Source of the DNA: a virus | Taxonomy: Duplodnaviria > Heunggongvirae > Uroviricota > Caudoviricetes | Reading direction: 5' to 3' (one strand) | Length of the DNA stretch: 40,519 bases | Virus record (IMG/VR): IMGVR_UViG_2872185964_000011 | Shown here: one piece after another, positions 1-40,519 of the stretch | How positions within the stretch are numbered: the first letter of the stretch is position 1 | How the letters are laid out: each line of letters starts with the position of its first letter | The notes under the pieces: generated by a model | The model's database searches: none | Seen by the model: only the letters and a program-made list of their open reading frames with translations | What the model was told of the DNA's origin: nothing | Program-made: the position numbers and the translations under genes

Positions 1-270
<270 letters not shown>

Positions 271-579
271 TTACCGTTAAATCATTTTAAAATCAGTAAG
301 TTGTATCGAGTTTGTATGCTTTACTGTCATTAACTTACTGTATGTTGATCCAGTGTATTTAACCTTGATAAACTCAGTCCAGTAACACAAAGCCGCAACA
401 CATTGCATTTTGTCCCGTAGAAAAGACTTGTATGTGTGTGCTTGTTTTCTGCGCCTACGCAGATAAGGATTGAGAATGCCGCGCACTGTAACACATAATC
501 CGGATAGCCCCAATAATGACGATGTTTTAGCCGCATCTGAAAAATGGGACGCCTGTAAACCCCCTATACCAGCGCACAC

Positions 580-1872
580 ATGAAAATCTGTGTTGCTGCC
601 GCCAAAATCATCCTCGCTGCTTCCGGCGTGGCTCGCCGTTCCAAATACGAAAAAGAGAACTATCTCCGTATCGATTTCAGCAAAGCCGGTAAGGTTACAT
701 TTTACGCCGAGTTTCCAAAAAAGATGGGCCTCAAAGGTAAAAAGCTCGGCGAGTGGCCGGAGCTCGCTATCCAGCTGGCGCGCGAAAAAGCACTAGGTAT
801 GGCTGACGGTGGACTGCGGGCAGAGTCCGTACATGCAGCGCTGGAAATGTACCGGGATGACCTCAAAGCCAAAGTAGCCCGGCAGAAGCTGAGCCCGGAT
901 AGTTTCACAACCTACGGGGTGCGTATCGACCGGATTAAAGCAACGTTCGGCGAGCGCGAGGTGTTCAGCGACGTAACATACAGTCGGCTGGTGGAAGTGC
1001 TGGACGAGTGGATCTCCACTCGCTCGAACAATAACGCCCTGGAGTTGTTTGCCGAGCTCCGTCGGTTCTGGAAGTTCTGCGCACCTACTCTTTGCAACGG
1101 CCGCAATGTTGCCGCTAGTCTGCCAGATGATTATGTTTCCTCCCGCGTACAGAAACCTACCCCCACACGGCTTTTTACCGATATTGAATCAATCGCCCGA
1201 CTCTGGCTCAATGTTGCTGCCTGCACCTCTGTACACCAGAAGAATGCTGTTCGCTTCATGATCATCACTGGTGTTCGTCCGATTAATGTCCATAACCTGC
1301 GCTGGGACTACGTTCACGAGGAGACTGGCGAAATTGTTTATCCTGAAGGGGTTATCGGCATGCGAGGGGCTATGAAAACACAAAAGGCTTTCCGCCTGCC
1401 GATAACGCCTGAGATCCGGCGGATTATCGACGAGCAGAAAGCCTGGCGTGATTCAGTTCCTGAGTGCAACAGGGATTATGTATTTTTGCAGCCACGTGAT
1501 CCAATGCAGCCATTTTCAAAACGATCACTGGATAAGCTGGTGAAAACATACAGCCCGGACGGGGCTGTAAAAGGAATAAAACATGATGGGACTGTTAAAG
1601 GGAAAGACGGTGCATTTAATACGATGTGCCGTAAATTCCTTAAGAGCAATGTTATTGCCTTGATGAAGGAAAGAGGCTATTCCCGATCAGACCGAAGGGA
1701 AATCAGCCTCCTTTGCCTTCACCACTCCAGTAAGTCAGATGACCCGATGGCAGAACATTACGACTTTTCTGATGAGATTTTACAGGAAGAGATTGCGTTA
1801 AAGCGCGAAGCTTTCGAGGCTCACGAGCGGAGCATACTTGCGCAGGTGGCATTGCTACGGCGGCGAGGTTAA
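580..1872 (+). CDS. phage integrase, tyrosine recombinase (start uncertain; an in-frame GTG at 628 is an alternative)
   Basis: 430-aa ORF at prophage edge; C-terminal half has recombinase-like TGVRP, a Lys-containing hairpin region (GAMKTQKAFRLPI) and a C-terminal His/Tyr segment (LHHSSKSDDPMAEHYDF); N-terminus resembles arm-binding domain. Confidence 0.8.
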   Translation: MKICVAAAKIILAASGVARRSKYEKENYLRIDFSKAGKVTFYAEFPKKMGLKGKKLGEWPELAIQLAREKALGMADGGLRAESVHAALEMYRDDLKAKVARQKLSPDSFTTYGVRIDRIKATFGEREVFSDVTYSRLVEVLDEWISTRSNNNALELFAELRRFWKFCAPTLCNGRNVAASLPDDYVSSRVQKPTPTRLFTDIESIARLWLNVAACTSVHQKNAVRFMIITGVRPINVHNLRWDYVHEETGEIVYPEGVIGMRGAMKTQKAFRLPITPEIRRIIDEQKAWRDSVPECNRDYVFLQPRDPMQPFSKRSLDKLVKTYSPDGAVKGIKHDGTVKGKDGAFNTMCRKFLKSNVIALMKERGYSRSDRREISLLCLHHSSKSDDPMAEHYDFSDEILQEEIALKREAFEAHERSILAQVALLRRRG

Positions 1873-2069
1873 TACCGGCTGCGACACTTTTGAATAAAAG
1901 CGTCGACATTACGGCGCTCATAACGAACTACTTTTGCACTGAAACGAATTGGTGCCAGGATAGCCCGATGACGATGCTTAATATTCCACTCACATAGCGT
2001 TTTCTGTGTAATACCTAACTTTTGGCATACTTCATCCGGGGTGAGTAAATCGTCGGGTTTCTCGCTCAT
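1869..2069 (-). CDS. small HTH DNA-binding protein, excisionase/AlpA-like candidate
   Basis: 66-aa product MSEKPDDLLTPDEVCQKLGITQKTLCEWN... with HTH-like segment; ATG overlaps helicase stop (ATGA); adjacent and convergent to integrase. Confidence 0.55.
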   Translation of the reverse strand: MSEKPDDLLTPDEVCQKLGITQKTLCEWNIKHRHRAILAPIRFSAKVVRYERRNVDAFIQKCRSRY

Positions 2070-3459
2070 GCTATACCTCTCTTTTTCATGGCATTGAGCA
2101 GGATGTCCTGCACTGTTCGTTTTGAGTTGCGCCGCTCCATCACCATTTCGTCCATAGTGTCGGCGGCGATAATGTGGTGAATGAATACCGGGCGGTTGTG
2201 TCCGGCCTGAATCTGCCGGGTTGGCCCGATGCGTTCGATAATTTGTTGGTACTGCTCCAGATCCCACCAGTGCGAGAAAAACACCAGTATGTTTCCGCCG
2301 TCCTGCATGTTCAGGCCGTGGCCCGCGCTGGCTGGGTGTGCAAAGAGAACAGGAACCTTTCCTGAATTCCAGTCGCGCAGTGTCTGTGGATCCTGGTCGA
2401 GGTGACGACCGCGAGGGAATGCTTTAAGCAAGCGTTCAAGATCGTGTTTCCAGTGATAAGCAACCAGCACAGGTGCGCCAGCTGCTTCGGTCAGTATGCT
2501 GTCCAGCGCTTGTAGTTTGGTGTCATGCAGTTCTGACCAACTTCCGGTGTCGTCTGTGTATACTGCGCCACTGGCGATTTGCAGACATTTCAGTGTCTTT
2601 GCCGCGGCGTTCGGTGCTTCGATGCCTTCGCCATTCAGCTCGAGGAACATTTCCTTTTCCATTTCACGATACTGCTGACGGGCCTTCGGTGGCATATCCA
2701 CGCGGATTACGTTATGGATGGGGTCTTTGATATCGAACCAGTCGGCCGCATCCAGCGAGAGGGTTACATCGGCTAACGCTCGCTGTATTTCACCCTGTGA
2801 GTGAGCAAAAGGCTCCAGTTTGGTCCAGCTCTGCCCGGAAACTGTATCGAGTTGAACCAGCGTGAGGTAAACGCGCCGTAAGTGCGCCCGAGACGTTGCC
2901 CCTGGTCCACAAACCACGATTGTCCCCACAAATCTACCAGGCCGTTCGGTGCTGGCGTACCGGTGAGATTTATCCAGCGCCGGACATACTTATGCGCCAC
3001 TTTGCCCAGCGCCGCCGCGCGCTTACCACCACCGCGCAGCCGGAAGGATTTTAGCCGGGTGCTTTCATCTGGAATGACAGTACCGAACGGCCATCGTTCT
3101 CCCAATTCTTCAATCAGCCAGACAAGGTTATCGTAGTTGATGGTGAACACGCTTGCGTTGCTGTTCGTCAGCGCCATAGAGCGCGCTTTGGCATTACCAA
3201 TAATTGGCTGCACCTCGATATTGCGCAAATGTCCCCACTTCAGTGCTTCATCCGGCCATGTGCTGGCAGCCACGCGCAGCGGCGCGAGGACCAGTGCGGG
3301 GCATGTTTCTGCCCCTGCCATAAAGAGATCTTCCAGCGCAGTGAGCGTTGCCACGGTTTTACCCATTCCCATACCCGCCCAGATGTTGCCGCGCAGAATG
3401 TTAGTTTGGTGATTGATTATGAGGTTTTGATAAATTCTGGGGTGGAATATGCTATTCAT
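2066..3459 (-). CDS. SNF2-family DEAD/DEAH-box helicase, reading frame broken between about 2773 and 2929
   Basis: N-part has Walker A GMGMGKT and DEAH-box-like IPDEST; C-part continues in the -1 frame (LDTVSGQSWTKLEPF...); the two ORFs overlap by 157 nt. Confidence 0.75.
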
Positions 3460-3488
3460 TAATATACCTATGGTAGAATATGGTCACT

Positions 3489-3508
3489 TCTCTCTCTCTA
3501 TATATATA
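3489..3508 (+). repeat. dinucleotide repeat tract (TC)5(TA)5 just upstream of the RBS of the 3525 gene
   Basis: tctctctctc tatatatata read directly; GGAGG RBS at 3515-3519, ATG at 3525. Confidence 0.8.
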
Positions 3509-3524
3509 ACTAACGGAGGCGGGT

Positions 3525-4322
3525 ATGCCCCTGGCGAAAATATTTACAAAGCAAGTTTCTTTATTAACTATGTTTTCAGCGTTAGCTTATGCGATGGCAT
3601 ATTCTTTTCAGAAAGGTGTTGCATCGTATTATGGCTATCCAGACCTTTTTATTAAAATAGACTTAAATACGCTATTGTATTCGGCTGTGTGGCTTTTGTT
3701 TTTTAGTTTTTTATTTCTCGGCGCCTTATATGCGGCGTTGATGTTTGATTTGAAAGGGAAATATTATGTTCCATTTATTGTATTTATAGTTGTTATGCTA
3801 ATGGCTAATATTTGTATAATAGGATTTCATTGGCCTTTTGGTTATTTCTCCGAAACTTCTGTGATGAGTGTTCAGGATATTTTATTATTTGCTATGCTTT
3901 TGTTGAATTATCACAATGTGGTGTCCATGCCAATCCATAGTAAGAGACACGAACATCATATGGAGAGCATTAGAAAATTTGGGAGGCTTGCAGAGTATAA
4001 GAACGTATTTTATTATATCGATTTAAAAATCCTAAAGTCAGCTTTTCCTTTAGGGGTGATAACGTTGTTGATATTGAGCTATACATTCGGGAAGGTTACT
4101 GCATTTAAAAATAACGAATATTATATGGTAGATGGTAGTAATACTAAAGTGTTGCTCAATTCATTTGGTAGTGGTTTTGTTGTTGGTGATTGTGAGTCAA
4201 ATAGCGCAAAATTTGAATTTGTTAATGATTTAAAAGGGATGAGATTCACAATCATGTCCTCTAAAAAGGAAATAGCTAAATTAAAAGAGTGTTTCGAAAT
4301 ACGTGTTAAAAATACGGATTAA
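3525..4322 (+). CDS. hypothetical multi-pass membrane protein; AT-rich accessory gene antisense to the replication operon
   Basis: 265-aa ORF with strong RBS; about four hydrophobic helices in the N-terminal half, soluble C-terminal ~90 aa; visibly AT-rich compared with flanks; no family recognised. Confidence 0.6.
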   Translation: MPLAKIFTKQVSLLTMFSALAYAMAYSFQKGVASYYGYPDLFIKIDLNTLLYSAVWLLFFSFLFLGALYAALMFDLKGKYYVPFIVFIVVMLMANICIIGFHWPFGYFSETSVMSVQDILLFAMLLLNYHNVVSMPIHSKRHEHHMESIRKFGRLAEYKNVFYYIDLKILKSAFPLGVITLLILSYTFGKVTAFKNNEYYMVDGSNTKVLLNSFGSGFVVGDCESNSAKFEFVNDLKGMRFTIMSSKKEIAKLKECFEIRVKNTD

Positions 4323-4334
4323 AGCATAAGTCTT

Positions 4335-4547
4335 TTATCCTTTATTGCGGCTTAAAATAATGGCCTCCAGATTTTTGCTATCCAGCACCACTACGGTAAA
4401 GCCCAGCGCGCGCAACCGTCCGTGTTCGCGCAACTGGTCAGGCCGTGGTGGCTTGCCGGGGGATACGAACTTAAAGGCAACCCCGCCAGCCTTTTTTACT
4501 TCAGCGACGAGGTGCTTTTCGATTAGGTTTTCACGTTCATAGGCCAT
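4335..4547 (-). CDS. VRR-NUC domain protein, C-terminal part only in frame
   Basis: 70-aa ORF; segment AFKFVSPGKPPRPDQLREHGRLRALGFTVVVLDSKNLEAI resembles the C-terminal half of VRR-NUC nucleases; expected N-terminal PD motif region is not in this frame. Confidence 0.5.
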   Translation of the reverse strand: MAYERENLIEKHLVAEVKKAGGVAFKFVSPGKPPRPDQLREHGRLRALGFTVVVLDSKNLEAIILSRNKG

Positions 4548-4740
4548 TAGCTTTCGCCTTCCTGCTTTTTGCGTTTCTTCATGCAGATAGCGCAGTTCTC
4601 AGGATGGTCATGCCATTCATCAATCCTGATACCTATGAACATCCATTTTCCGCATAGTGATATGGCTTCCCCGAATTAAAGAAATGTGCTTTTTTTGACA
4701 GAGCGGGGAACCCCCAACCCTTATTATCGATATTAGACAT
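4547..4740 (-). CDS. small ORF with strong Shine-Dalgarno, frame-interrupted; either the 5' part of the VRR-NUC gene or a separate small Cys/His protein
   Basis: AAGGAGGTG then ATG at 4740; 35 codons to a TAG, then the -1 frame continues (...IDEWHDHPENCAICMKKRKKQEGES) to a TAA overlapping the VRR-NUC ATG. Confidence 0.25.
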
Positions 4741-4867
4741 CGTCCACCTCCTTACGCTTTTCGCGCATGTTCTGCATCAGACAAAAATCAAACCGACGTT
4801 CGCTTTGGCCCAGACCTGCATCGCCCGGTCGTACCCGCCGGACTGTTCAAGGTGCAAAGCCTCCCGC

Positions 4868-4892
4868 ACAGTCCGGTAATAAAGCGGACTGT
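4868..4892. promoter_or_regulatory. perfect 8-bp inverted repeat ACAGTCCG-9 nt-CGGACTGT in the intergenic region downstream of the TIR-like gene
   Basis: read directly; no adjoining T-tract, so more likely a protein-binding site or RNA structure than a terminator. Confidence 0.3.
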
Positions 4893-4927
4893 CCCGGTAT
4901 TTAAATGACATAGGGTTTTTATTCCCA

Positions 4928-4951
4928 AATAAAAAACCCCGCGATGCAGGG
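4928..4951 (-). terminator. rho-independent terminator candidate following the TIR-like gene
   Basis: on the minus strand CCCUGC-AUC-GCGGGG hairpin (one G-U pair) followed by UUUUUUAUUU. Confidence 0.5.
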
Positions 4952-4974
4952 TTGTAATCAACAATAAGGGGTAA

Positions 4975-5736
4975 TTACGAGGAAGCGTTAGCTATTTGAG
5001 CTTGTGTAAATTCGAAACCAGAATTTTGTAACCGTTGCACTAGACGAGGAACTGTTTCACGTACATGGTCGTTGAAATTCAGATACAAAATCCCGTTAGC
5101 ATCAGAAGGCTGTTCTAGGTGCTGTTTCTGAAGGATTGCTACATTGCTGCGCCCTAAGGACGAAAGAAGCATACCCATCTCGAGTACAACGTTCTGTCTT
5201 GCGCGGGGTTGGATTTCTGCTTCACCGGCGCGCTTTGAGTATCCCATATCATCAGGTGTCAAAAGAACAATCCCGAAACGGGTAGCAGTTTGTCCTTGCC
5301 CAATTTCACGTTCAAGCTCTTCAATAATGGTGAGTCCAGTCCCTCCCGTATTCTGCAAAATGAAATGGTCTGGTAATCCAAGTTTATGAAGGATTAGCTC
5401 AAGTTGCTCCTTTGCAGTATGGTCATGGCCGTGAACAATGAATATCTTTTTGGGGAGCTCAGATGGCTGTTCTACGGCTAGTGGTGTTGCCGTGGGCGGC
5501 GTTCCTAAATGGGTCATTATTGCAGTTTCAACATTGGGACGTTCTTGAGGGTTACCTTGAAACTGAATGGTCCGGGTGGTGTAAAGGTTAACAATTACGC
5601 CATTCGTTAAACGATAGCAGTCACAAGTCTCACGCTGTTCGTGGGAAAAATTGGTGAACCCACACTCCCTCAAAAAGTCAGGAAAAGTTTCTCTCGGGTA
5701 TGGATAGGTGATCGGCATTTCAGTTAGTTCCTGCAT
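4975..5736 (-). CDS. TIR-like domain protein: C-terminal TIR-like (predicted nucleotide-binding, NADase-type) domain fused to an N-terminal ~95-aa domain of unknown function
   Basis: C-terminal half KKIFIVHGHDH...GIVLLTPDDMGY...RARQNVVLEMGMLLSSLGRSNVAILQK...PSDANGILYL matches from memory the bacterial TIR-like family consensus including the conserved Glu; own RBS and downstream terminator. Confidence 0.6.
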   Translation of the reverse strand: MQELTEMPITYPYPRETFPDFLRECGFTNFSHEQRETCDCYRLTNGVIVNLYTTRTIQFQGNPQERPNVETAIMTHLGTPPTATPLAVEQPSELPKKIFIVHGHDHTAKEQLELILHKLGLPDHFILQNTGGTGLTIIEELEREIGQGQTATRFGIVLLTPDDMGYSKRAGEAEIQPRARQNVVLEMGMLLSSLGRSNVAILQKQHLEQPSDANGILYLNFNDHVRETVPRLVQRLQNSGFEFTQAQIANASS

Positions 5737-5800
5737 AAGTATTGTTCCTTTAATTTACTCGAATTCAGCATGTCGCCATAGCTCGATAAGGTGAGTTATA

Positions 5801-7864
5801 TCAATCTTTTTTGTAGTGGTACGCCTCAAAACCGCCAGCGTTCAGTGGGATATCGGGCGCCCATTCGGGGTCAGTGGAGAGAAGCGCGGAAAGCGCTTTA
5901 TCGTTGAAATCTTCTGTGTCAGGTGCTTCGGTGATCACCTCGTCGTGTACCGTCAGCACAATGCTGTAACCGGCATCTTCGATAAGCGGCATGTTTCCGG
6001 CCAGAATGTCGCGGGCGGCCGCCTGGGTGATGTTCTCCACCAGCTTTCCGCCGTAGGTTTTGAGTCGTTGCCATTTACGCGAATAAGAGTTAACCCCCAT
6101 GTAGGTGATATTCCCTTTTTCGATAACCGGAGACGGGTAGCATACAGCGCGTCCGGATGGTAGCTGTATGCGCAGCCACGCGCCATCGCGGCGGATTTTA
6201 AGATAACCGCAATACAATGTTTTTTGCGGTGTGGCGATTGCAGTGCGGACGGTGCGCTCCAGTTCGTACCAGAAATCACAGGTCGCGGGATGCGCCCGGC
6301 GCCAGAGACGTTTAAGTGAGTCGCAGGCGATAAATACCCGTTCAGAAAGCCCGTAGGTTGACTTGCGTTTAACCGATTCGTCGTACCAGCTTTTCGCCTC
6401 GCGGATAACATCGCGGGGAATGTTTGGTAGTGCGGCGTTCGCCAGCTCGTCGAGATCGAGACCGTAAACCAGTGCAAAAGTGATGAAGGCCGACACACCA
6501 CCACCATAACCCAGACCGAGTTCCATGACTTTACCGATCTGACGCATGTGTTTATCAACATCATCTGGTGCAATATCGAAAGCTTTTGCATACGCCAGTT
6601 TATATAAGTCCGGACCCGTTCCGGCGTCGTACTCTCTGAATGCATTCAGTTTCCATTCTTCTCCCGCCAGCCATGCCAGCATACGGCCTTCAATGTTCGA
6701 CAAGTCACTTACCACCAGCTTTTTGCCTGTTGGCGCGATAATGCAGCCACGTAACGCTGAACTGGTTAGTTCCATGATATTGTCAAACAGCAGGTCTGCA
6801 CATCCGGCTTTCAGTGCTTCGATGCCTTCGTCTATTTGTTCCTGTTTTAGTGAAGGGCGGGGAAGGTTCTGGGGCTGGAATAGCCGTCCGGCCCAACGAC
6901 CGGTACGTGACGCCCCGCAGAACTGTAGCGTACCGCGTAAGCGCCCGTCGTGGCTTACGCCTTTCATCAGTGCCTTGTATTTACTGGTGCTGGTAGTACT
7001 GGCCTGCAGGCGGATAGCCAGCAGTTCTTTCACGGCAGATGGTAAATCGGGGTCGGCAATACGACGTTCCAGAGTACTGCGTTGCATGTCTGGTAGCTCC
7101 ACACCGTAGGATTCAACAATGTGCTTAATCAACGCGTCTCGTTGTGTGGCTGCCTGCACTTCGCCATCAGTCATTTCCTGTGTACGCTTTGCCAGGCGCT
7201 TTTGTTCCTGGTCTACCGCGTCGATCGCAGCGCGTGCGAGTTCCACGTCCATGCAGACGCCCCGGTCATTGATCTGCTGATCACGATGCCAGAGCGCCAG
7301 TTCTGTCCCCTGATAATTCCACTTCGGCAGACGTTTATAGACTTCGCGCATTGCCTCGATATCCAGTCCGGCGTAAGCAACAAAGCGCCGCCATTCTTCC
7401 GGGTGGGTTTTGCTGGTGGCCCGGCGCAGTTTGCTGTTTTTCGGGCGTGGCTTACAGAACAGCTGGATCAGCGCTTTACCTTCTTTGTCCTTCGCTTTGT
7501 CTTGCGGGACGCCTAGTACTTCGCAGAGTTCCCCCAGAGACCCCGGGAGACCGTGCGCCAGCGCCTGCACCATTGTGTCGCGCCAACGTTCGACTGGCGG
7601 TGCCAGGCGCGGCATTGCATAACGCAGAACGGTGCGGTCGAAGTGAGAGTTATGGAAATAAAGCTGGGTTTCAGGGTCTGCGATTGCTTCGTATAAGCCG
7701 TGTGGAATACCACCACCGGCAGTGATATCCCACACGTTTACTGGCCCGTCGTTGATAGCCCATGCGAAAAGCATCACTTCAACGCCTTCGGCATACGCAT
7801 GGGTACCGTTCGTAATAGGGATTTCGCAATAGGTTTCCAGGTCGCCCCATAGTATATTGGACAT
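5801..7864 (-). CDS. family A DNA polymerase with N-terminal 3'-5' exonuclease domain
   Basis: 687 aa; exo motif [11 protein letters not shown]; polymerase motif [16 protein letters not shown], motif [17 protein letters not shown], motif C VHDEVI. Confidence 0.85.
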
Positions 7865-7910
7865 GTGTTTACCTTGGTTTTTATTCTATTAACTGATTAA
7901 AAGTTTAATT

Positions 7911-8540
7911 ATGCATATGATCCAATACTTGATTGACCATACAGAGCATCTGGAGAAAATAGCTGGATATATTTTTTCATGTTTGATTGTTATGGGAGTC
8001 TGGATAAGAAAGATCATTTTTAATTATAAGTATAAAGAGCCTAAATATGTCAAGAAGTTAATTTTATATTTAGTTAAGTATGAACGTTATCTGGATGAGG
8101 AGGATAAGAGTGCCATAGAAAAAAGAATAAATGATAAAATTATTCGTGATGCGCTGAAATTGCAATCCTCTTATAACCGAAGAGATGTTATTTACATTTG
8201 CAATAGATTAGAAAAAAGACAGTATATAAATCAGTTGATTAAGCTTCAGAATTATATAGAGAAAGATAACGGAGTGTTTTTTATTAATGTTGATTTTTCA
8301 GGTTTTTTATTTATTATTAGTCGTCTGTTTTCCTTTCTGTGTTTTGTGCTGTTTACCCTTTTTTCTATTATCTGCATTATTTCCATAGGGCAAAATGAAG
8401 GCCTTTTAAATTATCTTGTGTATATGGTTATGATAATAGTTTTAGAGACTGTTGGTTTTTGGATGTATGATACTTTCCCGTCTAAGAAAAAGATCTGTGA
8501 ACTAAATAAAGAATTGAGAAAGATTAAGATTCCTGAGTGA
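7911..8540 (+). CDS. hypothetical membrane protein; second AT-rich accessory gene antisense to the replication operon
   Basis: 209-aa ORF; one N-terminal and two C-terminal hydrophobic helices flanking a charged Lys/Glu-rich middle; very AT-rich; no family recognised. Confidence 0.55.
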   Translation: MHMIQYLIDHTEHLEKIAGYIFSCLIVMGVWIRKIIFNYKYKEPKYVKKLILYLVKYERYLDEEDKSAIEKRINDKIIRDALKLQSSYNRRDVIYICNRLEKRQYINQLIKLQNYIEKDNGVFFINVDFSGFLFIISRLFSFLCFVLFTLFSIICIISIGQNEGLLNYLVYMVMIIVLETVGFWMYDTFPSKKKICELNKELRKIKIPE

Positions 8541-8558
8541 TTATACGCCTAATCAGTA

Positions 8559-8577
8559 GCCCGGTGTTTAACCGGGC
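8559..8577. terminator. GC stem-loop between convergent genes (GCCCGG-tgtttaa-CCGGGC)
   Basis: perfect 6-bp inverted repeat read directly; no clear T-tract. Confidence 0.3.
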
Positions 8578-8592
8578 GTCTATGAAGTAGGG

Positions 8593-9141
8593 TTAAATTA
8601 GTGCTTCAGCATCAGCACCTTCGCTGATATCGTCGAAATCGTCAGCGCTTGCCACTCCGCCGCCAGCGAATGCATCGCCGTCTCGCAGGAACTGGACTCC
8701 GCCGAGTGAGGCATTAATGCGTTTACCGAAATTATTGTCCTGTGCCCAGATATCGATAACGGCGTTTACATAGCACCCTGCATAGGGACGTCCGTCAGCC
8801 TGAATAAGTGGCGAACGATCGCGATCAAGAACAGCTGGGCGCGCTTTGTTAGCAGCATTCAGGAAGAAATTACCGGGGAAGCCTTCATACTCTGCTTTTT
8901 CATCACCATCATGCAGGCACAGATTGAGTTTTTTCTCCAGCTGGTTATAAATGGGCTCCCACTTCTCTCCCCATTTTTCCTTCGCTACCTGCTTCATAGC
9001 TTTACGGATTTCTTCCAGTTGTGGGTGTTTGGGAGACATTAAAAATACTGCGGAGAAACGCGGATCGCCTTCGCCGTTTACAGTTTTAGCTTCAAACAGA
9101 GACGGGAAGGCCAGACGAACATTGTTCAGCTTCAGTTTCAT
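8593..9141 (-). CDS. phage ssDNA-binding-like protein (DUF2815-type, from memory)
   Basis: 182 aa starting MKLKLNNVRLAFPSLFE, acidic C-terminal tail (DDFDDISEGADAEALI) typical of SSB-like proteins; position between nuclease and polymerase. Confidence 0.55.
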   Translation of the reverse strand: MKLKLNNVRLAFPSLFEAKTVNGEGDPRFSAVFLMSPKHPQLEEIRKAMKQVAKEKWGEKWEPIYNQLEKKLNLCLHDGDEKAEYEGFPGNFFLNAANKARPAVLDRDRSPLIQADGRPYAGCYVNAVIDIWAQDNNFGKRINASLGGVQFLRDGDAFAGGGVASADDFDDISEGADAEALI

Positions 9142-9156
9142 GGGGATTTCCTTAAA

Positions 9157-10457
9157 TCAGATGAGGTCTGCGGTTAGCGTATCGTCGGATACGTCGTCGA
9201 AATCATTTACAGGGTTGATATTGAGTGCGGGGCGTGGGTCTGACTCGGGAACGATGGTGGGTTTACCATCAGCTCGTGTTATCAGTGCCTCGACTTTTGA
9301 CCAACGGCGCGGACTGGCCTTTTTGATAAGTGTTTCGGCTTTTGTGGGGCTAATAAGTTTAAAGTCGAATACTTCTTCAGTTTTGTACCTGAACTGGTCC
9401 TTCAGAAGTGCGCGAGCTGCCTCTTCATCACTCCAGGCCCGGTTACCTTGTTTTCCTGTTACCAGTTTAAACCCCGGTACCGGATGTCCGGCATTGAGTT
9501 CATTGTGAACCCGGTCTCGTACTGCCTTTAGCCAGGATTCAATAAAGTCGGCCTGGCTATAGATCTCCGCAAGCTGCTCAATGGTTAACAGAGGTAAACG
9601 TGCGCTGGCATTGGTGATTATTTCGCTGACAGGCTTTGTCAGATCTTCAAAATCGCTGGCCGCTGTTTGTAAATGCTGCATTTTCTGGGCAGTGCAAATA
9701 GCTTTTGCTTTACAGAAGCGGCACTGTTTTTCTCCAGGTATGAAGTTTTCCAGCGGTAGTGTCTCAATGCCTTCGCATTCAGCAATATTGAGAACAAGGA
9801 TCGCACTGGTTGCGGCCTCCTGTGCCCGTTCACCGAACGCCTGGAGCTCTTCCACCGTCAGAGCCCACTCTGAAACGTGGTTAAGCCGCGGCTGGTGGAT
9901 GAACAGGCGCACCGTCTCGAAGTCGTACAGCATGCTGAATTGTTCGAGCGCACCCAGAGCATACAGTTGTAGTTGCTCATTTTGTTCTGCATCAATGCGG
10001 ACGCCTTTGCCATATTTCAGGTCGTGGATTTGTAATTCGCTACCAGCAATGATTATGCCGTCGGCAGTTCCGAAAGATTCTTCCACACCCGTTATATGTG
10101 AGAAATCAACACGTTGTTCAACCAATAGTTCATTATTCTGTGCAAGAGTCCAGACCGTATCAACATACCGGCCAACGGCTTCGACCATTTCATCATCCAC
10201 CTGTGGGCCGGATGTATCATCAGGATTTTCGCGAAGGGGTATGAGCCGAGAAACATAGAAACATTGCATCCGGCGTAGTGTTCCGGGTGGCTTTGCCTGT
10301 TTCGTAGAACTTTTTCAGCAAGCGCGTGCGCTGCAGTGCCCTCGATTGCAAAAGTTGTTTCTTTATCCGGTTGTGTGGCCTCCAGCGCCAGACTTCCTGG
10401 GCAGCGCATCCATCGATGCGCTGATGATGGAGAAAGTTGTGCGTGAACGTCTGGCAT
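9157..10457 (-). CDS. PD-(D/E)XK-type nuclease (DUF2800-like, from memory), reading frame broken near 10270-10330
   Basis: N-part [26 protein letters not shown]...[13 protein letters not shown]; C-part in the -1 frame with [12 protein letters not shown] and a [10 protein letters not shown] cysteine cluster. Confidence 0.6.
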
Positions 10458-10459
10458 GA

Positions 10460-11362
10460 TTAACCCTCCAGTGCTTTTTCAGCCAGGGTGATTACTTCAG
10501 CGAGATTTTCATCCGTTACTTCACCAAGTTTCCTGGCTCCCTGTTTTTCCAGAATTGCAATAGCTTCTGCCCGGTAACCCCCTTTTGCTAACTGGAGGAT
10601 CAACCCTTCAGCTTGTTTGCGTAGTGCCGCGAAATCAATTGTATGGTCATCTTTGGCGTCATTATTCTGGCTGGAATTTGCTGCGTCTTTGCGTGCAAAT
10701 TCTTCCTGCAGCTGAAGGTACTCAACACGGTTGATCTCGATATGGCCTTTTTTAAGCATCTCGTTCAACTTGCGTAAGGTGTGGAGTTCACTGGCTGCTG
10801 TGCCGGATACATTTTTGACGTAAAACGGCCCCGTGCGTTCTCCATCTTTGTTACTGGCCTTTTTCGGCTTAACTTCATCACGCCCATCTGCAGGTGCATC
10901 AAGTAGCTGCTCGGCAAAAGCACGTCGCTCGCCGATGGTTGGCAGGTCGTCCCAGAACTTAAGAATGTTACGGGACAGGTCCAGGAGAGCAGGTTTAAGC
11001 AGCGCCCTGGCTCGTTTGACGCCCTGTAATGCGCTGTCGAGAGCATCAATCTGAACTACTCGTTTATCGCCTTCAGCATCACGGTAGGCAACAGCACGTT
11101 GCAGCATGTCTTCTGTGATAGGGGTGGCTACCGGGTAGAAACCAGCCAGTGCGATAACGTCGCTGAACTCCAGATCATCCAGTGTCATTGCCGCTGACAT
11201 GTTTTCAGCTTCAGTTGCTGTATCCCGACATTCCTGCACTCGTGAAATCGTGTCAGGATGCATAACAATACCTGATGCCATTGTGCGGATAAGACGTTCA
11301 AGCAGCGCATTATGTTGTGCCAGAAGTTGATTATTAAGTTCGAGACTGGTTTCTAAACTCAT
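10460..11362 (-). CDS. hypothetical early protein
   Basis: 300-aa ORF in the leftward early operon; acidic, helical-looking; no family recognised. Confidence 0.55.
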
Positions 11363-11508
11363 ACTGTGGTCCTCGCTACAAGGAGAATGAAAGTGATGAT
11401 CAGACCGAGCGCAGTGGCAACGGCCAGACCGGTCATCAAATCGAAGTTTTTACGGCGATAACGGAGAACATCGCGCCCCGTCAGTCGATGGATGTGTTCA
11501 GGTTTCAT
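11359..11508 (-). CDS. small hypothetical protein with C-terminal transmembrane helix
   Basis: 49 aa ([49 protein letters not shown]); AAGGAA upstream; stop overlaps next gene start (ATGA). Confidence 0.3.
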   Translation of the reverse strand: MKPEHIHRLTGRDVLRYRRKNFDLMTGLAVATALGLIITFILLVARTTV

Positions 11509-11565
11509 CGGTTGTATTCCTTTTTTCATATCGGGGAGCGCGCTGTTGCGAGTGCGCTTTCAGAC

Positions 11566-11593
11566 ATAAAAAAGCCCGTCACTTGAGGCGGGC
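11566..11593 (-). terminator. rho-independent terminator candidate after the first leftward early gene
   Basis: minus-strand hairpin GCCCGCC...GACGGGC followed by UUUUUUAU. Confidence 0.45.
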
Positions 11594-11635
11594 AAAGACT
11601 ACACACAGCAATTACATGGAGGATTCAGAGGATTG

Positions 11636-11830
11636 TTATGGGTGAAGGACGACGGTATCCATTCGGTTAAAACAAGTATTGGTCGCAGAACCTGTATGTT
11701 TGTTAACTAGAGTCAGGCTAACGTTATGCTGGTCGCGATCAGTTTTTTGGGTAATCTCCATTATCCGTTTTCCACTGAATTCAATTTTGTCGCCGATAGC
11801 CAGGTCATTAACCAGTTTATATTTAGGCAT
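11636..11830 (-). CDS. hypothetical small early protein
   Basis: 64 aa from ATG at 11830 preceded by AGGAA; first gene of the leftward transcript; not arginine-rich, so not an obvious N-type antiterminator. Confidence 0.45.
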   Translation of the reverse strand: MPKYKLVNDLAIGDKIEFSGKRIMEITQKTDRDQHNVSLTLVNKHTGSATNTCFNRMDTVVLHP

Positions 11831-12116
11831 CTTGTGATTCCTCATTCAGTTCACTTTGGTGGTTCGGCGGCTTCGACTTGTATTAATTAGACAGTGCTTC
11901 GCCGCACCCCAAAGGGAACTTACTGACCTGTATTGCCGACATCCTGTCCCGCCACGGTCCCGACGCATGGTTTAGAGTCGCGCCGTTCGACTTGTGGCTA
12001 AAGATACAATTTCAGTTGTATTGTGTAAACCGCAAATGTGGTATTTTGTGGGGTGTGAATACTACTTTATTGATATTTAAGTGAATTTAATTTGTAAGAC
12101 TTTACAAATGGGGTAA

Positions 12117-12136
12117 GGGAGGCTGTTACGCCTCCC
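12117..12136. terminator. perfect 7-bp stem-loop (GGGAGGC-tgttac-GCCTCCC) 20 nt downstream of the repressor gene
   Basis: read directly; weak U-tract on either strand. Confidence 0.35.
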
Positions 12137-12155
12137 GATATTTACGGTGGGAATA

Positions 12156-12779
12156 CTAACGTTTACGGCGGTAAATACGGTGTTCGATCATTACACCTAT
12201 GATCTGTAAGTTCATATCTGCACTACGAAAAATAGGGTAATCAGGATTTAGGGGGATTAATTCAAAGTCGTCGATGCCGATTCCTAATGGACGGTATTTT
12301 TTAAATGTAGCTTCGTGACCGTCGTTTTTGGCGACAACAAACTCCCCTGGTGCAGGACATAGATCAGGATCGATGATAACAATGTCTCCTTCTTTAAACT
12401 CTGGTTGCATGCTGTCGCCATCAATACGTAATGCGAAGCATGTTTCTGGAATGTCAGAGTCTGCCAAAATATATTCAAATTCCCCTGTCAGATCTGTTAT
12501 GTCTCTTGCTTCTGTAAGCTCTCCTGCCTGAACGTAACTTAATATAGGTATGCGTCTGGTACTTATCTCTGTGAGAGGCATAATATTTTTACCGTTCAGT
12601 AGCCAGTCTGGGCTACATTTCAAGGCCTTAGCCAAATCCAGAAGATTGCGTGGCTTTCTGGTTCGTCCACTTTCGATGGATTCTATGGATTGTTGGCTAA
12701 CCCCTGCAGAATTCGCTACTTCCACTTGAGTCATTCCTAATTCCAAACGACGTGCTTTAAAACGGGCTGCGAGAGACAT
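12156..12779 (-). CDS. CI-like repressor (N-terminal HTH, C-terminal S24 LexA-type autopeptidase)
   Basis: MSLAARFKARRLELGMTQVEVANSAGVSQQSIESIE HTH; GDSMQPEFKEGDIVIID and downstream Lys (ATFKKY) as Ser/Lys dyad; AAGGA RBS; divergent from cro-like gene. Confidence 0.85.
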   Translation of the reverse strand: MSLAARFKARRLELGMTQVEVANSAGVSQQSIESIESGRTRKPRNLLDLAKALKCSPDWLLNGKNIMPLTEISTRRIPILSYVQAGELTEARDITDLTGEFEYILADSDIPETCFALRIDGDSMQPEFKEGDIVIIDPDLCPAPGEFVVAKNDGHEATFKKYRPLGIGIDDFELIPLNPDYPIFRSADMNLQIIGVMIEHRIYRRKR

Positions 12780-12804
12780 GGGATTAGTCCTTCTGGGTTG
12801 TATT

Positions 12805-12822
12805 AATGTGTATACCCACATT
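12805..12822. promoter_or_regulatory. operator candidate: 18-bp palindrome AATGTGTATACCCACATT in the cI-cro intergenic region
   Basis: perfect dyad read directly; a TTGACA hexamer lies 20 bp to the right (12843-12848). Confidence 0.45.
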
Positions 12823-12899
12823 AAAAACAATTTTTGTTGTATTTGACAAACCTCATTTGTTGTTGCTAAATACCACTAAAATTGTATGAGGTGAAAGCA

Positions 12900-13112
12900 A
12901 TGACCTTAGCGACCCGAGTAAAAGAACGACGTAAAGAACTCAAAATGACGCAAGTTACGTTGGCTGAGCTCACAGGAGTGAGCCAGCAGGCAATAAACAG
13001 AATTGAAAGTGGTGTTATTGCTCGGCCACGTTATCTTCTTGAAATGTCTATAGCATTGGATTGCGACCCTAATTGGCTGTTGTATGGCTCACAAAACGAT
13101 AAAAAGGCTTAA
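12900..13112 (+). CDS. Cro-like HTH regulator
   Basis: 70 aa MTLATRVKERRKELKMTQVTLAELTGVSQQAINRIESG; GAGGTG RBS; divergent from repressor. Confidence 0.75.
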   Translation: MTLATRVKERRKELKMTQVTLAELTGVSQQAINRIESGVIARPRYLLEMSIALDCDPNWLLYGSQNDKKA

Positions 13113-13115
13113 CCC

Positions 13116-15307
13116 ATGTCCGATAGCAAACCATGGGGAGCTACGCCTGATGAGTGGTTTCATTTCGACCTGGTATTGGGGAGAACTGATCATCTTCTGC
13201 CAGTTGTATGTAACCCCGGTGCGACCATATCCCCTGATAGTAAACTGAAAGCGCTGGGTAAGACGCCGAGTCGCTATAACCGGGACCGCCAGGTCACCGG
13301 TATTGCTCAATGGACCGGGCATGTTGTTACTGAGCATGATTTTGCCCGCTGGTCGAATGAACCGGATTATGGCATCTGCGTGCGTACAGGCCATGGCTGG
13401 CTGGCGCTGGACTGCGATAGCGAAGATGAAGACATTCAGGCAGATATTCGCAAAACACTTGTGCAACTTCTGGGTGAGTTGCCGCCGCGACGCTGGCGAG
13501 CAAACAGTAATAAGTGTCTGTATCTGCTGGCCGTTGATGGTGATTTCCGTAAGCGTATCCATCGCTTGGCGGGGATATGGGCATTATCGAGTTGCTGGCG
13601 AACGGGCAGCAGTTCGTTGCCTGTGGTACGCACAGCAGCGGCGCGCGTATTGAATGGGACGGCGGTCTGCCGGATGAACCTCCGGCTATTACTGGTGAGC
13701 AGCTTGAAACGCTGTGGCAGCGCCTGGCTGAACAACTCCCTGTGTCGGCAACCACCGAAGCGGGCAACACGAAGATGCGCGACCGTTCAGCATTCACGCC
13801 CGGCGCGACGGATGATACAGCTGAATATCTTGATGCCAATGGCTGGACGCTGCTGGATGGTGCAAACGGTGAACGATATATCCGCTGCCCGTTTGAAGAC
13901 GGCCACAGTAGCGGGGGCGATCCGACAAGCACAGTTTATTTTCCTGCGGGGACCGCGGGTTTTGAGCAGGGGCATTTTAAATGCCTGCATGCCAGTTGTG
14001 CGCATCGTGATGACGGAGATTTCCTTAATGCCATCGGGATCCGCAACGACGATTTCGAAGATCTGACCTGCACCGAAGTGGCGGAACCTTTACCGCTGCC
14101 GGCTTTCGAGCGTGATAAATGGGGGCGTATCGAGGCAACCATCAGCAACGCAGCCAAAGCAGTAGTACGCCCTGATTTTGTGGACATCGATATTCGCTTT
14201 GACCAGTTCCGCGACGAAATCATGTTTGCCCCTGCAGGATCCGGACAATGGCGGGCATTCACCGATGCGGATTATGCGCGCCTGCGCATCACGATGGAAA
14301 AGCGGGGATTTAAACCTGTTGGTCGTGAACTTATTCGCGATGTGGTGTTACTTGCAGCCGATGAACAACCATTCGATTCAGCGATCACTTGGCTGAACGG
14401 ACTGGAGTGGGATGGCGTGCCGCGCATCGAATGTTTCTACCATACGCACTTCGGTACCGCCGACACGCCTTATACCCGTGCGGTGTCTATGTACATGTGG
14501 ACCGCGTTGGCGGGGCGAGTACTGGAGCCAGGCATCAAAGCGGATATGGTGCCTATCCTCGTTGGTCCGCAGGGCTGCGGTAAGTCTTCCGGAGTGGAGG
14601 CACTGAGCCCTGATCCTGCGTTTTTTACTGAAATCTCTTTTGCCGAAAAAGACGATGATCTCGCTCGAAAAATGCGTGGTCGGCTGGTGGCAGAGATTGG
14701 TGAACTGCGCGGACTTAATACCAAAGAGCTGGAGTCAATCAAAGCGTTTGTGACGCGTACTCACGAAAACTGGATCCCGAAATACCGGGAGTTTGCCACC
14801 CAGTTTCCTCGTCGCCTGGTGTTCGTTGGTACCACCAATGAGGACGAATTCCTTGCGGACAAGACTGGTAACCGTCGCTGGCTCCCCGTGGAAGTGTCGA
14901 AAGTCGACGTGAAAGCGATAAAAAGAGATCTCCTTTTACTTTGGGCTGAGGCTCGTGAGGTGTTTCAGCGTCTGGGGGGTATCCAGTTCCGTGAGGCTGA
15001 ACAACTGGCAGCGAGTGTCCATGAACGGTACACCATCAAGGATGCTTGGCTTGAAACGGTAGAGAAATGGCTCGACACGCCCGACCTGATGACTAATGAA
15101 CTTCCGCGAAATTGCGAATTTTTACGCGCAAGTGATGTTTTGCGTGATGCGATTGGGCTAAATCCTGACCGCATCGGAAAACGCGAAGAAATGCGAATTA
15201 GTAATGTTTTGCAAAATTGCGGGTATAAGCGCGTTCAACGTCGTGTTGACGGAAAAATGACTCGAATTTTTGAGGCGGTGTCCCAACCTGTACCAGCTTC
15301 AAAATAG
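13116..15307 (+). CDS. replication initiation protein: primase-polymerase-like N-terminus plus VirE-like P-loop NTPase C-terminus; frame broken at G-run 13571-13574
   Basis: N-part with acidic LALDCDSEDED; C-part GPQGCGKSS Walker A and VFVGTTNEDEF Walker B-like; adding one G at 13571-13574 joins ...RKRIHRLAG to DMGIIELLANG... Confidence 0.75.
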
Positions 15308-15465
15308 AGGTTGGTACATTTTAACTAATTGAATTTAAAGGTCAGTACCAACTGTACCAACTGTACCAACCTAATTACTAAGAACCCCATATATATATAT
15401 ATAAGTCGCTTGGGGAAAAGGTTTGAAAAGAGCTGGTACAGGTGGGTACAGGCTGGTACAGGCCG
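15285..15465. repeat. array of eight GTAC-core repeats in two inverted tandem triplets flanking a (TA)7 tract; candidate replication origin iterons or regulator binding sites
   Basis: CTGTACCAAC-type units with GTAC cores at 15345/15354/15363, (TA)7 at 15390-15403, reverse-complement units CTGGTACAGG at 15436/15446/15456 spaced exactly 10 bp; extra copies at 15290 and 15314. Confidence 0.7.
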
Positions 15466-15590
15466 AACAAGGAATTTTTTGCACATAACAGCGTGTAATA
15501 AGCGAATCGGAACTGCGTTATCCACACCCACGGATAAACAAACGTGGTTCTCAGAAAATTTTTTCGTAGCAAAACGTAGAGGTCAGAGCT

Positions 15591-16025
15591 ATGCGTAATA
15601 TTCAACAGGTTTTAGAGCGCTGGGGTGGCTGGGCTGTCGATAGCAACACCACAGTGAGTTGGGCTCCAATAGCGGCGGGATTTAAGGGGCTGGTAGTCAG
15701 CAGCTCGCCTGGCAGGCTGAGTTGCTGCGACGATGATGGCCTGATTATCGATGCTTGCGTCTGTCGGCTGCAGCAGGTCCGTAAGCCTGAGGAACTGGAC
15801 GTCATTATGCTGTACTACGTCTACGGGTTAAGCAAACGTGAGATAGGGCGGCGGCGTCGCTGTTCTGAAGGATTTATCCGCCAGCAGTTGCAGGTAGCTG
15901 AGGGATTCATTGAGGGGTGTCTCTGCATGCTGGGTGTGAACCTTCAGATGGATCCTGAGGTCGAAATTCAAAGGGATGAAAAAAGTATTAGTGCGCTACG
16001 CAAAAACTGCGCTACGCTGGTATGA
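15591..16025 (+). CDS. late-gene antiterminator, Q-like (933W-type from memory)
   Basis: 144 aa starting MRNIQQVLERWGGWAVDSNTTVSWAPIAAGFKG with a CCDDDG motif; position directly upstream of lysis genes. Confidence 0.6.
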   Translation: MRNIQQVLERWGGWAVDSNTTVSWAPIAAGFKGLVVSSSPGRLSCCDDDGLIIDACVCRLQQVRKPEELDVIMLYYVYGLSKREIGRRRRCSEGFIRQQLQVAEGFIEGCLCMLGVNLQMDPEVEIQRDEKSISALRKNCATLV

Positions 16026-16304
16026 GTTGAATTTCTGACCTCAACGAAGAGCTCCAAATCATTGGGGCTTTTTTAATGCTCTATTCTCAGTAAAAGTTAA
16101 TAAAACAGGGTTTTCGTCGCGAAAAAACGCTATGCAGTTTTTGCCCTTTTTTATGCACCTTTTATTCACTCGAATTTCGTCATTCTGGACCACTTAAGTT
16201 GATTAAATAGGCCTTTCATCGCAAATCTATTGCGAGCGGTGATCGTGTGGTTCCTATAACGTACATTATGTTAAATAACCTTCTTTTTTAACAAATTTAA
16301 CAAG

Positions 16305-16328
16305 GTTTGCTATGGCGAACTTTTTTTT
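16305..16328 (+). terminator. rho-independent terminator candidate (tR'-like) between Q and the holin gene
   Basis: GUUUGC-UAUG-GCGAAC hairpin (one G-U pair) followed by eight U. Confidence 0.5.
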
Positions 16329-16429
16329 GTATTCAGGGCCCACCGAAGGACGGCTCATAACCCAATCCTACGGGCGTATACGCAGGGCCCGCCTTTCAAC
16401 AACACCCCGTAATGGCGGAGGTGGGAAGT

Positions 16430-16771
16430 ATGAAAATGCACAATGCTCCTCATTCCTGGCCTGACTTACTGGAACTCTTACAAAGTTGGTGGCGTGGAGA
16501 TACGCCGTTGGGCGCAGTGGTTATGTCGATTGTTATGGCTGGTTTGCGCATTGCCTATTTTGGCGGTGGCGGCGGCTGGAAACGAAAAACGCTTGAGATT
16601 TTGCTCTGCGGCGCACTGACGCTGACCTTTGCATCCGCTCTTGAGTATGTCGGATGGCCTAAATCGCTTTCTGTTGCCATTGGTGGTGGCGTGGGGCTGA
16701 TCGGTGTCGATGCTATTCGTGGGGCTGCAATGCGAGTAATCGGTAACAAATTTGGTAGCTCGAAGGAGTAA
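16430..16771 (+). CDS. S: holin, lambda S-like, with dual-start MKM motif
   Basis: GGAGGTG RBS; starts MKMHNAPHSW; hydrophobic helices and a charged C-terminus; overall resembles lambda S from memory. Confidence 0.75.
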   Translation: MKMHNAPHSWPDLLELLQSWWRGDTPLGAVVMSIVMAGLRIAYFGGGGGWKRKTLEILLCGALTLTFASALEYVGWPKSLSVAIGGGVGLIGVDAIRGAAMRVIGNKFGSSKE

Positions 16772-16774
16772 TTT

Positions 16775-17251
16775 ATGCAGGTACTAAATCCCCAGCGTAA
16801 AGCTTTCCTTGATATGGTGGCATGGTCAGAAGGAACGGATAACGGGCGACAACCGACACGTAACCACGGTTATGATGTTATTGTTGGTGGCGAACTGTTC
16901 ACTGATTACTCCGATCACCCTCGCAAACTTGTCACGCTAAACTCTAAACTCAAATCAACAGCCGCCGGACGTTACCAGATTCTTTCCCGTTGGTGGGATG
17001 CCTACCGCAAGCAGCTTGGCCTGAAAGATTTTTCGCCAGAAAGTCAGGACTCTGTGGCGCTGCAGCAGATTAAAGAGCGTGGCGCTTTACCGATGATTGA
17101 CCGCGGCGATATTCGTCAGGCAATCGACCGTTGCAGCAATATCTGGGCGTCGTTACCTGGTGCAGGTTACGGTCAGTATGAACATAAAATCGGTGACCTG
17201 ATTTCCAGGTTTAAAGATGCTGGTGGGGTGGTAAATGAAGCTGACTTATAA
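16775..17251 (+). CDS. R: endolysin, lambda R-type lytic transglycosylase
   Basis: 158 aa; QRKAFLDMVAWSEGTDNGRQPTRNHGYDVIVGGELFTDYSDHPRKLV is near-identical to lambda R as I recall it. Confidence 0.9.
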   Translation: MQVLNPQRKAFLDMVAWSEGTDNGRQPTRNHGYDVIVGGELFTDYSDHPRKLVTLNSKLKSTAAGRYQILSRWWDAYRKQLGLKDFSPESQDSVALQQIKERGALPMIDRGDIRQAIDRCSNIWASLPGAGYGQYEHKIGDLISRFKDAGGVVNEADL

Positions 17252-17759
17252 GATTGTCATCGCGGCATTTTTCTTCACTGCCTTTGGGGCGCTCGTCTGG
17301 CTTGCAAACCATTACCATAGCAAGTATCAGGCAGAAAAGTTGCGGGCTGATAAAGCGGAAGGTGAAGCTGAATATCAAGGGAAAGTGATAGCTAATCAGG
17401 CATTCAACTTCAATCGTTTTAACCAGATAGCAGAAAACGCAAGCCGATTAAATTCTCTGGTCGACATCGGTCACGAGAAGACAGTCATCAAATACCGTGA
17501 GGTTCTGCTCCGTGAAAAGAACTGTGATTTCCCTGTTCCTGCTGATATTGCTGTCGGGTTGCTCAACTACGCGAACCGTTTACGCGCCAGCTCAGTGCAC
17601 GCCGATTCCGGGTACATTGACCCAGCCGGTGATCGTGCCACTACCACCAGAACGTTGACATATTGCCAGGCTGTTCTGTGGATTAACCCATTGTTGGCAG
17701 CCATCGAGAAGGCGAATAACCAGTTGGCTGGTGTCCGACAAATAGAACAATCCCGGTAA
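17235..17759 (+). CDS. Rz: i-spanin (Rz-like)
   Basis: 174 aa; N-terminal TM helix then charged helical region; overlaps endolysin 3' end; contains the embedded Rz1-like ORF. Confidence 0.6.
   Translation: MKLTYKIVIAAFFFTAFGALVWLANHYHSKYQAEKLRADKAEGEAEYQGKVIANQAFNFNRFNQIAENASRLNSLVDIGHEKTVIKYREVLLREKNCDFPVPADIAVGLLNYANRLRASSVHADSGYIDPAGDRATTTRTLTYCQAVLWINPLLAAIEKANNQLAGVRQIEQSR
17524..17658 (+). CDS. Rz1: o-spanin lipoprotein (Rz1-like) embedded in the +1 frame of the Rz-like gene
   Basis: own translation: (M)ISLFLLILLSGCSTTRTVYAPAQCTPIPGTLTQPVIVPLPPER; lipobox LLSGC and Pro-rich mature part; GTG start assumed. Confidence 0.55.
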   Translation: MISLFLLILLSGCSTTRTVYAPAQCTPIPGTLTQPVIVPLPPER

Positions 17760-17819
17760 TAGCATTACAGAAGCTCTTCTTGGAGGGCTTCGATAATGAC
17801 CTGATAACTGGAAAATAAA

Positions 17820-18391
17820 ATGACTAAGAAGCTGAAAGCAAAACACGAGGTGTTTTGTCGCGAGTTTCTTGTCGATCTTAATGCTACACAAGCAGCTATT
17901 CGCGCAGGCTACGCCTCCAGGCGAGCACATGTTACGGGGGCTGAACTATACGGTAAACCTGAGATACGCGCCCGCATCAACGAGCTAAAGCAGGAGCGTA
18001 TTGATCAACTGGGCATTGATGCGAATTATGTGCTGATGCGACTGGTTGAGATCGACAGGCTCGATGTGGCTGACATCCTGGAGGACGATTTAAGTATTAA
18101 GCCTCTGTCTGCGTGGCCGGAATCGTGGCGTCGGTACCTGAGTGGATTTAACCTCGCTGAAATGTTTGAGGGCGAGGAGATGACAGAGAAATGGTCGGGA
18201 TCCTTAAAAAGATTAAGTGGCCTGATAAGGTTAAAAACCTTGAGTTGCTTGGGCGTCATGTTTCTGTTCAGGCGTTTAAAGACAACGTCAAAAATGAAGT
18301 GACTGGCGCTGATGGAGGACCAGTCAGAACAGAAATTACCAACTTAACGCCGGAGCAGGCTGCAGAGGCGTATAGAAAAATAATGGGCTAA
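17820..18391 (+). CDS. terminase small subunit, frame broken at A-run 18189-18191
   Basis: [31 protein letters not shown] matches small-terminase N-terminus from memory; adding one A gives ...[30 protein letters not shown]... Confidence 0.75.
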
Positions 18392-18393
18392 GT

Positions 18394-20016
18394 ATGCCGT
18401 TACCATTCCCCTTCGATTTTAAACATCCTGATTACCAGATGGTTTTTGAATGGCGGATGGAACGCCTACAGCGCATTCGCCAGAATCCTGAAATATTGCC
18501 TGCACTAAAACAGTTTTACCGAACTAATCCGGCTCAGTTCATCATCGACTGGGGCATGACAACGGACCCGCGTAATATTGATTATGGCCTGCCGGTGACC
18601 ATTCCGTTTTTACTCTTCCCTAAGCAGGAGGAGTGGATCCACTGGATTATGGAACGCTGGAGCAATCGGGAGAATGGTATTACCGAAAAATCCCGTGAAA
18701 TGGGGCTCAGTTGGACCGCGATCGGACTGGCCTGCTCGCTTTGTCTCTTCAACAAAGAAATGGTTATCGGTTTCGGCTCCCGTAAAGAGGAATACGTCGA
18801 CAGCACTGGTGACCCGAAAGCATTGTTCTGGAAGGCGCGCAAGTTCGTGGAAACGCTACCTGTAGAGTTTCGCGGTTCGTGGAGCGAGAAGAAGCACGCG
18901 CCATATATGCGTGTTGAGTTTCCTGAAACTGGTGCCGTTATCAAAGGCGAGGCTGGCGATAATATTGGTCGTGGTGACCGTACCACGCTTTATCTGGTTG
19001 ATGAGGCTGCATTCCTTCAGCGTCCTCTGCTGATTGATGCGGCGTTGTCACAAACGACGCGTTGCCGTATCGACCTGAGTTCAGTTAACGGCATGGCTAA
19101 CCCGTTCGCTCAGAAGCGTCATGGCGGGAAGATACCGGTATTCACATTCCACTGGCGGGATGATCCTCGCAAGGATGAAGAGTGGTATCGCAGGGAATGC
19201 GAGAAAATCGATAATCCGGTGGTGGTGGCACAGGAACTTGATCTGAACTACAGCGCATCAGCGGAAGGCGTCCTGATTCCATCCGAATGGGTACAGGCTG
19301 CCGTTGATGCACATATCAAACTGGGTATCCAGCCAACAGGCAAACGACTTGGCGCGATGGATGTCGCCGACGAAGGCAGGGACAAAAATGCCTTTTCCAC
19401 CCGTCATGGCTTCCTCCTGGAAAATGTGCGGGAATGGTCCGGTGTGGGCAGCGACATTTATCAGTCAGTTGAGAAGGTTTTCGGCTTTTGCGAACAGGAC
19501 AACCTCGACGAGTTTCGCTTTGACGAGGACGGGCTGGGCGCTGGCGTTCGCGGCGATGCGCGCGCTATCAACGAACTGCGTAACGCTGCGCGTCGACCGT
19601 CAATACTCGCCACACCGTTTCGAGGTAGTGGCGCGGTATTTGATCCGGATGATGAAGCTGTTCGCGGGGACAACGGGCAAGCCGCACGTCTGAACAAGGA
19701 CTTCTTCGCTAACGCCAAAGCCCAGAGCTGGTGGCGGTTACGTAAACTTTTTCAGAATACCTGGCGCGCCGTGGTTGAAGGTATGGCTTACAACCCGGAC
19801 GAGATCATCTCAATCAGCAGTAGCATGGCACTCAAAGATAAACTCATCATCGAGCTTTCGCAGCCGACCTATTCCATTAATGGTGTGGGAAAAATCGTTA
19901 TTGATAAACAGCCTGATGGAACCCGGTCGCCAAATCTTGCCGACTCGGTGATGATCAACTATGCCCCAATGAATTCAGCCCTGAACATCTGGGAGTTGCT
20001 AGGGAGACAGGCCTGA
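18394..20016 (+). CDS. terminase large subunit
   Basis: 540 aa directly after the small subunit; Walker B-like [11 protein letters not shown] and acidic nuclease-domain residues (GAMDVADEG); Walker A is deviant. Confidence 0.7.
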
Positions 20017-21380
20017 TGGCACGAAACAAACAAGCCCTGCGGCGAACTGCGCAGGCCACAGCTGATGGTTATGAGAATTTTATCGCCCGCGTAGGGATGC
20101 AGACACCTAACCAGCACTCAGCATCCACCTACCGGGCTAATTTCACCAGTCGTAACCGCATGCTGGTGGAATGGTCCTATCGTTCATCCTGGATCATCGG
20201 CGAAGCAGTCGATGCTATCCCGGATGATATGACCCGCAAAGGCATTCGCATCACTTCGGAAATTGATGCAAAAGATCGTGGCATTCTCGAATCACAACTG
20301 GATGAGTTGCAAATCTGGGATGCGCTGAATGACGTGCTGAAATGGTCGCGCCTCTACGGCGGCGCGGTGGGTTTCATCATGATTGAGGGGCAGGCACCAA
20401 TGACCCCGCTGCGACCCGAAACCATTGGTAAGGGCAAGTTTAAGGGGATTCTCCCGCTCGACCGCTGGATGATTGACCCGGTACTGACCCGCCGCATTAA
20501 AGATATGGGGCCGGACCTGGGTAAACCTGAGTTTTACGATGTGGTGACCACAGCAACGGGAATTCCTGCCTGGCGCATTCATCACAGTCGCCTGATTCGC
20601 TTTGATGGCGTCACGCTGCCATTTCAGCAGAAGATGACCGAGAACGAATGGGGAATGTCGGTTGTAGAGCGTATCTGGGATCGTCTTACCGCGTTCGACA
20701 GCGCTACTGTCGGTGCGGCGCAGCTGGTCTACAAGGCGCATCTGCGTACCTACAGCGTGGAGAAGCTACGTGAGCTTATCGCACTTGGTGGTCCTGCGTA
20801 TGAAGCGTTGCTGAAGAATATCGACCTGATTCGACAGTTCCAGAGCAATGAAGGCATGACGCTCATGGACTCGCGGGATAAGTTTGAAACCCATCAGTAC
20901 AGCTTCAGTGGTCTGGATGACATCCTTTCACAGTTTGCAGAACAGATTAGTGGCGCTGTTGGTATCCCACTGGTGCGGTTGTTCGGACAGTCCCCGAAGG
21001 GATTTTCTACCGGCGATGCAGACCTTGCCAACTATTACGACCGGGTAAGCTCGTTGCAGGAGAGGCGTTTACGTCTTCCGGTGCGGCGGATACTGGACAT
21101 CATGCATCGTTCGGAACTTGGCAAGCCGCTCCCGGATGATTTCACGTTTGAGTTTAACCCGCTCTGGCAAATGTCTGATGTCGATCGTTCAACGGTGGCG
21201 TTAAATACCACCAACGCAATCAGTACAGCGCTGGGTGATGGTCTGATGACACTGAAAGCCGCTATGACTGATTTGCGCGAAAATTCTGACGTAACCGGCA
21301 TCGGGGCATCCATTACCGACGAGGACATCGAGAATGCCGAAGATGAAGCGCCGCCCGGCATCGGCGAACCTGATGACTAA
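20016..21380 (+). CDS. portal protein
   Basis: 454 aa after large terminase and before head-morphogenesis gene; acidic C-terminus; assigned by position and size. Confidence 0.65.
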   Translation: MARNKQALRRTAQATADGYENFIARVGMQTPNQHSASTYRANFTSRNRMLVEWSYRSSWIIGEAVDAIPDDMTRKGIRITSEIDAKDRGILESQLDELQIWDALNDVLKWSRLYGGAVGFIMIEGQAPMTPLRPETIGKGKFKGILPLDRWMIDPVLTRRIKDMGPDLGKPEFYDVVTTATGIPAWRIHHSRLIRFDGVTLPFQQKMTENEWGMSVVERIWDRLTAFDSATVGAAQLVYKAHLRTYSVEKLRELIALGGPAYEALLKNIDLIRQFQSNEGMTLMDSRDKFETHQYSFSGLDDILSQFAEQISGAVGIPLVRLFGQSPKGFSTGDADLANYYDRVSSLQERRLRLPVRRILDIMHRSELGKPLPDDFTFEFNPLWQMSDVDRSTVALNTTNAISTALGDGLMTLKAAMTDLRENSDVTGIGASITDEDIENAEDEAPPGIGEPDD

Positions 21381-22106
21381 CCGCAGGAACCGTCAGGCGG
21401 AAATCCGCTATCGAACCAGCCTACGCAGGATAGCGCGGGCGGTCGGAGACATCGTAAATGGTCGCTACGATGGTTCAAATGACAGTATCACGGAAATTAT
21501 TGAGGCGCTGGAACGCTACAGTGAAATCATCACCCCATGGGCGACAAAGGTCGCGGAAAACTTTACTGCGGACCTGACCCGGCAGAACGAGAAAGTTTGG
21601 CGGCAACACAGCAAGAACATCAGTCGCGAGCTCCGCAATCTTGTGGAAAGCGCTCCTGTGGGCCAGGTGATGCAATCCATCATCGCCGAACAGGTCAAGT
21701 ACATCAAATCGCTCCCCTCGAGGCGGCTGACAGGGTGTACGACATCCAGAATCGGGCGATAGAAGCTGTTGTGACCGGTGGGAGAGCAGAACATTTTGCT
21801 AAAGAAATTGCAGCATCGGGTGATATAGCAAAGTCCAGAGCTGACCTGATTGCCCGTACTGAACTTGGACGTGCAACCGGCGCGCTGGATCAGGCACGTG
21901 CGCTGTCAATTGGTTCGAATGGTTATATCTGGCGTACAGCCGAAGATGGTGACGTCAGGCATTCTCATCGGGAAATGGAAGGTAAATTTGTCGAATGGGG
22001 CAAACCTCCAACGCTTGACGGCATGACAGGTCACGCTGGCGAGTTCCCGAATTGTCGCTGTTATAAAGAAATCGTTTTTCCCACCTCCCATTCTTATCCC
22101 GCCTGA
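21373..22106 (+). CDS. head morphogenesis protein (Mu F / SPP1 gp7-like), frame broken at C-run 21714-21717
   Basis: C-terminal WRTAEDGDVRHSHREMEGKFVEW...HAGEFPNCRCY motif; adding one C joins ...KYIKSLP to LEAADRVYDIQNRAIE. Confidence 0.7.
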
Positions 22107-22120
22107 ATCGCAGGTAACAC

Positions 22121-23328
22121 ATGAAATATTTTTTCAATACCCGGCTGGGGAAACCCGCTATCAGCTGGCTGACGGCTCGTTGCTGTGCAAAGACGTGCCG
22201 ATAGGACGAACAGGTAAGCAGCTCTATGGTGCTGATGACCTGCCAAAACTGAAACCCGATAAGTTCGGTGAAATAGTCGTCACGCGTTCTCCTGAGCAGG
22301 TATTCCATCCGGCCACGCTTGCCTCATTCGAAGGGATGAGCATCACGATCCTGCATCCTGAAGATGAAAACGGGAATGTGCGGCTGGTAAATCCCGAGAA
22401 CTGGAAAGAGCTTGCTGTCGGGCACCTCCAGAATGTCCGGCGCGGGACGGGGGAGCAGTCTGATTTGATGCTGGCTGACCTTATCGTCAAAGACGAAAGC
22501 GCCATTCAGCTTATCGAAGATGGCCTGCGCGAAGTGTCGTGCGGCTATGACGCGGAGTATGAGCAGACCGAGCCAGGTAAAGCCGAGCAGGTCGATATTA
22601 CCGGAAACCATGTGGCTCTTGTCCCTAAAGGCAGAGCCGGAAATCGTTGTGCAATTGGAGACAGAGACACAATGGCAAATCAAAAGAAAAGCTGGTGGAC
22701 CCGCATGCGCACGGCCATCAAAACGGGTGACGCTGACACCATGAACGAACTGGTGGAGTCGGCTCCCGCATCGGTTACAGGAGATGAGGGGGATTTGCCG
22801 CAGGGCGTTAATCTCAACATCAACCTGTCCCCGCAACAACCGCTACCGGACAAAGCACCAGAGATGGGCGGAGGTCCAACCGGCGACAGTGATGATGACC
22901 TCAAAACATTACTGAAAGCCCTGCTGGCTAAGCTGGAAGGAAATGCGACGGGCGATAACGACAATAATCCGACCGGTGACGGCGAGGACGATGAAGAGGA
23001 AACCACGATTACTGGTGACTCAGCCTGGCGTGCCGAAGTTATCGTTCCGGGTATCGATCTGAGCCGTAAGATGAAACCGACCGCGTTCAAACGCGAGGTT
23101 CTGGCTTCTGCTGACAAAACGCTGGTTCGCCAGATAGTCGGTGATGCGGATATCCGCAAATTACCGAAACAATCGGTCGACATGGCGTTTAATGCCGTGT
23201 CTGAAATTGCCAAAGGGCGAAACACCCGCGCCACCACCGGCGATGCACAGCGTCCAAACATGGGCATGACCAGTATCGCTTCCCTGAACAAACAAAACGC
23301 TGAATTCTGGGCAAACCGTAAAGGGTAA
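22121..23328 (+). CDS. capsid scaffold/prohead-associated protein (DUF2213-like, from memory), frame broken near 22147-22153
   Basis: ATG at 22121 (MKYFFNTRLG...) then -1 frame continues LADGSLLCKDVPIGRTGKQLY...; acidic low-complexity middle. Confidence 0.5.
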
Positions 23329-23331
23329 AAA

Positions 23332-23838
23332 ATGAATAATGTATTTCTGTACCGGATGCCTGTTGGCATTGCCGGGGCTGTCTCTCGCCCGCAGGACTTA
23401 ACCGTCGAACCGGTGGTCCTTAAATCCGATAACGCCTTCGCTGCCTATGGGCTGGCTGGTAAATACGATGATGACGGTTTTTTCGTGCCGCTGGCAGATG
23501 GTGATACCGCAGACAAGGTGAAGGGGATCTACGTGCGCCCTTATCCGACCACTTCGCAGCCGGACATGGTTCGCCAGGTGGGGAGTGGCAAGAACTTCCC
23601 GGGCGACGCCATGAAGCGTGGCTACGTGACCGTTAATCTCGGTTCTGATTTTGATGCCAGCACCATCAAAAAAGGCGACCCGGTATACGTTGTCGTCTCC
23701 ACTGATGAATCCATCAAAGTGCCGCTGGGTGGATTCATGTCCACGTCAGTCAGTGGCAAAAACGTGGTGCTGACCAACGCTGAATTCACAGGTGCCGGTG
23801 ATGCTAACGGCAATGCAGAAATTTCCTGGAAGATTTAA
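23332..23838 (+). CDS. hypothetical head structural protein
   Basis: 168-aa ORF between scaffold-like and capsid genes. Confidence 0.5.
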   Translation: MNNVFLYRMPVGIAGAVSRPQDLTVEPVVLKSDNAFAAYGLAGKYDDDGFFVPLADGDTADKVKGIYVRPYPTTSQPDMVRQVGSGKNFPGDAMKRGYVTVNLGSDFDASTIKKGDPVYVVVSTDESIKVPLGGFMSTSVSGKNVVLTNAEFTGAGDANGNAEISWKI

Positions 23839-23849
23839 GGAACAGACGA

Positions 23850-24791
23850 ATGATTACTTTTGATCAGGCAACCGTTGACAGCTCTGGTGCCTTTCTCATC
23901 GGGGAGCTGGAGCGACTCGACCAGACGCTGAACCTGCCACTAGTGGGGTACACCTGGACCCGCGATATTCAACTGCGTGAAGATGTCTCCATCGCAGATG
24001 ACATTTCCAGCTGGACGAATACCAGCTTCGCCGCTGCGGGTACTGGTGCAAATCCGAATGGCAAAAACTGGGTAGGCAAAGACTCAACCGCTATTGCTGG
24101 CGTGAACGTGGATACCGGCAAATCCGGTAATCCGCTGAACCTGTGGGGGATGGAACTTGGCTGGACGGTCATAGAATTGCAGGCTGCTCAGCAGGTCGGC
24201 CGCCCGATTGATACGCAGAAGTATGACGGGATGCAACTGAAATGGCAGATGGATAATGATGAACAGGTATATGTTGGCGATTCCGCATTAAACCTGAAAG
24301 GCCTTGTTACCCTGGACGGCGTGCCTGTCAACAACGCTGCCAAAACGTGGGCAACCTCAACACCGGACGAAATCCGCGCAAGTATTAACCAGGTGCTGTC
24401 TGATGCGTGGGCCGCTTCTGGTTACTCTGTGGTTCCGCGTGATTTGCTGATCCCGCCTGAGCAGTTTGCTCTGTTGTCCAGCATCATCGTTTCATCTGCG
24501 GGTAACCAGTCCCTGTTGACGTACCTTCAGACCAACACCATCAGCTATCACCAGAACGGTGTTCCGCTGAATATCCGCGCGGTTAAATGGCTGAAAGGCC
24601 GTGGTGTGGGGAATAAGGATCGCATGATTGCGTATACCAACGATAAAAAATACGTCCGTTACCCGCTGGTTCCGCTTCAGAGCGTGCCGGTGCAGTATCG
24701 CGGTCTGTATCAGATCGTCACTTACTACGGCAAGCTGGGTGCAGTCGAGCCAGTGTATAAAGAAACTCTGTCCTATGTGGACGGTATCTGA
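23850..24791 (+). CDS. major capsid protein candidate (DUF2184-like, from memory)
   Basis: 313 aa in the capsid position, followed by a stem-loop. Confidence 0.6.
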   Translation: MITFDQATVDSSGAFLIGELERLDQTLNLPLVGYTWTRDIQLREDVSIADDISSWTNTSFAAAGTGANPNGKNWVGKDSTAIAGVNVDTGKSGNPLNLWGMELGWTVIELQAAQQVGRPIDTQKYDGMQLKWQMDNDEQVYVGDSALNLKGLVTLDGVPVNNAAKTWATSTPDEIRASINQVLSDAWAASGYSVVPRDLLIPPEQFALLSSIIVSSAGNQSLLTYLQTNTISYHQNGVPLNIRAVKWLKGRGVGNKDRMIAYTNDKKYVRYPLVPLQSVPVQYRGLYQIVTYYGKLGAVEPVYKETLSYVDGI

Positions 24792-24801
24792 TAACCGGAA
24801 T

Positions 24802-24816
24802 GGCCCGAAAGGGGCC
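24802..24816 (+). other. GC-rich stem-loop (GGCCC-gaaag-GGGCC) immediately downstream of the capsid gene
   Basis: read directly; no T-tract. Confidence 0.35.
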
Positions 24817-24830
24817 TGAAGGAAACTGAA

Positions 24831-25199
24831 ATGGCGAAAGAAAAACTGGTTACCATCCATGTTCACACCCCGTTTACGCTGACGCTCGGCGATCAGTCAA
24901 AACAGGAGTTTGGCCGGGGACGACATAACGTACCGGAAGAGGTCGCGTCGCACTGGTTCACCCAGGCGCACTCTGAGATTTCCGAAAGCGTGATTAGCGA
25001 CACCGATGATCTGCAACCCATTATCGACGGCCTGCAAGCGCAGATTGCCGACAAAGATAAGCTGATTGCCGATCTGAAAGATGCATTGCTCAAACTGCAG
25101 GAGCAGAACGATAGCCTGCAGGCGCAGATTACTGCCGCCCGGACTGGCGGTAATGGGGCTAAAGATGCCAAAGAATCAAAGTTTGCCAGCGGTAAGTGA
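24831..25199 (+). CDS. hypothetical virion-associated protein
   Basis: 122-aa ORF with a helical [25 protein letters not shown] segment. Confidence 0.5.
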
Positions 25200-25572
25200 T
25201 TTTCGCCGCGACTTCCCGCAGTTTGCTGACCCGGCAAAATATCCCGACGCCCAAATCGGGTTCCGTCTGAATCTGGCCGATGAACTGCTGAGCGAAAATG
25301 TCACCGGCAAAAAGTTGTTTCCGTACTTTGCCGGGTTGTTCGTTGCGCATTACATGACGCTCTGGGCGGCAGACAGCCGGGCTATTCTGGCTGGTGGTCC
25401 GGGCGGTTCAACCAATGGTGTTCAGTCCTCAAAGTCCGTTGACAAGGTAAGCGTCAGCTATGACACCAGCGCGACGCTGAATCCTGATGCAGGTTTCTGG
25501 AATAACACCCGATATGGCGCTGAATTTTATCAGTTGATCACGATGTTCGGTGCAGGCGGTCGCCAGCTATGA
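25165..25572 (+). CDS. hypothetical head-tail region protein
   Basis: ATG at 25165 ([20 protein letters not shown]...); overlaps the previous gene in the +1 frame. Confidence 0.5.
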
Positions 25573-26122
25573 GTTTCAAAAGCGGTGTAACAACGAGGGT
25601 GGATAACACTAAGGCCATTCTGGATGCGCTCAGGTCGTTAACCAAAAAAGATGTGCTGGTCGGCATCCCTTCGGAAGACAGTGGGCGGGATGATGTTCCG
25701 TTTGGTAATGCGGGCATCGGTTACCTCAACGAATACGGCTCACCAGAGCAGAACATCCCGCCACGACCTCACCTGGTCCCCGGTGTTAAATCGGCAGAAG
25801 AGCAGACGGTGCCGCAGCTCAAAGCCGCGGCGCAGGCTGCACTTGATGGTAATGCTGCGGGAGCAGAACGCGCACTCAACCGTGCCGGAACACTGGCCGC
25901 TAATGGCGTCAGGCGTTACATGACCATTACCGGCTTTACGCCGCTTGCTGACAGTACTGTTGAAGCCCGGGCTCGTCGGGGCGCAAGGGGGCAACACTGG
26001 AACTTGCCCGGCGTGCTGCTGGCGAATCCCCGGGAACCGAACTGGCGAAACCATTAATTGACACCGGGCAATATCGCAGAGCGATTACCCATGTTGTGAG
26101 GGATAAAAATGCCGACTCTTGA
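25569..26122 (+). CDS. hypothetical head-tail region protein, frame broken at G-runs 25978-25991
   Basis: -1 frame continues ...[43 protein letters not shown] to a TGA overlapping the next gene. Confidence 0.5.
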
Positions 26123-26498
26123 TGTAACAGATGTGCTTTTTGACCCCGATTTTTGCGACTTCAATTTGTGGGTAACACGCCGTGTGCAAACGGTGGATGA
26201 GGATGGGATCGGCAGCGACAGCGAAGTTAAAAAGCAGTTTGCCGGAGTCGTAACTGTTGATCGCTCTCTGGAAAACCGTCGTATGCAGGCCGGGCAGGTA
26301 ATCAGTGGTGCAATTCTGATTGTGACGACTGAGCGACTGACGCAGGGACAGACTGGCCGTGATGCCGATATCGTGACGTATCAGGGCCGTGATTATCGTG
26401 TGACTTTCGTCGACCCGTATACAGCGTATGGTGCCGGATTCGTTCAGGCGCATTGTGAGTTGCTGCCGTTTGATGGGGGAATTCCGGTTGAGCAATAA
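26109..26498 (+). CDS. hypothetical head-tail joining protein
   Basis: 129-aa ORF. Confidence 0.5.
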   Translation: MPTLDVTDVLFDPDFCDFNLWVTRRVQTVDEDGIGSDSEVKKQFAGVVTVDRSLENRRMQAGQVISGAILIVTTERLTQGQTGRDADIVTYQGRDYRVTFVDPYTAYGAGFVQAHCELLPFDGGIPVEQ

Positions 26499-27036
26499 CA
26501 CCAGCACAGAGCGCGGATGGCTGATACCAACCAGTGGCGATCCGGATTATGACGAAGCGCTCGACAGGCTGTTAAGCCAGTGGATGCGTAACGTTTCCGG
26601 TCTGTCTGCCGGGATGGTTCGTCCGCGCTGGCAGAAAGAGCAACCGCCACTGCTACCGGCTGAAACGAACTGGTGTGCGTTTGGGGTTATCGGATGGTCA
26701 GGTGATGACAGTCCGGCATTCACCAGACAGACCGATGATGGCTCTCAGCTCTGGCGGCATGAAACGATTGAGTGTATGGCTTCGTTTTATGGTCCGGCGG
26801 GGATGGTGTATGCGTCCCGGTTTCGTGACGGTATATCTGTACCGCAGAACAACGCAGCACTGAATGCGCTGGGGCTGTCTCTTGGCGATTACACAGGTCT
26901 GACTCCCTTCCCTGAACTTATTAATCAGCAATGGGTCCGCCGCTACGATATGACGGTGCGTCTGCGCCGGAAGGTTGTGCGCGAGTACGGTATTAAATCG
27001 CTGGTGGAAGCACCAGTCATCTTTTTCGGAGATTAA
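26473..27036 (+). CDS. hypothetical tail-proximal protein (start uncertain)
   Basis: ORF immediately upstream of the sheath gene; ATG at 26473 chosen. Confidence 0.45.
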   Translation: MGEFRLSNNTSTERGWLIPTSGDPDYDEALDRLLSQWMRNVSGLSAGMVRPRWQKEQPPLLPAETNWCAFGVIGWSGDDSPAFTRQTDDGSQLWRHETIECMASFYGPAGMVYASRFRDGISVPQNNAALNALGLSLGDYTGLTPFPELINQQWVRRYDMTVRLRRKVVREYGIKSLVEAPVIFFGD

Positions 27037-27039
27037 GCT

Positions 27040-28185
27040 ATGGCACAGGGCTTGCCTGTATCAAACGTTGTTAATGTTGATGTGATCATGTCGCCGCGTG
27101 CAGCATCAGGGCGAAATTTTGGTGCATTACTCATTCTCGGCCCGTCCACAATCATTCCGGTAAGTGAGCGCATTCGCCGTTATTCTGCCGCGGAAGATAT
27201 TGGAAAAGATTTTGGCGTGGAATCACCAGAATATAAGGCTGCGCAGGTGTTTTTCTCACAATCACCGAAACCTCAGGAGGTTTTTGTTGGTCGTTGGGTG
27301 AAAACGAAGGGAGACAGCGAACAGGCCACGCCTGAGACGCTGGAGCAGGCTGTGAATGCCATGCTCGATTATACTTCATGGTATGGGCTGGGGATTGCAG
27401 ACGATGAAGATATTCCGGATGCAGACTGGCTGAAAGTGGCTGCGGCGATCGAATCCTCTTCTGTAAGCCGTATTCTGGCGATTACGACAAGCGATGAGAA
27501 ATGCCTGCAGACTGCATCCAGCGATGATTTGGCATCAAAACTGAAAACCGCCGGATATTCACGCAGTTTTATTCAGTATTCATCGGGTAATAAATACGCC
27601 GCGTTATCTGCATTTGGCCGGGCATTCACGGTTAATTTCAATGGCAGTAATACCGCGATTACGCTCAAGTTTAAGCAGGAGCCGGGTGTCGGGTATGAAA
27701 CACTGACAGTCAGCCAGGCATCGGCACTTGATGCAAAAAACTGCAATGTGTTCGTGTACTACCAGAATGATACAGCTATCCTCCAGCAGGGAGTGATGGC
27801 TAACGGCGATTTCTTTGATGAACGCCACGGCCTGGACTGGTTACAGAATTATGTGCAGACCAACCTCTATAACCTGCTTTATACCAGCACCACGAAAGTT
27901 CCCCAGACTGAAGCCGGTATTACCCGACTGTTATCAAATGTTGAAAAATCACTGGATCAGGCCGTTCAGAATGGACTGATTGCTCCGGGCGTATGGAACG
28001 GGGGCGACCTTGGTCAGCTGTCATCAGGTGACACACTGCCCAAAGGTTATTACGTATACGCCCAGCCGCTGAATGAACAGGCACAATCAGAACGTGAAGC
28101 CCGTAAGGCTCCGGTGATTCAGGCTGCAATAAAACTTGCAGGCGCGGTTCATTACGCTGACGTACAGATTAACGTTGTTCGCTAA
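27040..28185 (+). CDS. tail sheath protein candidate (DUF3383-like, from memory)
   Basis: 381 aa followed by tube, chaperone and tape-measure genes. Confidence 0.6.
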
Positions 28186-28195
28186 GGGGAAGTGA

Positions 28196-28636
28196 ATGTC
28201 TACCTATTCTTTTATGGATGTCACTGCGACGCTGACCGGGCCGACCGGTTCGATTGACCTCGGGTACGGTTCTGCAAGTTCTGAAGAGGGGATTGTGGTT
28301 GCGATGGGCGGTCCTAAAAACACCATGACCATCGGTGCTGATGGCGAAGTGATGCACAGTCTCCATGCAGATAAAAGCGGGACGATTACCGTTAACCTTC
28401 TGAAGACATCACCGACAAATAAAAAATTGTCGCTGGCGTATAACGCACAGAGCCAGTCTTCTGCCACATGGGGGAATAACGTTATTGTGATCCGAAACAA
28501 GGTCAGCGGCGACATCATCACGGCACGTAGTGTTGCGTTCCAGAAACAACCGGATAATGCCAACGCTAAAACCGGTAATACGATGCCGTGGGTGTTTGAC
28601 TGCGGCAAGATTGACCAGGTTCTCGGGGAGTTTTAA
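28196..28636 (+). CDS. tail tube protein candidate
   Basis: 146 aa between sheath and chaperone genes. Confidence 0.55.
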   Translation: MSTYSFMDVTATLTGPTGSIDLGYGSASSEEGIVVAMGGPKNTMTIGADGEVMHSLHADKSGTITVNLLKTSPTNKKLSLAYNAQSQSSATWGNNVIVIRNKVSGDIITARSVAFQKQPDNANAKTGNTMPWVFDCGKIDQVLGEF

Positions 28637-28639
28637 TAC

Positions 28640-29092
28640 ATGGAATTCGAAATCAAAGGCGTGAAATATCGCGCGGCAAAACTCAGCGTTTTTGACCAGC
28701 TGAAAGTGACCCGCAAACTTCTGCCGGTGCTGGCAGGAATGATGTCAGATTTCGGGAGCATTCGCTCCCGTTTGCCTGCTGACGGCAAAATCGACACCGT
28801 GAAATTCGAGCAGTTAAAACCGGTGTTTGAAACCATGCTCCCGCGTATCGCTGAGGAATTGTCTTCCCTGACCGAAGATGACACCGATGCGATTATTCAT
28901 CCCTGTCTTGCGGTGGTATCGCGGCGTCATATGGACGGATGGGTGCCGGTATTTACCCAGGGCGAACTGATGTTTGATGATATTGACTTGCTGGTCATGC
29001 TGCAGCTGGTGGCGCGGGTGGTCGCCAATTCGCTGGGAAATTTTTTGCCTACATCCCTTACCAGCACGACGCAGAGCCTGCAACAGGGCTGA
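28640..29092 (+). CDS. tail assembly chaperone (short form); a -1 shift near 29041-29047 would extend it to 29280
   Basis: position between tube and tape measure; slippery heptamers near the 3' end; -1 frame open to a TGA at 29278-29280 overlapping the tape-measure start. Confidence 0.6.
   Translation: MEFEIKGVKYRAAKLSVFDQLKVTRKLLPVLAGMMSDFGSIRSRLPADGKIDTVKFEQLKPVFETMLPRIAEELSSLTEDDTDAIIHPCLAVVSRRHMDGWVPVFTQGELMFDDIDLLVMLQLVARVVANSLGNFLPTSLTSTTQSLQQG
29035..29047 (+). other. candidate programmed -1 ribosomal frameshift site: tandem heptamers G GGA AAT and T TTT TTG in the chaperone zero frame
   Basis: read directly; both fit the X XXY YYZ pattern in frame. Confidence 0.5.
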
Positions 29093-29269
29093 CGTTTAAC
29101 AGCCTGCCGGACGGGCTGTCCTACCTTCTCAATCCGGTTGACGCCGGGTTAATTCCTTATACAGCACTTAAAGATGGCTCTGTCGATTTGTACGATATTG
29201 CTCTCTTGAATGACCATCTGGCGGTAAAAGCGGATAACCAGCGGCGCATTGAGAAATGGAGAGAGGATA

Positions 29270-31257
29270 ATGAACGCTGAAACTATTAAAGATTTCCTCG
29301 TCTCGCTTGGCTTCAGTGTGGATGATGCTGGAGCAAAAAAATTCGGTTCTGTCCTCGCCGGTACAACTGCAAATGTCATCAAAATGGGGTTGGCCGTTGA
29401 AGGAGCTGCACTGTCCGTGGTGGCCTTTACGGCTAAGATTGCCTCCGGCCTGGATAATCTTTACTGGGCGTCACAGCGCACTGGCGCGACAGTCCAGGGA
29501 ATTCAGTCTATTGGATATGCGGTTTCGCGGGTTGGCGGCAGCGTGGACGCTGCGCGATCTTCTCTGGAAAGCCTCTCCCGGTTTATTCGTAACAATCCCG
29601 GTGCAGAGGGATTTCTGAATCGCCTGGGGTACAGACACGGGATGCCAGCGGTAACATGCGTGACATGGCCGCTATTTTTACAGGTGTAGGCCAGAAGCTC
29701 AGCGGCATGCCGTATTACCGGGCTAACCAGTATGCGCAGATGCTGGGCATTGACGAAAATACCCTTATGGCGATGCGCCGGGGTGTGGGTGGTTTCTCCG
29801 GGCAGTACAGCGCAATGGCGAAAGCTATCGGCTTCAATGCTGAAGAGGCGGCCAGAAGCTCCAACAAATTTATGACCTCCCTGCGTGAGTTTAGCGCGAT
29901 GGCAGGCATGGCCCGTGACAAAATCGGCTCTAATCTTGCGGGTGGGCTTGCGGGTTCGCTGGACACCCTGCGCCGCCATATCCTGGACAACTTCCCGCGT
30001 ATCGAGCAGACCCTGACGAAAGCCATAAAAGGCATTCTGGCGCTCGGGGATATTATCGGGCGGCTGTTCTTCAGACTGATTGAAGGAACATCAAGCCTCA
30101 TCACCTGGTGGCAATCGCTGGATAAGCAAACGCGGGAGTTGATCTCGCTGTTTGGCGCACTGACGATTGCGCTGCGCATTCTGAACAGTACGTTCTGGAT
30201 GTCGCCGATTGGCCTCATTACCGCGCTGGCGGCGGGGATTGCCCTCCTGTGGGAGGACTATCAGACCTGGAAGGAAGGCGGCGACAGCCTGATTGACTGG
30301 GGCAAGTGGAAACCGGAGGTTGATGCCGCGCTGAAGATGGTTCGTGACCTTAAAACGACCGTTAACGACCTGGTGAAAGCGCTGGCGAAACTGCTCAATA
30401 TTGACCCCAAATCATGGTCCCTGAAGTGGGATTTCAGCAACTTCATCGACCAGATGGGCGAATTCAGCAAAATGCTGAACATGATCGCCGACCTGCTCAA
30501 CGCTATCAAAGATGGCCGCTGGGTTGATGCCGTCAGCATCGGCAAACAGATACTTAATCAGGGCAGCGAAAATCCGTCAGCGATGCCGATAGTTACAGAC
30601 AGCGCTAACAGTACTGCCGACTGGATTAAAGAGCACTGGGGATTCGATCCCCGCAGCGTGGGCCGGACGGTACGCGGCTGGTTTGGTGATGATGAGCCGG
30701 AACAATATGCACAGGCTACGAAACGAGGAGAACGGAATAACAATCCGGGAAACCTTAATTTTGCTGGTCAGGCAGGGGCTTCTCTTGAACGCCCGGGCGG
30801 GCGATTTGCCAGATTTGAAACTGCTTTTGATGGATTACGGGCTCTTGCTCGTCAGTTAATGCTGTACGCCGGACGGGGAATAAACAGTGTGGAGAAAATT
30901 ATCTCTACCTGGGCACCTGCGTCTGATAATAACAACACAACTGCGTATATCAGGGCTGTATCGCAACGACTGGGAGTGGATCCCCGGGCTGCCCTGAATA
31001 TGAGCGAGCCGCAAACCATGTCAGCATTGATGAGCAGCATTATCCAGCATGAAAATGGAAGAAATATCTATTCCCGAGAGCTGATTAATAAGGCTGCCGT
31101 GGCGGGAATTAGTGGCAAAATGACAGAGGTTAATCAGCAAAATACTTACCACATTTACGGTGGCGGAGATCCGCACGCTGTCGGTAATGAGGTTGCACGT
31201 CGGCAACAGTCTGCAAATGCTCAGGTCATGCGAAGTAATCAGGTGAGGGTGGGTTAG
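29270..31257 (+). CDS. tail tape measure protein, frame broken at G-run 29626-29629
   Basis: adding one G gives ...FLNRLGVQTRDASGNMRDMAAIFTG...; long helical protein. Confidence 0.75.
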
Positions 31258-31922
31258 TGGATATTCTCTCTACACTTTTTCATCAGCAGAGCAGAAAAAT
31301 AGGAATGATTGTTCCCAGTGTTGTTATTTCAGAGAAGCATACAGATATGCTTGAAATAACAGAGCATCCGGTAGAGGTCGGGGCTGCTGTCGCTGATCAT
31401 GCCTATAAAAAACCGTCAGAAGTGGTGATGGAGGTTGGTTTCGCCGGTGGCGGCGCATTGCTGGATTTTGCCAGTAATCTGACAGCTACCAGCCTGCTCG
31501 GCCTGAGTCCTCAGCAGACGTATCAGGAGCTACTGGATCTGCAGGAAAGCCGTATCCCCTTCGATGTGGTAACCGGTAAACGACTGTACAGCAACATGTT
31601 GATCCGGGCGCTGGAAGTGACGACGGACAAGACAACCGAAAACGTCCTGTCCGCCGTTCTTACCCTGAGGGAGGTCCTTATCTCCCGGACACAGCAGATT
31701 ACCGTCGCGGATAAAACCAATATGAAGGAAGGGGCCAGCACCTCGGCGGTACAGAACAGCGGCAACAAAACCACAAAACCTCCAGATACTTCACTGCTGA
31801 AAAGCATCACGGGTAACGTGGCGTCATTACTGGGGGCGGCTAATGACAATTCAGGAAATTCCGCTGACAGCGGACAACCAGCAGTTCAGCATCGTCCTGG
31901 GTGGTGTCACCTGGCGGATTAG
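31257..31922 (+). CDS. hypothetical tail/baseplate protein; true stop probably at 31841-31843
   Basis: if one G is missing in the G-run 31832-31836 the protein ends ...SLLGGG at a TAA overlapping the next ATG. Confidence 0.45.
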   Translation: MDILSTLFHQQSRKIGMIVPSVVISEKHTDMLEITEHPVEVGAAVADHAYKKPSEVVMEVGFAGGGALLDFASNLTATSLLGLSPQQTYQELLDLQESRIPFDVVTGKRLYSNMLIRALEVTTDKTTENVLSAVLTLREVLISRTQQITVADKTNMKEGASTSAVQNSGNKTTKPPDTSLLKSITGNVASLLGAANDNSGNSADSGQPAVQHRPGWCHLAD

Positions 31923-32145
31923 CATCATATGGCGCGATCTTTACTGGATTATGGACCTGCTGAATGACAGAGGGGAGCCGGTAATCTCCGGTATTCCTCT
32001 CGTCACTGGCGCTGATCTGCTGGCGCAGTACGCCTGTATGGGACTTGGTTTTAAGCTGTTGGTGGTCTGTGATGACAACACACAGGATTATCCCACGAAA
32101 ACTGACCTGGGCGGGCGCAGTCATTTACTGGTATCAACGGAGTAA
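31843..32145 (+). CDS. hypothetical tail/baseplate protein
   Basis: 100-aa ORF MTIQEIPLTADNQQFSIVLGGVTWRISIIW... Confidence 0.5.
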   Translation: MTIQEIPLTADNQQFSIVLGGVTWRISIIWRDLYWIMDLLNDRGEPVISGIPLVTGADLLAQYACMGLGFKLLVVCDDNTQDYPTKTDLGGRSHLLVSTE

Positions 32146-32147
32146 GC

Positions 32148-33208
32148 ATGTCACAGAACTGGATGAGACATTTCGAGCTGCAGCTTGTGGACGGGAACGG
32201 TCAGGGAATTGAGCTAAGTGATTTCAAAGTCACCTTTACGATCGACTGGTTCAACATCAGCAGCGCGTCCCGGGTAGGGACTATCAAAATTTATAACCTT
32301 TCGGCAGATACTGTGAACCGAATTACCGGGCAGGAGTTTTCGAAAGTGCGTCTGATTGCGGGTTACGACGGTATCGCTCCGGAGGTGTCGGCAAGCGACG
32401 TCGGGACAGTGCGGGAAGTTGACGCGGCGAACGTGGGCCAGAGTAATGGTCGCAACTACGGACTGATTTTCAGCGGTGAAATTCGCTACTCGGTCACAGG
32501 AAAAGACAGTCCGGTTGATTCCTACGTCCTGATTCAGGCAGCAGATACTGATCTGGCTTTTGCCACCAGTATAACCTCACAGACGCTGGCTGCCGGTTAC
32601 ACGGTCGCTGATGTGAACCGTGCGCTGATGAAAGACTTCGAAGCCAAAGGTGTGACCGAAGGCCTGACGCCTGAAATGCCTGCTACTGTATTCCCCCGGG
32701 GCGGGTGCTCTTTGGCATGACGCGGCATCTAATGGATAACGTAGCCGAGCAATGTGGCGCAACATGGCAATTCGTGGACGGTCAGCGCCAGATGGTGGCG
32801 ACTAATGAATATGTTCACGAAGCGATTGTGCTCAACAGTGCTACCGGGCTTATTGGCATGCCGCAGCAGACCATCGGCAACGGCGTAAACGTCCGCGCTC
32901 TTATTAATCCGAACATCCGGGTTAACGGGCTCATTCAGCTGGATCAGGCTTCCGTCTATCGTACCGCGTTGTCGAACAACGATATTGCGATGGCTGGTGG
33001 TCAGATCACCGACCAGAACACGGACGGAAATATCACGCTCAGCGGCACCACATCGCAGCCTGCCAGCATCGCAACGGATGGCGTTTATATTGTGCGCGGG
33101 ATTATGTACAGTGGCGATACAAGGGGCCAGGCGTGGTACATGGATATGATGTGCGAAGCGCGTGGCGCGGCGGATCTGTATACGCAATCGGCTTTGCAAA
33201 GGGGATGA
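32148..33208 (+). CDS. baseplate hub / late-control-D-like tail protein, frame broken at 32693-32705
   Basis: two ORF-track pieces (190 and 167 aa) join across a C5/G4 run; position upstream of spike protein. Confidence 0.55.
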
Positions 33209-33211
33209 GCA

Positions 33212-33553
33212 ATGAGGGGTATTATTTTTCTGTTAGCTGTCTTTTCTGCGTGCAGCGCGTGGGCGGATGGCTTCACGGTTAAATGCGGTGGCTACACTAT
33301 GGTTGCAAACCAGGGCGAGTTATCGACAATCAACGGTGAAAAAGTTACCTCTCAAAAAATCACCGAACTGGGTACCAATGGTTTGAAAGTAGACATGGGG
33401 CTTATGCCTGCCAAAGACGGTAACAACTACGGCTTTGAATACATTCGTCGCCCTGGTACCGAAACGCGATTCCTGAATGTCCAACTGCTGCAGAACAGCA
33501 TGGATGCGCCGAAAATCATCGGTTCCTTTCCATGCAAAAAGATTGTTGATTAA
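33212..33553 (+). CDS. secreted small protein of unknown function (moron gene)
   Basis: 113 aa; signal peptide MRGIIFLLAVFSACSAWA; two Cys in the mature part; wedged between hub and spike genes. Confidence 0.55.
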   Translation: MRGIIFLLAVFSACSAWADGFTVKCGGYTMVANQGELSTINGEKVTSQKITELGTNGLKVDMGLMPAKDGNNYGFEYIRRPGTETRFLNVQLLQNSMDAPKIIGSFPCKKIVD

Positions 33554-33570
33554 TCACTCGTAATTATAAT
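33543..33570 (+). promoter_or_regulatory. sigma70-like promoter candidate for the 33607 gene
   Basis: TTGTTG, 16-bp spacer, TATAAT, about 37 nt upstream of the ATG. Confidence 0.4.
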
Positions 33571-33606
33571 GTGATACTTCTACTTTCACGATAAGGAATT
33601 TGTCGC

Positions 33607-33846
33607 ATGTTCGGATTTGATAAATTAATAACTCCAAAAATCATCAACGTTCTGTATGGCATCACAATGTTACTTCTGGTTGTTGCCGCCATTATAACGT
33701 TTGTTAATGGGAAGGCTGCTGGCGCTTTAGTGCTTTTGTTATGTGCTGTATTTTGCCGAATATTCTTTGAGTGCATCATGGTTTCATTTAAAAACAATGA
33801 GTATCTTCGCCGAATAGCTGAAGCGTTAGAAGCAAACAAGCAGTAA
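33607..33846 (+). CDS. small two-helix membrane protein of unknown function (moron gene)
   Basis: 79 aa with two hydrophobic helices; AAGGAA RBS; followed by a strong terminator. Confidence 0.55.
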   Translation: MFGFDKLITPKIINVLYGITMLLLVVAAIITFVNGKAAGALVLLLCAVFCRIFFECIMVSFKNNEYLRRIAEALEANKQ

Positions 33847-33863
33847 TGAAACTTCAATAATGA

Positions 33864-33888
33864 ACCCGCCACCCGGCGGGTTTTTTGC
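33864..33888 (+). terminator. rho-independent terminator
   Basis: CCCGCC-accc-GGCGGG hairpin followed by TTTTTT. Confidence 0.7.
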
Positions 33889-33905
33889 TTTCTGGAGCCT
33901 ACTAA

Positions 33906-34657
33906 ATGGCAGTATCTGACCAGACCCGCAGCGGCGACCTTGCCGAAACATTCAAATCTGAACGGGAAACAACAAAGAACCAGATCCGTGTCGCCTTGCC
34001 TGGCATTGTTCAGTCATTCGATCCCGACGCGGTGACGGCGGTTGTGCAGCCAGCTATCCGTTCGGTTGAAAAGGATAACGACGGTAACCGCATTACCAAA
34101 AATTACCCGTTGCTGGTGGATGTGCCAGTGGTATTTCCGCGCGGCGGAGGCTGTACGTTGACTTTTCCGGTTAAAGCCGGGGATGAGTGTCTTGTCGTTT
34201 TTGCCGATCGTTGTATTGATTTCTGGTGGCAGAGCGGTGGGATACAGGAGCCGGTCGATGACAGAATGCATGATTTATCGGATGCGTTTTGTATTGTCGG
34301 TCCCCAGTCGCAGGCGAGGAAGATTAGCGGTATTAATACCAGTGCCACACAGTTGCGTAGTGACGACGGCAGCACCTATTTTGAGCTTAATCCTGATACC
34401 CGGAAAATTAAAATTGTCGTCCCGGGTGGTCTTGATGTGGTTGCCCCTCTGGCTGATTTTTCTGAGAAAGTAACCATTCATGGCCTGTTAACCTGGATGG
34501 GGGCATGGTGGGGTCTGTTGTTTCTGGTGTGGCTTCAAAAATCACTGGTGCTGTTGAGTTCTTGGGGAGCGTTAAGGCTAACGGCAAGCCAATCGATGAT
34601 ACGCACACTCATGGCGGTGTTCAGCGCGGTGGAAGCAATACCGATGGGGTAAACTGA
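33906..34657 (+). CDS. baseplate spike protein (gpV / Mu gp45-like), frame broken near 34481-34505
   Basis: -1 frame gives C-terminus ...GSVVSGVASKITGAVEFLGSVKANGKPIDDTHTHGGVQRGGSNTDGVN ending at a TGA overlapping the next ATG. Confidence 0.6.
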
Positions 34658-35010
34658 TGCGATACAGACGTGAAGACGCCGATGGTGATTACACCTTTGG
34701 CAGCGGTGATGACACCTGGCTGATTAACTCACCGGAGGCCGTGGCGCAGGCGGTAAAAACGCGATTCGAATTGTGGTATGGGCAATGGTTTCTCGACACC
34801 ACCGAAGGGACTCCATGGATCCAGTCCGTGCTGGGCAGGCAGAAGCCGGAAACCTACAACCTGGCGATCCGTAAGCGCATTCTGGAAACGCAGGGCGTTA
34901 AATCAATCCTCTCTTTCAATACGACGGTGGATACCACGACCCGACGTGTCATGTTTTCCGCTGAAATCGACACTCTTTATGGAATAACGACTGTTACATC
35001 GGAGGCGTAA
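34657..35010 (+). CDS. baseplate protein (gpW / Mu gp46-like candidate)
   Basis: 117-aa ORF between spike and J-like genes. Confidence 0.5.
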   Translation: MRYRREDADGDYTFGSGDDTWLINSPEAVAQAVKTRFELWYGQWFLDTTEGTPWIQSVLGRQKPETYNLAIRKRILETQGVKSILSFNTTVDTTTRRVMFSAEIDTLYGITTVTSEA

Positions 35011-36208
35011 TGGCTCTGAACCTTGATTCTCTCGGTTTATCTGCAAAGGTAACCGCGGAGGGGATCAGTGCGCCTGATTATCAGACGATACTCAGCACCC
35101 TGATTAGCTATTTTCAGCAGATTTATGGTAGTGATGCCTACCTCGAACCGGACAGCAAAGACGGTCAGATGGTGGCTCTGATGGCGCTGGCGATTCATGA
35201 TGCCAATAATACGGCGATAACTGTCTACAACTGTTTTTCACCGGCAACCGGCTATGGGGCTGCACTGACCAGTAACGTGAAAATAAATGGTATTTCACGT
35301 AAAGGCGCGACGAACTCTACGGTTGATTTGCTTCTTACAGGAACTGCCGGAACAACCATCATTAATGGCAGCGTGAAAGACAGTAATAATGTGATATGGC
35401 GTTTGCCTGCTTCAGTGGTGGTAGGCGTGGATGGTACAGTGATGGTGACCGCAACATGTTCCGTCAGTGGTGCAGTGGCGGCGCTGGCTGGAACTATCAC
35501 TGAAATTAATACGCCAACCCGTGGCTGGGTTTCGGTAACCAATCCTGCTGCAGCCACTGTGGGCACTCCGGCAGAAACTGATGCGGAGTTACGTATCCGC
35601 CAGTCGCAAAGTGTTGCGTTGCCATCAATAACCCCATTTGAAGCACTGGATGGTGCTGTTTCTAATGTTGCCGGTGTAACACGCCACAAACTCTATGAAA
35701 ATGATACTGGTTCGGAGGACGGTAACGGGTTACCGCCACACTCTGTTGCTGTGATTGTGGATGGCGGTGATGTGACGGATATTGCTCAGGCTATCAGAGG
35801 GAATAAAGGTCAGGGGACAGCCACTCACGGTACAACATCCGTTACGGTTCCGGATAAATACGGCAATCCCCATGTAATCAAGTTCTCGCGTTCCAGTGAT
35901 GTACCTGTTTATGCCCAGATCAAATTAAAAGTTTTTACGGGTTATACCTCACAGATAGGGCAGCAGATCCAGCAGGCTATTTCCGACTATATCAATAGTC
36001 TGACGATTGGTGATTCGATCCTTTTGAGTCGCATTTACTCACCGGCAAATCTTGGCGTGGTGAGTGGCGGGAATGCACGCTATTACGATATTCAGGAACT
36101 GACGATTGGGAAATCCCCGGGGCTTTGTCGCCATCAAACATTGATATCAGATATAACGAATCTGCGTCCTGTACCCCGGAAAATATCGTTATAACGGTGG
36201 AGTCATGA
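35010..36208 (+). CDS. baseplate J-like protein, frame broken near 36108-36122
   Basis: -1 frame gives natural C-terminus ...[28 protein letters not shown] with a TGA overlapping the next ATG. Confidence 0.6.
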
Positions 36209-36885
36209 GCAAATACACCGAACTAATCACGAACTACCACGCCACCAAACCTAAATTTCTTGCACATGTTGATCTGATGACCCGGCCGCTTATTGATGTT
36301 GCGGCTGCCACCAGCGGGCTGATTACTGCATTTGATATTGACTCTGCGGTTGGTGTGCAACTTGACATTCTGGGATTGTGGATCGGACGTAGCCGTGTTG
36401 TCAGCCAGCCTATTTCAGGTGTCTATTTCAGCTTGGATACCGACGGGCTTGGATATGATCAGGGGGTATGGCAGGGACCATACGATCCTGATTCCGGATA
36501 CATGTACCTCAGCGATGAAACTTATCGTGTCATTCTTAAAGCGAAGATTGCGATTAATAACTGGGATGGACGGAATGATTCGCTTCCGGCAATTCTTGAC
36601 GCTGCAACAGCAGGATCCGGGCTGCGAATGCAGATAGTCGATAACCAGGACATGACGATATCGGTCTGGGTCTTTCCTGATACTGATATTTCAGATGTAT
36701 CGCGTGAGTTAATTGCGGCAATTAAACAGGGGTATCTCACAGTTAAAGCCGCCGGGGTATGGGCGGGTGGCATTGAAACACCTTCGGTGGAAACTCCATC
36801 GGAAGGTTCAAAATTTTTTGGTTTTGATATGGATAACGAATTTATCAGTGGTTTTGATGTAGGGGCATGGGGAGTATTACTCTGA
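36205..36885 (+). CDS. baseplate/tail protein (gpI / Mu gp48-like candidate)
   Basis: 226-aa ORF; stop overlaps the tail fibre start. Confidence 0.5.
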
Positions 36886-37981
36886 TGGCAAAAAATGACT
36901 TTAAAACATTCGCAACGGGTAAAAATGCCAATGTTATGTCGCAGGAGGAATGGGAAGCGTTGCCTGCGCTTTTATCCGGATTTACAGCAGGGAAAGCATC
37001 CAGTGCGCAAGTCAATAAGGTTATTCGGCAGGCCAGCTTTATTGCATCTGCAATAGCACAATATACAGCAAATGAAAGTGGACTGGATGTACAGGACGAT
37101 GGCGATCAGGCCGGCTTTATCGCAAAAATGTCGTCTGCATTAGATAAGAACTATCAGAGAATTAATGCCATACTTACCGCACTTGCTAATCTTTCAGCAT
37201 CCGAAAACAAATTACCGTATTTTACCAATCAAGATACCGCTAATTTGGCTGACCTGACACAGGTTGGGCGAGATATTTTGGCAAAAAGCTCTGTTGCTGA
37301 TGTCCTTAAATATCTTGGTTTGGAAAATAATTCGACCTTTCCTGTAGGTGCCCCGATCCCGTGGCCATCAGATACAGTTCCATCTGGTTATGCTCTGATG
37401 CAGGGACAGACTTTTGACAAGTCTGCATACCCGAAACTTGCAGCCGCTTATCCGTCAGGCGTGATCCCTGATATGCGTGGCTGGACAATCAAAGGTAAGC
37501 CTGCAAGTGGACGTGATGTTCTTAGCCAGGAACAGGACGGCATTAAATCGCACACCCACAGCGCCAGTGCTTCAAATACAGATTTAGGGACAAAAAACAC
37601 ATCATCGTTTGATTATGGAACTAAATCTACGAATAACACTGGTGCGCATACCCATAGCGTTAGCGGAACAGCAGCTTCAGCAGGTGCACATACGCATCCG
37701 ATATCTCAGGGGATAATGCTAACGTTAGCTCCGGTAGAGTAGCTTCGTCGAACTCTGCTCAAACTCACTTAGGTGCAACGAATTCTGCTGGCGCGCATAC
37801 CCACTCAGTATCAGGTACTGCAGCAAGTGCTGGGGCGCATACACATACTGTCGGTATTGGTGCTCATACGCACTCCGTTGCGATTGGCTCACATGGACAC
37901 ACCATCACCGTTAACGCTGCTGGTAACGCGGAAAACACCGTCAAAAACATCGCATTTAACTATATTGTGAGGCTTGCATAA
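36885..37981 (+). CDS. tail fibre protein, frame broken at G-run 37709-37712
   Basis: repeated GAHTHS motifs; -1 frame continues through more of them to ...[11 protein letters not shown], a tail-fibre C-terminus I recognise. Confidence 0.75.
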
Positions 37982-38553
37982 TGGCATTCAGAATGAGTGA
38001 ACAATCACGAACCATCAAAATTTATAATCTGCTGGCCGGAACTAATGAATTTATTGGTGAGGGTGACGCATATATTCCACCTCATACAGGTCTGCCAGCA
38101 AACAGTACCGATATTGCACCGCCAGATATTCCTGCAGGCTTTGTGGCTGTTTTCAACAGTGATGAGGCATCGTGGCATCTCGTTGAAGACCATCGGGGTA
38201 AAACCGTCTATGACGTGGCTTCCGGCGACGCGTTATTTATTTCTGAACTTGGCCCATTACCGGAAAATGTCACCTGGTTGTCGCCGGATGGGGAGTTTCA
38301 GAAGTGGAACGGCACAGCTTGGGTGAAAGATGCAGAAGCAGAAAAACTCTTCCGGATCCGGGAGGCGGAAGAGAAAAAGACAAGATTAATCCAGGAAGCG
38401 ACTGATAACATAACAATTCTGCAGGATGCTGTTAATTTTGAAATGGCAACTGATGAGGAAATCTCGATGCTATCTTCCTGGAAAAAATACCGGGTATTAG
38501 TGAGTCGGATTGATATAAATACAGCCCCGGATATCGTATGGCCAGAGCTGTGA
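37981..38553 (+). CDS. tail fibre assembly protein
   Basis: 190 aa directly after the fibre gene; C-terminal ...[10 protein letters not shown] typical of this family. Confidence 0.7.
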
Positions 38554-38563
38554 TTAAACGGAA

Positions 38564-39109
38564 TTATGTGTGAGATGAGTTATAAATAATTTCAGAGTGA
38601 AATTTAGTAATGAATGTGGAGTCATCAGGAATGTCATGCAGTACCAATGCATGAGCTCCTATTTTTACATTATTCCCTATATGCACTTTGCCACCAAGGA
38701 TGGTGGCGTTACAGCCAATGGTTACATTATTTCCTATGACAATATCCATATCATTAAATTCACCGCGAAGTCCAATAGTTACCCCTGGCTTAATTGAACA
38801 ATTTTCACCTATTGTAACTTTGTGACCGATAACAACGCCATTGAGATAAGATATGTCGAACCCTTTACCAATATTTACAGTTAAGGGAACGGTTACATTG
38901 TATTTATCAAGAATGAAGCGTTCTATTTTTCCTGCAATCTTTCGCCGGTATCCTCCTTTATCAAAAAGATATTTTGCTACGCGCCACCAAAATAAATAAC
39001 GTAATCTTCTGTGTTTTATTGCGCGAACAATTGCTTTTCGCCAGGAGAAAGGGCGTTTATAACCTATTACTTCATAGTGTATACAGTTTTTAAGTTCACT
39101 AATATTCAT
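38564..39109 (-). CDS. hexapeptide-repeat acetyltransferase (serine-acetyltransferase-like left-handed beta-helix fold); cargo gene
   Basis: 181 aa with tandem hexapeptide repeats (VIGHKVTIGENCSIKPGVTIG...IGNNVTIGCNATILGGKVHIGNNVKIGAHALVL); AT-rich; antisense to tail genes. Confidence 0.7.
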   Translation of the reverse strand: MNISELKNCIHYEVIGYKRPFSWRKAIVRAIKHRRLRYLFWWRVAKYLFDKGGYRRKIAGKIERFILDKYNVTVPLTVNIGKGFDISYLNGVVIGHKVTIGENCSIKPGVTIGLRGEFNDMDIVIGNNVTIGCNATILGGKVHIGNNVKIGAHALVLHDIPDDSTFITKFHSEIIYNSSHT

Positions 39110-39190
39110 ATGTCTATTATTCAGTAAAGATAATTCTGTAACTTATTATTATATTAAGTTTAATGAGATTTTTCTACAGTTTACTGTCTT

Positions 39191-39322
39191 ACTCTCACGC
39201 CGGAGCAATGGGCGCAGGCTGGACGACAAATTGCATCAGGAGTTTCTCGCCAGAAAATGGCGATCATCTATGATGTTGGCGTATCGACTTTGTATAAGAA
39301 GTTTCCGGTCGGAGATGAATGA
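39191..39322 (+). pseudogene. 3'-terminal remnant of a Gin/Pin/Hin-family DNA invertase gene (HTH domain only)
   Basis: own translation TLTPEQWAQAGRQIASGVSRQKMAIIYDVGVSTLYKKFPVGDE resembles the Gin/Hin C-terminus; upstream is AT-rich with no catalytic domain. Confidence 0.6.
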
Positions 39323-39403
39323 AACCGTGGCACGTCGTATGCAAGAACGTGCCACGGCTGGCTGATAAGCTTGTAAAAATCTTGAACAGGGAGTGGAGCA
39401 TTT

Positions 39404-40051
39404 CTATGAAGCTAATTTGTTTAATTTCATTTGTAGCGACTTTACTTCTTGGTCGATAATGTTGAATCCCTTATTGACTGCATCTCTTAGTTCTGCATCA
39501 ATATTTTTTATCCCTTGAGCATAATCTACCATTACATCTATTTTTTCATCATGTAATCTCTTATACATGGTTTTATCTTTGTTATTGTCAGCCATACCAA
39601 TAAGTATTTTTTCATAATCCTCAATGAGTTTGTTGTTTCCTTTAAATGATTGTATTAATGACCGTGAATATGTGTAGATATTAATTATTGAGTCTCTGGC
39701 AGAATCATTTAGTTTTGCAATGACATTCGCATTTTGCTCATAGAATGTGAAATTATCATCCCCTACAGGGAAAGTGAGAATTAATATCTGTCCGGGTTTG
39801 ATATTATCAATGTGTGTTTTCATCCTTTTATTATATAAATTGATTAGGGTGAAAACTTCTCCCTTAACACCTTTTAATACTGAAAGTTGCAATTCAAGGG
39901 ATTCTCTTTCTGTCTCTACTTTAGACAGCTTAGCTTGTTGGGTAACTCCTTTTAGGGTAAACCATCCGCCAATAAGAGTACCAACTAGAGCTGTGAGGGA
40001 GGAGGATAACCATCCAGGAATGCTATTTAAAAAATTACTAAATTCACTCAT
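39404..40051 (-). CDS. hypothetical membrane-anchored protein; cargo gene at the right end
   Basis: 215 aa; N-terminal hydrophobic helix (LSSSLTALVGTLIGGWFTL), then helical and globular segments; AT-rich; no family recognised. Confidence 0.55.
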   Translation of the reverse strand: MSEFSNFLNSIPGWLSSSLTALVGTLIGGWFTLKGVTQQAKLSKVETERESLELQLSVLKGVKGEVFTLINLYNKRMKTHIDNIKPGQILILTFPVGDDNFTFYEQNANVIAKLNDSARDSIINIYTYSRSLIQSFKGNNKLIEDYEKILIGMADNNKDKTMYKRLHDEKIDVMVDYAQGIKNIDAELRDAVNKGFNIIDQEVKSLQMKLNKLAS

Positions 40052-40076
40052 TATAAGTACTCGCTAATATTGAACG

Positions 40077-40086
40077 ATATATATAT
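40077..40086. repeat. (AT)5 dinucleotide repeat 26-35 nt upstream of the 39404-40051 gene start
   Basis: atatatatat read directly. Confidence 0.7.
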
Positions 40087-40188
40087 CAAATTATTATAAA
40101 ACTCGTCAGCTACTGGAGAAGGCTACCTGAACTTCGATCTATTCCTGCATCCATATAGTTGATGGTCTTCTGGAGCTCTTCGATTAGG

Positions 40189-40519
40189 GGTGATGCTGCC
40201 AACTTACTGATTTAGTGTATGATGGTGTTTTTGAGGTGCTCCAGTGGCTTCTGTTTCTATCAGCTGTCCCTCCTGTTCAGCTACTGACGGGGTGGTGCGT
40301 AACGGCAAAAGCACTGCCGGACATCAGCGCTATCTCTGCTCTCACTGCCGTAAAACATGGCAACTGCAGTTCACTTACACCGCTTCTCAACCCGGTACGC
40401 ACCAGAAAATTATTGATATGGCCATGAATGGCGTTGGATGCCGGGCAACTGCACGCATTATGGGCGTTGGCCTCAACACGGTTTTACGTCACTTAAAAAA
40501 CTCAGGCCGCAGTCGGTAA
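40189..40519 (+). mobile_element. IS1 insertion sequence, left end and insA (partial; continues beyond window)
   Basis: starts GGTGATGCTGCCAACTTACTGATTTAGTGTATGATGGTG, the IS1 terminal inverted repeat as I recall it. Confidence 0.9.
40244..40519 (+). CDS. insA: IS1 InsA protein
   Basis: 91-aa product [43 protein letters not shown]... matches InsA. Confidence 0.9.

Follow-up and report, generated by a model that had tools for sequence, protein, structure and literature searches.

Phase-variable contingency tracts sit at specific loci and are long homopolymers, usually of 7 or more bases, which gain or lose length from one isolate to another. Programmed frameshifts are a classic feature of phage tail chaperone genes, Pol IV-dependent mutagenesis favors −1 frameshifts in short G:C runs, and Shigella is a group known for the accumulation of pseudogenes. 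In real mutation spectra, indel rates grow with run length, and the spectra of mismatch-repair-deficient E. coli are dominated by substitutions, with about 7 substitutions per small indel and A:T runs included (PMC8510543). Sequencing can also break reading frames: PacBio-only assemblies contain single-base deletions of G or C in homopolymers 4 to 6 long (ARAMIS study, PMC8574707), and the PacBio genome of Clostridium autoethanogenum had about 240 under-called homopolymers, without exception in one direction, as confirmed in a Sanger-sequenced sample (PMC4687164).

The stretch of DNA analyzed here (the window; 40,519 nucleotides) is 100% identical to CP026872.1 (GCA_002950295.1), which is listed as Shigella sp. 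Absence of this assembly from the RefSeq E. coli collection made us consider that it had been dropped for its frameshifts, and we rejected this: a GCF accession exists among the Shigella sp. genomes, so the absence is taxonomic. The underlying prophage is phiTE/E217-like, contractile-tailed, integrated adjoining yfhL, and largely intact. We aligned the window with its nearest relative, NZ_CP116169.1 (L001; 99.93% identity). The alignment contains 17 one-base gaps, and each of them is a G or C absent from the window inside a G/C run (Table 1). The affected runs are 3 to 5 long in the window and 4 to 6 in other assemblies; 15 of the sites break a gene and 2 are intergenic. Apart from these gaps, the two sequences differ by 10 substitutions, by a +2 (AT) repeat difference at 15389, and by a deletion of 75 bp. 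Judged from sequence comparison, the frame breaks are almost certainly consensus errors in the deposited record and not mutations.

An initial annotation of the window had listed 13 frame breaks and attributed them to systematic assembly errors. All 13 are real, with a one-base gap at each, and 11 lie where they had been placed; the breaks in the nuclease and the small terminase are genuine as well but sit at other positions (Table 1). The VRR-NUC region (4335-4740) had been suspected as a further case. A break is indeed present there, but it falls in the adjacent 64-aa gene, and VRR-NUC itself is in frame. The integrase site and both intergenic sites had been missed, and it had gone unnoticed that the breaks are confined to G/C runs and spare A/T runs.

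Table 1. One-base deletions in G/C runs of the window. Positions are window coordinates; "Loci" gives the alignable loci in which the run is one base longer, and the last column gives the position of the break in the initial annotation.
Feature	Position	Strand	Run in window (in relatives)	Loci	Effect in the window	Initial annotation
Integrase (tyrosine), 5′ part	560..564	+	C5 (C6)	14/14	True start near 476; surviving ORF 580-1872, 430 aa instead of 465	Missed
DEAD/DEAH (SNF2) helicase	2834..2836	-	C3 (C4 in close relatives)	14/14	Split into 2066-2929 and 2773-3459	Same site
64-aa hypothetical gene just upstream of VRR-NUC	4669..4672	-	C4 (C5)	11/11		4335-4740, as VRR-NUC
DUF2800/PD-(D/E)XK nuclease	10236..10239	-	G4 (G5)	21/21	Split into 9157-10269 and 10092-10457	10270-10330
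VapE-type primase/helicase	13571..13574	+	G4 (G5)	20/20	Split into 13116-14066 and 13577-15307	Same site
Intergenic, Rz-like gene/small terminase gap	17785..17787	.	G3 (G4)	21/21	No gene affected	Missed
Small terminase	18170..18172	+	G3 (G4)	20/20	Pieces 17820-18302 and 18191-18391; 190 aa once repaired	18189-18191
Mu F-like head morphogenesis	21714..21717	+	C4 (C5 or equal-length interrupted run)	24/24		Same site
DUF2213 (Pa193_gp24-like) head gene, near 5′ end	22147..22150	+	G4 (G5)	24/24	ORF restart at 22180	Same site
Intergenic, major capsid/STY1053-family gap	24804..24806	.	C3 (C4)	15/15	No gene affected	Missed
184-aa head-tail gene, start 25569	25978..25981	+	G4 (G5)	25/25		Same site
Tape measure/lytic transglycosylase, 662 aa	29626..29629	+	G4 (G5)	40/40	Split into 29249-29689 and 29656-31257	Same site
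Dit-like baseplate protein (31257-31922), near 3′ end	31832..31836	+	G5 (G6)	30/30		Same site
Baseplate hub, 353 aa	32698..32701	+	G4 in C5G4 context (C5G5)	28/30	Split into 32148-32720 and 32705-33208	Same site
Membrane-puncturing spike (33906-34652), near 3′ end	34499..34503	+	G5 (G6)	23/23		Same site
Baseplate J/gp47 (35010-36194), near 3′ end	36119..36122	+	G4 (G5)	23/23	399 aa once repaired	Same site
Tail fibre	37709..37712	+	G4 (G5)	19/19	Truncated, 36867-37742, 291 aa; 365 aa in intact relatives	Same site

That all breaks run in one direction and that one added base restores the protein also held: all 17 one-base indels are deletions (binomial p = 1.5 × 10−5), and adding the 17 bases to the window gave 15 full-length genes. 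Of the repaired products, 13 are identical to annotated proteins of L001, while DUF2800 and the spike are full-length and differ by substitutions only. The shortened runs depend strongly on length and base. Among G/C runs, 4 of 153 runs of 4 (2.6%), 10 of 29 runs of 5 (34%), and 3 of 4 runs of 6 (75%) are short (p = 3 × 10−8 for runs of 4 against runs of at least 5). None of the 422 A/T runs of at least 4 is affected, although 50 of them are 6 to 8 long (Fisher p = 1 × 10−9 for G/C against A/T), and there are no homopolymer insertions. The error is probabilistic and not absolute, since it left the other 19 of the 29 G/C runs of 5 intact.

Comparing run lengths with close relatives, a check that the initial annotation had proposed, we found the relatives one base longer at every site. 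The longer runs occur in finished genomes, draft assemblies, Logan assemblies, and one phage record, and run length at the 17 sites is otherwise constant across these assemblies; the hub site alone has two exceptions. In L036 the G5 is complete, one C is missing from the adjacent run, and the hub gene is uncalled; since the missing base belongs to the neighboring run, L036 is no counterexample to the longer run. L047 shows a net-zero length change with the hub gene again uncalled, and a regular-expression check of the run at this site gave no match. At least one other finished assembly, CP043825.1, contains an error of the same class at one of the same sites, and a second finished assembly, CP014752.1, has a matching length anomaly at that site.

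A gap in a pairwise alignment is logically symmetrical, and on that ground the window could be correct and its relatives the carriers of insertion errors. We give this practically no credence: many independent assemblies, contributing 11 to 40 loci at each site, support the longer run, and it is this run that yields intact, conserved ORFs. The breaks do fall on homopolymers, which are potentially slippery, and the short runs could be genuine if they were read by programmed ribosomal frameshifting or transcriptional slippage, in the manner of the tail chaperone genes. However, the two-frame arrangement is not conserved: in the relatives, where the run is one base longer, each of these proteins is encoded in one frame. 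Recoding would further require the same trick in fifteen unrelated genes of one isolate only, and some sites, in the window and in the host, are intergenic. Such recoding is vanishingly unlikely.

We then consider whether the short runs belong to a lineage or to a single deposit. The 430-aa truncated integrase product is on record from a single contig only, CP026872.1. Exact-product look-ups with the truncated tail fibre (291 aa), the helicase fragment (287 aa), and the VapE N-terminal fragment (316 aa) returned no matches; it is likely that the gene caller chose other start codons or left these fragments uncalled. CP026872.1 was instead reached through the intact DNA polymerase, the 70-aa VRR-NUC allele, and the 430-aa integrase product. 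The Logan assemblies ERR5984644 and SRR7501311 (L012 and L016) are independent assemblies of the same clone, from other sequencing runs that may represent other isolates of the clone and not the same culture. They show 0 substitutions against the source over 20.2 and 13.7 kb and differ from it only at 8 and 6 G/C runs, in each of which the source lacks one base. Of the 8 deletions, 5 lie within the prophage and 3 fall in intergenic host DNA. Sites 17785-37709 were compared with near relatives only (substitutions per kb: L001, 0.25; L022, 0.42; L029/L035, 0.69) and not with same-clone assemblies; for the window's right two-thirds, look-ups with TerL, the acetyltransferase, the cement protein, and the tail fibre assembly protein recovered neither the source nor a comparator free of substitutions.

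The host chromosome is affected as well. Over 9.4 kb of host flank aligned with two finished genomes, the only indels are three intergenic C5/G5 runs; this stretch excludes the right-hand flank beyond IS1 as well as the window's own yfhL segment and ~330 bp IS1 fragment, whose length is too small to reveal errors. G/C runs of 5 number five or six in this flank, with at most one in a gene; of the 5 that are intergenic, 3 are short. The per-run rates in host and prophage are indistinguishable (3/6 against 13/33; Fisher p = 0.67). Host genes are spared because the flanking coding sequence is almost devoid of G/C runs of at least 5. Errors are thus met in coding and intergenic DNA, in the mobile element and in the host chromosome, and the 2 intergenic sites among the 17 in the window likewise indicate a pattern unrelated to genes. 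With runs private to one deposit, disagreement within one clone, and both host and intergenic DNA hit, the earlier attribution to systematic assembly errors, as opposed to decay, is upheld. The refutation that the initial annotation had named, high-accuracy reads that confirm the deposited run lengths, is contradicted as far as comparison with other assemblies reaches.

This does not mean that the prophage is free of lesions. A nonsense codon in the portal gene, which causes a 34-aa truncation, is common to the window, L001, and L022, and VRR-NUC (4335-4547) is a 70-aa allele with an in-frame deletion of 75 bp, or 25 aa, that several independent assemblies have in common. The portal stop and the VRR-NUC deletion are real, inherited-type lesions, unlike the 17 frameshifts. 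These two lesions, together with the listing of the host as Shigella, would fit genuine decay, in which real frameshift mutations gathered after a defective prophage lost function. But L001 and L022 carry the portal lesion and none of the frameshifts, and none of the 17 is common to any relative. In the zero-substitution same-clone assemblies all 8 shared runs are full-length; beyond the prophage, host DNA holds three events, and two events in the window are intergenic. Decay would also have to produce 17 of 17 events as −1 changes in G/C runs with 0 of 422 A/T runs touched. The substitution-to-indel ratio is 10:17 against L001 (p = 9 × 10−10) and 0:8 against the same clone (p = 5 × 10−8), far outside even the mismatch-repair-deficient spectrum. 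We regard decay as very improbable.

Another reading is a real mutator signature confined to this isolate, with many −1 frameshifts arising at G:C runs in the sequenced culture, for example through SOS/Pol IV-type slippage or loss of mismatch repair. A directional, base-specific process of this type exists in Pol IV, and real spectra also show the indel rate growing with run length (PMC8510543). Still, there are 20 events in about 50 kb with no substitutions against the same clone, whereas mismatch-repair-deficient spectra consist mostly of substitutions and include A:T runs (PMC8510543). Extrapolated, this density would imply well over a thousand frameshifts per genome, which is hard to square with a culturable isolate. 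Rates of 34% and 75% at runs of 5 and 6 are the behavior of a measurement bias, not of rare mutation. A mutator is therefore extremely improbable, and it would take an exceptional culture for the short G/C runs to be real in it, one with extreme −1 mutagenesis of G:C runs (Pol IV/SOS-like), no substitutions, and some thousand frameshifts tolerated.

Consensus error would explain these observations as follows. The sequencing and consensus step would have read G and C homopolymers one base too short, with a chance of error that climbs steeply with run length, from ~3% at 4 to ~35% at 5 and ~75% at 6; A/T runs were called correctly. The error would be genome-wide and not specific to the prophage. 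The prophage looks worst hit because its genes hold many G5/C5 runs; neighboring host genes are almost without such runs, and host errors consequently fall in intergenic DNA.

The value of this result lies in data quality and not in biology: an ordinary assembly artefact makes a largely intact prophage look dead. Annotators would wrongly score the prophage as defective, since 15 of its ~50 genes seem broken, among them integrase, helicase, primase, terminase, tape measure, baseplate, and tail fibre genes. Shigella pseudogene counts, which are interpreted biologically, would be inflated too. Given the per-run error rates and the scarcity of G5/C5 runs in host genes, DNA gained by horizontal transfer can seem to have decayed selectively when a long-read assembly is left unpolished, and scans for "decaying" mobile elements should reckon with G/C-run under-calling.

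How does the window compare with known systems? It resembles phase-variable poly-G/poly-C contingency tracts in that changes in G/C homopolymer length switch the reading frame. But its runs are 4 to 6 long and always change by −1, and the change is seen in one assembly only, at dozens of sites with no relation to one another, some of them in intergenic host DNA. We considered phase variation and rejected it on the length of the tracts, 4 to 6, and the lack of two-way length variation among other assemblies. As in prophage and Shigella pseudogenization, many genes of one mobile element are disrupted, and two lesions here are genuine. Real decay, however, leaves lesions of mixed kinds and directions that are inherited by related strains and accompanied by substitutions, and the 17 frameshifts show none of this. 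Oxford Nanopore errors share some features with the window (Kastor, PMC12007338; polishing benchmark, PMC11232133): deletions dominate, homopolymers of ~4-5 or more are hit, and genes are fragmented. Yet those errors lean to A/T runs, with insertions and substitutions mixed in (PMC12007338, PMC11232133), whereas the window has 0 of 422 A/T runs affected and no insertions, which makes a nanopore origin less likely. Under-calling in PacBio-only (continuous long read) assemblies shares with the window single-base deletions only, concentrated in G/C runs of 4 to 6; coverage does not remove them from the consensus, they create spurious frameshifted genes, and they occur in coding and non-coding DNA alike. 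The match has its differences: the ARAMIS E. coli example (PMC8574707) also had A/T insertion errors, which the window lacks, and in the low-GC C. autoethanogenum (PMC4687164) T runs were hit besides C runs, while the window is affected in G/C runs only. Among published error profiles, a PacBio-type assembly from long reads only, without short-read polishing, is nevertheless the best match, and it is the platform that we would cautiously favor.

The best relative of the prophage, in NZ_CP116169.1 (L001), is 99.93% identical to it across the entire element. A base-by-base alignment of the two shows 17 one-base gaps, along with 10 substitutions, a 75-bp deletion, and a length difference in an (AT) repeat. 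At all 17 gaps, a G or C is absent from the window within a G/C homopolymer, which is 3 to 5 bases long in the window and 4 to 6 in L001. Two gaps are intergenic, and the other 15 lie in the genes for the integrase, SNF2 helicase, a 64-aa protein beside VRR-NUC, DUF2800 nuclease, VapE primase, small terminase, Mu F-like head protein, DUF2213, a 184-aa protein, tape measure, Dit-like baseplate protein, hub, spike, baseplate J, and tail fiber. The initial annotation had proposed that one added base mends each broken protein. Indeed, all 15 genes became full length when we inserted the 17 bases in silico: 13 products matched the annotated L001 proteins exactly, and DUF2800 and the spike differed from theirs by substitutions only. 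The 13 frame breaks listed there all exist, 11 of them at the positions given and two displaced by about 20 to 35 nt; a possible fourteenth, suspected at VRR-NUC, is also real but belongs to the neighboring gene. The integrase break and both intergenic sites were absent from that list. Separately, the window has one more unit of the (AT)n repeat than L001, and a (TC)n(TA)n tract carries a boundary substitution, with relatives varying by 4 to 6 bases in the nearby (TA)n.

Positions of features in the window
Feature	Position	Strand
(TC)n(TA)n tract	~3498	
VRR-NUC gene	4335-4547	
Junction of the 75-bp deletion	4456-4464	
Slot, VRR-NUC to DNA polymerase	4548-5800	
TIR-domain gene (Pfam CAP12-PCTIR_TIR)	4975-5736	
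(AT)n repeat	15389	
Intergenic gap	17785	
Portal gene	20016-21380	
Portal stop codon	21378-21380	
Intergenic gap	24804	
Tail assembly chaperone gene	28640-29092	
Small DUF6889 ORF	~29116-29280	
Hub site	32698-32701	
Serine acetyltransferase-like gene	38564-39109	minus
IS1 copy, continuing past the window end	40187-40519	

The gaps are far from random in direction, base, and length. All 17 are deletions (P = 1.5e-5). G/C runs were shortened in 4/153 cases at length 4, 10/29 at length 5, and 3/4 at length 6 (length 4 versus 5 or more, P = 3e-8). None of the 422 A/T runs of 4 or more was affected, 159 of them being 5 or more long (G/C versus A/T, P = 1e-9).

We then compared run lengths across assemblies. 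Seven annotated relatives have unbroken copies of the affected genes, with each run one base longer. Across all gathered loci that could be aligned, 11 to 40 per site, every locus has a net extra base at each site, except for L036 (CP043825.1) and L047 (CP014752.1) at the hub site. Some diverged relatives seem to have a short run, but the extra base is there, with a different nucleotide interrupting the run. At the hub site, at the equivalent of window 32693-32701, L036 reads C4G5, the window C5G4, and all others compared C5G5; L036 has no gene calls for hub and pqiA, and its adjacent run appears to have a G/C homopolymer undercall of the same class. L047 has net-zero length relative to the window there and no hub gene call. 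Programmed recoding at these sites is excluded, as each of the proteins is read from one frame in every relative. In tailed phages, genuine programmed frameshift pairs usually lie just before the tape measure, the position here of the tail assembly chaperone gene and a small DUF6889 ORF overlapping the tape measure start.

Exact matches to protein products led to the source: the window is 100% identical to loci of GenBank CP026872.1 (GCA_002950295.1), a 4.71-Mb chromosome, and corresponds to about 4,132,693 to 4,173,211. This genome has been placed among those of Shigella sp. (PMC12679885). No other contig has a record of the 430-aa integrase product truncated by the frameshift. Two independent Logan assemblies, ERR5984644 (L012) and SRR7501311 (L016), carry the same rare 70-aa VRR-NUC allele and served as same-clone comparators. 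There were no substitutions in 20.2 kb against L012 or in 13.7 kb against L016, and the sole differences were one-base G/C-run deletions in the source, eight and six, respectively. These comprise five prophage and three host deletions, the latter between yfhL/acpS and rnc/lepB. Compared with two finished genomes, the host flank from rseA to yfhL (9.4 kb) showed 50 to 62 substitutions, marking ordinary divergent strains, and the sole indels were at the same three intergenic C5 runs.

Real decay of the prophage is contradicted on three counts: the same-clone assemblies have full-length runs at the sites they share with the source, short runs also occur in the host and between genes, and none of the frameshifts is inherited by relatives. 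A mutator is contradicted as well: in mismatch repair-defective E. coli, substitutions exceed small indels about 7:1 (6.02 versus 0.85 per coding sequence; PMC8510543), but the ratio here is 10:17 against L001 (P = 9e-10) and 0:8 against the same clone (P = 5e-8). Host genes are intact because G/C runs of 5 or more are nearly absent from host coding sequence (zero in the comparison with L012, one in that with the host-flank comparator L040); of five such intergenic runs, three are shortened. Per run, the rates are statistically indistinguishable, 3/6 in the host and 13/33 in the prophage (P = 0.67). Together with the host sites themselves, this places the defect in the assembly rather than the prophage, which looks worse because its genes hold many G5/C5 runs. 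The frame breaks are an assembly artifact, as the initial annotation had suspected; same-clone assemblies, host sites, and base and length dependence all support systematic error.

Two lesions are of another kind. The VRR-NUC gene has an in-frame 75-bp (25-codon) deletion between 9-bp direct repeats (CCGGGGGAT); all seven annotated relatives retain the 75 bp. The allele is real, as 15 contigs, independent assemblies among them, encode an identical 70-aa product. In the portal gene, TAA replaces the GAA of most relatives, which removes 34 of 488 residues and leaves 454 aa; the shortened gene stops near the point where the overlapping Mu F-like gene begins. This stop is shared with L001, where it is annotated "internal stop," and the near relative L022, and is therefore a genuine lineage allele. 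With the 17 bases put back, the prophage is intact apart from these two lesions.

The prophage, about 40 kb and adjoining yfhL, makes up the window; it opens with a tyrosine integrase and closes with genes for tail fiber assembly, an acetyltransferase, and a 215-aa protein, followed by IS1. Close relatives are frequent in E. coli, with 102 complete genomes matching a 20-kb query over 80% or more of its length; related phage records include vB_EcoM-611R5/689R2 (97%) and Salmonella phage SEN34 (83%). Structural genes belong to phiTE/E217-type Pfam families (for example, portal_3, Mu_F, a DUF3383 family protein [Pfam E217_gp31_N], Tube_PhiTE, and Baseplate_J). The IS1 copy is 92% identical to that of L004 and fits the cataloguing of the source as Shigella sp.; in relatives, prophage or host sequence follows here instead. 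The slot between VRR-NUC and DNA polymerase differs in cargo between the window and L002 to L006: a TIR-domain protein in the window and L001, an ATP-binding protein in L002, methyltransferases in L003, and YfbU-family genes in L006. It looks like a hotspot for defense or accessory genes. The SIR2 gene of L004 sits in a neighboring slot. The hexapeptide-repeat serine acetyltransferase-like gene, located after the tail fiber assembly gene at the right end of the prophage, is conserved in many relatives and may be a lysogenic-conversion (surface-modification) gene.

Biased measurement of homopolymer length would leave G/C runs short in the deposited sequence. Errors that are one-directional, base-specific, steeply dependent on run length, indifferent to function, and private to one deposit behave as measurement bias does. 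If the 20 events observed over about 50 kb are crudely scaled up, the 4.71-Mb chromosome might hold more than a thousand of them. The artifact calls for caution with pseudogene and prophage integrity calls in unpolished long-read genomes. The source was probably a long-read-only, PacBio-type assembly made without short-read polishing. PacBio-only assemblies bear the same signature, losing one G or C from homopolymers of 4 to 6 even at very high coverage (PMC8574707). In a PacBio bacterial genome, about 240 homopolymers were called short; the discrepancies all ran the same way, as Sanger sequencing of a sample of them confirmed (PMC4687164). Nanopore errors, in contrast, are reported to be biased to A/T runs with insertions mixed in (PMC12007338, PMC11232133), a profile unlike that of the window, where A/T runs kept their length.

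What the first reader, a model, noticed from the sequence alone, without database searches (positions are those of the whole stretch)
3460..4322. AT-rich antisense membrane-protein gene with a (TC)5(TA)5 repeat tract at its 5' end
A 265-aa multi-pass membrane protein is encoded on the opposite strand between the helicase and VRR-NUC genes, in markedly AT-rich DNA typical of acquired morons. A simple-sequence tract (TC)5(TA)5 at 3489-3508 ends 6 nt before its RBS; such tracts can change length by slipped-strand mispairing and switch expression. Candidate superinfection-exclusion, abortive-infection or lysogenic-conversion gene; it may act together with the TIR-like gene two genes away.
Basis: partly seen in the sequence, partly recalled or inferred. 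Interest (0 to 1): 0.6.

Follow-up and report, generated by a model that had tools for sequence, protein, structure and literature searches.

The report
Prophage membrane-protein moron with variable leader repeat
An AT-rich, separately acquired prophage gene encodes an uncharacterised five-helix inner-membrane protein, and the dinucleotide repeat in front of it does change length between strains, but it lies in the mRNA leader, where it is unlikely to switch the gene on and off.

Summary
ORF 3525-4322 (+) encodes 265 aa at about 32% GC between minus-strand helicase and VRR-NUC genes at about 55% GC. (TC)5(TA)5 lies at 3489-3508, 6 nt before GGAGG.

The gene is a single-gene cargo cassette (3460-4334) in a variable slot of a decaying prophage. 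Only 17 of 131 E. coli genomes with the flanks carry it, and other cargo fills the slot elsewhere. Homologues also sit in a lambdoid prophage and in small chromosomal islands.

The protein is under purifying selection (dN/dS 0.1-0.26). It models confidently (pLDDT 89) as five membrane helices plus a small domain carrying two conserved cysteines, inferred to be periplasmic. It belongs to Pfam PF27470 "TfpB", has no solved or viral structural relative and matches no known defence model.

The repeat is hypermutable: nine alleles, (TC)4-5(TA)3-9, in 27 sequences, some with identical flanks. However, a conserved extended -10 promoter (TGgTAGAAT, 3471-3479) lies upstream of it. Repeat-free orthologues keep that promoter. 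The repeat changes neither reading frame, promoter spacing, SD-ATG spacing nor the predicted RBS hairpin.

Verdict: a real moron and a real microsatellite. An on/off switch is unsupported, linkage to the TIR gene is refuted, and the exclusion or defence function is inferred only.

The parts
3460..4334 (.). Cargo cassette (moron): promoter, leader with microsatellite, and ORF. It fills the whole gap between the helicase start codon and the VRR-NUC stop codon.
   Evidence: Homology with relatives carrying other cargo (DUF6338, a 108-aa ORF, Rha/Arc genes) stops at the helicase start codon on the left and at the VRR-NUC stop on the right. GC is 0.32-0.36 against about 0.55 in the flanks.
3471..3479 (+). 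Predicted extended -10 promoter TGgTAGAAT. The transcription start is inferred near 3485-3488.
   Evidence: Invariant in all E. coli-type loci. The same motif class TGnTA(G/T/A)(A/T)AT lies 40-45 nt before the ATG in repeat-free relatives: Raoultella, the P0007 lineage, an Enterobacter lambdoid prophage, and the Klebsiella and Enterobacter paralogues. Chance is about 0.02 per 70 nt. The tool's -35-dependent scan finds nothing here. No transcript data.
3489..3498 (+). (TC)5 half of the compound microsatellite. Relatives have 4 or 5 units.
3499..3508 (+). (TA)5 half of the compound microsatellite. Relatives have 3 to 9 units.
3515..3519 (+). Shine-Dalgarno GGAGG, 5 nt before the ATG.
   Evidence: Read from the sequence. 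Invariant in the E. coli loci.
3514..3533 (+). Predicted local RNA hairpin pairing the SD with codons 2-3, with the AUG partly in the stem. It accounts for most of the about -8.5 kcal/mol predicted for the leader.
   Evidence: RNAfold of eight tract alleles gives the same hairpin in each, with the four G of the SD unpaired with probability 0.1 or less. Prediction only.
3525..4322 (+). ORF for the 265-aa TfpB-family (PF27470) inner-membrane protein.
   Evidence: dN/dS is 0.08-0.26 against orthologues. AlphaFold2 pLDDT is 89.
3609..3668 (+). Residues 29-48: the most conserved motif of the family (FQ.G.A.YYGYP..FI..DLN), in the loop predicted to face the periplasm.
   Evidence: Alignments A6-A9. 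The loop is poor in K+R and rich in D+E across the family.
4086..4319 (+). Residues 188-265: C-terminal beta/alpha domain with nearly invariant G189, C223 (4191-4193) and C256 (4290-4292). Predicted to be periplasmic, with a possible disulfide.
   Evidence: The disulfide is inferred, not shown.
4125..4138 (+). (ATGGTAG)2 direct repeat inside the ORF. Strain JNEC-KY180 has a third copy, which frameshifts the gene (annotated CDS 206 aa).
2773..3459 (-). Left flank: N-terminal fragment of the SNF2-type helicase. The gene is split here (second ORF 2066-2929) but is an intact 464 aa in relatives.
4335..4547 (-). Right flank: VRR-NUC gene, convergent with the ORF (12 nt between the stop codons). It is 70 aa here and 95 aa in relatives, because of a 75-bp in-frame deletion.

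Best explanation
A horizontally acquired single-gene cassette (moron) sits in a variable cargo slot of a decaying prophage's early operon. It is most likely transcribed from its own extended -10 promoter (3471-3479), independently of and antisense to the phage early genes, and so is probably expressed in the lysogen.

Its product is an inner-membrane protein with five transmembrane helices, N-terminus inside and C-terminus outside. The two conserved elements, the YYGYP..FI..DLN loop and a C-terminal two-cysteine domain, both face the periplasm. It belongs to the uncharacterised Pfam family PF27470 'TfpB'.

The most likely role, which is inferred, is an envelope-level function that benefits the lysogen. 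The leading candidate is superinfection exclusion or defence acting at the inner membrane or periplasm.

The (TC)n(TA)n tract is a true slippage-prone microsatellite that arose only in the E. coli/Shigella lineage, within the first about 25 nt of the mRNA leader. It is polymorphic but is not placed to act as an on/off switch. It is probably neutral, or at most tunes expression level.
For: Shown:
- GC contrast between cassette and flanks.
- Cassette boundaries, and alternative cargo in the same slot.
- The cassette is in 17 of the 131 E. coli genomes that match the flanks.
- Homologues occur in the same slot of prophages at other attachment sites, in a lambdoid prophage between dinI and the P-like gene, and as solitary genes next to proA.
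- There are no pilin genes or fixed partner genes in any of these contexts.
- Purifying selection, with dN/dS 0.08-0.26.
- A confident five-helix plus beta-domain model.
- A K+R bias that fits N-in, C-out.
- Conserved G189, C223 and C256.
- PF27470 hits for the exact protein (weak) and for its relatives.
- The extended -10 motif is conserved in all lineages examined but one, with or without the repeat.
- Nine tract alleles, some on identical flanks.
- The predicted RBS hairpin does not depend on the allele.

Inferred: expression in the lysogen, the periplasmic disulfide, and the exclusion or defence role.
Against: - There are no transcript data, so the promoter and the transcription start are predictions. 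The tool's -35-dependent scan found no promoter in the intergenic region.
- No terminator was found after the ORF.
- AT-rich foreign genes in E. coli are often silenced, which could mean little expression.
- Repeats in 5'UTRs are known to tune expression in other bacteria (own knowledge: Moraxella catarrhalis uspA2), so 'neutral' is not proven.
Confidence: 0.6

Rival explanations
1. Contingency (phase-variable) locus. Tract length sets the spacing of a promoter whose -10 lies in the TA tract (TATAAC, 3505-3510) and whose -35 is TGGTCA (3481-3486), so slippage turns the gene on and off.
For: The tract is truly hypermutable in 2-nt steps. In alleles with an 18- or 20-nt tract, a TGGTCA-16/18-TATAAC arrangement scores almost as well as the upstream promoter, and it is lost in longer or shorter alleles.
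Against: - That -10 ends 14 nt before the ATG, so transcription would start within or after the SD and give an mRNA without a ribosome-binding site.
- TATAAC lacks the conserved final T.
- The -35-like hexamer is not conserved in the XH993-type clade, which reads TGTCAA.
- Repeat-free orthologues and paralogues all keep the upstream extended -10 at 40-45 nt from the ATG.
- The tracts are short (3-9 units) compared with classical dinucleotide switches.
Confidence: 0.1
2. Expression 'volume control'. The leader repeat does not switch the gene but grades mRNA stability or translation with its length, giving heritable and reversible expression variants on which selection can act.
For: The leader varies from about 33 to 47 nt between alleles. 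The longest allele, (TA)9, is predicted to form an extra self-paired UA hairpin and to raise SD accessibility slightly. There is precedent for 5'UTR repeats tuning expression in other species (own knowledge).
Against: The predicted RBS structure is essentially unchanged in seven of the eight alleles folded. Orthologues function without any repeat. No expression data exist.
Confidence: 0.2
3. The protein is a pilus or pseudopilus accessory factor, as the Pfam name TfpB and the TfpY/FimB-like proteins suggest. It would modulate type IV pilus or type II secretion dynamics in the lysogen, rather than being an exclusion or defence protein.
For: Precomputed PF27470 'TfpB' hits. The size and general plan (polytopic N-terminal part plus periplasmic C-terminal beta domain, about 235-265 aa) resemble the TfpY-like proteins described in PMC11841053.
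Against: None of the genomic contexts examined contains pilin or pilus genes. The model has five membrane helices and one small sheet, not the three helices and two sheets described for TfpY-like proteins. What PF27470 is based on could not be checked, because the local Pfam copy lacks it.
Confidence: 0.1
4. Two-gene system with the nearby TIR-domain gene (4975-5736), with the membrane protein acting as its sensor or effector partner.
For: The two genes are close together in this window and in the IAI1-type prophages. The TIR protein matches the PADLOC candidate PDC-S35.
Against: The two genes assort independently. The cassette occurs with an ATP-binding protein or YfbU in place of TIR. TIR occurs with DUF6338 in place of this gene. 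Homologues have no TIR neighbour. Two other genes and opposite strands separate the pair.
Confidence: 0.04

Closest known systems
Pfam PF27470 'TfpB' (uncharacterised membrane-protein family)
   Same: The exact window protein carries a precomputed weak hit, and its relatives (63% down to about 21% identity) carry unmarked hits. An exhaustive HMMER search links them all: 45 representatives at E below 1e-3, sharing the N-terminal YYGYP motif and the C-terminal Cys motifs.
   Different: The family has no demonstrated function, and the local Pfam copy lacks the model. The name suggests a link to type IV pilus loci. From memory only, tfpB is an ORF in the Moraxella pilin inversion region. No pilin genes adjoin any member examined here.
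TfpY/TfpZ/FimB-like pilin accessory proteins (Qaderi et al. 2025, PMC11841053)
   Same: Small (235-245 aa) inner-membrane proteins with a short cytoplasmic N-terminus, an N-terminal helical membrane part and a periplasmic C-terminal beta-containing domain. Their function is also poorly understood.
   Different: They have three transmembrane helices and two beta-sheets, and are encoded next to the major pilin. The protein here has five helices, one small sheet and a terminal helix, and is prophage or island cargo with no pilin neighbour. Sequence homology could not be tested.
Prophage morons encoding inner-membrane superinfection-exclusion proteins (own knowledge: P22 SieA, T4 Imm, HK97 gp15, lambda RexB)
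   Same: A small membrane protein encoded by a (pro)phage, which for the temperate-phage examples (not T4 Imm) sits outside the lytic operon logic. Here it has its own promoter, atypical GC and patchy distribution among related prophages.
   Different: No sequence or fold similarity to any of them, or to any PADLOC, PHROG or BFVD entry. No phenotype is known.
Simple-sequence contingency loci (own knowledge: the Haemophilus influenzae hifA/hifB (TA)n promoter spacer, and the Moraxella catarrhalis uspA2 (AGAT)n 5'UTR repeat)
   Same: A dinucleotide tract immediately upstream of a surface or envelope gene, with length polymorphism between near-identical strains.
   Different: The tract is not between -35 and -10 and is not in the ORF. 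It is short (3-9 units) and absent from orthologues in other genera. At most it resembles the uspA2 type of graded 5'UTR effect.

Membership tests
Pfam PF27470 (TfpB) | Significant match to the family HMM | tested here: met
   Precomputed hits: weak (1e-5 < E <= 1e-3) for the exact window protein, and unmarked (E <= 1e-5) for P0005, P0060 and P0009. P0009 matches the window protein by phmmer at 4e-25. The model itself is not in the local Pfam copy, so the score could not be recomputed.
Pfam PF27470 (TfpB) | Association with type IV pilin genes (implied by the name; recalled from memory for Moraxella tfpB) | tested here: not met
   No pilin or pilus genes lie within 6-7 kb in any of the prophage or island contexts examined.
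TfpY/FimB-like pilin accessory proteins | Three N-terminal transmembrane helices plus a periplasmic domain with a mixed and an antiparallel three-stranded sheet (PMC11841053) | tested here: not met
   The model has five long helices, then strands at 200-202, 208-213, 218-224, 227-233 and 241-243, then a terminal helix (compared).
TfpY/FimB-like pilin accessory proteins | Sequence homology to TfpY, TfpZ or FimB | not testable with these tools
Moron (prophage accessory cassette) | Base composition unlike the surrounding prophage | tested here: met
   GC is 0.32-0.36 against 0.54-0.58. The same contrast is seen in relatives, with gene 0.32-0.35 and flank 0.53-0.58, except for one AT-poor island flank at 0.42.
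Moron (prophage accessory cassette) | Present or absent, or replaced, among otherwise related prophages | tested here: met
   17 of 131 E. coli genomes with the flanks carry it. DUF6338, a 108-aa ORF or Rha/Arc genes occupy the slot in others.
Moron (prophage accessory cassette) | Own promoter and terminator | tested here: inconclusive
   A conserved extended -10 motif is present. No intrinsic terminator was found after the ORF. No transcript data.
SSR contingency (phase-variable) locus | Hypermutable repeat: length differs among near-identical genomes | tested here: met
   Nine alleles, (TC)4-5(TA)3-9, in 27 sequences. Several pairs have 0 differences over about 1.1 kb of flank but different tracts.
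SSR contingency (phase-variable) locus | Repeat placed so that unit changes toggle expression (in the ORF, or in or overlapping the core promoter) | tested here: not met
   The tract lies between the conserved extended -10 and the SD, in the 5'UTR. The predicted RBS hairpin does not depend on the allele.
SSR contingency (phase-variable) locus | Within-population switching with an expression phenotype | not testable with these tools
   No read-level or expression data were available.
Known superinfection-exclusion or anti-phage defence proteins | Sequence or fold similarity to a described system | tested here: not met
Two-gene system with the TIR (PDC-S35) gene | Co-inheritance of the two genes | tested here: not met
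   Each gene occurs without the other.

The most novel reading that the evidence does not exclude
The compound (TC)n(TA)n leader repeat is a real contingency element in E. coli/Shigella, a species group in which simple-sequence switching is very rare. It would reversibly tune a lysogen-expressed, prophage-encoded periplasm-facing membrane protein of a new fold, one that excludes superinfecting phages or other incoming DNA. The in-ORF (ATGGTAG)2-3 repeat would give a second, frame-shifting switch.
Probability: 0.12. Interest if true: 0.65.

Novelty: new member of a known kind. Interest (0 to 1): 0.35.

Why it matters
- It gives a concrete, testable candidate for an uncharacterised single-gene envelope function. 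The gene recurs in one cargo slot of an Enterobacterales prophage family, with versions as low as about 21% identical in that slot, and no solved or viral structural relative was detected.
- It documents an unusually polymorphic dinucleotide microsatellite in E. coli, and shows from anatomy and comparison that polymorphism alone does not make a switch.
- If the protein proves to block phage entry, it would add a new family to prophage-encoded exclusion systems. It would also give a function to Pfam PF27470.

Tried and rejected
- Local Pfam, NCBIfam and PADLOC scans of the protein found nothing, and PHROGs gave only a marginal hit.
- tblastn against 50,697 phage records and 72,556 plasmids found no match.
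- The first AlphaFold2 run, with 8 close sequences, was poor (pLDDT 47). It was replaced by the 53-sequence run.
- A profile search of PDB sequences returned only hydrophobic noise.
- Literature searches for TfpB, PF27470 and Moraxella tfpB did not show what the Pfam family is based on. In Acinetobacter, 'TfpB' names an unrelated PilB-like motor (title).
- The search for related loci failed with the broad alignment. With a narrower one it found a single MAG locus.
- The two profile runs of the search for homologous proteins were limited by the word index and added few members and no informative names.
- The idea that the (UC)n tract pairs with the SD as an anti-SD was rejected. Folding pairs the SD with codons 2-3 instead, in every allele folded.
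- The idea that the tract marks the recombination junction of the cassette was rejected. The junction is at the helicase start codon, 30 nt upstream.
- No convincing minus-strand promoter for the helicase was seen in the tract, either by eye or in the scan.

Full report
**1. Observation**

The coordinates and description hold. ORF 3525-4322 (+) encodes 265 aa. It lies between minus-strand ORFs for an SNF2-type helicase fragment (2773-3459) and a VRR-NUC nuclease (4335-4547).

GC falls to 0.32-0.36 over 3451-4350, against 0.54-0.58 in the helicase. (TC)5 is 3489-3498 and (TA)5 is 3499-3508. GGAGG follows after 6 nt, at 3515-3519, and the ATG is at 3525.

Dinucleotide runs of at least 5 units are rare. 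The window has four, against 0.3 expected from a first-order Markov model, and two of them abut here. A model with the cassette's own composition expects 0.026 per cassette.

The window stretch 525-7322 is identical to CP026872.1 positions 4133217-4140014.

**2. The gene is cargo in a variable slot**

Among 5,426 complete E. coli genomes, 131 match the flanking helicase or VRR-NUC sequence, but only 17 carry the cassette. In other relatives the same gap holds different cargo:
- a DUF6338 protein plus a small ORF
- a 108-aa ORF
- Rha/Arc regulator genes

Alignments show that homology stops exactly at the helicase start codon and at the VRR-NUC stop. The cassette is therefore 3460-4334 and includes its own upstream region.

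Orthologues and paralogues turn up in several settings:
- Orthologues (85% and 57% identity) and distant paralogues (about 21-25% identity) occupy the same helicase|VRR-NUC slot in prophages of Raoultella and Klebsiella aerogenes and in prophages on metagenome-derived contigs, at three attachment sites.
- A 63%-identical homologue lies in an Enterobacter lambdoid prophage, between dinI and the lambda-P-like gene.
- Other homologues are solitary genes next to proA in Serratia and Enterobacter.

In every case the gene is AT-rich (0.32-0.35), usually in GC-richer DNA, and it has no constant partner gene.

The host prophage here is decaying. Its helicase is split into two ORFs, VRR-NUC has a 75-bp in-frame deletion, and the integrase is 430 aa rather than 465 aa.

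**3. The protein**

It is a real, constrained gene. dN/dS is 0.08-0.26 against E. coli and Raoultella orthologues.

An exhaustive HMMER search finds 45 cluster representatives at E below 1e-3. Those that carry names are all 'hypothetical', and all come from Enterobacterales: Serratia, Yersinia, Enterobacter and Izhakiella.

The family shares three features:
- an N-terminal motif Y..AY.FQ.G.A.YYGYP..FI..DLN
- a nearly invariant G189
- a C-terminal LL.S.G...V.G.C ... K.CF signature containing two conserved cysteines (C223, C256)

With a 53-sequence alignment, AlphaFold2 gives pLDDT 89 and pTM 0.85. The model has helices at 13-36, 47-76, 81-99, 116-152 and 167-195, then a five-strand unit and a terminal helix.

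Family-wide K+R counts are high in the N-terminus, loop 2 and loop 4. They are low in loop 1 and loop 3. This supports an N-in, C-out topology. The conserved loop and the cysteine-bearing C-terminal domain would then both face the periplasm. This is an inference, and a disulfide is plausible but not shown.

No solved or viral structure resembles the model, and no PDB sequence relative exists.

The only family label comes from precomputed Pfam hits to PF27470 'TfpB'. The hit is weak for this protein and firm for its relatives. The local Pfam copy lacks that model, and I could not establish what the family is based on.

The TfpY/FimB-like pilin accessory proteins (PMC11841053) have a similar size and general plan. 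However, they have three membrane helices and two sheets and sit beside pilin genes. Neither is true here.

**4. The repeat and the promoter**

In 27 sequences of the E. coli type (17 complete genomes, 8 assemblies encoding the identical protein, the window and 1 metagenome contig) the tract has nine alleles:

| (TC) units | (TA) units seen |
|---|---|
| 4 | 3, 4, 5, 6, 7 |
| 5 | 5, 6, 7, 9 |

Several pairs with zero differences across about 1.1 kb of flank carry different alleles. The tract is thus by far the most mutable site of the locus, and the changes are whole dinucleotide units, as expected for slippage.

Position argues against a switch:
- Immediately upstream lies TGgTAGAAT (3471-3479), an extended -10 element that is invariant in all these loci.
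- The Raoultella orthologue and the 57%-identity lineage keep the same element at the same place, but have a non-repetitive leader.
- The lambdoid-prophage homologue and the Klebsiella and Enterobacter paralogues have TGaTAAAAT, TGcTATTAT or TGtTATTAT, 41-43 nt before their ATG.
- The chance of such a motif is about 0.02 per 70 nt.

The inferred transcription start is near 3486, so the tract occupies roughly +3 to +22 of the leader. Its expansions have simply lengthened the leader from about 26-31 nt in the repeat-free relatives to about 33-47 nt.

The tract does not change frame, -35/-10 spacing or SD-ATG spacing. RNA folding of eight alleles gives the same local hairpin that pairs the SD with codons 2-3. 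Only the (TA)9 allele adds a weak UA self-hairpin.

An alternative tract-spanning promoter (TGGTCA-16/18-TATAAC) exists in some alleles. It would start transcription in or after the SD, and its -35 is not conserved.

I conclude that the tract is a lineage-specific hypermutable leader microsatellite. It is probably neutral or at most a modest tuner. A graded effect cannot be excluded without reporters.

**5. Link to the TIR gene**

The TIR protein (4975-5736) matches the PADLOC candidate PDC-S35. The two genes are not co-inherited:
- Cassette-bearing prophages of the XH993 type carry an ATP-binding protein, or YfbU, where TIR would be.
- A TIR-bearing prophage carries DUF6338 in place of this gene.
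- Homologues elsewhere have no TIR neighbour.

The early region has at least three independent cargo slots: helicase|VRR-NUC, VRR-NUC|DNA polymerase, and DNA polymerase|ssDNA-binding protein.

**6. Mechanism and verdict**

Shown:
- a mobile single-gene cassette
- a constrained five-helix membrane protein of an uncharacterised family
- a hypermutable repeat that sits between the conserved -10 motif and the SD

Inferred:
- transcription from its own extended -10 promoter, so that the repeat lies in the leader, with expression in the lysogen
- a periplasm-facing activity
- a role in superinfection exclusion or another envelope-level benefit to the lysogen

The exclusion or defence role rests only on context. 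It has no homology support, and I give it roughly 0.35-0.4 on its own. The on/off switch reading gets about 0.1. Partnership with the TIR gene is essentially refuted.

The finding is a sound but fairly ordinary moron, with an unusual though probably inconsequential microsatellite.

Noticed in passing
window 2066-3459 (-): The SNF2-type helicase is split into two overlapping ORFs (2066-2929 and 2773-3459). Relatives have one intact 464-aa gene, so this is a frameshift pseudogene.
   Followed up: partly
window 4335-4547 (-), deletion point near 4456: VRR-NUC is 70 aa here and 95 aa in relatives. A 75-bp in-frame deletion lies between two copies of CCGGGGGAT, consistent with a slippage or recombination deletion.
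   Followed up: partly
window 580-1872 (+): The integrase ORF is 430 aa here and 465 aa in relatives, a further sign that this prophage is decaying. Window stretch 525-7322 is an exact match to CP026872.1 4133217-4140014.
   Followed up: partly
window 15340-15470: An intergenic (AT)7 at 15389-15402 is flanked by three direct CTGTACCAA-type repeats on the left and three inverted copies (GGTACAG) on the right. It lies between a VapE-like primase/helicase gene (13577-15307) and an antiterminator Q gene (15591-16025). The layout looks like a replication origin or an operator array.
   Followed up: partly
window 7911-8540 (+): A second AT-rich (GC about 0.29) opposite-strand ORF (209 aa, hydrophobic C-terminal half, phrog_10579, no Pfam, PADLOC or significant NCBIfam match). 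It lies between the DNA polymerase and the Enc34-type ssDNA-binding gene. That slot holds different cargo in relatives (Nmad5, Band_7, TerB-like and others).
   Followed up: partly
window 4975-5736 (-): The TIR-domain protein is a full-length match to the PADLOC candidate system PDC-S35 (E 7e-109) and to Pfam CAP12-PCTIR_TIR. Its slot holds an ATP-binding protein, YfbU, a dATP/dGTP pyrophosphohydrolase or DUF551 in relatives.
   Followed up: partly
L006 (E. coli JNEC-KY180), corresponding to window 4125-4138: The in-ORF heptamer repeat (ATGGTAG)2 has a third copy in this strain. This frameshifts the membrane-protein gene and removes most of the C-terminal domain. It is a second slippage-prone site in the same gene.
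   Followed up: yes
L040-L043 (Klebsiella aerogenes), gene at 7001-7714: A TfpB-family paralogue only about 21% identical to the window protein occupies the same helicase|VRR-NUC slot of a related prophage, inserted at the same ferredoxin (yfhL-like) site. The slot has held very divergent versions of this family.
   Followed up: partly
window 40077-40086: Another (AT)5 dinucleotide run, just downstream of the start of minus-strand ORF 39404-40051. Not examined.
   Followed up: no
window 4323-4334: Only 12 nt separate the convergent stop codons of the membrane-protein ORF and VRR-NUC, and no terminator was detected. Moron transcripts would run antisense into the phage early operon, with possible transcriptional interference.
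   Followed up: no

Follow-up and report, generated by a model that had tools for sequence, protein, structure and literature searches.

A TIR-like gene with a TBP-like N-terminal domain, carried as cargo in an Escherichia coli prophage: a candidate single-protein defence system

The locus and its variation among prophages

The DNA analysed here (the window, 40.5 kb) carries a TIR-like gene in the early and replication gene block of an E. coli prophage, directly behind a family-A DNA polymerase gene that is also annotated as DNA polymerase in E. coli IAI1 (Table 1). The open reading frame reported in a first-pass annotation is genuine, and we add its strand, which that annotation did not give; PHROG 16442 matches the 253-aa product over its full length. 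The gene had been placed between the polymerase and a VRR-NUC gene: the polymerase does lie directly upstream, but a remnant of an ANR-family regulator gene and a small ORF intervene on the downstream side. Several genes nearby in the window are damaged, with the ANR gene frameshifted, a 75-bp deletion in the VRR-NUC gene, and a split helicase gene.

Table 1. Features of the locus, in window coordinates
Feature	Position	Strand	Basis or remark
Prophage family-A DNA polymerase (flank, outside the system)	5801..7864	minus	PF00476, E=3.4e-14; IAI1 annotation
Inserted cargo cassette, 898 bp	4915..5812	none	Homology breaks relative to TIR-less prophages
Ribosome-binding site AAGGA	5746..5750	minus	9 nt before ATG; read from sequence
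TIR-like gene ORF	4975..5736	minus	ORF list; ATG start; 253 aa plus stop codon
TBP-like domain, aa 8-78; putative sensor	5503..5715	minus	beta-alpha-beta4-alpha
Variable low-confidence linker, aa 79-95	5452..5502	minus	pLDDT and column entropy
Cap12/PycTIR-type TIR-like domain, aa 96-253; putative NAD+ glycohydrolase effector	4978..5451	minus	PF10137; PDB and Foldseek matches
Codon of Glu186 (VVLEMG), predicted catalytic glutamate	5179..5181	minus	Aligns with Glu of SfSTING "VVFEFG"
Codon of Asp212 (PSD), equivalent of SfSTING D110	5101..5103	minus	Alignment pairs PSD with PTD
Intrinsic-terminator-like hairpin (AACCCTGCATCGCGGGGTT) and T-tract	4925..4953	minus	Terminator scan
ANR-family regulator remnant (flank)	4777..4911	minus	IAI1: "ANR family transcriptional regulator, frameshifted"
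VRR-NUC gene	4335..4547		Downstream of the TIR gene

Comparison with the TIR-less prophages of E. coli A16 and ETEC-2264 shows homology ending at window positions 4914 and 5813. The cassette so delimited comprises the terminator, the ORF, its 64-nt leader, and the 3'-terminal 12 nt of the polymerase gene, and has a GC content of ~0.46 vs. ~0.55 in the polymerase. The two cassette-free prophages have an intact 71-aa ANR gene 6 nt after the polymerase. We find the cassette in 37 of 5,426 E. coli genomes, adjoining the prophage polymerase in every case, and in only 37 of the 159 genomes that have the same polymerase region; the ORF is intact in these 37 genomes and in three induced phages, at 97.5-100% DNA identity. 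Surveyed across prophages at this position, the gene is accessory, and not the conserved core replication component that the first-pass annotation had named as the counter-explanation; it is real cargo of an E. coli prophage. In a Serratia prophage with 74% identity in its polymerase, a TIR homolog occupies the equivalent position, ancient alleles of the TIR gene have been swapped beside nearly identical polymerases, and the alternative cargo of other prophages in the same variable region includes DUF4406 and methyltransferase genes. The stretch between the polymerase and VRR-NUC genes also stands out as a hotspot for cargo in this enterobacterial prophage family, which is widespread.

The proposal that the gene forms its own transcription unit holds for the translation start and the 3' end, but not for the promoter. 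Its ribosome-binding site is found in an identical aaaggaaca-ATG arrangement in the Serratia homolog. The terminator hairpin, placed earlier at 4928-4951, reads on the coding strand from 4953 to 4935 and is followed by TTTTTATTT, 22 nt past the stop codon in the terminator scan; the Serratia homolog has a differing hairpin terminator at the matching relative position. A promoter scan returned no sigma-70-like site upstream of the gene on the coding strand, inspection of the 64-nt leader by eye gave no convincing promoter, and the Serratia leader holds only a weak TTGCTG-17-TATTTT. Since the gene lies within the co-oriented early and replication block, directly after the polymerase, its expression in the lysogen is putative.

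The two halves of the protein

The motifs listed in the first-pass annotation (IFIVHGHD, LLTPDD, RARQNVVLEMG, and PSD, together with the N-terminal string YPYPRETF...QFQGNP) are all present, and a profile-HMM check bears out its view of the C-terminal half as TIR-like with a conserved Glu: PF10137 (CAP12-PCTIR_TIR) matches aa 97-222 with E=2.9e-31 and 108.4 bits (gathering cut-off 24.7 bits), covering profile positions 1-118 of 119. Sequence matches of this half in the PDB are Cap12 TIR-STING (7un8, 9lmq) and PycTIR (8jsj), and the best Foldseek matches are TIR-STING structures 9lmq and 9lmr. In the predicted model of the full-length protein, the TIR half is of only moderate confidence (pLDDT 50-85). 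R180, N182, E186, and D212 align with SfSTING R78, N80, E84, and D110, given an inferred 8-residue numbering offset between the SfSTING PDB chain and the published numbering (PMC9402430). In SfSTING, E84 is catalytic and D110 completes the active site of the neighbouring subunit (PMC9402430). All four residues are conserved in 62 homologs, with E186 and D212 invariant, and the TIR-like half is, from its sequence, probably an NAD+-depleting enzyme upon oligomerisation.

The N-terminal domain had been described as unrecognised, which no longer holds: it shows a TBP-like beta-alpha-beta4-alpha fold, closest to the N-domain of RNase HIII and to the NRD of RnlA/LsoA. Sequence similarity to both is marginal. 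A PDB profile search pairs the domain with RNase HIII 3vn5 at E=0.053, only 3 of 62 family members match DUF3378 (PF11858), with the best E of 0.02 lying below threshold, and the RnlA/LsoA family PF15935 gives no match above its gathering threshold in this domain. Conserved residues Y52, T54, T56, G61, and R/K42 are spaced as the RNA/DNA-hybrid contacts of Ta-RNase H3, in a register inferred from spacing through an Aquifex homolog, as a 27-aa query aimed at the 4py5 sequence retrieved only 3vn5. Among the Ta-RNase H3 contact residues compared (Y43, S45, S47, G52, R32, E27, and H28), E27 and H28 have no identified equivalents in the domain. The residues kept across phyla form a single polar face; the domain as a whole is not basic (6 K+R vs. 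10 D+E), and at two positions the E. coli allele departs from the family, with Cys replacing the otherwise conserved Gln40 and Arg replacing Gly55. By analogy with the RNase HIII domain, it is possibly a binder of RNA/DNA hybrids. The linker that joins it to the TIR half has pLDDT below 50 at aa 80-94 and, of all parts of the protein, the highest column entropy (2.98 bits).

An exhaustive HMMER search for homologs of the N-terminal domain, which replaced an uninformative word-indexed profile search (only 25 short proteins), yielded 887 proteins and shows that the domain is also fused to other proteins. It occurs on dCTP-deaminase proteins in PADLOC (P0222, 617 aa, E=7e-173, and five fragments), and further fusions involve DUF1653 and a protein with a transmembrane tail. 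A paper on the TBP superfamily does not describe a fusion of a TBP-like domain to TIR.

The two halves differ sharply in rate of change. On average, family members are pairwise 37% identical in the N-terminal domain and 73% identical in the TIR half; the respective dN values are 0.52 and 0.095 at saturated synonymous divergence, and the N-terminal domain evolves ~5 times faster. The TIR half is under strong purifying selection. Saturation of synonymous sites precludes an estimate of dN/dS between allele groups, and we therefore make no claim of positive selection.

Family context and relation to known defence systems

The protein is a member of PDC-S35, with which it shares a two-domain architecture of roughly 250 aa: the PADLOC model PDLC05003 matches aa 10-253 over profile positions 3-245 of 245 with E=6.8e-109. 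Three other PDC-S35 sub-models (PDLC05004, 05005, and 05007) match the TIR half only and, judging from these matches, represent other N-terminal domains. PDC-S35 is among 145 bioinformatic candidates, and its proposal was based on the occurrence of members within type I RM, BREX, or DISARM loci (Payne et al. 2024, bioRxiv 10.1101/2024.01.29.577857); the present locus lies in a prophage replication module, with no defence system around it. A full-text literature search for PDC-S35 and for RefSeq WP_001157067 found no paper, domain analysis, or mechanism, nor did we find in the literature any paper tying TIR defence to RNase H or hybrids; neither TIR nor Cap12 is mentioned in the DefensePredictor preprint. 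The family itself is already catalogued, as a PADLOC candidate, and what is new here is the ~5-fold rate gap between the halves, the dCTP-deaminase fusions of the N-terminal domain, and the linkage to RNase HI described below.

The search for homologs of the protein gave ~2,700. The family is patchily distributed over many phyla and mostly non-phage, in chromosomal islets near RM or TA genes and in integrative elements. Homologs adjoin HsdS/HsdM at two loci (L088 and L090), one lies in an integrase-flanked islet next to genes for an Mrr nuclease and a PemK toxin, and another within an integrase/TrwC element. Clustering of 437 neighbours at 76 loci identified no universal partner gene; the only recurring neighbours are an RNase HI subgroup and a few RM subunits. 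The RNase HI gene lies immediately 3' of the TIR gene in 10 of the 76 loci, from three phyla and often with overlapping stop and start codons; the present locus has no linked RNase HI gene. We also considered a conserved small upstream partner, which was rejected since an 86-aa ORF in V. cholerae is unrelated to a 70-aa ORF in another lineage.

The protein belongs to neither CBASS nor Pycsar nor Thoeris. The earlier remark that no cyclase or partner gene is adjacent extends to the whole window, where PADLOC and Pfam scans of 47 ORFs detect none. CBASS is rejected as there is no CD-NTase cyclase in the operon among these 47 ORFs and no STING or SAVED sensor, with the NCBIfam Cap12 equivalogs NF050171 and NF050172 reaching 34.8 and 30.5 bits vs. 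a cut-off of 450 bits. Pycsar is rejected as there is neither a PycC cyclase nor a cNMP-binding domain, the PADLOC model of PycTIR matching the TIR half only (E=1e-8), and no Thoeris model is among the PADLOC matches of the protein or of the remaining window. Cap12 (TIR-STING and TIR-SAVED) and PycTIR do share with it the PF10137 TIR-like subtype, the aligned Glu and Arg/Asn, and the trans-acting Asp; they differ in having STING, SAVED, or cNMP-binding sensors and a cyclase in the operon, in place of which we find an N-terminal TBP-like domain and no cyclase.

An architectural analogue is SpbK from the Bacillus subtilis element ICEBs1, an N-terminal sensor joined to a TIR NADase that is activated by a phage portal protein (PMC11984713). 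Both proteins are similar in length (267 aa in SpbK vs. 253 aa here), in the position of the catalytic Glu (E192 vs. predicted E186), and in domain borders (1-94, 95-115, and 116-267 vs. 8-78, 79-95, and 96-253), which is an architectural analogy only. SpbK is borne by a mobile element and causes abortive infection, and the protein described here is borne by a prophage. The SpbK sensor binds the portal protein, whereas the sensor here resembles the RNase HIII N-domain or the RnlA NRD; no model named SpbK is among the PADLOC matches of the protein.

The relatives of the N-terminal domain are joined to different partners. In RNase HIII (DUF3378; PDB 4py5 and 3vn5) it precedes an RNase H catalytic domain rather than a TIR-like one, and the RnlA effector (RnlA/LsoA, PF15935) is a HEPN RNase under antitoxin control, whereas here the effector is TIR-like and there is no antitoxin gene. 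The RnlA NRD has been pulled down with RNase HI, and a direct RnlA-RNase HI interaction was not detected in vitro. The same TBP-like domain is carried by a subset of the dCTP deaminase defence proteins (PDLC02373). Their effector comprises a kinase-like region and a deaminase, and what it depletes is dCTP instead of NAD+; the PDLC02373 model itself has a different N-terminal region of ~140 residues where the TBP-like domain would be.

Proposed function and alternative readings

We favour, with moderate confidence, a single-polypeptide sensor-effector that would protect the lysogen by abortive infection, in which the N-terminal domain senses, the TIR NADase acts, and an RNA/DNA hybrid is the preferred trigger. 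Full-length membership of PDC-S35 makes defence by a single-protein sensor-effector the reading with the most support, with a putative anti-phage function. The Cap12-type TIR-like domain would have NAD+ glycohydrolase activity, absent in the monomer and switched on by TIR-TIR packing, as in TIR-STING filaments; packing would be needed because the Asp212 of one subunit is predicted to complete the site around the Glu186 of its neighbour. The TBP-like domain may be the infection sensor, with a multivalent or polymeric ligand gathering the TIR domains. The preferred ligand would be an RNA/DNA hybrid or some comparable intermediate of replication or transcription that builds up in phage infection, with cellular RNase HI setting the activation threshold, and the main alternative ligand a phage protein or RNase HI itself; the trigger is thus possibly a hybrid, or the protein possibly acts through RNase HI. 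In either case, the lysogen, and hence the prophage, would be protected via abortive infection. An anti-defence function, also suggested in the first-pass annotation, found no supporting evidence.

The same TIR NADase could drive abortive infection with an N-terminal domain that recognises a phage protein or else host RNase HI, which would then be guarded or serve as an adaptor, so that the resemblance to RNase HIII is one of fold only; we regard this as possible, if unlikely. SpbK, of the same layout, binds the portal protein through its N-terminal region, and the RnlA NRD was pulled down with RNase HI. The acidic to neutral charge of the domain, the marginal sequence similarity to RNase HIII, and a fast evolution with discrete allele groups, which would fit an arms race with a phage protein, point the same way. 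Against it, the positions that are conserved between phyla make up a single polar face and share the spacing of the RNase H3 hybrid contacts, and a sensor of a single phage protein is not expected to be recognisable from Enterobacteria to Chloroflexota; as for RNase HI, nucleic-acid bridging would also fit a pull-down in which no direct interaction with RnlA was detected in vitro.

We consider it improbable that the gene serves the phage's lytic cycle in place of defending the lysogen, for example in replication or nucleotide metabolism, as a nucleotide or NAD-derived N-glycosidase, or as a counter-defence enzyme, expressed with the polymerase operon. Its co-orientation with the replication genes directly after the polymerase, the lack of a detected promoter, the shared position in the Serratia prophage with its 74% identical polymerase, and the DUF4406 and methyltransferase cargo found elsewhere in the variable region would all suit such a role, and TIR-like folds include nucleotide glycohydrolases such as MilB (PMC9402430). 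However, the gene is missing from most related prophages and is followed by a terminator, as is typical of a moron; its family is mostly non-phage, near RM or TA genes and on integrative elements, and was chosen by PADLOC for its embedding in defence loci; and the same N-terminal domain is fused to a validated class of defence effectors. Very improbable, in our view, is an orphan effector whose N-terminal domain is a small-ligand receptor for a diffusible nucleotide second messenger produced elsewhere in the cell, for example by a host CBASS, Pycsar, or Thoeris synthase, given that there is no cyclase in the window and none was seen among the examined neighbours of 76 other loci, that the domain lacks similarity to STING, SAVED, and cNMP-binding domains, and that the Cap12 equivalogs score 35 and 31 bits vs. 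the 450-bit cut-off. A decaying or silent passenger, currently functionless in this prophage, would agree with the damage to its neighbours (the ANR frameshift, the VRR-NUC deletion, and the split helicase) and with the missing promoter, and is nonetheless hardly credible for an ORF that is intact and nearly identical across 37 genomes and three induced phages, with very strong purifying selection on its TIR half and all catalytic residues retained.

More speculatively, the TBP-like domain may be a transferable module for sensing RNA/DNA hybrids (R-loops, primers, or replication intermediates) carried by two unrelated suicide effectors, with RNase HI as a rheostat. This broader idea, which we hold only tentatively, would comprise at least two effectors, the TIR NADase and the dCTP deaminase, and an RNase HI, translationally coupled or host-derived, that separates self from infection. 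If true, it would reveal a new class of bacterial immune sensing by nucleic-acid structure, and would offer a new reading of the unexplained RNase HI dependence of RnlA.

It is largely unexplained how infection is detected by single-protein TIR and dNTP-depleting effectors, and the locus provides a compact E. coli system, of one protein in 898 bp. For its putative sensor there is a related domain of known structure, the N-domain of RNase H3, which was solved on an RNA/DNA hybrid, and in other lineages RNase HI is a natural genetic partner. An entry in the PDC-S35 catalogue now yields specific testable predictions, namely hybrid binding, dependence on rnhA, and requirements at Glu186 and Asp212.

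A TIR-like gene carried as a cassette in the prophage replication module

The TIR gene lies in an apparently complete prophage that adjoins yfhL; genes for integrase, cI-like repressor, Q antiterminator, terminase, portal, capsid, tail, and holin are all present. Positions 4300-8600 are 99.8-100% identical to E. coli IAI1 and DETEC-P1056 and 97.5% identical in DNA to the induced phages vB_EcoM-606R2, -689R2, and -611R5, which encode the TIR protein at 98.4% identity. In the cassette-free strains A16 and ETEC-2264, the ANR regulator gene begins 6 nt past the polymerase stop codon, and homology between the window and cassette-free relatives breaks at 4914 and 5813, defining an 898-bp cassette in place of ~14 nt (GC ~0.46 vs. 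~0.55 for the polymerase). We find it in 37 of 5,426 complete E. coli genomes, always in single copy beside the polymerase, which amounts to ~23% of the 159 genomes with this polymerase region; in other genomes, the polymerase-to-VRR-NUC stretch carries an ATP-binding protein, DUF4406, YfbU, Ant, DUF7446, or a methyltransferase. A second TIR allele group occupies the same position in further E. coli strains and in Serratia. Between the two E. coli alleles, polymerase dS is 0.11, but synonymous divergence of the TIR genes has reached saturation, arguing for ancient alleles swapped as cassettes. One genome match (H37; E. coli FDAARGOS_943, NZ_CP065615.1) has an IS4-like ISEc60 transposase annotated between polymerase and TIR gene, a possible natural disruption or re-wiring of cassette expression.

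Features of the cassette and of neighboring genes
Feature	Position	Strand	Remarks
TIR gene	4975..5736	(-)	ORF list; 253 aa, ATG start
AAGGA ribosome-binding site			Sequence reading; 9 nt 5' of TIR gene ATG
Hairpin AACCCTGCATCGCGGGGTT, then T-tract	4953..4935	coding strand	Terminator scan; 22 nt past stop codon
SNF2/DEAD-box helicase	2066-3459	(-)	Split into overlapping ORFs 2066..2929 and 2773..3459
AT-rich ORF	3525-4322	(+)	
VRR-NUC gene	4335-4547	(-)	In-frame 75-bp deletion vs. E. coli IAI1 and DETEC-P1056
ANR gene	4733-4911		Frameshifted
AT-rich ORF	7911-8540	(+)	

All motifs quoted in the first-pass annotation are found in the TIR ORF. Its description of the gene as its own transcription unit stands only in part: the ribosome-binding site and a terminator-like hairpin are present, but a promoter scan finds no sigma-70-like promoter in the 64-nt leader on the coding strand.

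Neighboring genes show further irregularities. Compared with an 89-aa Serratia homolog, the window VRR-NUC lacks '...RRSVPDRLVLLPGGRAVFVECKAPGE...', the site of the conserved PD...E-x-K core, so the nuclease is probably dead. The helicase is one intact 464-aa gene in IAI1, to which window 1-4464 aligns with four gapped positions; together with the split helicase and the frameshifted ANR gene, this suggests either a decaying replication module or an assembly with indel errors. Within this module, the opposite strand carries the two very AT-rich ORFs (GC 0.28-0.34): the product of one, 265 aa long, has membrane-like segments and no family match, and that of the other, 209 aa long, matches PHROG 10579 (function unassigned there). 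At the same two positions, related prophages carry a DNA cytosine methyltransferase, three hypothetical genes, DUF4145 (Serratia), or Nmad5; the positions are two further cargo hotspots, and the AT-rich ORFs are possible defense morons. One ORF from 12159 onward has the IS1 InsA C-terminal domain (HTH_Tnp_IS1, E=3.8e-31), placing an IS1 element or fragment somewhere in the prophage. Weak PADLOC matches in the window are to RmrA (1.5e-6) and HTH_VI (6.8e-6).

A putative NADase half and a TBP-like N-domain

The TIR-like similarity of the C-terminal half, noted at the first pass, is borne out by profile search, with PF10137 (CAP12/Pycsar effector TIR domain) covering aa 97-222 at E=2.9e-31 (108 bits vs. 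a 24.7-bit cut-off) and PADLOC TIR effector and PycTIR models matching at E=1e-8 to 1e-12. The only sequence-related solved structures in the PDB are Cap12 TIR-STING (7un8, 9lmq) and PycTIR (8jsj), and the fold search proposed earlier (Foldseek with the AlphaFold model) ranks TIR-STING first. R180, N182, E186, and D212 align by HMMER with SfSTING R78, N80, E84, and D110, the 8-residue offset between PDB chain and published numbering being inferred. In SfSTING, R78 and N80 touch the phosphodiester and ribose, E84 is the catalytic glutamate, and D110, from the opposite TIR, completes the active site within the filament (Morehouse et al., PMC9402430). Across 62 family members, R180, E186, and D212 are invariant and N182 nearly so. 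With the trans-acting Asp conserved, activity probably depends on TIR-TIR packing, as in Cap12, and we infer that this half is a putative NADase.

The N-terminal region, not recognized at the first pass, proves to have a TBP-like fold: AlphaFold models aa 8-78 as beta-alpha-beta4-alpha with pLDDT ~90, and the top PDB matches of its profile are RNase HIII 3vn5 (E=0.053) and LsoA residues 107-167, the NRD (E=0.064). Sub-threshold Pfam matches are to RnlA_toxin (7 of 62 members) and DUF3378 (3 of 62), and the homolog P0113 has a precomputed PF15935 match. Sequence, at a marginal level, and structure independently indicate the same two families, the RNase HIII N-domain and the RnlA/LsoA NRD. Family-conserved residues (Q40, R/K42, N50, Y/F52, T54, T56, Q58, Q60, and G61) alternate along strands beta2-beta4 and therefore lie on one exposed sheet face. 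In Ta-RNase H3, the same face binds the hybrid via Y43, S45, S47, the G52 amide, and R32, and RNA/DNA hybrids are the sole ligand bound by the isolated domain (PMC4132731). The spacing of Y52-x-T54-x-T56-x4-G61 equals that of these contacts, in a register taken from the Aquifex alignment. As caveats, the N-domain has no basic character, and the Gln at position 40 and Gly at 55 seen in most relatives are replaced in the E. coli allele by Cys and Arg.

Family distribution, sensor exchange, and linkage to RNase HI

The TIR protein belongs both to PF10137 and to the PADLOC candidate defense family PDC-S35, whose model PDLC05003 matches aa 10-253 at E=6.8e-109; it also matches PHROG 16442 (function unassigned there). 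PDC systems are 145 phage defense candidates, proposed on the grounds that members lie within BREX, DISARM, or type I RM loci (bioRxiv 10.1101/2024.01.29.577857). The family thus has a catalogue entry but is functionally uncharacterized, and our literature search found no paper naming either PDC-S35 or the RefSeq protein. A homolog search yields 2,703 relatives; the ~250-aa two-domain architecture is shared by almost all of the 120 that score best. A scan of species-representative genomes finds relatives patchily spread over 237 genomes, from Proteobacteria, Acidobacteriota, Verrucomicrobiota, Chloroflexota, Bacteroidota, Campylobacterota, Cyanobacteria, and other phyla. Members in V. cholerae (L006-L009) belong to an integrase/TrwC mobile element, with an 865-aa SMC/AAA_13 ATPase nearby. 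Those of the L012-L015 lineage have an Mrr_cat nuclease, a TPR protein, and a DUF2281/PemK toxin-antitoxin pair as neighbors, within an islet flanked by integrase.

The N-domain behaves as a putative swappable sensor. Mean pairwise identity is 37% in the N-domain vs. 73% in the TIR half. Further PDC-S35 sub-models cover the window protein in its TIR half alone, which implies that this effector also comes with different N-domains. With the N-domain profile as query, an exhaustive HMMER search retrieves 887 proteins at E<=1e-3. Among the 87 longer top matches that were scanned against Pfam, 20 carry PF10137, six the PADLOC dCTP-deaminase defense model, two DUF1653, and one a transmembrane C terminus, and ~10 are alike at their C-terminal end, in a ~160-aa form whose second domain is unassigned. 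The dCTP-deaminase proteins are P0222 (617 aa, E=7e-173, with the Pfam deaminase domain) and five fragments (P0215, P0183, P0279, P0246, and P0220); in these fusions, the N-domain stands in for the first ~140 positions of the dCTPase model. Small proteins of ~150-165 aa (P0244, P0187, P0195, P0198, P0200, P0229, P0270, P0280, and P0285) join the N-domain to a ~80-aa C-terminal module that ends in ...LLKRVK.AL...GL.V..V.DS...V... and has no Pfam or PADLOC match; this family could be a stand-alone sensor or regulator.

Clustering of 437 neighbors from 76 family loci reveals no universal partner gene. In 10 of the 76, however, RNase HI (PF00075; E ~1e-43 to 1e-47 in the five tested) is the next downstream gene on the same strand: three loci from Verrucomicrobiota (L021, L062, L063), five from Chloroflexota (L075, L082, L084, L087, L095), one from Acidobacteriota (L086), and one from a Candidatus lineage that groups with the Chloroflexota loci (L080). 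These loci span three phyla, their remaining flanking genes differ, and they fall in at least three places in a neighbor-joining tree of TIR halves. Stop and start codons overlap (TGATG or TAATG) in eight of the ten, implying translational coupling of the TIR homolog and RNase HI. In L082, L084, and L080, the gene after RNase HI encodes a Schlafen AlbA_2/HATPase_c_4/Fic-like_C protein. The RnlA NRD associates with RNase HI in vivo, direct contact was not detected in vitro, and RNase HI is needed both for RnlA activation and for RnlB inhibition of RnlA (PMC5308261). Structure, gene neighborhood, and the RnlA precedent together tie this type of N-domain to RNA/DNA hybrids or RNase H. No rnhA is linked to the E. 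coli cassette, whose protein would have to rely on host RNase HI.

Candidate function and alternative readings

The best-supported candidate function is that of a one-protein sensor-effector that aborts infection through NAD+ depletion: the TBP-like N-domain would detect an infection trigger, and the Cap12-subtype TIR would then deplete NAD+. We have modest confidence that the trigger is RNA/DNA hybrids or an RNase HI-dependent signal. The layout is analogous to that of SpbK, which has an N-terminal sensor (1-94) and a TIR (116-267, catalytic E192) in one protein (PMC11984713), but the window protein differs in its Cap12-subtype effector and TBP-like sensor. A rival is that the trigger is a protein; that of SpbK is the phage portal protein (PMC11984713).

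Other rivals concern the role of the protein. It may be an orphan second-messenger receptor; against this, the earlier remark that no cyclase or partner gene is adjacent holds across the whole window, where PADLOC and Pfam ORF scans find none. As a component of CBASS, Pycsar, or Thoeris it was rejected, the defining partner genes and sensor domains having been tested and found absent. It may serve the phage's own lytic cycle; the gene has the same orientation as the replication genes. Or the gene may be a silent passenger. As a caveat to the sensor-effector reading, no promoter was found and the gene is co-oriented with the replication genes, so that expression in the lysogen is only presumed. 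Between allele groups of this prophage slot, dN is 0.52 in the N-domain vs. 0.095 in the TIR half, and this low value despite synonymous saturation (pS ~0.73 between the two E. coli alleles) indicates strong purifying selection on the TIR half.

What is new in the sensor-effector reading is the type of sensor, which has no earlier description in a TIR NADase effector of abortive infection such as this one is predicted to be, and its main value is that hypotheses about the sensor are now testable.

Follow-up and report, generated by a model that had tools for sequence, protein, structure and literature searches.

Morons, in the concept of Juhala and Hendrix, are lone extra genes that lie between conserved phage genes, deviate from them in composition, have their own orientation and are exchanged among unrelated phages. 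SieA (PHROG 7745), the superinfection-exclusion protein of phage P22 (Leavitt et al. 2024, PMC10883804), is encoded by a prophage moron that is antisense to its operon, AT-rich (sieA GC 0.34 versus 0.50) and equipped with its own annotated promoter. SieA is restricted to P22-like prophages, where its gene is found between gene 16 (an ejection protein) and gene 9 (the tailspike), and its type A and type B alleles, which are ~24% identical, occupy one slot (PMC10883804). HK97 gp15 is also an inner-membrane exclusion protein (Cumby et al. 2012, PMC3594210). A further intra-prophage cargo hotspot is found in P2, in which the interval between gpS and gpV, located between two operons, holds the non-essential antisense gene orf30.

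Here we describe a locus that shares features with each of these systems. The window, that is, the whole stretch of 40,519 nucleotides analysed, contains an ATG-initiated ORF at 7911–8540 on the plus strand that encodes a 209-aa putative membrane protein, with an identical start in RefSeq. The gene resides in an E. coli prophage integrated adjoining yfhL, and this source prophage matches phages with vB_EcoM names (myovirus-type naming). The conserved flanking genes are a family A DNA polymerase on the left (5801–7864, minus strand; Pfam DNA_pol_A, E = 3.4e-14) and an Enc34-type ssDNA-binding protein (SSB; DUF2815) on the right (8593–9141, minus strand; Pfam PF10991, E = 7.6e-44). Because both flanking genes are on the minus strand, the 209-aa gene is antisense within a leftward operon, as a sequence-only reading of the window had proposed; unlike the P2 orf30 slot, the slot thus lies within an operon. 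That reading had also called the gene AT-rich, and GC is indeed 0.29 across the ORF (0.284 at 8001–8500) compared with ~0.49 in the flanks.

Cargo exchange between the polymerase and SSB genes

The entire interval from the polymerase start codon to the SSB stop codon (7865–8592; 728 bp, GC 0.30) corresponds to an exchangeable cargo cassette. Among the 159 complete E. coli genomes in which these flanks occur, 67 carry the 209-aa gene in the slot and 92 lack it, so it is not universal in related phages. At least four other cassettes are found there instead, encoding Nmad5, BRO-N, a small protein with two transmembrane (TM) segments and a 199-aa protein, and the polymerase and SSB flanks remain 98–99% identical across genomes with differing cargo. 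The edges of the exchanged segment are sharp: in blastn comparisons with four alternative-cargo loci, flank identity ends at 7864 (at 7871 in one locus and 7852 in the BRO-N locus) and restarts at 8593 (at 8560 in the BRO-N variant). Every relative seen had cargo of some kind in the slot and none had it empty. The site therefore acts as a hotspot for replacement and not as a place of simple insertion, a departure from the moron concept. The 199-aa alternative, which is encoded in this slot in the same orientation, is distantly homologous to the 209-aa protein (hhalign probability 87%, E = 3.7e-6, 144 columns), with ~20% identity despite flanks that are 98% identical. As in SieA, strongly divergent alleles (~20–25% identity) share one slot.

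Replacement between conserved genes and deviant composition, both hallmarks of a moron, are thus found at this site. The interval 7865–8592 is best explained as a horizontally exchanged moron: homologous recombination within the conserved genes on either side would swap the cassette in and out at the polymerase–SSB junction. The acquired origin originally proposed for the gene is supported by its absence from 92 of 159 genomes, its unrelated replacements, the sharp edges and the AT-richness of its relatives in quite different mobile elements (see below). Exchange is not confined to one slot. At least three slots in the operon differ between close relatives (SNF2 to VRR-NUC, VRR-NUC to polymerase, and polymerase to SSB), which agrees with the view of the replication module as an accessory hotspot. 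The other antisense membrane-protein gene claimed for the module exists as well, as an ORF at 3525–4322 on the plus strand (265 aa, several hydrophobic segments), and it falls in a segment that varies between otherwise near-identical prophages.

A gene wedged between DNA polymerase and SSB could instead serve the lytic cycle of the phage itself, either as a membrane anchor for the replication complex, like phi29 p16.7, or by antisense throttling of polymerase expression. Its retention in inducible phages is consistent with such a role, as is the content of the cassette: the ribosome-binding site of the polymerase falls inside it and each variant brings its own sequence just upstream of the polymerase ATG, so the cassette necessarily affects polymerase expression. 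Against this, 58% of close relatives have unrelated cargo next to the same polymerase and SSB, and the gene persists intact beside inactivated replication genes, including a frameshifted polymerase (H10407), a DUF2800 gene interrupted by IS1 (XH993) and, in this window, SNF2 and DUF2800 genes with 1-nt deletions. We consider a lytic-cycle function very unlikely, also in light of the genomic contexts described below.

Predicted protein and the PHROG 10579 family

Hydrophobic segments were identified at residues ~17–37, 131–159 and 165–187, and the intervening region (38–130) contains 20 K+R and 14 D+E, in agreement with the earlier description of one N-terminal and two C-terminal helices around a charged middle. 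The predicted topology is N-out/C-in and comprises TM1 (~17–37), a cytoplasmic helical domain (~43–125), TM2 (~131–159), a periplasmic connection of 4–5 residues, TM3 (~165–187) and a basic cytoplasmic tail (188–209). Almost every family member has charges distributed as this topology would require. Predicted periplasmic exposure is tiny, amounting to ~16 N-terminal residues and the 4–5 residue loop. The tail is the best-conserved region of the family (P190, I195, N199, L202 and K204), with N199 and L202 invariant and the other three residues present in ≥90% of members. AlphaFold2 gave a poor model from a shallow alignment (pLDDT 60.8) and a confident one from an alignment of 21 sequences (pLDDT 81.9), in which the cytoplasmic domain is modelled as a helix-helix-helix plus beta-hairpin layout.

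The protein matches phrog_10579 (function unknown) over residues 28–209 (E = 2.9e-108), and all 21 aligned relatives match the same profile at E ≤ 1, whereas the E. coli 199-aa allele alone reaches only E = 0.099. The profile begins at Met28; the N-terminal TM segment is kept in distant relatives, which supports the longer RefSeq start. A search for related loci, seeded with the four closest family members, together with these alignments delineates a small and rare family found in Enterobacterales only. Collinear relatives are ~200–218 aa long, have 16–43% identity and derive from at least nine genera; one representative of 261 aa has an N-terminal extension.

In contrast to SieA, the family is spread over many element types. 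It occupies the identical polymerase–SSB slot in a K. aerogenes prophage, the gpS–gpV slot of Rahnella P2-like prophages (38% identical; P2 Orf30 itself is unrelated to the family), an antisense position in a phage contig, flanked by RecT and a PAPS reductase gene, and a site upstream of the Q gene and beside a dGTPase in a lambdoid prophage. Other members are found at the end of a CP4-57-like island, in a Serratia integrase island, near a TraG_N gene in an ICE-like contig, and between SLT and thrS on a Xenorhabdus chromosome. In each context, the family gene is alone and AT-rich (GC 0.28–0.40, compared with 0.41–0.55 in the flanks, in 12 loci beyond this window representing ~8 independent contexts). 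Many of these contexts (P2 tail slot, lambdoid Q, ICE-like contig, islands and plain chromosome) are unrelated to replication, a distribution that argues further against a lytic-cycle function.

Scans of the protein and all 21 relatives against Pfam, NCBIfam and PADLOC returned nothing significant, and the 5,027 defence-protein models of PADLOC-DB v2 gave no match at E ≤ 1 for either the 209-aa protein or its 199-aa homologue. A profile search of PDB sequences found no match below E = 0.65, and a fold search with the predicted model found none at E < 1e-3. Faint matches to DUF2207_C, TraS and holin families were dismissed as driven by TM regions. Identity as a holin was rejected, the best scores being E = 0.37 to phrog_2508 and E = 0.25 or worse to Pfam holin families; annotated holin, endolysin and lysis-accessory genes are present ~9 kb from the gene in a near-identical prophage. 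The helix-helix-helix plus beta-hairpin domain could, judging from the model, bind nucleic acid, in keeping with a lytic-cycle function, although the fold search did not confirm this. A core replication or membrane-anchoring factor was rejected on the combined grounds of absence from 92 of 159 related prophages, no homology to a named family in the sequence and structure searches, and relatives outside replication modules.

All 67 carrier E. coli genomes encode an intact gene (97.9–100% identity). The family is carried by ~1% of complete E. coli genomes, among them ETEC H10407, O103:H2 12009, O55:H7 CB9615 and IAI1. Three deposited phages also carry the gene (98.6% identity), and a tblastn search of 50,697 phage records recovered only these three near-identical E. 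coli phages with the 209-aa protein and nothing with the 199-aa protein; literature searches on the phage names or on WP_000551017 found nothing. Could the ORF be selfish or decaying and functionless, AT-rich DNA fixed by recombination in a permissive intergenic site? It has no known domain, and truncated or frameshifted copies were encountered (P0002, P0003 and P0028), as was one O55:H7 genome in which RefSeq annotation of the gene is missing. Non-synonymous changes among E. coli alleles are as many as synonymous ones, with 5 synonymous and 6 non-synonymous substitutions in one lineage and 0 and 7 in another, which are too few for dN/dS to be informative. However, an ORF of this length at 30% GC is not expected by chance, since 5,000 shuffles of the 728-bp cassette yielded none of ≥209 aa (longest, 134), and length, three-TM layout and specific residues are kept across genera down to ~17% identity. 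Together with the confident AlphaFold2 model obtained from the family alignment, these features make a functionless ORF highly improbable.

Comparison with SieA and a putative role in phage exclusion

The predicted architecture parallels that of SieA, which also has ~160–210 aa, an N-terminal TM segment, a K/E-rich cytoplasmic stretch and two C-terminal TM segments, and in which a short basic cytoplasmic tail is again best conserved. The tail motifs differ, FxRYPxEAxxFNK in SieA and (F/L)Px(K/R)xxIxx(I/L)NxELxK in the PHROG 10579 family, with another P-to-N spacing, and the cytoplasmic domain of the PHROG 10579 family is about twice as long. Homology between the two was rejected as unproven after three tests. 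The family profile aligned to P22 SieA with an hhalign probability of 0.2%, to HS1 SieA with 0.5% and to both together with 1.5% (E = 0.034), no better than the noise control, the unrelated TM protein P2 Orf30 (E = 0.092). No match to phrog_7745 was found among the 21 family members, and searching the phage collection by tblastn with type A and type B SieA added no diversity for a better profile. A common origin, in which the PHROG 10579 family and SieA would be two lineages within an ancient and rapidly evolving superfamily of inner-membrane gatekeepers with three passes, is a speculative proposal that we hold to be unlikely. Such gatekeepers would block DNA entry from the cytoplasmic side, their conserved basic tail targeting a host factor. 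If this were true, SieA would be no P22-specific curiosity, and the superfamily would constitute an element-agnostic DNA-entry exclusion module that phages, ICEs and islands carry as single-gene morons.

Defence genes neighbour several family members. In the lambdoid prophage, these are the dGTPase (PADLOC, E = 5.5e-144), a PDDEXK_GAPS4 protein matching the Hp1 model, and a methylase and HNH pair. In the Serratia integrase island, the family gene directly adjoins a Septu-like pair (PtuA, E = 8e-31, and a PtuB-like gene) and a type I restriction–modification (RM) specificity gene. In this window, a gene for a TIR protein that matches a defence model lies 2 kb away (see below). An allele of the gene that differs from the protein of the window by six residues, WP_000551021.1, is listed as a "Predicted novel defense gene" among 'uncharacterized_clusters' in Table S10 of DefensePredictor (Science 2026, PMC13092281), with a mean log-odds of 6.1 against a strict cutoff of 4. 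This table of 1,041 clusters gives WP_000551021.1 one line, without analysis, family definition or context, and the overall validation rate of DefensePredictor is 45% (PMC13092281). The defence neighbours and this score favour a defence role, although neither guilt by association nor DefensePredictor is independent of genomic context.

We give about an even chance to the reading that the cassette is a self-contained moron encoding a three-pass inner-membrane protein for anti-phage exclusion or defence. By analogy with SieA, the most probable mechanism would be an entry block, with the conserved cytoplasmic domain and the basic tail at the C terminus stopping translocation of a superinfecting phage genome across the cytoplasmic membrane. 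The scant periplasmic exposure predicted for the protein is awkward for one that would meet phage ejection proteins. Alternatively, it could act as a phage-triggered abortive-infection effector that permeabilizes the membrane.

Genes for immunity to pore-forming colicins and TraS/Eex genes are also small, AT-rich and antisense to their neighbours and encode multi-pass inner-membrane proteins. The layout of 7911–8540 matches theirs, so that the gene might instead act in lysogenic conversion or fitness without any part in phage defence, for instance as an orphan immunity gene against a pore-forming bacteriocin, in conjugative entry exclusion of the TraS/Eex type, or as a modulator of membrane stress or transport. 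One relative lies in the ICE-like contig near TraG_N, but not at the traS/eex position downstream of traG, and one family member matches Pfam TraS faintly (E = 0.1), although no match to a colicin-immunity or TraS family is significant. Some relatives are chromosomal without defence neighbours, as in Xenorhabdus (SLT/thrS); the contexts are mostly phages rather than conjugative elements, and bacteriocin genes are absent nearby. Given that the defence neighbours and DefensePredictor score point to defence, such a fitness gene appears unlikely.

If phage exclusion is confirmed, the PHROG 10579 family would be a new single-gene inner-membrane defence family with no detectable relative among characterized systems, and the SieA parallel (architecture, composition, allele divergence and conserved tail) offers a concrete mechanistic hypothesis for it. 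The slot also constitutes a natural experiment, in which otherwise near-identical prophages differ in what the slot holds: Nmad5, BRO-N, other cargo or very divergent alleles of a single family. As a sharp replacement hotspot with varied cargo, it is a ready source of candidate defence and counter-defence genes, and it is a tractable case for the coexistence of antisense cargo with an essential early operon.

Candidate expression signals and neighbouring genes

The gene opposes an early operon that is repressed in the lysogen, and we infer from this that it would be transcribed independently there. In P22, sieA has an annotated promoter, and independent promoters, terminators and lysogen expression belong to the moron concept; here, these attributes are candidate or inferred. 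A consensus scan detected a weak sigma-70-like promoter candidate at 7858–7887 on the plus strand (TGGACA-18-TATTCT, 9/12 matches), the −35 element of which overlaps the polymerase start codon. The region contains five sigma-70-like sites compared with 3.8 ± 2.3 in shuffled sequences, so 7858–7887 is a candidate only.

The GC-rich stem-loop noted earlier after the gene is real. It lies at 8559–8577, in the gap where the membrane-protein and SSB genes converge with their 3′ ends, and consists of a 7-bp stem (GCCCGGT/GTTTA/ACCGGGC) that folds on both strands (local fold z −3.2 on the plus and −3.9 on the minus strand). The stem is unchanged among the alleles seen, with differences confined to the loop. 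It is not clearly a terminator for 7911–8540, because no U-tract follows on either strand, most of it (from 8560, including the right arm) and the sequence up to 8593 are common to the unrelated BRO-N cassette, and a different hairpin directly follows the SSB stop codon in each cassette variant. A terminator scan was also empty. The hairpin is thus not a canonical terminator and may belong to the 3′ end of the SSB gene rather than to the membrane-protein gene.

A TIR protein encoded 2 kb from the gene matches PDC-S35 in a PADLOC scan (E = 6.8e-109). Functional pairing of the cassette with this TIR gene was rejected because the cassette is also found together with a histidine-kinase-like ATPase, or with ANR and DUF4406 alone, in the polymerase-distal slot.

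An antisense, AT-rich cargo gene in a sharp replacement hotspot

The interval between the genes for a family A DNA polymerase (5801-7864, - strand) and an Enc34-type SSB/DUF2815 protein (8593-9141, - strand; followed by a DUF2800 PD-(D/E)XK protein) contains a 209-aa ORF on the + strand (7911-8540), identical in frame and start to the RefSeq hypothetical protein WP_000551017.1. The longest ORF in 5,000 shuffles of this 728-bp interval was 134 aa, so a 209-codon open frame at 30% GC is not due to chance; this is a real, conserved gene. Because polymerase and SSB both lie on the - strand, the gene is antisense inside the leftward early operon, as the sequence-only reading had described. Hydrophobic helices at approximately residues 17-37, 131-159 and 165-187 flank a Lys/Glu-rich middle, confirming the proposed layout of one N-terminal and two C-terminal helices. 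The window is an E. coli prophage, with yfhL at 1-261 and an integrase gene at 580-1872; strain A4 has a near-identical prophage annotated at the same chromosomal site, and Escherichia phages vB_EcoM-606R2, -689R2 and -611R5 match at 98.6% identity over the 2.5-kb stretch tested (7000-9500).

The gene was also proposed to be acquired cargo in an accessory hotspot, and genome comparisons bear this out. GC content is 0.29 in the ORF versus ~0.49 in the flanks. Polymerase/SSB flanks were present in 159 of 5,426 complete E. coli genomes and the 209-aa gene in only 67 of these, at 97.9-100% identity. Among 60 of the 159 genomes, sampled at even intervals, the slot held the 209-aa gene (25), cassettes with an Nmad5 nucleotide-modification gene (20), a + strand gene for a 199-aa hypothetical protein (6) or a BRO-N protein (3); a single flank matched in the remaining six. 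The Nmad5 gene is on the - strand, and its + strand companion, directly upstream of the polymerase, encodes either an 89-aa two-TM protein (WP_000490740.1; 2422-2691 in locus L001) or a 229-aa soluble protein (WP_000215799.1; 2427-3116 in locus L003). An antisense gene thus abuts the polymerase start in almost every slot variant. Compared with four alternative loci (L001-L004), the window is 97-99% identical up to the polymerase ATG (7864; 7852 for the BRO-N locus), and identity returns at the SSB stop (8593; 8560 for the BRO-N variant). The sequence upstream of the polymerase ATG differs, each cassette supplying its own.

The GC stem-loop noted beside the gene (8559-8577) exists, with a 7-bp GC stem and fold z-scores of -3.2 and -3.9, one per strand, but its assignment to the cargo is less secure. 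No U-tract follows it on either strand, and a terminator scan was blank. Most of the hairpin is shared with the BRO-N variant, and a GC-rich hairpin that differs per cassette variant lies immediately after the SSB stop in the window (8541-8592) and at the equivalent positions in L001-L004. Since each cassette has its own, the hairpin may be part of the SSB 3' end no less than of the cargo, and may meet a conserved structural requirement, for example by stabilizing the 3' end of the SSB mRNA or by stopping antisense read-through. In Nmad5 cassettes, the hairpin is followed by a T-run on the + strand.

Other variable slots and wider genomic contexts

Two more slots of the operon vary among relatives sharing the 209-aa cassette, in agreement with the proposed accessory hotspot. 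Between SNF2 and VRR-NUC, the window encodes a 265-aa membrane ORF (3525-4322, + strand), the other antisense gene of the sequence-only reading, with several hydrophobic segments, a GC content of ~0.34-0.38 and no Pfam match; elsewhere the occupant is a 236-aa protein, a cytosine methyltransferase or two small proteins. The segment concerned (~3424-4363) differs from strain A4, which has the 236-aa protein; the slot in H10407 contains the methyltransferase. Between VRR-NUC and polymerase, the window encodes a 253-aa protein (4975-5736, - strand) that has a TIR domain of the CAP12/Pycsar type (Pfam E = 2.9e-31). This protein, 2 kb from the 209-aa gene, is a full-length match to PDC-S35, a candidate defence system in PADLOC (E = 6.8e-109); in this slot, close relatives have a histidine-kinase-like ATPase or only ANR and DUF4406. 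The window's VRR-NUC ORF (4335-4547, - strand) has only 70 aa, compared with 89-97 aa in relatives, and aligns with strain A4 over only ~100 nt (86% identity); it may be a recombination scar.

In all contexts found, the family gene is alone and far more AT-rich than its surroundings, and it repeatedly adjoins defence genes. A Klebsiella aerogenes prophage at a different integration site carries it in the same polymerase/SSB slot and orientation. Other members lie at the end of an Enterobacter CP4-57-like island with CbtA/CbeA, RadC and antirestriction genes; on an ICE-like contig that also encodes TraG_N; antisense between RecT and PAPS reductase genes on a metagenomic phage contig; and, in Xenorhabdus, either between SLT and thrS or at the edge of an element with Tn3, HicA and a Tad2-like gene. 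In Rahnella P2-like prophages, the gene sits between gpS and gpV, the exact place of the non-essential antisense orf30 in P2. An Erwiniaceae lambdoid prophage has it immediately upstream of antiterminator Q, near a PADLOC dGTPase (E = 5.5e-144), an Hp1 model match on a PDDEXK_GAPS4 protein, and a methylase and HNH pair. In a Serratia integrase island, it directly adjoins a type I RM specificity gene and a Septu-like pair made up of PtuA (E = 8e-31) and a PtuB-like protein. Two contexts have further genes immediately upstream of the family member: one for a 424-aa protein in locus L011 (6469-7743, + strand) and, within 5681-7041 (+ strand) of locus L006, one for a 354-aa protein followed by a DUF6966 protein with no PADLOC match. 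The 424-aa and 354-aa proteins both lack Pfam and PADLOC matches; these genes are probably separate cargo, as they are not common to both contexts.

A rare family of predicted three-pass inner-membrane proteins

Only near-identical copies of the 209-aa protein emerged from a word-indexed search of 5.8 billion proteins, and an exhaustive phmmer search of 1.84 billion representatives gave just ten matches, including full-length relatives at 43%, 38%, 27%, 28%, 28% and 25% identity. No significant match was found in Pfam, NCBIfam, PADLOC or PDB sequences. The 199-aa alternative occupant has the same three-TM layout and aligns end to end at ~20% identity; its family matches the 209-aa protein with an hhalign probability of 87% (E = 3.7e-6, 144 columns), and by these sequence comparisons it is a distant homologue. 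An alignment of 21 family sequences (A5) is collinear, with N199 and L202 invariant and P190, I195, K204, R90 and I125 nearly so. PHROG 10579 (annotated as unknown function) is matched by all 21 at E ≤ 1, with the E. coli 199-aa allele by itself reaching only E = 0.099. Members are mobile, all annotated as hypothetical and restricted to Enterobacterales (Escherichia, K. aerogenes, Enterobacter, Pluralibacter, Serratia, Rahnella, Rouxiella, Pantoea/Erwiniaceae and Xenorhabdus).

AlphaFold2 with A5 modelled the 209-aa protein at pLDDT 81.9. The predicted fold has a long N-terminal helix at residues 11-37, then four short helices within 43-111 and a beta-hairpin at 116-125; long helices at 132-160 and 165-188 and a terminal helix at 192-202 complete it. 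Charge patterns in nearly all members fit an N-out/C-in topology: the N-tail is acidic, TM1 is followed by a basic stretch, the loop of 3-13 residues between TM2 and TM3 is neutral or acidic, and the C-tail is basic. Nearly all soluble mass would thus be cytoplasmic. Conservation is highest in the cytoplasmic C-tail and lowest in TM2, the loop and TM3.

A probable prophage membrane moron

The closest analogue is the P22 superinfection-exclusion protein SieA. This inner-membrane protein of 162/164 aa, for which three TMs are predicted, blocks the injection of DNA, occurs as three types <30% identical in one slot and has its best-conserved motif in the cytoplasmic C terminus (PMC10883804). In the P22 sequence, sieA has a GC content of 0.34 versus 0.50 and lies antisense to the late operon, with an annotated promoter of its own. 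The order of elements in P22 SieA (N-terminal TM, KRKR, K/E-rich stretch, a pair of TMs, basic tail) matches the layout predicted for the 209-aa family. Family and SieA profiles (type B represented by a 212-aa protein of E. coli HS) aligned TM2, TM3 and tail in register, at a probability of only 0.2-1.5% (best E = 0.034); the unrelated membrane moron P2 Orf30, used as a control, scored similarly (E = 0.092). Membership of the SieA family is therefore unsupported, and the likeness is one of kind and architecture.

The gene had already been flagged computationally by others. DefensePredictor Table S10 lists the allele WP_000551021.1, found in H10407 and ETEC-2264 and differing from the window's protein at six residues, as a "Predicted novel defense gene", with a mean log-odds of 6.1 (strict cutoff 4) and no homology match to known defence proteins (PMC13092281). 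The allele is absent from those of the study's tested-system tables that were examined; overall, 45% of 94 tested units were validated (PMC13092281). The 209-aa gene is best read as a membrane moron of the prophage with a probable role in exclusion or defence. Its antisense orientation suggests independent expression in the lysogen, for which promoter evidence is weak, and an anti-phage protein of this kind could act by a SieA-like block to entry or else as a triggered membrane effector. Against an anti-phage role count the near absence of periplasmic exposure in the predicted topology, the lack of a clear sign of purifying selection in the substitutions between alleles, and the interdependence of the context-based arguments. 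The gene is intact where polymerase is frameshifted (H10407), where DUF2800 is interrupted by IS1 (XH993) and in the window, where SNF2 and DUF2800 have 1-nt deletions; this fits a host-beneficial function, although only anecdotally.

The window's deletions, after 2833 in SNF2 (2066-3459) and after 10235 in DUF2800 (9157-10457), split genes that are intact in strain A4 into overlapping ORFs; either the prophage may be decaying or the sequence may contain errors. Beyond the tail-fibre and tail-fibre-assembly genes, a block with a GC content of 0.33-0.38 (38564-40051, - strand; 40244-40519, + strand) looks like further cargo, here at the prophage's right end. In it, a 181-aa ORF resembling hexapeptide-repeat acetyltransferases and a 215-aa ORF, whose product combines an N-terminal TM with a long helical region, are followed by an IS1 InsA-like ORF.

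Follow-up and report, generated by a model that had tools for sequence, protein, structure and literature searches.

What is the function of the short GTAC-core repeats that surround a (TA)7 tract directly downstream of the primase gene in a temperate phage of the class Caudoviricetes (IMG/VR record IMGVR_UViG_2872185964_000011; the 40,519 nucleotides analysed here are called the window)? A sequence-only reading of this DNA had proposed a replication origin or, alternatively, binding sites for a regulator of Q expression. We conclude that the cluster is very probably the replication origin of this E. coli prophage and belongs to the type in which ori directly follows rep, as in SaPI/PICI satellites. 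On comparative grounds, the origin reading is supported by three independent lines: by the homology of the initiator to SaPI1 Rep1 together with a SaPI-like layout, by conservation of that layout in 97 of 103 homologous loci, and by covariation of repeats and initiator wing, with joint exchange of the two. The literature searched, iteron sequence included, yielded no published description of this candidate.

All the elements first described are present in the sequence. Nine units of 9-10 nt with a GTACC core lie within 15279-15461. They begin 28 nt ahead of the initiator stop codon (15305-15307), end 154 nt past it and form three groups, site A, array B and array C, around (TA)7. Site A (15279-15318) straddles the stop codon with two plus-strand units and one minus-strand unit. 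The former, a degenerate TGTCCCAAC (15279-15287) and TGTACCAGC (15289-15297), overlap the 3' end of the gene, as had been reported; the latter, GTTGGTACA (15310-15318), is inverted, lies directly 3' of the stop codon and had been overlooked. The units at 15289-15297 and 15310-15318 form a 12-bp palindromic pair. Next comes an AT-rich linker, TTTTAACTAATTGAATTTAAAGGT (15319-15342), which is kept across iteron classes, with similar TTTAACTAATTGATTTTAAA segments in loci L008, L063, L070, L014 and L011. An IHF site in this linker is a speculative option, as the exact consensus WATCAANNNNTTR was present in just 6 of 103 loci.

Array B (15343-15370, plus strand) consists of three tandem iterons with 9-bp spacing, cAGTACCAAC (15343-15352) and two copies of TGTACCAAC (15353-15361 and 15362-15370), and points to the central spacer. 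Array C (15432-15461, minus strand) points to the spacer on the other strand, and its three tandem iterons, GCTGGTACAG (15432-15441), GTGGGTACAG with one mismatch (15442-15451) and GCTGGTACAG (15452-15461), are spaced by 10 bp. Three tandem units on each side are therefore present as claimed. The exact 10-bp spacing, and with it the helical phasing, holds for the right array but not for the left, and the arrays, which had been called reverse complements, share a common core, TGTACC(A/C)A, on opposite strands without matching exactly.

The spacer between the arrays (15371-15431) is 61 bp long, 69% A+T, and is the predicted unwinding element. It contains CCCCA (15385-15389), (TA)7 at precisely the position first given (15390-15403) and GGGGAAAAGGTT (15412-15423). 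The tract is predicted to melt easily: a 20-bp window over it is in the top 0.04% of all 20-mers across 40.5 kb when ranked by ease of melting, although at a window size of 60 bp it reaches the top 6.5% only. The GC content drops to 0.32-0.37 over 15290-15440. A spacer hairpin (CCCCA...TGGGG) was discarded, its RNA fold being no better than that of shuffles (z 0.11). To the right of array C is a T-rich motif, AATTTTTTGCAC (15473-15484, plus strand), whose membership of the origin is uncertain; at this position T4+(G/T)CA is found in 40 of 103 loci and an TTTATTGC(A/G)GG variant in 42 of 103 (controls 0-10/103), and the motif is also seen there in the distant relatives L007 (Burkholderiales), L006 and Yersinia phage YeP4. 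The only perfect DnaA box of the window (15518-15526) recurs in just 21 of 103 relatives, in two named iteron classes, and so is not a conserved origin element.

The motif GTACCAVC occurs 12 times in the window (both strands), compared to 2.58 expected, and none of 100 shuffles reached 12. Seven of these copies lie inside 15290-15459, within 170 bp. Those outside the cluster are isolated, except for an overlapping palindromic pair inside the initiator gene (14825-14836), and a search for GTACCAVC on both strands of the 40.5-kb window gave no second iteron cluster comparable to P4 crr.

The layout is widely conserved. It was scored as present where at least four copies of one 8-mer followed the initiator stop codon, direct at +20 to +110 and inverted at +100 to +215, and by this definition it was found 3' of the stop codon at 97 of 103 homologous loci, from Enterobacterales to Burkholderiales. 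The same definition scored 0/103 at each of three upstream shifts, 0/101 downstream and 4/515 in shuffles. Loci with the layout include APSE-8, YeP4, Acidovorax phage ACF1, Caulobacter phage Jess A and contigs of Burkholderiales and Nitrosomonadales. It is kept from gamma- to alpha- and beta-proteobacterial phages, and the sequence of the unit changes in concert across its copies. Nearly all relatives have the pattern of two plus units and one minus unit at the stop codon. In relatives, array B has two or three units with 9-nt spacing at +36 to +90, and array C has two or three inverted units at +125 to +170. The spacer is 55-69 nt long in most of the loci shown (95 in APSE and 77 in L111), and its A+T content in these loci is 0.61-0.77, compared to 0.41-0.58 within the gene. 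A spacer core, ACTAAGAACCCCA(TA)nAGTCGnTTGGGGAAAGGTTA, is kept in 80 of 103 loci and across 10 iteron classes. The prophage family that carries the arrangement is present in 141 of 5426 complete E. coli genomes.

The gene that ends in site A (13116-15307, plus strand) encodes a putative initiator with PrimPol, VapE (SF3 helicase) and C-terminal winged-helix parts. A VapE-like domain (Pfam VapE-like_dom) was matched at aa 427-638 (E 3.6e-60), and a PF09250 Prim-Pol domain is recorded in homologues. SaPI1 Rep1 (7pds_A; PDB 7PDS) was matched by phmmer over aa 393-657 with E 7.7e-34; judged by this match, the helicase part is homologous to Rep1, a self-loading helicase. In the window a G run has lost 1 bp after 13570, which splits the gene into ORFs at 13116-14066 and 13577-15307; save for this one missing G it agrees fully with the intact gene of locus L002 (NZ_CP116169), which encodes 730 aa. 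If the frameshift is not a sequencing error, the origin may be intact here and the initiator defective. The C-terminal domain (15020-15304, plus strand; aa ~640-730) was modelled alone, because a model of the C-terminal half had a poorly predicted ATPase core, which in turn was due to a shallow alignment. The domain was predicted to be a winged helix, with a recognition helix at about 15179-15217 and a β-hairpin wing at 15224-15277 that contains the motif GKMTRIF (15251-15271), all on the plus strand. By this model, a C-terminal winged helix, a trait of SaPI/PICI-type initiators, is present.

The predicted wing varies together with the repeats. The unit sequence depends on lineage and falls into at least 12 iteron classes, and over 99 loci these correspond one-to-one to the seven-residue wing motif G-K-x-x-[RK]-x-[WFY]. 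GKMTRIF, the motif of the window, pairs with TGTACCAAC (17 loci), GKK[CSR]K[VLI]W with TGGAACCACC (27 loci), GKLMKVW with TGTTACCACC (7 loci), GKQQR[VI]F with CTAGACAACC (9 loci), GKQIRVW with CTAGACCACC (5 loci) and GKKCKVW with TGGAACCAC. Within Enterobacterales, the last aromatic residue of the wing motif tracks position 6 of the unit, F or Y occurring with A and W with C; the sole exception is APSE. Loci L037 and L041 are ~100% identical in DNA except for a block of ~270 bp, from -76 to +193 relative to the stop codon, which holds the wing codons and all iterons. The spacer core inside this block stays conserved across classes. As it is constant within exchanged DNA, the change affected the wing and every one of the 8-9 repeat copies at once but spared the intervening DNA. 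From these comparisons, the specificity of the initiator appears to match its own iterons. With the wing codons <80 bp from the iterons, the two could in part covary because they are physically linked on a single recombination block.

Could the repeats instead serve mainly to control transcription between the early operon and Q? Here site A would terminate or pause pR transcripts, a protein bound at arrays B and C would act as a roadblock that times Q, and replication would start elsewhere. Rightward transcription from cro and the primase does reach Q only through this region. The RNA of 15289-15318 folds with -20.8 kcal/mol (z -5.1) into a 12-bp hairpin followed by UUUU, which a scan called terminator-like, and the site A pair, both arms of which are iterons, is complementary in all classes. 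The U tract after the hairpin (UUUUAACUAAUU) is short and not conserved in relatives. Since the T run is missing in APSE, L041, L005 and L073, a terminator is not kept throughout the family. The array is also the same in many relatives that have a gene other than Q downstream. Nor would termination account for arrays B and C, for the covariation with the helicase wing or for the conservation of an AT-rich spacer. The Q regulator that the sequence-only reading had offered as its alternative is likewise not needed: the repeats are unlike the cI/cro operators, which proved to be unrelated in motif, and they track the C-terminus of the primase-helicase and not the downstream gene. An Rfam scan of 15100-16500 gave no family in the intergenic region, and a scan for sigma-70 promoters gave one weak minus-strand match only, not above shuffles. 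We consider transcriptional control unlikely as the main function. It could be an additional function of a genuine origin, and is then no true alternative; the repeats could still have a secondary effect on read-through into Q.

It is less likely again that the C-terminus of the primase-helicase binds the arrays for autoregulation, copy control (handcuffing) or incompatibility, as at P4 crr and the inc iterons of plasmids, and not for initiation. The covariation as such shows a relationship between protein and site, not initiation; site A overlaps the gene's own end, and P4 requires crr, a second iteron cluster, besides ori. Against this, the 40.5-kb window has no other motif cluster to be the real origin, and convergent arrays around a conserved (TA)n spacer are the form of the validated SaPI/PICI origins. 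Finally, slippage can create short tandem units and (TA)n tracts, but a chance or selfish repeat without function (slippage products or a miniature mobile element) is effectively refuted by motif enrichment far beyond shuffles and by a layout kept from gamma- to alpha- and beta-proteobacterial phages with all copies changing in concert.

If the cluster is an origin, how would it work? We infer a mechanism in which the initiator binds the repeats, (TA)7 melts, and double hexamers form head to head, with the reading of the iteron divided between helix and wing. The initiator would be a single chain that combines a PrimPol primase, a self-loading VapE/SF3 helicase and a C-terminal winged helix, and its hexamer would use the winged-helix domains to recognise iterons of 9-10 bp (T-GTAC-C-A-AC). 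Within each iteron, the conserved 3' half (C-N-A-C-C) is probably read by the recognition helix, itself conserved, and the variable 5' half is probably read by the second strand of the β-hairpin wing (GKMTRIF), which is variable as well. As arrays B and C face each other, two initiator assemblies would be placed head to head, flanking the 61-bp spacer. Melting of (TA)7 would then allow each helicase ring to self-load onto single-stranded DNA, where the fused PrimPol domain would prime and the family-A DNA polymerase of the phage (5801-7864) would extend. The inverted pair of site A over the stop codon would be an auxiliary binding site, and in the window may double as a weak terminator.

Under the origin reading, a concrete candidate is available for the APSE phages of aphid symbionts and for enterobacterial prophages of a widespread family. 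The GenBank record of APSE-8 places its sole annotated 'putative origin' elsewhere, between cI and cro, and the only source of that annotation is a skew-based program, originX. As natural wing-iteron pairs on near-identical backbones, these loci are potential orthogonal replicon parts and a potential model for how the wings of winged-helix proteins read DNA.

A broader proposal, which we hold only tentatively and would not favour at present, is that the wing (the last ~25 codons) and the ~200-bp array together form a naturally swappable specificity cassette, whose code is simple and can partly be read, as where F/Y or W at the end of the wing motif goes with A or C at iteron position 6. There would then be at least 12 orthogonal initiator-origin pairs, diversified through competition or incompatibility among co-resident phages and satellites, with coupling to late genes, in a general phage design ancestral to that of satellites. 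If so, mutually orthogonal initiator-origin pairs sit on nearly identical phage backbones. The origin lies on the sole transcriptional route to Q, and binding of the initiator could link the start of replication with the expression of late genes. The 'PICI-specific' origin design would be a general phage design, from whose phage version that of the satellites was derived.

How does the candidate compare with known origins? The lambda-type origin has its iterons inside the O gene and relies on an O/P-type initiator and loader, with DnaB recruited through P. As in lambda, the iterons here adjoin an AT-rich region in the early rightward operon of a temperate phage, and initiator-origin specificity modules vary among related phages. 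In contrast to lambda, the initiator is of a different family (PrimPol-VapE) with its own helicase and primase, and the iterons are 3' of the gene in two convergent sets, with units that extend no more than 29 nt into its end. The alpha protein of P4 unites primase, SF3 helicase and a C-terminal origin-binding winged helix in one polypeptide, and acts at two separate cis sites, ori and crr, which are several kb apart, both required, and contain type I iterons (TGTTCACC). The domain set of the initiator is similar here, as are octamer iterons of like composition (TGTTCCCACC in L025 and L031), but the window has a single iteron cluster and the primase is of a different type. In the archaeal plasmid pRN1, ORF904 is described as a PrimPol with an SF3 helicase, and an essential cis sequence is directly 3' of its gene (PMC4234260). 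pRN1 resembles the phage in protein type and in the position of the cis sequence, though it is a plasmid of archaea.

The closest parallels are with satellites. The experimentally defined SaPI origin has 6-12 iterons immediately 3' of rep, at least two of them on each side of an AT-rich centre and opposed, and Rep binds these through its C-terminal winged helix (PMC9371898). Rep initiator-helicases of this kind are SaPI1 Rep1 and SaPI5 PriRep5 (Ubeda et al., as cited there). The candidate origin likewise lies immediately 3' of the initiator ORF, with three plus three iterons opposed around an AT-rich centre, next to an SF3-type helicase with a predicted C-terminal winged helix; as in SaPI5, a primase is fused to Rep. 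It differs in that it belongs to a complete temperate phage of Gram-negative bacteria and not to a satellite, has an additional inverted pair over the stop codon, and has a spacer with a conserved sequence core beyond its AT richness. The C-terminal domains of the initiator and of SaPI1 Rep1 have no detectable sequence similarity. Two points run counter to a SaPI-type origin, namely the unequal spacings of the arrays (9 vs 10 bp) and units of 9-10 bp, which are longer than the penta- or hexanucleotide iterons of SaPIs.

In E. coli, the host species of both elements, pri-rep-ori of the PICI EcCICFT073 drives plasmid maintenance (Fillol-Salom et al. 2018, PMC6092414). After its stop codon, this locus (L121) has two CTGTCTACC units, one inverted unit, three units at 9-nt spacing and then inverted copies, much as in the window, although the gap between direct and inverted arrays is shorter (~25 bp). 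Its Pri-Rep is a D5_N/DUF5906/Pox_D5 protein, for which BLASTP gave no similarity to the PrimPol-VapE protein of the window. A PICI is a satellite of ~10-15 kb without a full virion and lysis gene set of its own. The window, in contrast, encodes integrase, PolA, exonuclease, Q, holin, lysozyme, TerS/TerL, portal, major head protein, tail sheath and tape measure, and is therefore a complete phage with a putative PICI-type origin, but not a PICI. Judged by sequence and layout, these comparisons show that complete phages, too, have an origin design that had been ascribed to PICI satellites alone.

The 283-bp intergenic region between the VapE gene and the antiterminator gene Q carries GTACC-core units (iterons) arranged about an AT-rich core. 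Three plus-strand units (array B; cAGTACCAAC, TGTACCAAC and TGTACCAAC, 15343-15370) and three minus-strand units (array C; GCTGGTACAG, GTGGGTACAG and GCTGGTACAG, 15432-15461) were read directly from the sequence, as was a (TA)7 tract at 15390-15403. The upstream gene contains two more plus-strand units at its 3' end (15279-15287, which is degenerate, and 15289-15297), and an inverted unit is found just 3' of the stop codon (15305-15307), at 15310-15318 on the minus strand. The sequence-only reading, which had proposed a symmetric GTAC-core array around (TA)7 as a candidate origin or as a site for regulating Q, was correct on both arrays, the tract and the two units in the primase 3' end, and left out the inverted unit. 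Its 10-bp spacing holds for array C, while array B is spaced 9 bp; the right-hand triplet is present, with a mismatch in its middle unit. GC content falls to 0.32-0.37 over 15290-15440, and the 20-mer containing (TA)7 is in the top 0.04% of window 20-mers by ease of melting, although over 60 bp the spacer ranks only in the top 6.5%.

The initiator's last eight codons (SQPVPASK, 15278-15304) are simply those iterons that extend into the gene, read as protein. This tail varies with iteron class (EPPGTT for GGAACCACC, for example), and some relatives terminate before the first unit. Within the helicase-coding part of the gene, 450 bp 5' of the array, two iteron-like half sites form a palindrome (GTTGGTACCACC, 14825-14836).

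A transcriptional role, as the regulatory half of the earlier proposal would have it, is at most secondary: the RNA of the units at the gene end (site A) forms a stable hairpin followed by UUUU, and the array sits on the path to Q, but the U tract lacks conservation, and loci with a gene other than Q downstream keep the same array. A copy-control or incompatibility role without initiation is unlikely, because the window holds no second cluster of units. The window contains 12 copies of GTACCAVC where 2.58 are expected, and no shuffle out of 100 reaches 12; 7 of the 12 copies are packed into 170 bp. This enrichment, together with the layout detector described next, excludes chance as the source of the repeats.

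We compared 103 homologous loci, drawn from species genomes, viral contigs and GenBank phages. Nearly all share one plan after the stop codon: two to three plus units overlapping or abutting the stop, a minus unit about 20 nt on, a conserved AT-rich linker, then a set of two to three plus units spaced 9 nt apart, a spacer that in most loci measures 55-69 nt, and two to three minus units spaced 9-10 nt apart. An automatic detector requiring at least 4 copies was positive in 97/103 loci, compared with 0/103 at each of three upstream shifts, 0/101 at a downstream shift and 4/515 shuffles. The plan is seen in Hamiltonella phage APSE-8, Yersinia phage YeP4 and Acidovorax phage ACF1, is kept in Burkholderiales and Nitrosomonadales contigs, and persists in looser form in Caulobacter phage Jess A. 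The spacer core ACTAAGAACCCCA(TA)nAGTCGnTTGGGGAAAGGTTA is conserved in 80/103 loci spanning ten iteron classes, and GGAAAGGTT is found even in a Burkholderiales contig (L007). The spacer (15371-15431 and related loci) is more than an AT-rich stretch; its conserved core suggests a sequence-specific role, for instance in priming, in loading or as the site of a host factor.

To the right of array C, a T-rich motif (15473-15484 in the window) of sequence AATTTTTTGCAC, or in variant form TTTATTGC(A/G)GG, lies 10-20 nt from the last inverted iteron in 82/103 loci, Burkholderiales and YeP4 included; a search for a matching -10 element found none. The sole perfect DnaA box of the 40.5-kb window (TTATCCACA, 15518-15526) lies 57 bp right of array C, within a stable hairpin (15509-15551, -15.7 kcal/mol, z -3.6). 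Only 21/103 related loci have the box, which was therefore rejected as a conserved origin part and may be part of the Q leader.

The units take the general form T-N4-C-N-A-C-C, with variable positions that differ by lineage and change at once in all copies within a locus. Each class pairs with one protein motif of the form G-K-x-x-[RK]-x-[WFY], located some 12 residues before the end of the conserved protein. The class TGTACCAAC, shared by this window, APSE and some Xenorhabdus and Photorhabdus, pairs with GKMTRIF (17 loci; also GKVTRIF and GKMVRIF). The others include TGTCCCAAC with GKKMRIF (4 loci), TGGAACCACC with GKK[CSR]K[VLI]W (27), TGTAACCAC with GKVQRVW (6), TGTATCCAC with GKVLKVW (5), TGTTACCACC with GKLMKVW (7), CTAGACCACC with GKQIRVW (5) and CTAGACAACC with GKQQR[VI]F (9); TGTAACAACC, TGAAGCCACC and further classes also occur. 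Within Enterobacterales the motif's final aromatic tracks unit position 6 (F/Y with A, W with C), APSE being the single exception, and three matched class pairs differ at these positions alone. Beta-proteobacterial proteins do not follow this rule. Two phages, L037 and L041, have DNA that is about 100% identical except in one block, spanning -76 to +193 counted from the stop; this block comprises precisely the wing codons together with every iteron. The spacer core conserved across classes lies inside it. Linkage alone therefore does not explain the pattern: repeats and wing switched in concert, while the sequence separating the repeats stayed the same.

In AlphaFold models (pLDDT about 80), the initiator's last 90 residues form three helices and a beta-hairpin; the third helix is predicted to be the conserved stretch REEMRISNVLQNC, and the variable motif the second strand of the hairpin (15251-15271). 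Ahead of this tail of about 90 residues lie a PrimPol part (PF09250 recorded in homologues) and a VapE/SF3 helicase (PF05272, aa 427-638, E 3.6e-60). The window copy of the gene matches the intact 730-aa gene of NZ_CP116169 at every position except for one G missing from a G run after 13570 (GGGG versus GGGGG at 13567-13577), which shifts the frame and splits the gene in two; an in-frame ATG right after the slip site, at 13577, opens a downstream 576-aa ORF. This could reflect a pseudogene, a homopolymer sequencing error or a slippage-prone site.

The element lies in a complete temperate phage, with integrase, family-A DNA polymerase, exonuclease, TerS/TerL, portal, major head, tail sheath and tape measure proteins. 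Its early region runs from a LexA-like repressor (minus strand) through a cro-like HTH protein, the 730-aa 'VapE domain-containing protein' and the intergenic region to Q and the lysis genes, and is present in 141/5426 complete E. coli genomes, chromosomal in every case. The polymerase (5801-7864) and a DUF2800/PD-(D/E)XK-type exonuclease (9157-10269) are encoded in a leftward, minus-strand operon, as in APSE; the phage therefore probably replicates largely without relying on host factors for initiation and elongation.

The best reading of the element is as the origin of the phage; its binding, melting and replication are inferred. The initiator's winged helices would bind arrays B and C, arranged to face each other, the (TA)7 core would melt, the helicase would load itself, and the fused PrimPol would prime synthesis for extension by the phage polymerase. 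We found no description of this origin in the literature searched. In APSE-8, a 'putative origin of replication region' was placed between cI and cro by the skew program originX only (L001, the APSE-8 locus, 514-614; LR794148.1 12959-13059); the iteron array after its VapE gene (L001 3075-3367) is a better candidate.

The sole solved-structure relative of the initiator is 7pds_A (E 7.7e-34), the SaPI1 Rep1-DNA complex (PMC9371898). SaPI origins have 6-12 iterons directly downstream of rep around an AT-rich centre, at least two per side in opposite directions; the winged helix at the C-terminus of a self-loading helicase binds them, and one hexamer per side is proposed (PMC9371898). E. coli PICIs are organised likewise, and the pri-rep-ori of EcCICFT073 drives plasmid maintenance (PMC6092414). 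We located the EcCICFT073 origin in CFT073; it has the same plan as the window, with units CTGTCTACC, but its Pri-Rep is a D5-type protein with no BLASTP similarity to the window initiator. All computationally checkable defining features of the SaPI/PICI origin type are present in the window element. This design was termed unique to PICIs (PMC6092414); the kind of element is well known, and what is new is its occurrence in complete phages of Proteobacteria and the breadth of its natural specificity classes.

Follow-up and report, generated by a model that had tools for sequence, protein, structure and literature searches.

A conserved U-run slippery tract predicted to fuse a DUF6889 extension to a phage tail assembly chaperone by -1 frameshifting

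Short and long forms of tail assembly chaperones have been described for several phages and include G and GT of lambda (Levin et al. 1993; Xu et al. 2004, 2013, 2014, as referred to in PMC5009743), E and E+E' of P2, where the shift takes place on TTTTTTG and without a hairpin (Christie et al. 2002, as cited in PMC3091744), and TAC-N and TAC-NC of the Vandenendeviridae (Pakpunavirus, KPP10-like) and Andersonviridae, which are linked by a -1 frameshift at an invariant GTTTTT (PMC12846349). Here, we report on a stretch of 40,519 nucleotides from a member of the Caudoviricetes (IMG/VR virus record IMGVR_UViG_2872185964_000011; the whole stretch is referred to as the window), in which, to judge from comparison with its relatives, the chaperone gene very probably undergoes programmed -1 ribosomal frameshifting that yields a 150-aa and a 213-aa form of the protein. 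The site is an ordinary, well-known kind of signal, which is found here in an E. coli prophage.

As far as the lambda system is covered by PMC5009743, our locus resembles it in that the gene is placed between those for the major tail (or tube) protein and the tape measure and in that the first of its slippery heptamers, G GGA AAT, is similar to G GGA AAG of lambda. In contrast to lambda, the phage of the window has a contractile tail, AAU takes the place of AAG as A-site codon, the conserved core is a U-run and there is no detectable sequence relationship, Phage_TAC_15 being the sole Pfam match. With P2, following the account in PMC3091744, the window shares an identical T TTT TTG, in register with the zero frame and towards the end of the chaperone ORF, a myovirus tail operon, a site that has no downstream hairpin and an extension that stops at or close to the next tail gene. 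It differs from P2 by two extra overlapping heptamers 5' of TTTTTTG and, possibly, by a Shine-Dalgarno (SD)-like element, and homology to P2 gpE was not found in a Pfam scan at E<=0.01, which gave Phage_TAC_15 only. As for TAC-N/TAC-NC, the tail-module families appear to be the same (here, a KPP10_Orf10 tube and a DUF3383 sheath), and the likeness extends to a poly-T motif near the 3' end of TAC-N, a -1 frame free of stops over more than 200 bp as far as the tape measure and a downstream ORF routinely mis-annotated as hypothetical protein (PMC12846349). These are lytic phages of Pseudomonas and others, however, and the base before their T-run is G, whereas it is A (AAT) in the window. A true homologue is present in Klebsiella phage Mulock (GenBank MN098327; 72.6% nucleotide identity over the locus), which has an identical GGGAAATTTTTTG and the same layout, and where CPT_Mulock_014/015 ('tape measure chaperone' and 'frameshift product') are given as a joined CDS of 205 aa, just as predicted. 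Mulock differs in that it provides annotation only, and its genome announcement does not mention the frameshift.

In the window, the order of genes is sheath, tube, chaperone, -1 ORF and tape measure (Table 1). The chaperone is assigned to Phage_TAC_15 (Pfam PF21822, E=1e-30, 107.3 bits against a cut-off of 22) and to PHROG 1688 'tail assembly chaperone' (phrog_1688, E=6.9e-65), while an NCBIfam scan of the chaperone and its -1 part returned no matches. As to its fold, a PDB sequence search retrieved no relative and Foldseek against the PDB no hit at E<5, the AF2 model being one of low confidence (pLDDT 64.7).

Table 1. Positions of the tail genes and of the candidate frameshift elements in the window
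Feature	Position	Strand	Basis or remark
Tail sheath gene	27040..28185	+	Pfam PF11863 DUF3383, E=1.3e-100; counterpart in phage SEN34 annotated 'tail sheath'
Tail tube gene	28196..28636	+	Directly 5' of chaperone gene; Pfam PF11681 KPP10_Orf10, E=8.8e-61
Tail assembly chaperone, short zero-frame form, 150 aa	28640..29092	+	ORF; stop TGA 29090-29092
Possible SD-like stimulator GGGUGGUC	29016..29023	+	Putative; 11, 14 and 17 nt 5' of heptamers 1, 2 and 3
Slippery tract G GGA AAT TTT TTG	29035..29047	+	Three overlapping in-frame heptamers
-1 C-terminal extension of predicted long form	29041..29280	+	Long form = 28640..29041 joined to 29041..29280, 213 aa
DUF6889 domain, -1 frame; putative T-like domain of long form	29155..29271	+	Pfam PF21829; phrog_4364 E=1.9e-23
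Tape-measure gene, lytic transglycosylase domain	29270..31257	+	ATG 29270 overlaps end of long form

Across the site, the zero-frame codons read TCG CTG GGA AAT TTT TTG CCT (29030-29050). The original prediction had proposed two tandem heptamers, G GGA AAT (29035-29041) and T TTT TTG (29041-29047), and both are present, in X XXY YYZ register with respect to the ORF at 28640-29092; the count of two is incomplete, though, since a third in-frame heptamer, A AAT TTT (29038-29044), lies between them. No in-frame X XXY YYZ heptamers besides these three occur in the chaperone gene, and theirs is the sole run of three in a row among the 14,486 codons of the window's long ORFs, in which heptamers are found at a rate of 0.0034 per codon. 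A second in-frame double heptamer, TTTAAACCCC near 9470 on the plus strand, was judged spurious because it sits in a stop-to-stop ORF that is antisense to the region which, by coordinate mapping, corresponds to a minus-strand DUF2800 gene in one relative (L010). According to E. coli reporter data, R_RR.U_UU.Y heptamers (e.g. A_AA.U_UU.U) are in the shift-prone class, and G_GG.A_AA.U and U_UU.U_UU.G, with their heterogeneous A-site codons, belong to a weaker class in E. coli (PMC4066793).

For a set of relatives that is unbiased with respect to the motif, we probed with the N-terminal 129 aa only, motif excluded, and obtained 80 IMG/VR loci plus 55 from GTDB species genomes, of which 134 were usable. 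A -1 shift is required in every one of them (134/134) and not one encodes the long form in a single frame (0/134); the identical 13-mer is kept in 115/134, and the remainder retain the U-run. Nine phages with 65-96% nucleotide identity, including ones of Yersinia, Salmonella, Klebsiella, Citrobacter and Hafnia as well as one recorded as Elizabethkingia phage, likewise share the 13-mer, letter for letter, and the two-frame layout with the window. Codon usage, counted over 56 non-redundant genes, is uniform at the site: Phe135 is TTT in 56/56 (background 46%), Leu136 is TTG in 49/49 (background 12%), Asn134 is AAT in 46/46 (background 40%) and Gly133 is GGA in 45/55 (background 11%), with T TTT TTN found in 54 and X XXT TTT in 46 of the 56 genes. 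Conservation extends to GGA AAT or CCT on the 5' side of the U-run, and the tract always stands in the zero-frame X XXY YYZ register. Diverged relatives thus preserve the two-frame layout and the slippery site to a greater extent than the protein sequence would demand, with synonymous sites conserved across genera.

As regards the part of the tract on which ribosomes would shift, we rejected G GGA AAT as the main site, since it is lost in 16/56 of the non-redundant relatives that nonetheless keep the two-frame layout. Judging from the comparisons, the pivot is probably the U-run around codon Phe135 instead. Four lineages have a stop of the -1 frame directly before the U-run, so that the shift must take place on the U-run itself. 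We propose the following course of events. Most ribosomes would translate 28640-29092 and release the 150-aa chaperone, while a minority would slip one base back on G GGA AAU UUU UUG (29035-29047) and continue in the -1 frame to the TGA at 29278-29280, the long product of 213 aa being made up of the N-terminal part of the chaperone and a 79-residue extension with DUF6889. The pivot codon UUU135 would be in the A site on A AAU UUU or in the P site on U UUU UUG. A shift on heptamer 1 or 2 would result in ...SLGNFFAY..., one on heptamer 3 in ...SLGNFLAY..., and the junction predicted for heptamer 1 or 2 is ...VVA(N/D)SLGNFFAY(I/T)PYQHDAEPATGLTFNSLPDGLSYLLNPVDAGLIPYTALK.

The product expected from heptamers 1 or 2 (...GNFFAY...) would also be made by transcriptional slippage, whereby RNA polymerase adds one U on the T6/A3 tract and a fraction of the mRNAs carries the long form in a single frame. 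The site is a homopolymer run and, with products being the same, the two mechanisms are inseparable by sequence, but we regard the polymerase as an improbable source of the shift. Efficient slippage by E. coli RNA polymerase takes runs of approximately nine or more A/T, for which T6 is short, and relatives from Bryobacteraceae have T4 only (C CCT TTT ATG) yet maintain the two-frame layout. Moreover, what is conserved is frame-specific, namely the X XXY YYZ register with GGA AAT or CCT 5' of the run, which fits the prediction of tRNA re-pairing and not that of polymerase slippage.

Open from 28987 onwards, the -1 frame translates into ...AYIPYQHDAEPATGL...WREDNER, with 77 codons beyond the T-run and with the tape-measure ATG (29270) overlapping the -1 stop by 11 nt. 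Hence the open -1 frame that had been put forward, about 77 codons long and ending at 29278-29280 over the tape-measure start, can be read directly in the sequence. By itself, an open -1 frame is weak evidence. A null test that asked for a -1 frame open for at least 61 codons past the stop is passed by 32% of the window's long ORFs, because the next gene is often in the -1 frame, and was dropped as uninformative. That the open frame is more than chance here follows from its match to DUF6889 (PF21829; 73.3 bits against a cut-off of 23.9, E=1.3e-20, residues 41-79 in the translation of 29035-29280) together with a layout that is conserved in relatives. Nearly all relatives have a post-site length of 77 codons, and right after the site their amino-acid identity is 0.68 in the -1 frame versus 0.41 in the zero frame.

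Current databases see the extension differently. RefSeq holds a separate 'DUF6889 family protein' (L010, 20477-20641) and PGAP annotates likewise, Hafnia phage yong1, Klebsiella phage GZ7 and ST11-VIM1phi8.3 have separate small CDSs, and PHROG 4364 is a stand-alone family, all of which would suit an independent small gene that has a start codon to itself and whose product would be a free ~55-aa protein not fused to the chaperone. We find this highly improbable. The first ATG, GTG or TTG available in the window is a TTG at codon 47 of 77 and thus inside the DUF6889 domain, and no ORF of at least 40 aa is listed there in the -1 frame. In relatives, the first such codon of the extension varies in position between codons 15 and 59 or does not exist, and there is neither a conserved start codon nor a conserved SD. 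The -1 frame, on the other hand, is conserved from the tract on (ARTPYQRD..., at the identity of 0.68), which is upstream of any start, and in several lineages it opens exactly at the tract. With the position of the gene, a -1 ORF that is start-less but contains a conserved domain and a synonymously conserved tract within the overlap, the match to the conserved short/long arrangement of chaperones that the original prediction had drawn is well founded.

Sequence quality deserves attention, as the original prediction had itself cautioned that a base missing from the T6 run would leave the same signature. In that case, the true gene would have T7 and encode 213 aa in a single frame and the window would have lost one T, be it by sequencing or assembly error or in a pseudogene. 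Compared to its nearest relative, the window is indeed one base short at 14 homopolymers, among them the one at 29626, where the lack of a G splits the tape-measure gene, which is a single ORF (662-669 aa) in relatives. What is more, a few public sequences have T7 and a single-frame 213-aa protein, e.g. L011 and E. coli ISC7 (CDL28562.1), the latter being identical to the long form predicted for the window. However, all 14 single-base deletions relative to the 99.93%-identical E. coli prophage are in G/C runs, none of them within 28640-29300, and the prophage has T6, too. On this comparison, the T6 run is genuine and no sequencing error, and the same alignment shows that the window's broken ORFs, including the tape-measure gene, originate from G/C-homopolymer deletions. 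The length of the T-run, which was to be checked in relatives, is kept at T6 down to about 50% protein identity and, along with the prophage, this rules out a missing base. The counter-evidence named at the outset, relatives that encode the long form in one continuous frame with an extra base at this place, does exist to the letter in the few T7 sequences, but these belong to a 'fusion' cluster of 16 members with mixed indels (T7, T4, T5 plus a second indel, an upstream indel), while the opposite T5-like variant forms a cluster of its own (P0002, 24 members) and T6 clusters have thousands of members. Set against them are the unbiased relatives, none of which is single-frame and all of which (134/134), like all nine phage genomes, need the shift; in addition, chaperone and DUF6889 ORF are annotated as separate genes in 40/40 E. 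coli complete genomes among the matches listed. To our minds, the likelihood of an error or a pseudogene is therefore negligible.

A downstream RNA structure, for which the original prediction had advised to look, was not found: the 70 nt 3' of the site, folded in 56 relatives, have a mean z of -0.14 with no conserved structure, RNAalifold on 33 sequences gave 2 pairs at -0.36 kcal/mol and the window's own downstream fold has a z of 0.01. In the proposed mechanism, RNA structure downstream would have no role to play. The E. coli dnaX and IS911-type -1 frameshifts have an upstream Shine-Dalgarno-like stimulator. Similar to these, the window has the anti-SD-complementary GGGUGGUC 11-14 nt 5' of heptamers 1 and 2; it differs from them by having no downstream stem-loop and by an SD-like signal that is statistically suggestive in one clade only. 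At -12.7 kcal/mol, GGGUGGUC forms the best anti-SD duplex in the whole chaperone gene, a duplex energy equalled by ~2.5% of synonymous resamples, and there is a codon bias for CGG-GTG, Arg126 being CGG in 36/50 genes versus 26/270 Arg codons elsewhere. In the synonymous-resampling test, only 27 of 56 genes are significant at 0.05, for the most part related 'VARVVA' sequences that share ancestry. A family-wide SD-like stimulator was downgraded after this control, and the data are suggestive of such an element in the window's clade only, where GGGUGGUC may boost slippage.

A more elaborate scenario may be envisaged in which the three heptamers that share UUU135 and the SD-like element act additively as a composite, tunable cassette that sets the long:short ratio, and in which lineages without the 5' heptamers compensate for them. 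We consider this possible, albeit doubtful. Five relatives (L113, L131, L143, L144, L145) have U UUU UUU/C in place of the 5' heptamers, and GGAGGA is located 12 nt upstream in a lineage with T TTT TTG alone, this canonical sequence being found at the same distance in L135-L137. If such a cassette operated, U UUU UUU/C may be the more slippery sequence and GGAGGA may be the compensation for lost 5' heptamers.

By analogy to lambda G/GT, coating of the tape-measure protein would fall to the N-terminal part shared by both forms and recruitment of the tube protein to the extension. A long:short ratio that is low and fixed would thereby drive assembly of the tail tube, with neither form staying in the virion. 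In the literature searched, we found no paper that mentions 'DUF6889' and no protein-level report of two products for the Phage_TAC_15/DUF6889 family. Our analysis is chiefly of use for annotation. Many phage records, as well as 333 of 5,426 complete E. coli genomes, list the -1 extension as a protein of its own under names such as 'DUF6889 family protein', 'hypothetical protein' or even 'NTP pyrophosphohydrolase'. Rather than being kept apart, the extension should be joined to the chaperone as its frameshift product (213 aa in the window), and the two-frame layout of the chaperone, which is biological, is not to be 'corrected'. Beyond this, the locus adds one more well-conserved natural U-run slippery site that has no RNA structure. 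Should the composite cassette prove true, the relatives would represent a natural series for how tandem slippery sites and SD spacing set efficiency, and DUF6889 (phrog_4364) would be resolved as a tube-recruiting chaperone domain.

The best-supported explanation for the layout at the 3' end of the gene for the tail assembly chaperone is a programmed -1 ribosomal frameshift, which would yield a 150-aa chaperone together with a 213-aa chaperone that carries a DUF6889 extension. The zero-frame codons around the site read ...TCG CTG GGA AAT TTT TTG CCT ACA... (150-aa ORF), and both heptamers named in the original prediction, G GGA AAT and T TTT TTG (heptamers 1 and 3), indeed lie in X XXY YYZ register; a third in-frame heptamer, A AAT TTT (heptamer 2), sits between them and had been missed. 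There are no other in-frame heptamers in the gene, and no second run of three turns up in the window's long ORFs (14,486 codons). As predicted, the -1 frame, open from 28987, continues for 77 codons past the T-run with the translation originally quoted; because of the positions of its stop and of the tape-measure ATG, it exactly fills the 177-nt 'gap' between chaperone and tape measure. Pfam and PHROGs assignments are concordant for the chaperone.

Tail module features around the slippery tract (window coordinates)
Feature	Position	Assignment or remark
Sheath protein	27040-28185	Pfam DUF3383, E=1e-100
Tube protein	28196-28636	Pfam KPP10_Orf10, E=9e-61
Tail assembly chaperone (zero frame)	28640-29092	Pfam Phage_TAC_15, E=1e-30; phrog_1688 'tail assembly chaperone'
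Putative upstream anti-SD-complementary element	29016-29023	GGGUGGUC
Heptamer 1	29035-29041	G GGA AAT
Heptamer 2	29038-29044	A AAT TTT
Heptamer 3	29041-29047	T TTT TTG
Zero-frame stop of chaperone ORF	29090-29092	TGA
-1 extension	translation of 29035-29280	Pfam DUF6889, E=1.3e-20; phrog_4364 'unknown function'
-1-frame stop	29278-29280	TGA
Tape-measure start (zero frame)	29270	ATG
Tape-measure gene	29270-31257	two ORFs in the window, 29249-29689 and 29656-31257
Dit-like protein	31257-31922	Pfam

The window is a prophage; over 8646-40189 it matches a prophage in E. coli DETEC-P1056 at 99.93% identity, and the module is present in 333 of the 5,426 complete genomes of E. coli. In the closest relative (L010) a portal-like DUF1073 gene (11373-12839) contains an internal stop and is marked as a pseudogene; L010 may itself be a defective prophage. 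A sequencing error, slippage of the RNA polymerase on T6 and a separate start for the -1 ORF are, even taken together, very unlikely rivals to a programmed shift. The caveat that a base might be missing from the T6 run fails, as all 14 single-base deletions relative to the near-identical prophage (NZ_CP116169; at 10236, 13571, 17785, 18170, 21714, 22147, 24804, 25978, 29626, 31832, 32698, 34499, 36119 and 37709) are in G/C runs and none lies within 28640-29300. T-run length, which it had been proposed to check in relatives, is T6 in this prophage too, so that an error here is ruled out. With one AT dinucleotide indel besides (an extra AT in the window's (AT)n run, 15389-15390), the window's indels have a homopolymer-type error profile and probably break several ORFs. 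The tape-measure gene is split because of a missing G at 29626 in CTGGGGGTAC, an artefact that we reject as a second frameshift site; in relatives it is one ORF of 662-669 aa annotated 'lytic transglycosylase'.

Relatives encoding the long form in one continuous frame by means of an extra base, the case set against the original prediction, were found in part. Searching the predicted 213-aa protein against 5.8 billion proteins gave 680 hits, and the best 120 include one such cluster (P0001, 16 members) that unites the two Pfam domains in a single chain, but its indels are heterogeneous and amount to no maintained single-frame version. The DNA belonging to P0001 (L011) carries T7, and the long form predicted for the window is matched exactly by one member, E. 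coli ISC7 CDL28562.1. The cluster's junctions mix T7-type (GNFFAY) and T4-type (GNFAY) with T5 offset by another indel (GNFCLHPYQ, GNFCLPPYQ) and with an indel further upstream (MLQTGGAGGRRFAGKFFAY). A further T5-like cluster (P0002, 24 members) ends in ...GNFCLHPLPARRRACNRADV, and clusters of the 150-aa form among the matches listed have 1,014, 649, 224 members and more. The fusions show the pattern of homopolymer errors or mutations that arise sporadically.

Nine phage genomes at 65-96% nucleotide identity (Escherichia vB_EcoM-689R2, Yersinia YP3, Salmonella SEN34, Klebsiella Mulock, GZ7 and ST11-VIM1phi8.3, Citrobacter Omnitron, Hafnia yong1 and 'Elizabethkingia' EKP1) all have GGGAAATTTTTTG and the same two-frame layout, their -1 frame running 61-63 codons beyond the zero-frame stop. 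An unbiased search, its probe limited to the N-terminal 129 residues and so free of the motif, retrieved 80 loci from IMG/VR and 55 from GTDB species genomes (29-100% protein identity). Of these, 134 were usable: not one has the long form in a single frame, the 13-mer is exact in 115, and 19 are variants. Enterobacterial-type copies of the tail module with an identical tract occur in two records labelled with Flavobacteriia hosts, Chryseobacterium sp. 18061 and Elizabethkingia phage EKP1 (70% and 51% protein identity), which suggests contamination or mislabelling. Decayed copies, probably degenerate prophages or assembly errors, are found in Apirhabdus apintestini (chaperone ORF cut to 47 aa) and in Enterobacter sp. 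R1 and locus L044 (-1 extension shortened to 37 and 24 codons past the site).

Codon usage was compared in 56 chaperone genes filtered to <95% nucleotide identity. Phe135 is TTT in all 56, as against 46% of Phe codons elsewhere and only 36% at the invariant Phe112; Leu136 is TTG in 49/49 genes with Leu there (background 11.7%), while other Leu columns use 4-6 different codons. Likewise, Asn134 is AAT in 46/46 genes (background 40%) and Gly133 is GGA in 45/55 (background 11%). T TTT TTN is kept in 54 of the 56 genes, X XXT TTT in 46 and G GGA AAT in 40. Among the variants, CTA/CTC/CTT GGA AAT TTT TTG loses heptamer 1 only; GGC GGT/AGT TTT TTG and GGT GAT TTT TTG retain T TTT TTG alone; GGT AAT/AGT TTT TTT, GAT TTT TTT and GGT TTT TTT contain T TTT TTT; the heptamer of C CCT TTT ATG, found at one Bryobacteraceae locus, is in heptamer 2 register, and the sister locus has G CCT TTT ATG, with the U_UUU tetramer only. 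Four loci (L113, L131, L134, L136) have a -1-frame stop directly 5' of the U-run, so in them the shift must be on the run; together with the motif totals, this makes the U UUU of codon 135 the universally conserved element, a codon that occupies the A site in heptamer 2 and the P site in heptamer 3. The long products differ at residue 136 only (Phe if heptamer 1 or 2 shifts, Leu if heptamer 3). In E. coli reporters a heptamer shifts better if its A-site codon is homogeneous (UUY, AAR) rather than heterogeneous, and R_RR.U_UU.Y heptamers are among the shift-prone exceptions (PMC4066793), a ranking that favours A AAU UUU, the heptamer absent from the original prediction, in the E. coli lineage.

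Rather than a gene of its own, the -1 ORF is a chaperone extension. It spans 77 codons past the site in almost all relatives (range 74-82, two decayed copies excepted), and the codon at which an ATG/GTG/TTG first appears varies from 15 to 59, some relatives having none; in the window the earliest possible start is a TTG at codon 47, within the DUF6889 domain (29155-29271). Directly past the site mean pairwise identity is 0.68 in the -1 frame (ARTPYQRD...) versus 0.41 in the zero frame. PGAP/RefSeq nevertheless annotates a separate 'DUF6889 family protein' (L010 20477-20641), a separate gene being called likewise in each of the 40 complete E. coli genomes listed (of the 333 with the module), and several phage records call it 'hypothetical protein' or, in some Klebsiella prophage records, 'NTP pyrophosphohydrolase'. 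Pfam DUF6889, phrog_4364 and the RefSeq family are all this -1 frame extension.

The downstream RNA structure proposed as a check was not found: MFE z-scores of the 70 nt past the site average -0.14 (56 sequences), RNAalifold on 33 diverse sequences gave only 2 invariant pairs and -0.36 kcal/mol, and the window's own 100 nt fold with z=0.01. The site of phage P2 likewise has no hairpin (PMC3091744). On the upstream side, most sequences have the entire gene's strongest anti-SD-complementary 10-mer ending 16 nt short of T TTT TTG, which puts it 11 and 14 nt 5' of heptamers 1 and 2 (11-17 nt before the tract in the window), other examples being GAGUGAUC, GGGUGAUC and AGGUGAUU. The window's element, the top anti-Shine-Dalgarno match of its chaperone gene, comprises a rare Arg CGG and GTG GTC; Arg126 is CGG in 36/50 genes versus 26/270 Arg codons elsewhere, and Val127 is GTG in 87% versus 45%. 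For the window's clade, the only one where the match is significant, about 2% of synonymous resamples attain the observed duplex energy; since its sequences share ancestry and several other clades give 20-75%, a putative SD-like stimulator upstream is suggestive only. Three Erwinia loci (L135-L137) and one of Kalamiella (L124) have lost heptamers 1 and 2 (GGC AGT, GGC GGT or GGT GAT before TTT TTG); the Erwinia loci, with heptamer 3 only, have GTG GAG GAT (GGAGGA) 12 nt 5' of T TTT TTG, which may be a compensatory dnaX-like SD stimulator.

In kind the window's site is already known: it is the classic, conserved frameshift of tail chaperones (Xu et al. 2004). Phage P2 has the same slippery sequence type, TTTTTTG being its native site (PMC3091744). 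KPP10-like phages, whose tube and sheath families seem to be those of the window's tail module, were recently described to have a conserved poly-T (GTTTTT) -1 frameshift (PMC12846349), and the Mulock homologue, whose tract is identical, has carried a frameshift annotation in GenBank since 2019, alone among the records in its joined 'tape measure chaperone frameshift product' (205 aa, the predicted length). Our additions are modest: the third heptamer, codon 135 as pivot, a possible compensatory pattern among lineages, and recognition of DUF6889/phrog_4364 as a frameshift extension. By analogy with lambda G/GT (PMC5009743), the common part of both forms would bind the tape-measure protein and the DUF6889 extension the tube protein, with the two forms presumably made at a fixed low ratio and absent from virions.

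Follow-up and report, generated by a model that had tools for sequence, protein, structure and literature searches.

Two small open reading frames (ORFs) lie between the baseplate hub gene and the membrane-puncturing spike gene of an E. coli prophage tail operon, within the 40,519 nt stretch of viral DNA that we analyzed (hereafter the window). The initial annotation read them as a two-gene moron, a secreted protein plus a small membrane protein inserted together with their own promoter and terminator. Are these genes one unit, and what might their products do at this position? Comparison with related loci shows that the junction consists of a conserved exported-protein gene followed by a swappable cargo slot. 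The full explanation set out below, which covers this layout, the exchange and expression of the cargo and the roles of the two proteins, has in our estimate a probability of about 0.6.

The hub-spike junction and its backbone genes

The tail module is of the contractile, SEN34-like (Brunovirus-type) kind. Both ORFs were confirmed on the plus strand, one encoding 113 aa (p113; 33212-33553) and the other 79 aa (p79; 33607-33846), and their location between the hub and spike genes was borne out by Pfam and by the annotation of SEN34. The hub gene on the left flank (32148-33208, plus strand) weakly matches the Pfam family E217_GP41 and corresponds to the gene annotated as 'baseplate hub' in SEN34/YP3, and the spike gene on the right flank (33906-34652, plus strand) encodes the Pfam spike N-terminal domain (E 1.7e-44). 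In the window, loss of one nucleotide from a homopolymer near 32702 breaks the hub gene into two ORFs (32148-32720 and 32705-33208); 79 of the 83 relatives have it in one piece. When aligned to E. coli RM8082, the spike gene also lacks 1 nt near 34499; its C-terminal apex is thereby out of frame, and the true C-terminus runs on in the ORF at 34505-34657. With another at 29626, the window contains three apparent homopolymer frameshifts. We discounted an antisense ORF of 102 aa (33564-33872) as spurious, since it is the ORF on the plus strand that has the Pfam match and the conserved homologues, and an Rfam search returned only a sub-threshold snoRNA match, by chance.

Upstream, phmmer searches against PDB matched the C-terminus of the tape-measure protein to Gp29 (9vvp_L, E 2e-20) and to an endolysin (7q47_A, E 3.7e-13). 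The muramidase-like domain extends from about 30720 to 31130 on the plus strand, as judged from the matched residues, and corresponds to about residues 355-490 of the 533-aa ORF; the tail thus bears a peptidoglycan hydrolase. The lysis cassette of the prophage is complete, with a holin, a glycoside hydrolase and DUF2570.

p113 is a conserved exported protein

We compared the junction among 83 related loci with a hub C-terminus of at least 93% identity. The p113 family (phrog_3443) follows the hub gene in 80 of them, and p79 is found in only 19. Syntenic homologues of p113 with 27-31% identity also occur in a Klebsiella phage and an Erwinia prophage. The gene starts 4 nt past the hub stop codon, its GC content is 47%, and a promoter scan found no promoter-like site upstream of it. 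The idea that p113 is a moron gene does not survive this comparison, as the gene is neither sporadic in its presence nor deviant in composition, and has neither a promoter nor a terminator of its own. The initial annotation had itself named conservation among related tail modules as a result that would speak against a moron, and for p113 this is what we observed.

The N-terminus of p113 consists of a hydrophobic helix followed by an A-x-A site, an arrangement kept across 40 homologues though the residues vary, and is assigned as a signal peptide of residues 1-18, leaving a mature protein of ~95 aa. The signal peptide and two cysteines pointed out initially both held up: C25 and C108 of the mature protein are invariant. 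There is a third cysteine, C14, which is inside the signal peptide and is not conserved. A lipoprotein with FSAC as its lipobox was rejected on the grounds that the A-x-A site is conserved and C14 is not. The loop D-G-N-N-Y is also invariant, and the mature protein is predicted to fold into a small all-beta barrel of eight strands. Foldseek searches of this fold against PDB and BFVD gave nothing significant, nor did a profile search match PDB sequences or a Pfam search with E up to 0.1 match any family, MliC included. NCBIfam searches returned sub-threshold noise only, and neither p113 nor p79 matched PADLOC-DB 2.0 at E up to 0.1.

The ratio dN/dS of p113 is ~0.12 with a saturated dS of ~1, values that point to purifying selection and to old alleles rather than fast evolution; no sign of positive selection was seen. 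In relatives devoid of p113, the position next to the hub gene carries another exported protein, in one case with a signal peptide and in one a lipoprotein. On a deeper timescale, p113 is an add-on: the modules of Hafnia and Pam3, which are built the same way, have no p113 gene, so the tail does not need it. Pam3 has no gene at all between hub and spike, and gp42 of E217, which is encoded between the hub and spike genes of that phage, was rejected as an analogue of p113, since it is unrelated and without a signal peptide. Several features argue against virion structural proteins, namely the cleavable signal peptide of p113, the membrane hairpin of p79, the absence of both from Pam3 and that of p113 from Hafnia. 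As far as sequence comparison can tell, p113 is a fixed, exported and probably non-structural accessory gene. Its product would be periplasmic and made late together with the tail proteins, without becoming part of the virion. It is an oddity that a conserved exported protein is encoded amid genes for cytoplasmic tail assembly.

p79 belongs to an exchangeable cassette

p79 is a member of the Pfam family DUF4282 (PF14110; E 1.2e-10, 42.2 bits against a gathering cut-off of 27), its residues 2-71 aligning to positions 2-85 of the 86 in the profile, and it corresponds to phrog_12129. The gene is preceded by the ribosome-binding site (RBS) AAGGAA at 33594-33599. An AF2 model with a mean pLDDT of 86.6 consists of a helical hairpin (residues 10-33 and 37-78), in agreement with the two-helix membrane protein originally proposed. 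Among 40 sequences, F4, I8, T9, P10, Y17, R51 and E55 are invariant, as are F61, K62, E65, Y66, L67, R69 and I70 within the stretch F61-I70 (FKNNEYLRRI). p79 would reside in the inner membrane with both ends, the conserved N-terminus and the C-terminal tail, in the cytoplasm. In this orientation, the conserved residues face the cytoplasm or lie inside the second helix, and the periplasmic loop is short and variable. This distribution differs from what would at first be expected of a protein that meets an incoming tail.

The cassette containing p79 spans ~320 nt on the plus strand (33541-33861), from the last three codons of p113 (IVD) to just before a hairpin, and has a GC content of 36% compared with 54% in the hub gene and 52% in the spike gene. 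We found it in 84 of 5,426 complete E. coli genomes, each time at ≥99% identity; the junction itself is present in 333. About 6% of complete E. coli genomes, among them those of O145, O111 and O55 strains, contain this tail type. The p113 C-terminus ending in KKIVD accompanies p79 in 19 of 19 loci, and one locus only has KKIVD without p79. The cassette is 100% identical even beside divergent p113 alleles.

The loci without p79 hold different cargo or none. Altogether, the 83 loci show 18 junction layouts, with at least 15 alternative cargo sets besides p79 and one locus (L084; junction of 408 nt) with p113 only. The slot begins just past the invariant FPCKK codons of p113 and ends at the conserved hairpin. 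Its other contents include a YafO-family toxin in a YafO-like pair (E 4e-17), weak matches to HEPN and PycTM, and DUF2335. Some cargoes are unannotated two-gene sets, one encoding 243 or 256 aa together with 142 aa and another 192 aa together with the YafO-like protein. Among the cargo sets, at least 16 in all, there are almost no matches to known defence models. The conserved edges on either side may allow cassettes to be swapped by homologous recombination. The junction is thus laid out in three parts, p113 as a fixed accessory gene read on from the hub gene, a recombinational cargo slot and the spike gene, and we found no description of this hotspot in the literature searched.

These results divide the moron described initially. 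p79 is the sole moron at the junction, given its presence in 19 of 83 near-identical tail modules, its low GC content, the promoter-like element within its cassette and the hairpin 3' of it, but p113 is none. Judged by the criteria for morons (Juhala/Hendrix), p79 has the sporadic presence and the deviant composition and lacks a terminator of its own. Nor can the two genes be one inserted unit, as p113 is fixed, p79 is swappable and the terminator is common to all cargo.

The terminator belongs to the backbone

An intrinsic terminator is located at 33862-33889 on the plus strand, where a hairpin of nine pairs, six of them G-C (33862-33883), is followed by a T6 run and then by the spike RBS GGAG. 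The fold has a free energy of -16.4 kcal/mol (z -3.5), a stability that 0 of 200 shuffled sequences reached. The hairpin is kept in 79 of the 83 loci, with every cargo type and also in the locus with p113 only, and its variation is mostly in the loop, with few stem variants. A strong terminator was therefore rightly placed here by the initial annotation but wrongly ascribed to the gene pair: 79 of 83 relatives have it irrespective of the upstream cargo, which makes it a backbone element and the right edge of the variable slot. It serves the p79 unit in function without being carried by the cassette.

The promoter-like element TTGTTG-16-TATAAT (33543-33570, plus strand) is inside the cassette, its -35 hexamer overlapping the last codons of p113. 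The motif exists as reported, but is not significant by itself. The -10 hexamer is perfect and the -35 hexamer has 3/6 bases; TTG-N19-TATAAT occurs once in the window, and 29 of 100 shuffled sequences contain at least one match. A stricter promoter scan did not report the element since its -35 matches only 3/6. Similar sites lie 5' of DUF4282 genes in Klebsiella (identified by eye) and Pantoea, and the motif is not conserved upstream of the p79 orthologue of Pectobacterium.

We propose that p79 would be transcribed from its own promoter in the lysogen and that the backbone hairpin would halt this transcript ahead of the spike gene. Late transcription in the lytic phase would be antiterminated and pass through the hairpin. 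The regulation of SEN34 is lambda-like (PMC5261728); the same paper mentions neither virion proteomics nor morons.

p113 and p79 assort independently

If p113 and p79 formed a functional pair, either a toxin with its immunity protein, as suggested at first, or a two-part exclusion system like Sp and Imm of T4, they should travel together. They are adjacent and both targeted to the envelope, and the order of hub, a 112 aa protein, DUF4282 and spike is also found in Pectobacterium and Erwinia. However, 100% identical p79 sits beside p113 alleles sharing just 63% identity with that of the window (loci L067 and L081) as well as beside the identical allele. Relatives of p79 are found in Hafnia, where no p113 gene accompanies them, and next to tape-measure genes elsewhere, p113 occurs alone or with at least 15 other cargo sets, and neither protein is homologous to Imm or Sp. 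The independent assortment of the two genes argues against a toxin/immunity pair, and we regard a pair of any kind as highly improbable.

DUF4282 genes recur in tail modules

We next consider where the DUF4282 family is found elsewhere. Pectobacterium, Hafnia and Erwinia have a gene of this family at the hub-spike junction. In a Salmonella-type myovirus module found in seven further species, in phage GF-2 and in a Klebsiella siphovirus prophage, such a gene comes directly 3' of the one for the tape measure. In GF-2 and the Salmonella-type module, it is 0-10 nt from the tape-measure stop codon. DUF4282 thus recurs in three other positions of the tail module, near the tape-measure, hub and spike genes. 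The Pantoea gene comes right after a holin-lysozyme-Rz cassette, and hairpins are found 3' of both the Klebsiella and Pantoea genes.

In 72 of the 80 species-representative DUF4282 loci, no match to a small panel of phage proteins was obtained. The phage fraction (8/80) is a lower bound because those 72 loci were judged by this small panel only. The chromosomal neighbors include accA-yaeR in Escherichia species and LysR-type regulators in Salmonella and Franconibacter; several loci are plainly chromosomal, which implies that the family has a role unrelated to phages. DUF4282 was not mentioned in the literature searched, and the phage-borne subgroup associated with tail modules appears, as far as we found, to be previously undescribed. 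That tail modules have repeatedly taken up DUF4282 genes next to those for tape measure, hub and spike gives the family a concrete lead: might it block DNA entry? It may also be that tape-measure-adjacent junctions simply tolerate insertions.

Possible functions of p79 and p113

By analogy with known exclusion proteins, p79 is a reasonable guess for a superinfection exclusion protein. Its most likely role would be to block the genome entry of incoming phages at the step of the membrane channel, in the manner of HK97 gp15 and T4 Imm, which act on entry that depends on the tape measure, although we give this specific role somewhat less than an even chance. p79 could instead be a factor of lysogenic conversion or host physiology, with the membrane or stress role of chromosomal DUF4282 proteins and no direct action on phages. 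The 72 of 80 homologue loci without a match to the phage panel, the accA-yaeR and LysR-type neighbors and the cytoplasmic position of the conserved motifs fit this alternative. We consider it possible but on balance unlikely, as tail modules have captured DUF4282 repeatedly, in three or more positions near the tape-measure, hub and spike genes, and the slot also holds cargo of the kinds seen in conflict systems, toxin-antitoxin-like or HEPN-like. Moreover, HK97 gp15 has chromosomal YebO relatives and yet excludes phages (PMC3594210). The effect of p79 might also be on the membrane itself, as a toxin of the holin-like or abortive-infection kind or by modulating when lysis occurs. Class II holins are small proteins that have two helices in the membrane and end in a charged C-terminal tail. 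p79 shares all of these features, R51 and E55 are invariant inside its second helix, and the Pantoea gene is just 3' of a lysis cassette. But the prophage already owns a full lysis cassette, a pore former made constitutively would harm the lysogen, and the cassette includes no partner antitoxin and has no PADLOC match, so that a membrane-disrupting effector is quite improbable. Delivery in the virion as a pore or pilot protein, which would build the DNA channel together with the tape-measure protein, is suggested by the gene lying 0-10 nt from the tape-measure stop codon in GF-2 and the Salmonella-type module. This is very hard to reconcile with the three quarters of near-identical E. coli tail modules that lack p79 and contain unrelated cargo instead, with the low GC content and the promoter-like and hairpin elements that flank p79, and with its chromosomal homologues.

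As for p113, our leading guess is that it acts in the periplasm on incoming or released phage tails. One specific form of this guess is an inhibitor of the tape-measure muramidase of superinfecting or released phages, similar to Spackle or to PliC/MliC. We detected no co-variation of p113 with the tape-measure muramidase domain (rho 0.03); the variation of p113 tracks that of the adjacent hub C-terminus only, as linkage would predict. We consider such an inhibitor unlikely. Equally improbable in our view is that the whole junction would be a dedicated 'entry-conflict' locus, with p113 and the slot both directed against incoming tails. p113 would then neutralize the tail tip or its muramidase in the periplasm, and DUF4282 would represent a new and widespread class of inner-membrane exclusion proteins against formation of the tape-measure-dependent channel, repeatedly captured from a chromosomal family. 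If this were true, the other ~15 cargo sets, mostly unannotated, would be a reservoir of new defence genes. Apart from any such role, the slot is a practical hunting ground for new genes of phage conflict, since it is precisely bounded and its cargo is almost entirely without matches to defence models.

Comparison with known systems

The closest counterpart of p79 in layout is gene 15 of HK97. HK97 gp15 is an inner-membrane exclusion protein (PMC3594210), and the moron that encodes it ends in a terminator directly ahead of the tape-measure gene. Like p79, gp15 is a small inner-membrane protein whose gene is inserted in a tail operon, and a hairpin terminator (ACCCGC...GCGGGTTTTTTTT) 3' of the gene is followed by the RBS of the next tail gene. 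gp15 is related to YebO, has uncharacterized relatives encoded on chromosomes and keeps phages out at the step of DNA entry (PMC3594210). The two proteins differ in length (62 aa in HK97 and 79 aa here) and have no sequence relationship (hhalign probability 0.15%). The insertion site is also different, between the chaperone and tape-measure genes in HK97 and between hub and spike here, where the terminator is common to many cargoes.

T4 Imm, a membrane protein of 83 aa, stops secondary infection by binding the tape-measure protein (bioRxiv 10.64898/2026.03.06.709160). Imm and Sp, the latter annotated as periplasmic, resemble p79 and p113 in size and cell compartment. However, hhalign indicated no homology, with a probability of 0.08% for p79 and Imm and of 5.9% for p113 and Sp, the latter confined to the signal peptide, and the T4 imm and sp genes are unlinked and outside the tail genes, unlike the p113/p79 locus. 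T4 Sp is helical; p113, in contrast, is predicted to be all-beta. In its predicted structure, p113 is closer to PliC, MliC and PhiA, which are likewise exported proteins of ~90-100 aa that form an antiparallel barrel of eight strands with cysteines near the first and last strands. The SGxxY motif of PliC/MliC is absent from p113, which has D-G-N-N-Y instead, and the likeness is that of generic small barrels.

As a whole, the hub-spike slot resembles the Z/fun and old/tin hotspots of P2 and those of P4, where near-identical phages exchange many alternative accessory or defence cargoes within a fixed pair of conserved flanks. One P2 hotspot is likewise beside baseplate and tail genes (bioRxiv 10.1101/2024.10.15.618418). 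Unlike these hotspots, the slot described here is at the hub-spike site of a SEN34-like myovirus tail on a lambdoid or Rac-like backbone, is flanked by an exported-protein gene on the left and a terminator on the right, and contains cargo almost entirely without defence matches. Morons and cargo hotspots of temperate phages are well known; the finding is unsurprising in kind, and its members are new.

Tail module of the prophage

The window carries an E. coli prophage whose early genes are Rac/lambda-like and whose contractile-tail module is of the SEN34 (Brunovirus) type. It shares 98-99% identity with the E. coli RM8082 prophage over most of the structural region and is 100% identical to it over 33100-34000. 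The gene at 32148..33208 (+), a weak match to Pfam E217_GP41, is the baseplate hub gene by SEN34 and YP3 annotation, and that at 33906..34652 (+) encodes a membrane-puncturing spike (N-terminal domain, E 1.7e-44). Between them lie the two ORFs placed there by the initial annotation, 33212-33553 (+; 113 aa, p113) and 33607-33846 (+; 79 aa, p79).

Compared with intact relatives, 1-nt deletions in G or C homopolymers cause frameshifts in the tape-measure (~29626), hub (~32702) and spike (~34499) genes, the last of which puts the spike apex with its HTH motif out of frame, to continue in ORF 34505-34657. The hub frameshift also occurs in RM8082, while the hub is intact in 79/83 relatives. These are either marks of a decaying prophage in which p113 and p79 are still intact or homopolymer sequencing errors. 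At the prophage end, just beyond the tail-fibre assembly gene, the RM8082 annotation places a serine acetyltransferase gene (L005, 1923-2468), which alignment transfers to ~38560-39110 in the window; the tail-fibre gene there is annotated as truncated in RM8082. This acetyltransferase could represent a further, separate conversion gene.

Three separate elements at the hub-spike junction

The hub-spike junction was compared across 80 viral contigs with hub C-termini 93-99% identical to that of the window, to which four annotated records and the window were added; both flanks could be located, and the junction dissected, in 83 loci. The junction spans 408 to 1,861 nt and shows 18 layouts. A p113-family gene lies directly 3′ of the hub gene in 80/83 loci. 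In the other three, a different exported protein unrelated to p113 takes this first position, namely a 153-aa signal-peptide protein (L048 and L078, 4510-4971) or a 241-aa lipoprotein (L083, 4510-5235); selection seems to keep some exported protein right after the hub. p79 is sporadic, occurring in 19/83 loci, and is 98.7-100% identical in every case, even in L067 and L081, where p113 is only ~63% identical to the window allele. Among 5,426 complete E. coli genomes, the junction was found in 333 and the p79 cassette in 84.

In 19/19 loci with p79, the p113 gene ends in the codons IVD and a stop, an ending seen in only one locus that lacks p79. The exchangeable unit therefore begins immediately past the invariant FPCKK codons and stops just short of the terminator hairpin, covering ~320 nt at 36% GC between genes of 52-54% GC. 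Other loci carry other cargo, including a 142-aa protein weakly matching HEPN together with one of 243 or 256 aa, a YafO-family toxin (E 4e-17) together with a protein of 192 aa, a membrane protein weakly matching PycTM, a DUF2335 membrane protein and cysteine-rich small proteins; in L084 the second position is empty. At least 15 other gene sets, nearly all unannotated, occupy this slot in relatives (L007, L009, L028, L034, L004, L066, L074 and others; ~4500-6200 in each). The recurrent two-gene modules, which also include a 207-aa and 125-aa pair, are candidate new defence or toxin-antitoxin systems. Cassettes are probably swapped by homologous recombination through the p113 3′ end on one side and the hairpin-spike flank on the other.

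As had been proposed, a strong hairpin (-16.4 kcal/mol, z -3.5) with a T6 run behind it lies at 33862-33883, but it does not belong to the gene pair: together with the spike ribosome-binding site it is conserved in 79/83 loci regardless of the upstream content, with variation mostly in the loop. The proposed promoter motif, TTGTTG-16-TATAAT at 33543-33570, is present but not significant alone, since 29/100 shuffles of the window contain at least one such match. Given these distributions and the cassette edges, the 'pair' is three separate things, a fixed gene (p113), a one-gene cassette (p79) and a backbone terminator. The earlier observation was largely right, and its interpretation as a moron holds for one gene of the two; a single inserted unit is contradicted by near-identical p79 beside divergent p113 alleles and by other cargo elsewhere. 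Morons in phage cargo hotspots are well known (bioRxiv 10.1101/2024.10.15.618418), while the hub-spike site, DUF4282 cargo (the family of p79) and the p113 family are uncharacterised.

In the lysogen, p79 would be transcribed from its own promoter up to the backbone hairpin, and in the late phase antiterminated transcription would pass through it; SEN34 regulation is lambda-like (PMC5261728). Closely similar hairpins (ACCCGC-loop-GCGGG and a T-run) close an inserted small membrane gene in three tail operons that are unrelated to one another, those of a Klebsiella siphovirus prophage (L089, 6245-6270), HK97 at gene 15 (L184, 1599-1623) and the window (33862-33889), and in each the next tail gene's ribosome-binding site follows directly.

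p113 is a conserved secreted protein

Across 40 p113 homologues the N-terminus is hydrophobic and ends in A-x-A; its individual residues differ but its character persists. Because C14 is not conserved, p113 is secreted and not a lipoprotein; C25 and C108 are invariant, and so is a D-G-N-N-Y loop. The family is small, with only 34 cluster representatives matching at E <=0.001 among 1.84 billion proteins, one of them a 292-aa lipoprotein with the p113 domain C-terminal. Homologues 27-31% identical lie at the equivalent place in an Erwinia prophage and in Klebsiella phage ST340-VIM1phi10.1. Neither phage Pam3 nor a Hafnia module sharing this architecture has the gene. The E217 gene between hub and spike is unrelated and lacks a signal peptide. 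Among the proteins of the module, p113 diverges most (mean pairwise distance 0.175 versus 0.016-0.09 for its neighbours), with dN/dS ~0.12 and dS near 1; its alleles are old, evolve under purifying selection and have been reshuffled by recombination.

As p113 starts 4 nt past the hub stop and a motif scan of the window found no promoter-like site ahead of it, we infer late expression alongside the tail genes. Because virions are assembled in the cytoplasm, an exported p113 is very unlikely to form part of them. The tape-measure protein (ORF 29656-31257) ends in a muramidase-like domain (~30720-31130) with an RNNNPGN motif, not recognized by Pfam and homologous to PDB 9vvp Gp29 (E 2e-20) and endolysin 7q47 (E 3.7e-13), which makes a Spackle-like inhibitor of this domain conceivable. 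We consider this improbable, as p113 divergence is uncoupled from that of the muramidase domain (rho 0.03), p113 has no MliC profile match, and PhiA itself did not inhibit its own target in vitro (PMC8334348).

p79 is a DUF4282 membrane protein

p79 belongs to DUF4282 (42.2 bits, cut-off 27), and its confidently predicted helical hairpin agrees with the initial description as a two-helix membrane protein. Lys and Arg are concentrated at the N-terminus and over the C-terminal tail, and by the positive-inside rule both termini are probably cytoplasmic. Invariant positions fall near the N-terminus (F4, I8, T9, P10 and Y17), within helix 2 (R51 and E55) and over most of the FKNNEYLRRI stretch that follows; the periplasmic turn and most helix residues vary. 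An antisense ORF (33564-33872, -; 102 aa) overlapping p79 completely matches no family and most plausibly just reflects the AT-rich composition of the cassette.

Relatives 45-70% identical to p79 recur in phage tail modules. They lie between hub and spike in Pectobacterium, Hafnia (without p113) and Erwinia, directly 3′ of the tape-measure gene in a Salmonella-type myovirus module (seven further species), in phage GF-2 and, followed by an ACCCGC...GCGGGTTTTTT hairpin, in the Klebsiella siphovirus prophage, and 3′ of the lysis cassette in Pantoea. An 84-aa chromosomal paralogue ~38% identical to p79 occurs in Escherichia species and some E. coli (L143, L159, L140, L141, L145), in L143 and L159 (6001-6240) between accA and yaeR, outside any prophage.

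We favor, at roughly 35-40%, a role for p79 at the inner membrane, where it would block entry of an incoming genome. DUF4282 is mostly chromosomal, 72/80 species-representative loci having no match to a small panel of phage proteins and some having clearly housekeeping surroundings, and a role in host physiology is unlikely though worth considering. Membrane damage or lysis timing is less probable still. We give little credence to p79 as a virion pilot, and equally little to p113 and p79, which occur independently, as a toxin/immunity or otherwise obligate pair.

The proposed entry block has parallels in known exclusion proteins, although direct sequence comparison found p79 homologous to neither HK97 gp15 nor T4 Imm. 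T4 Imm, a membrane protein similar in size to p79, binds the tape-measure protein (bioRxiv 10.64898/2026.03.06.709160). HK97 gp15 is a small inner-membrane moron product that excludes phages at DNA entry and has chromosomal YebO relatives (PMC3594210), as p79 has in DUF4282; its gene adjoins the tape-measure gene, a terminator lies 3′ of it, and p79 relatives likewise lie beside tape-measure genes.
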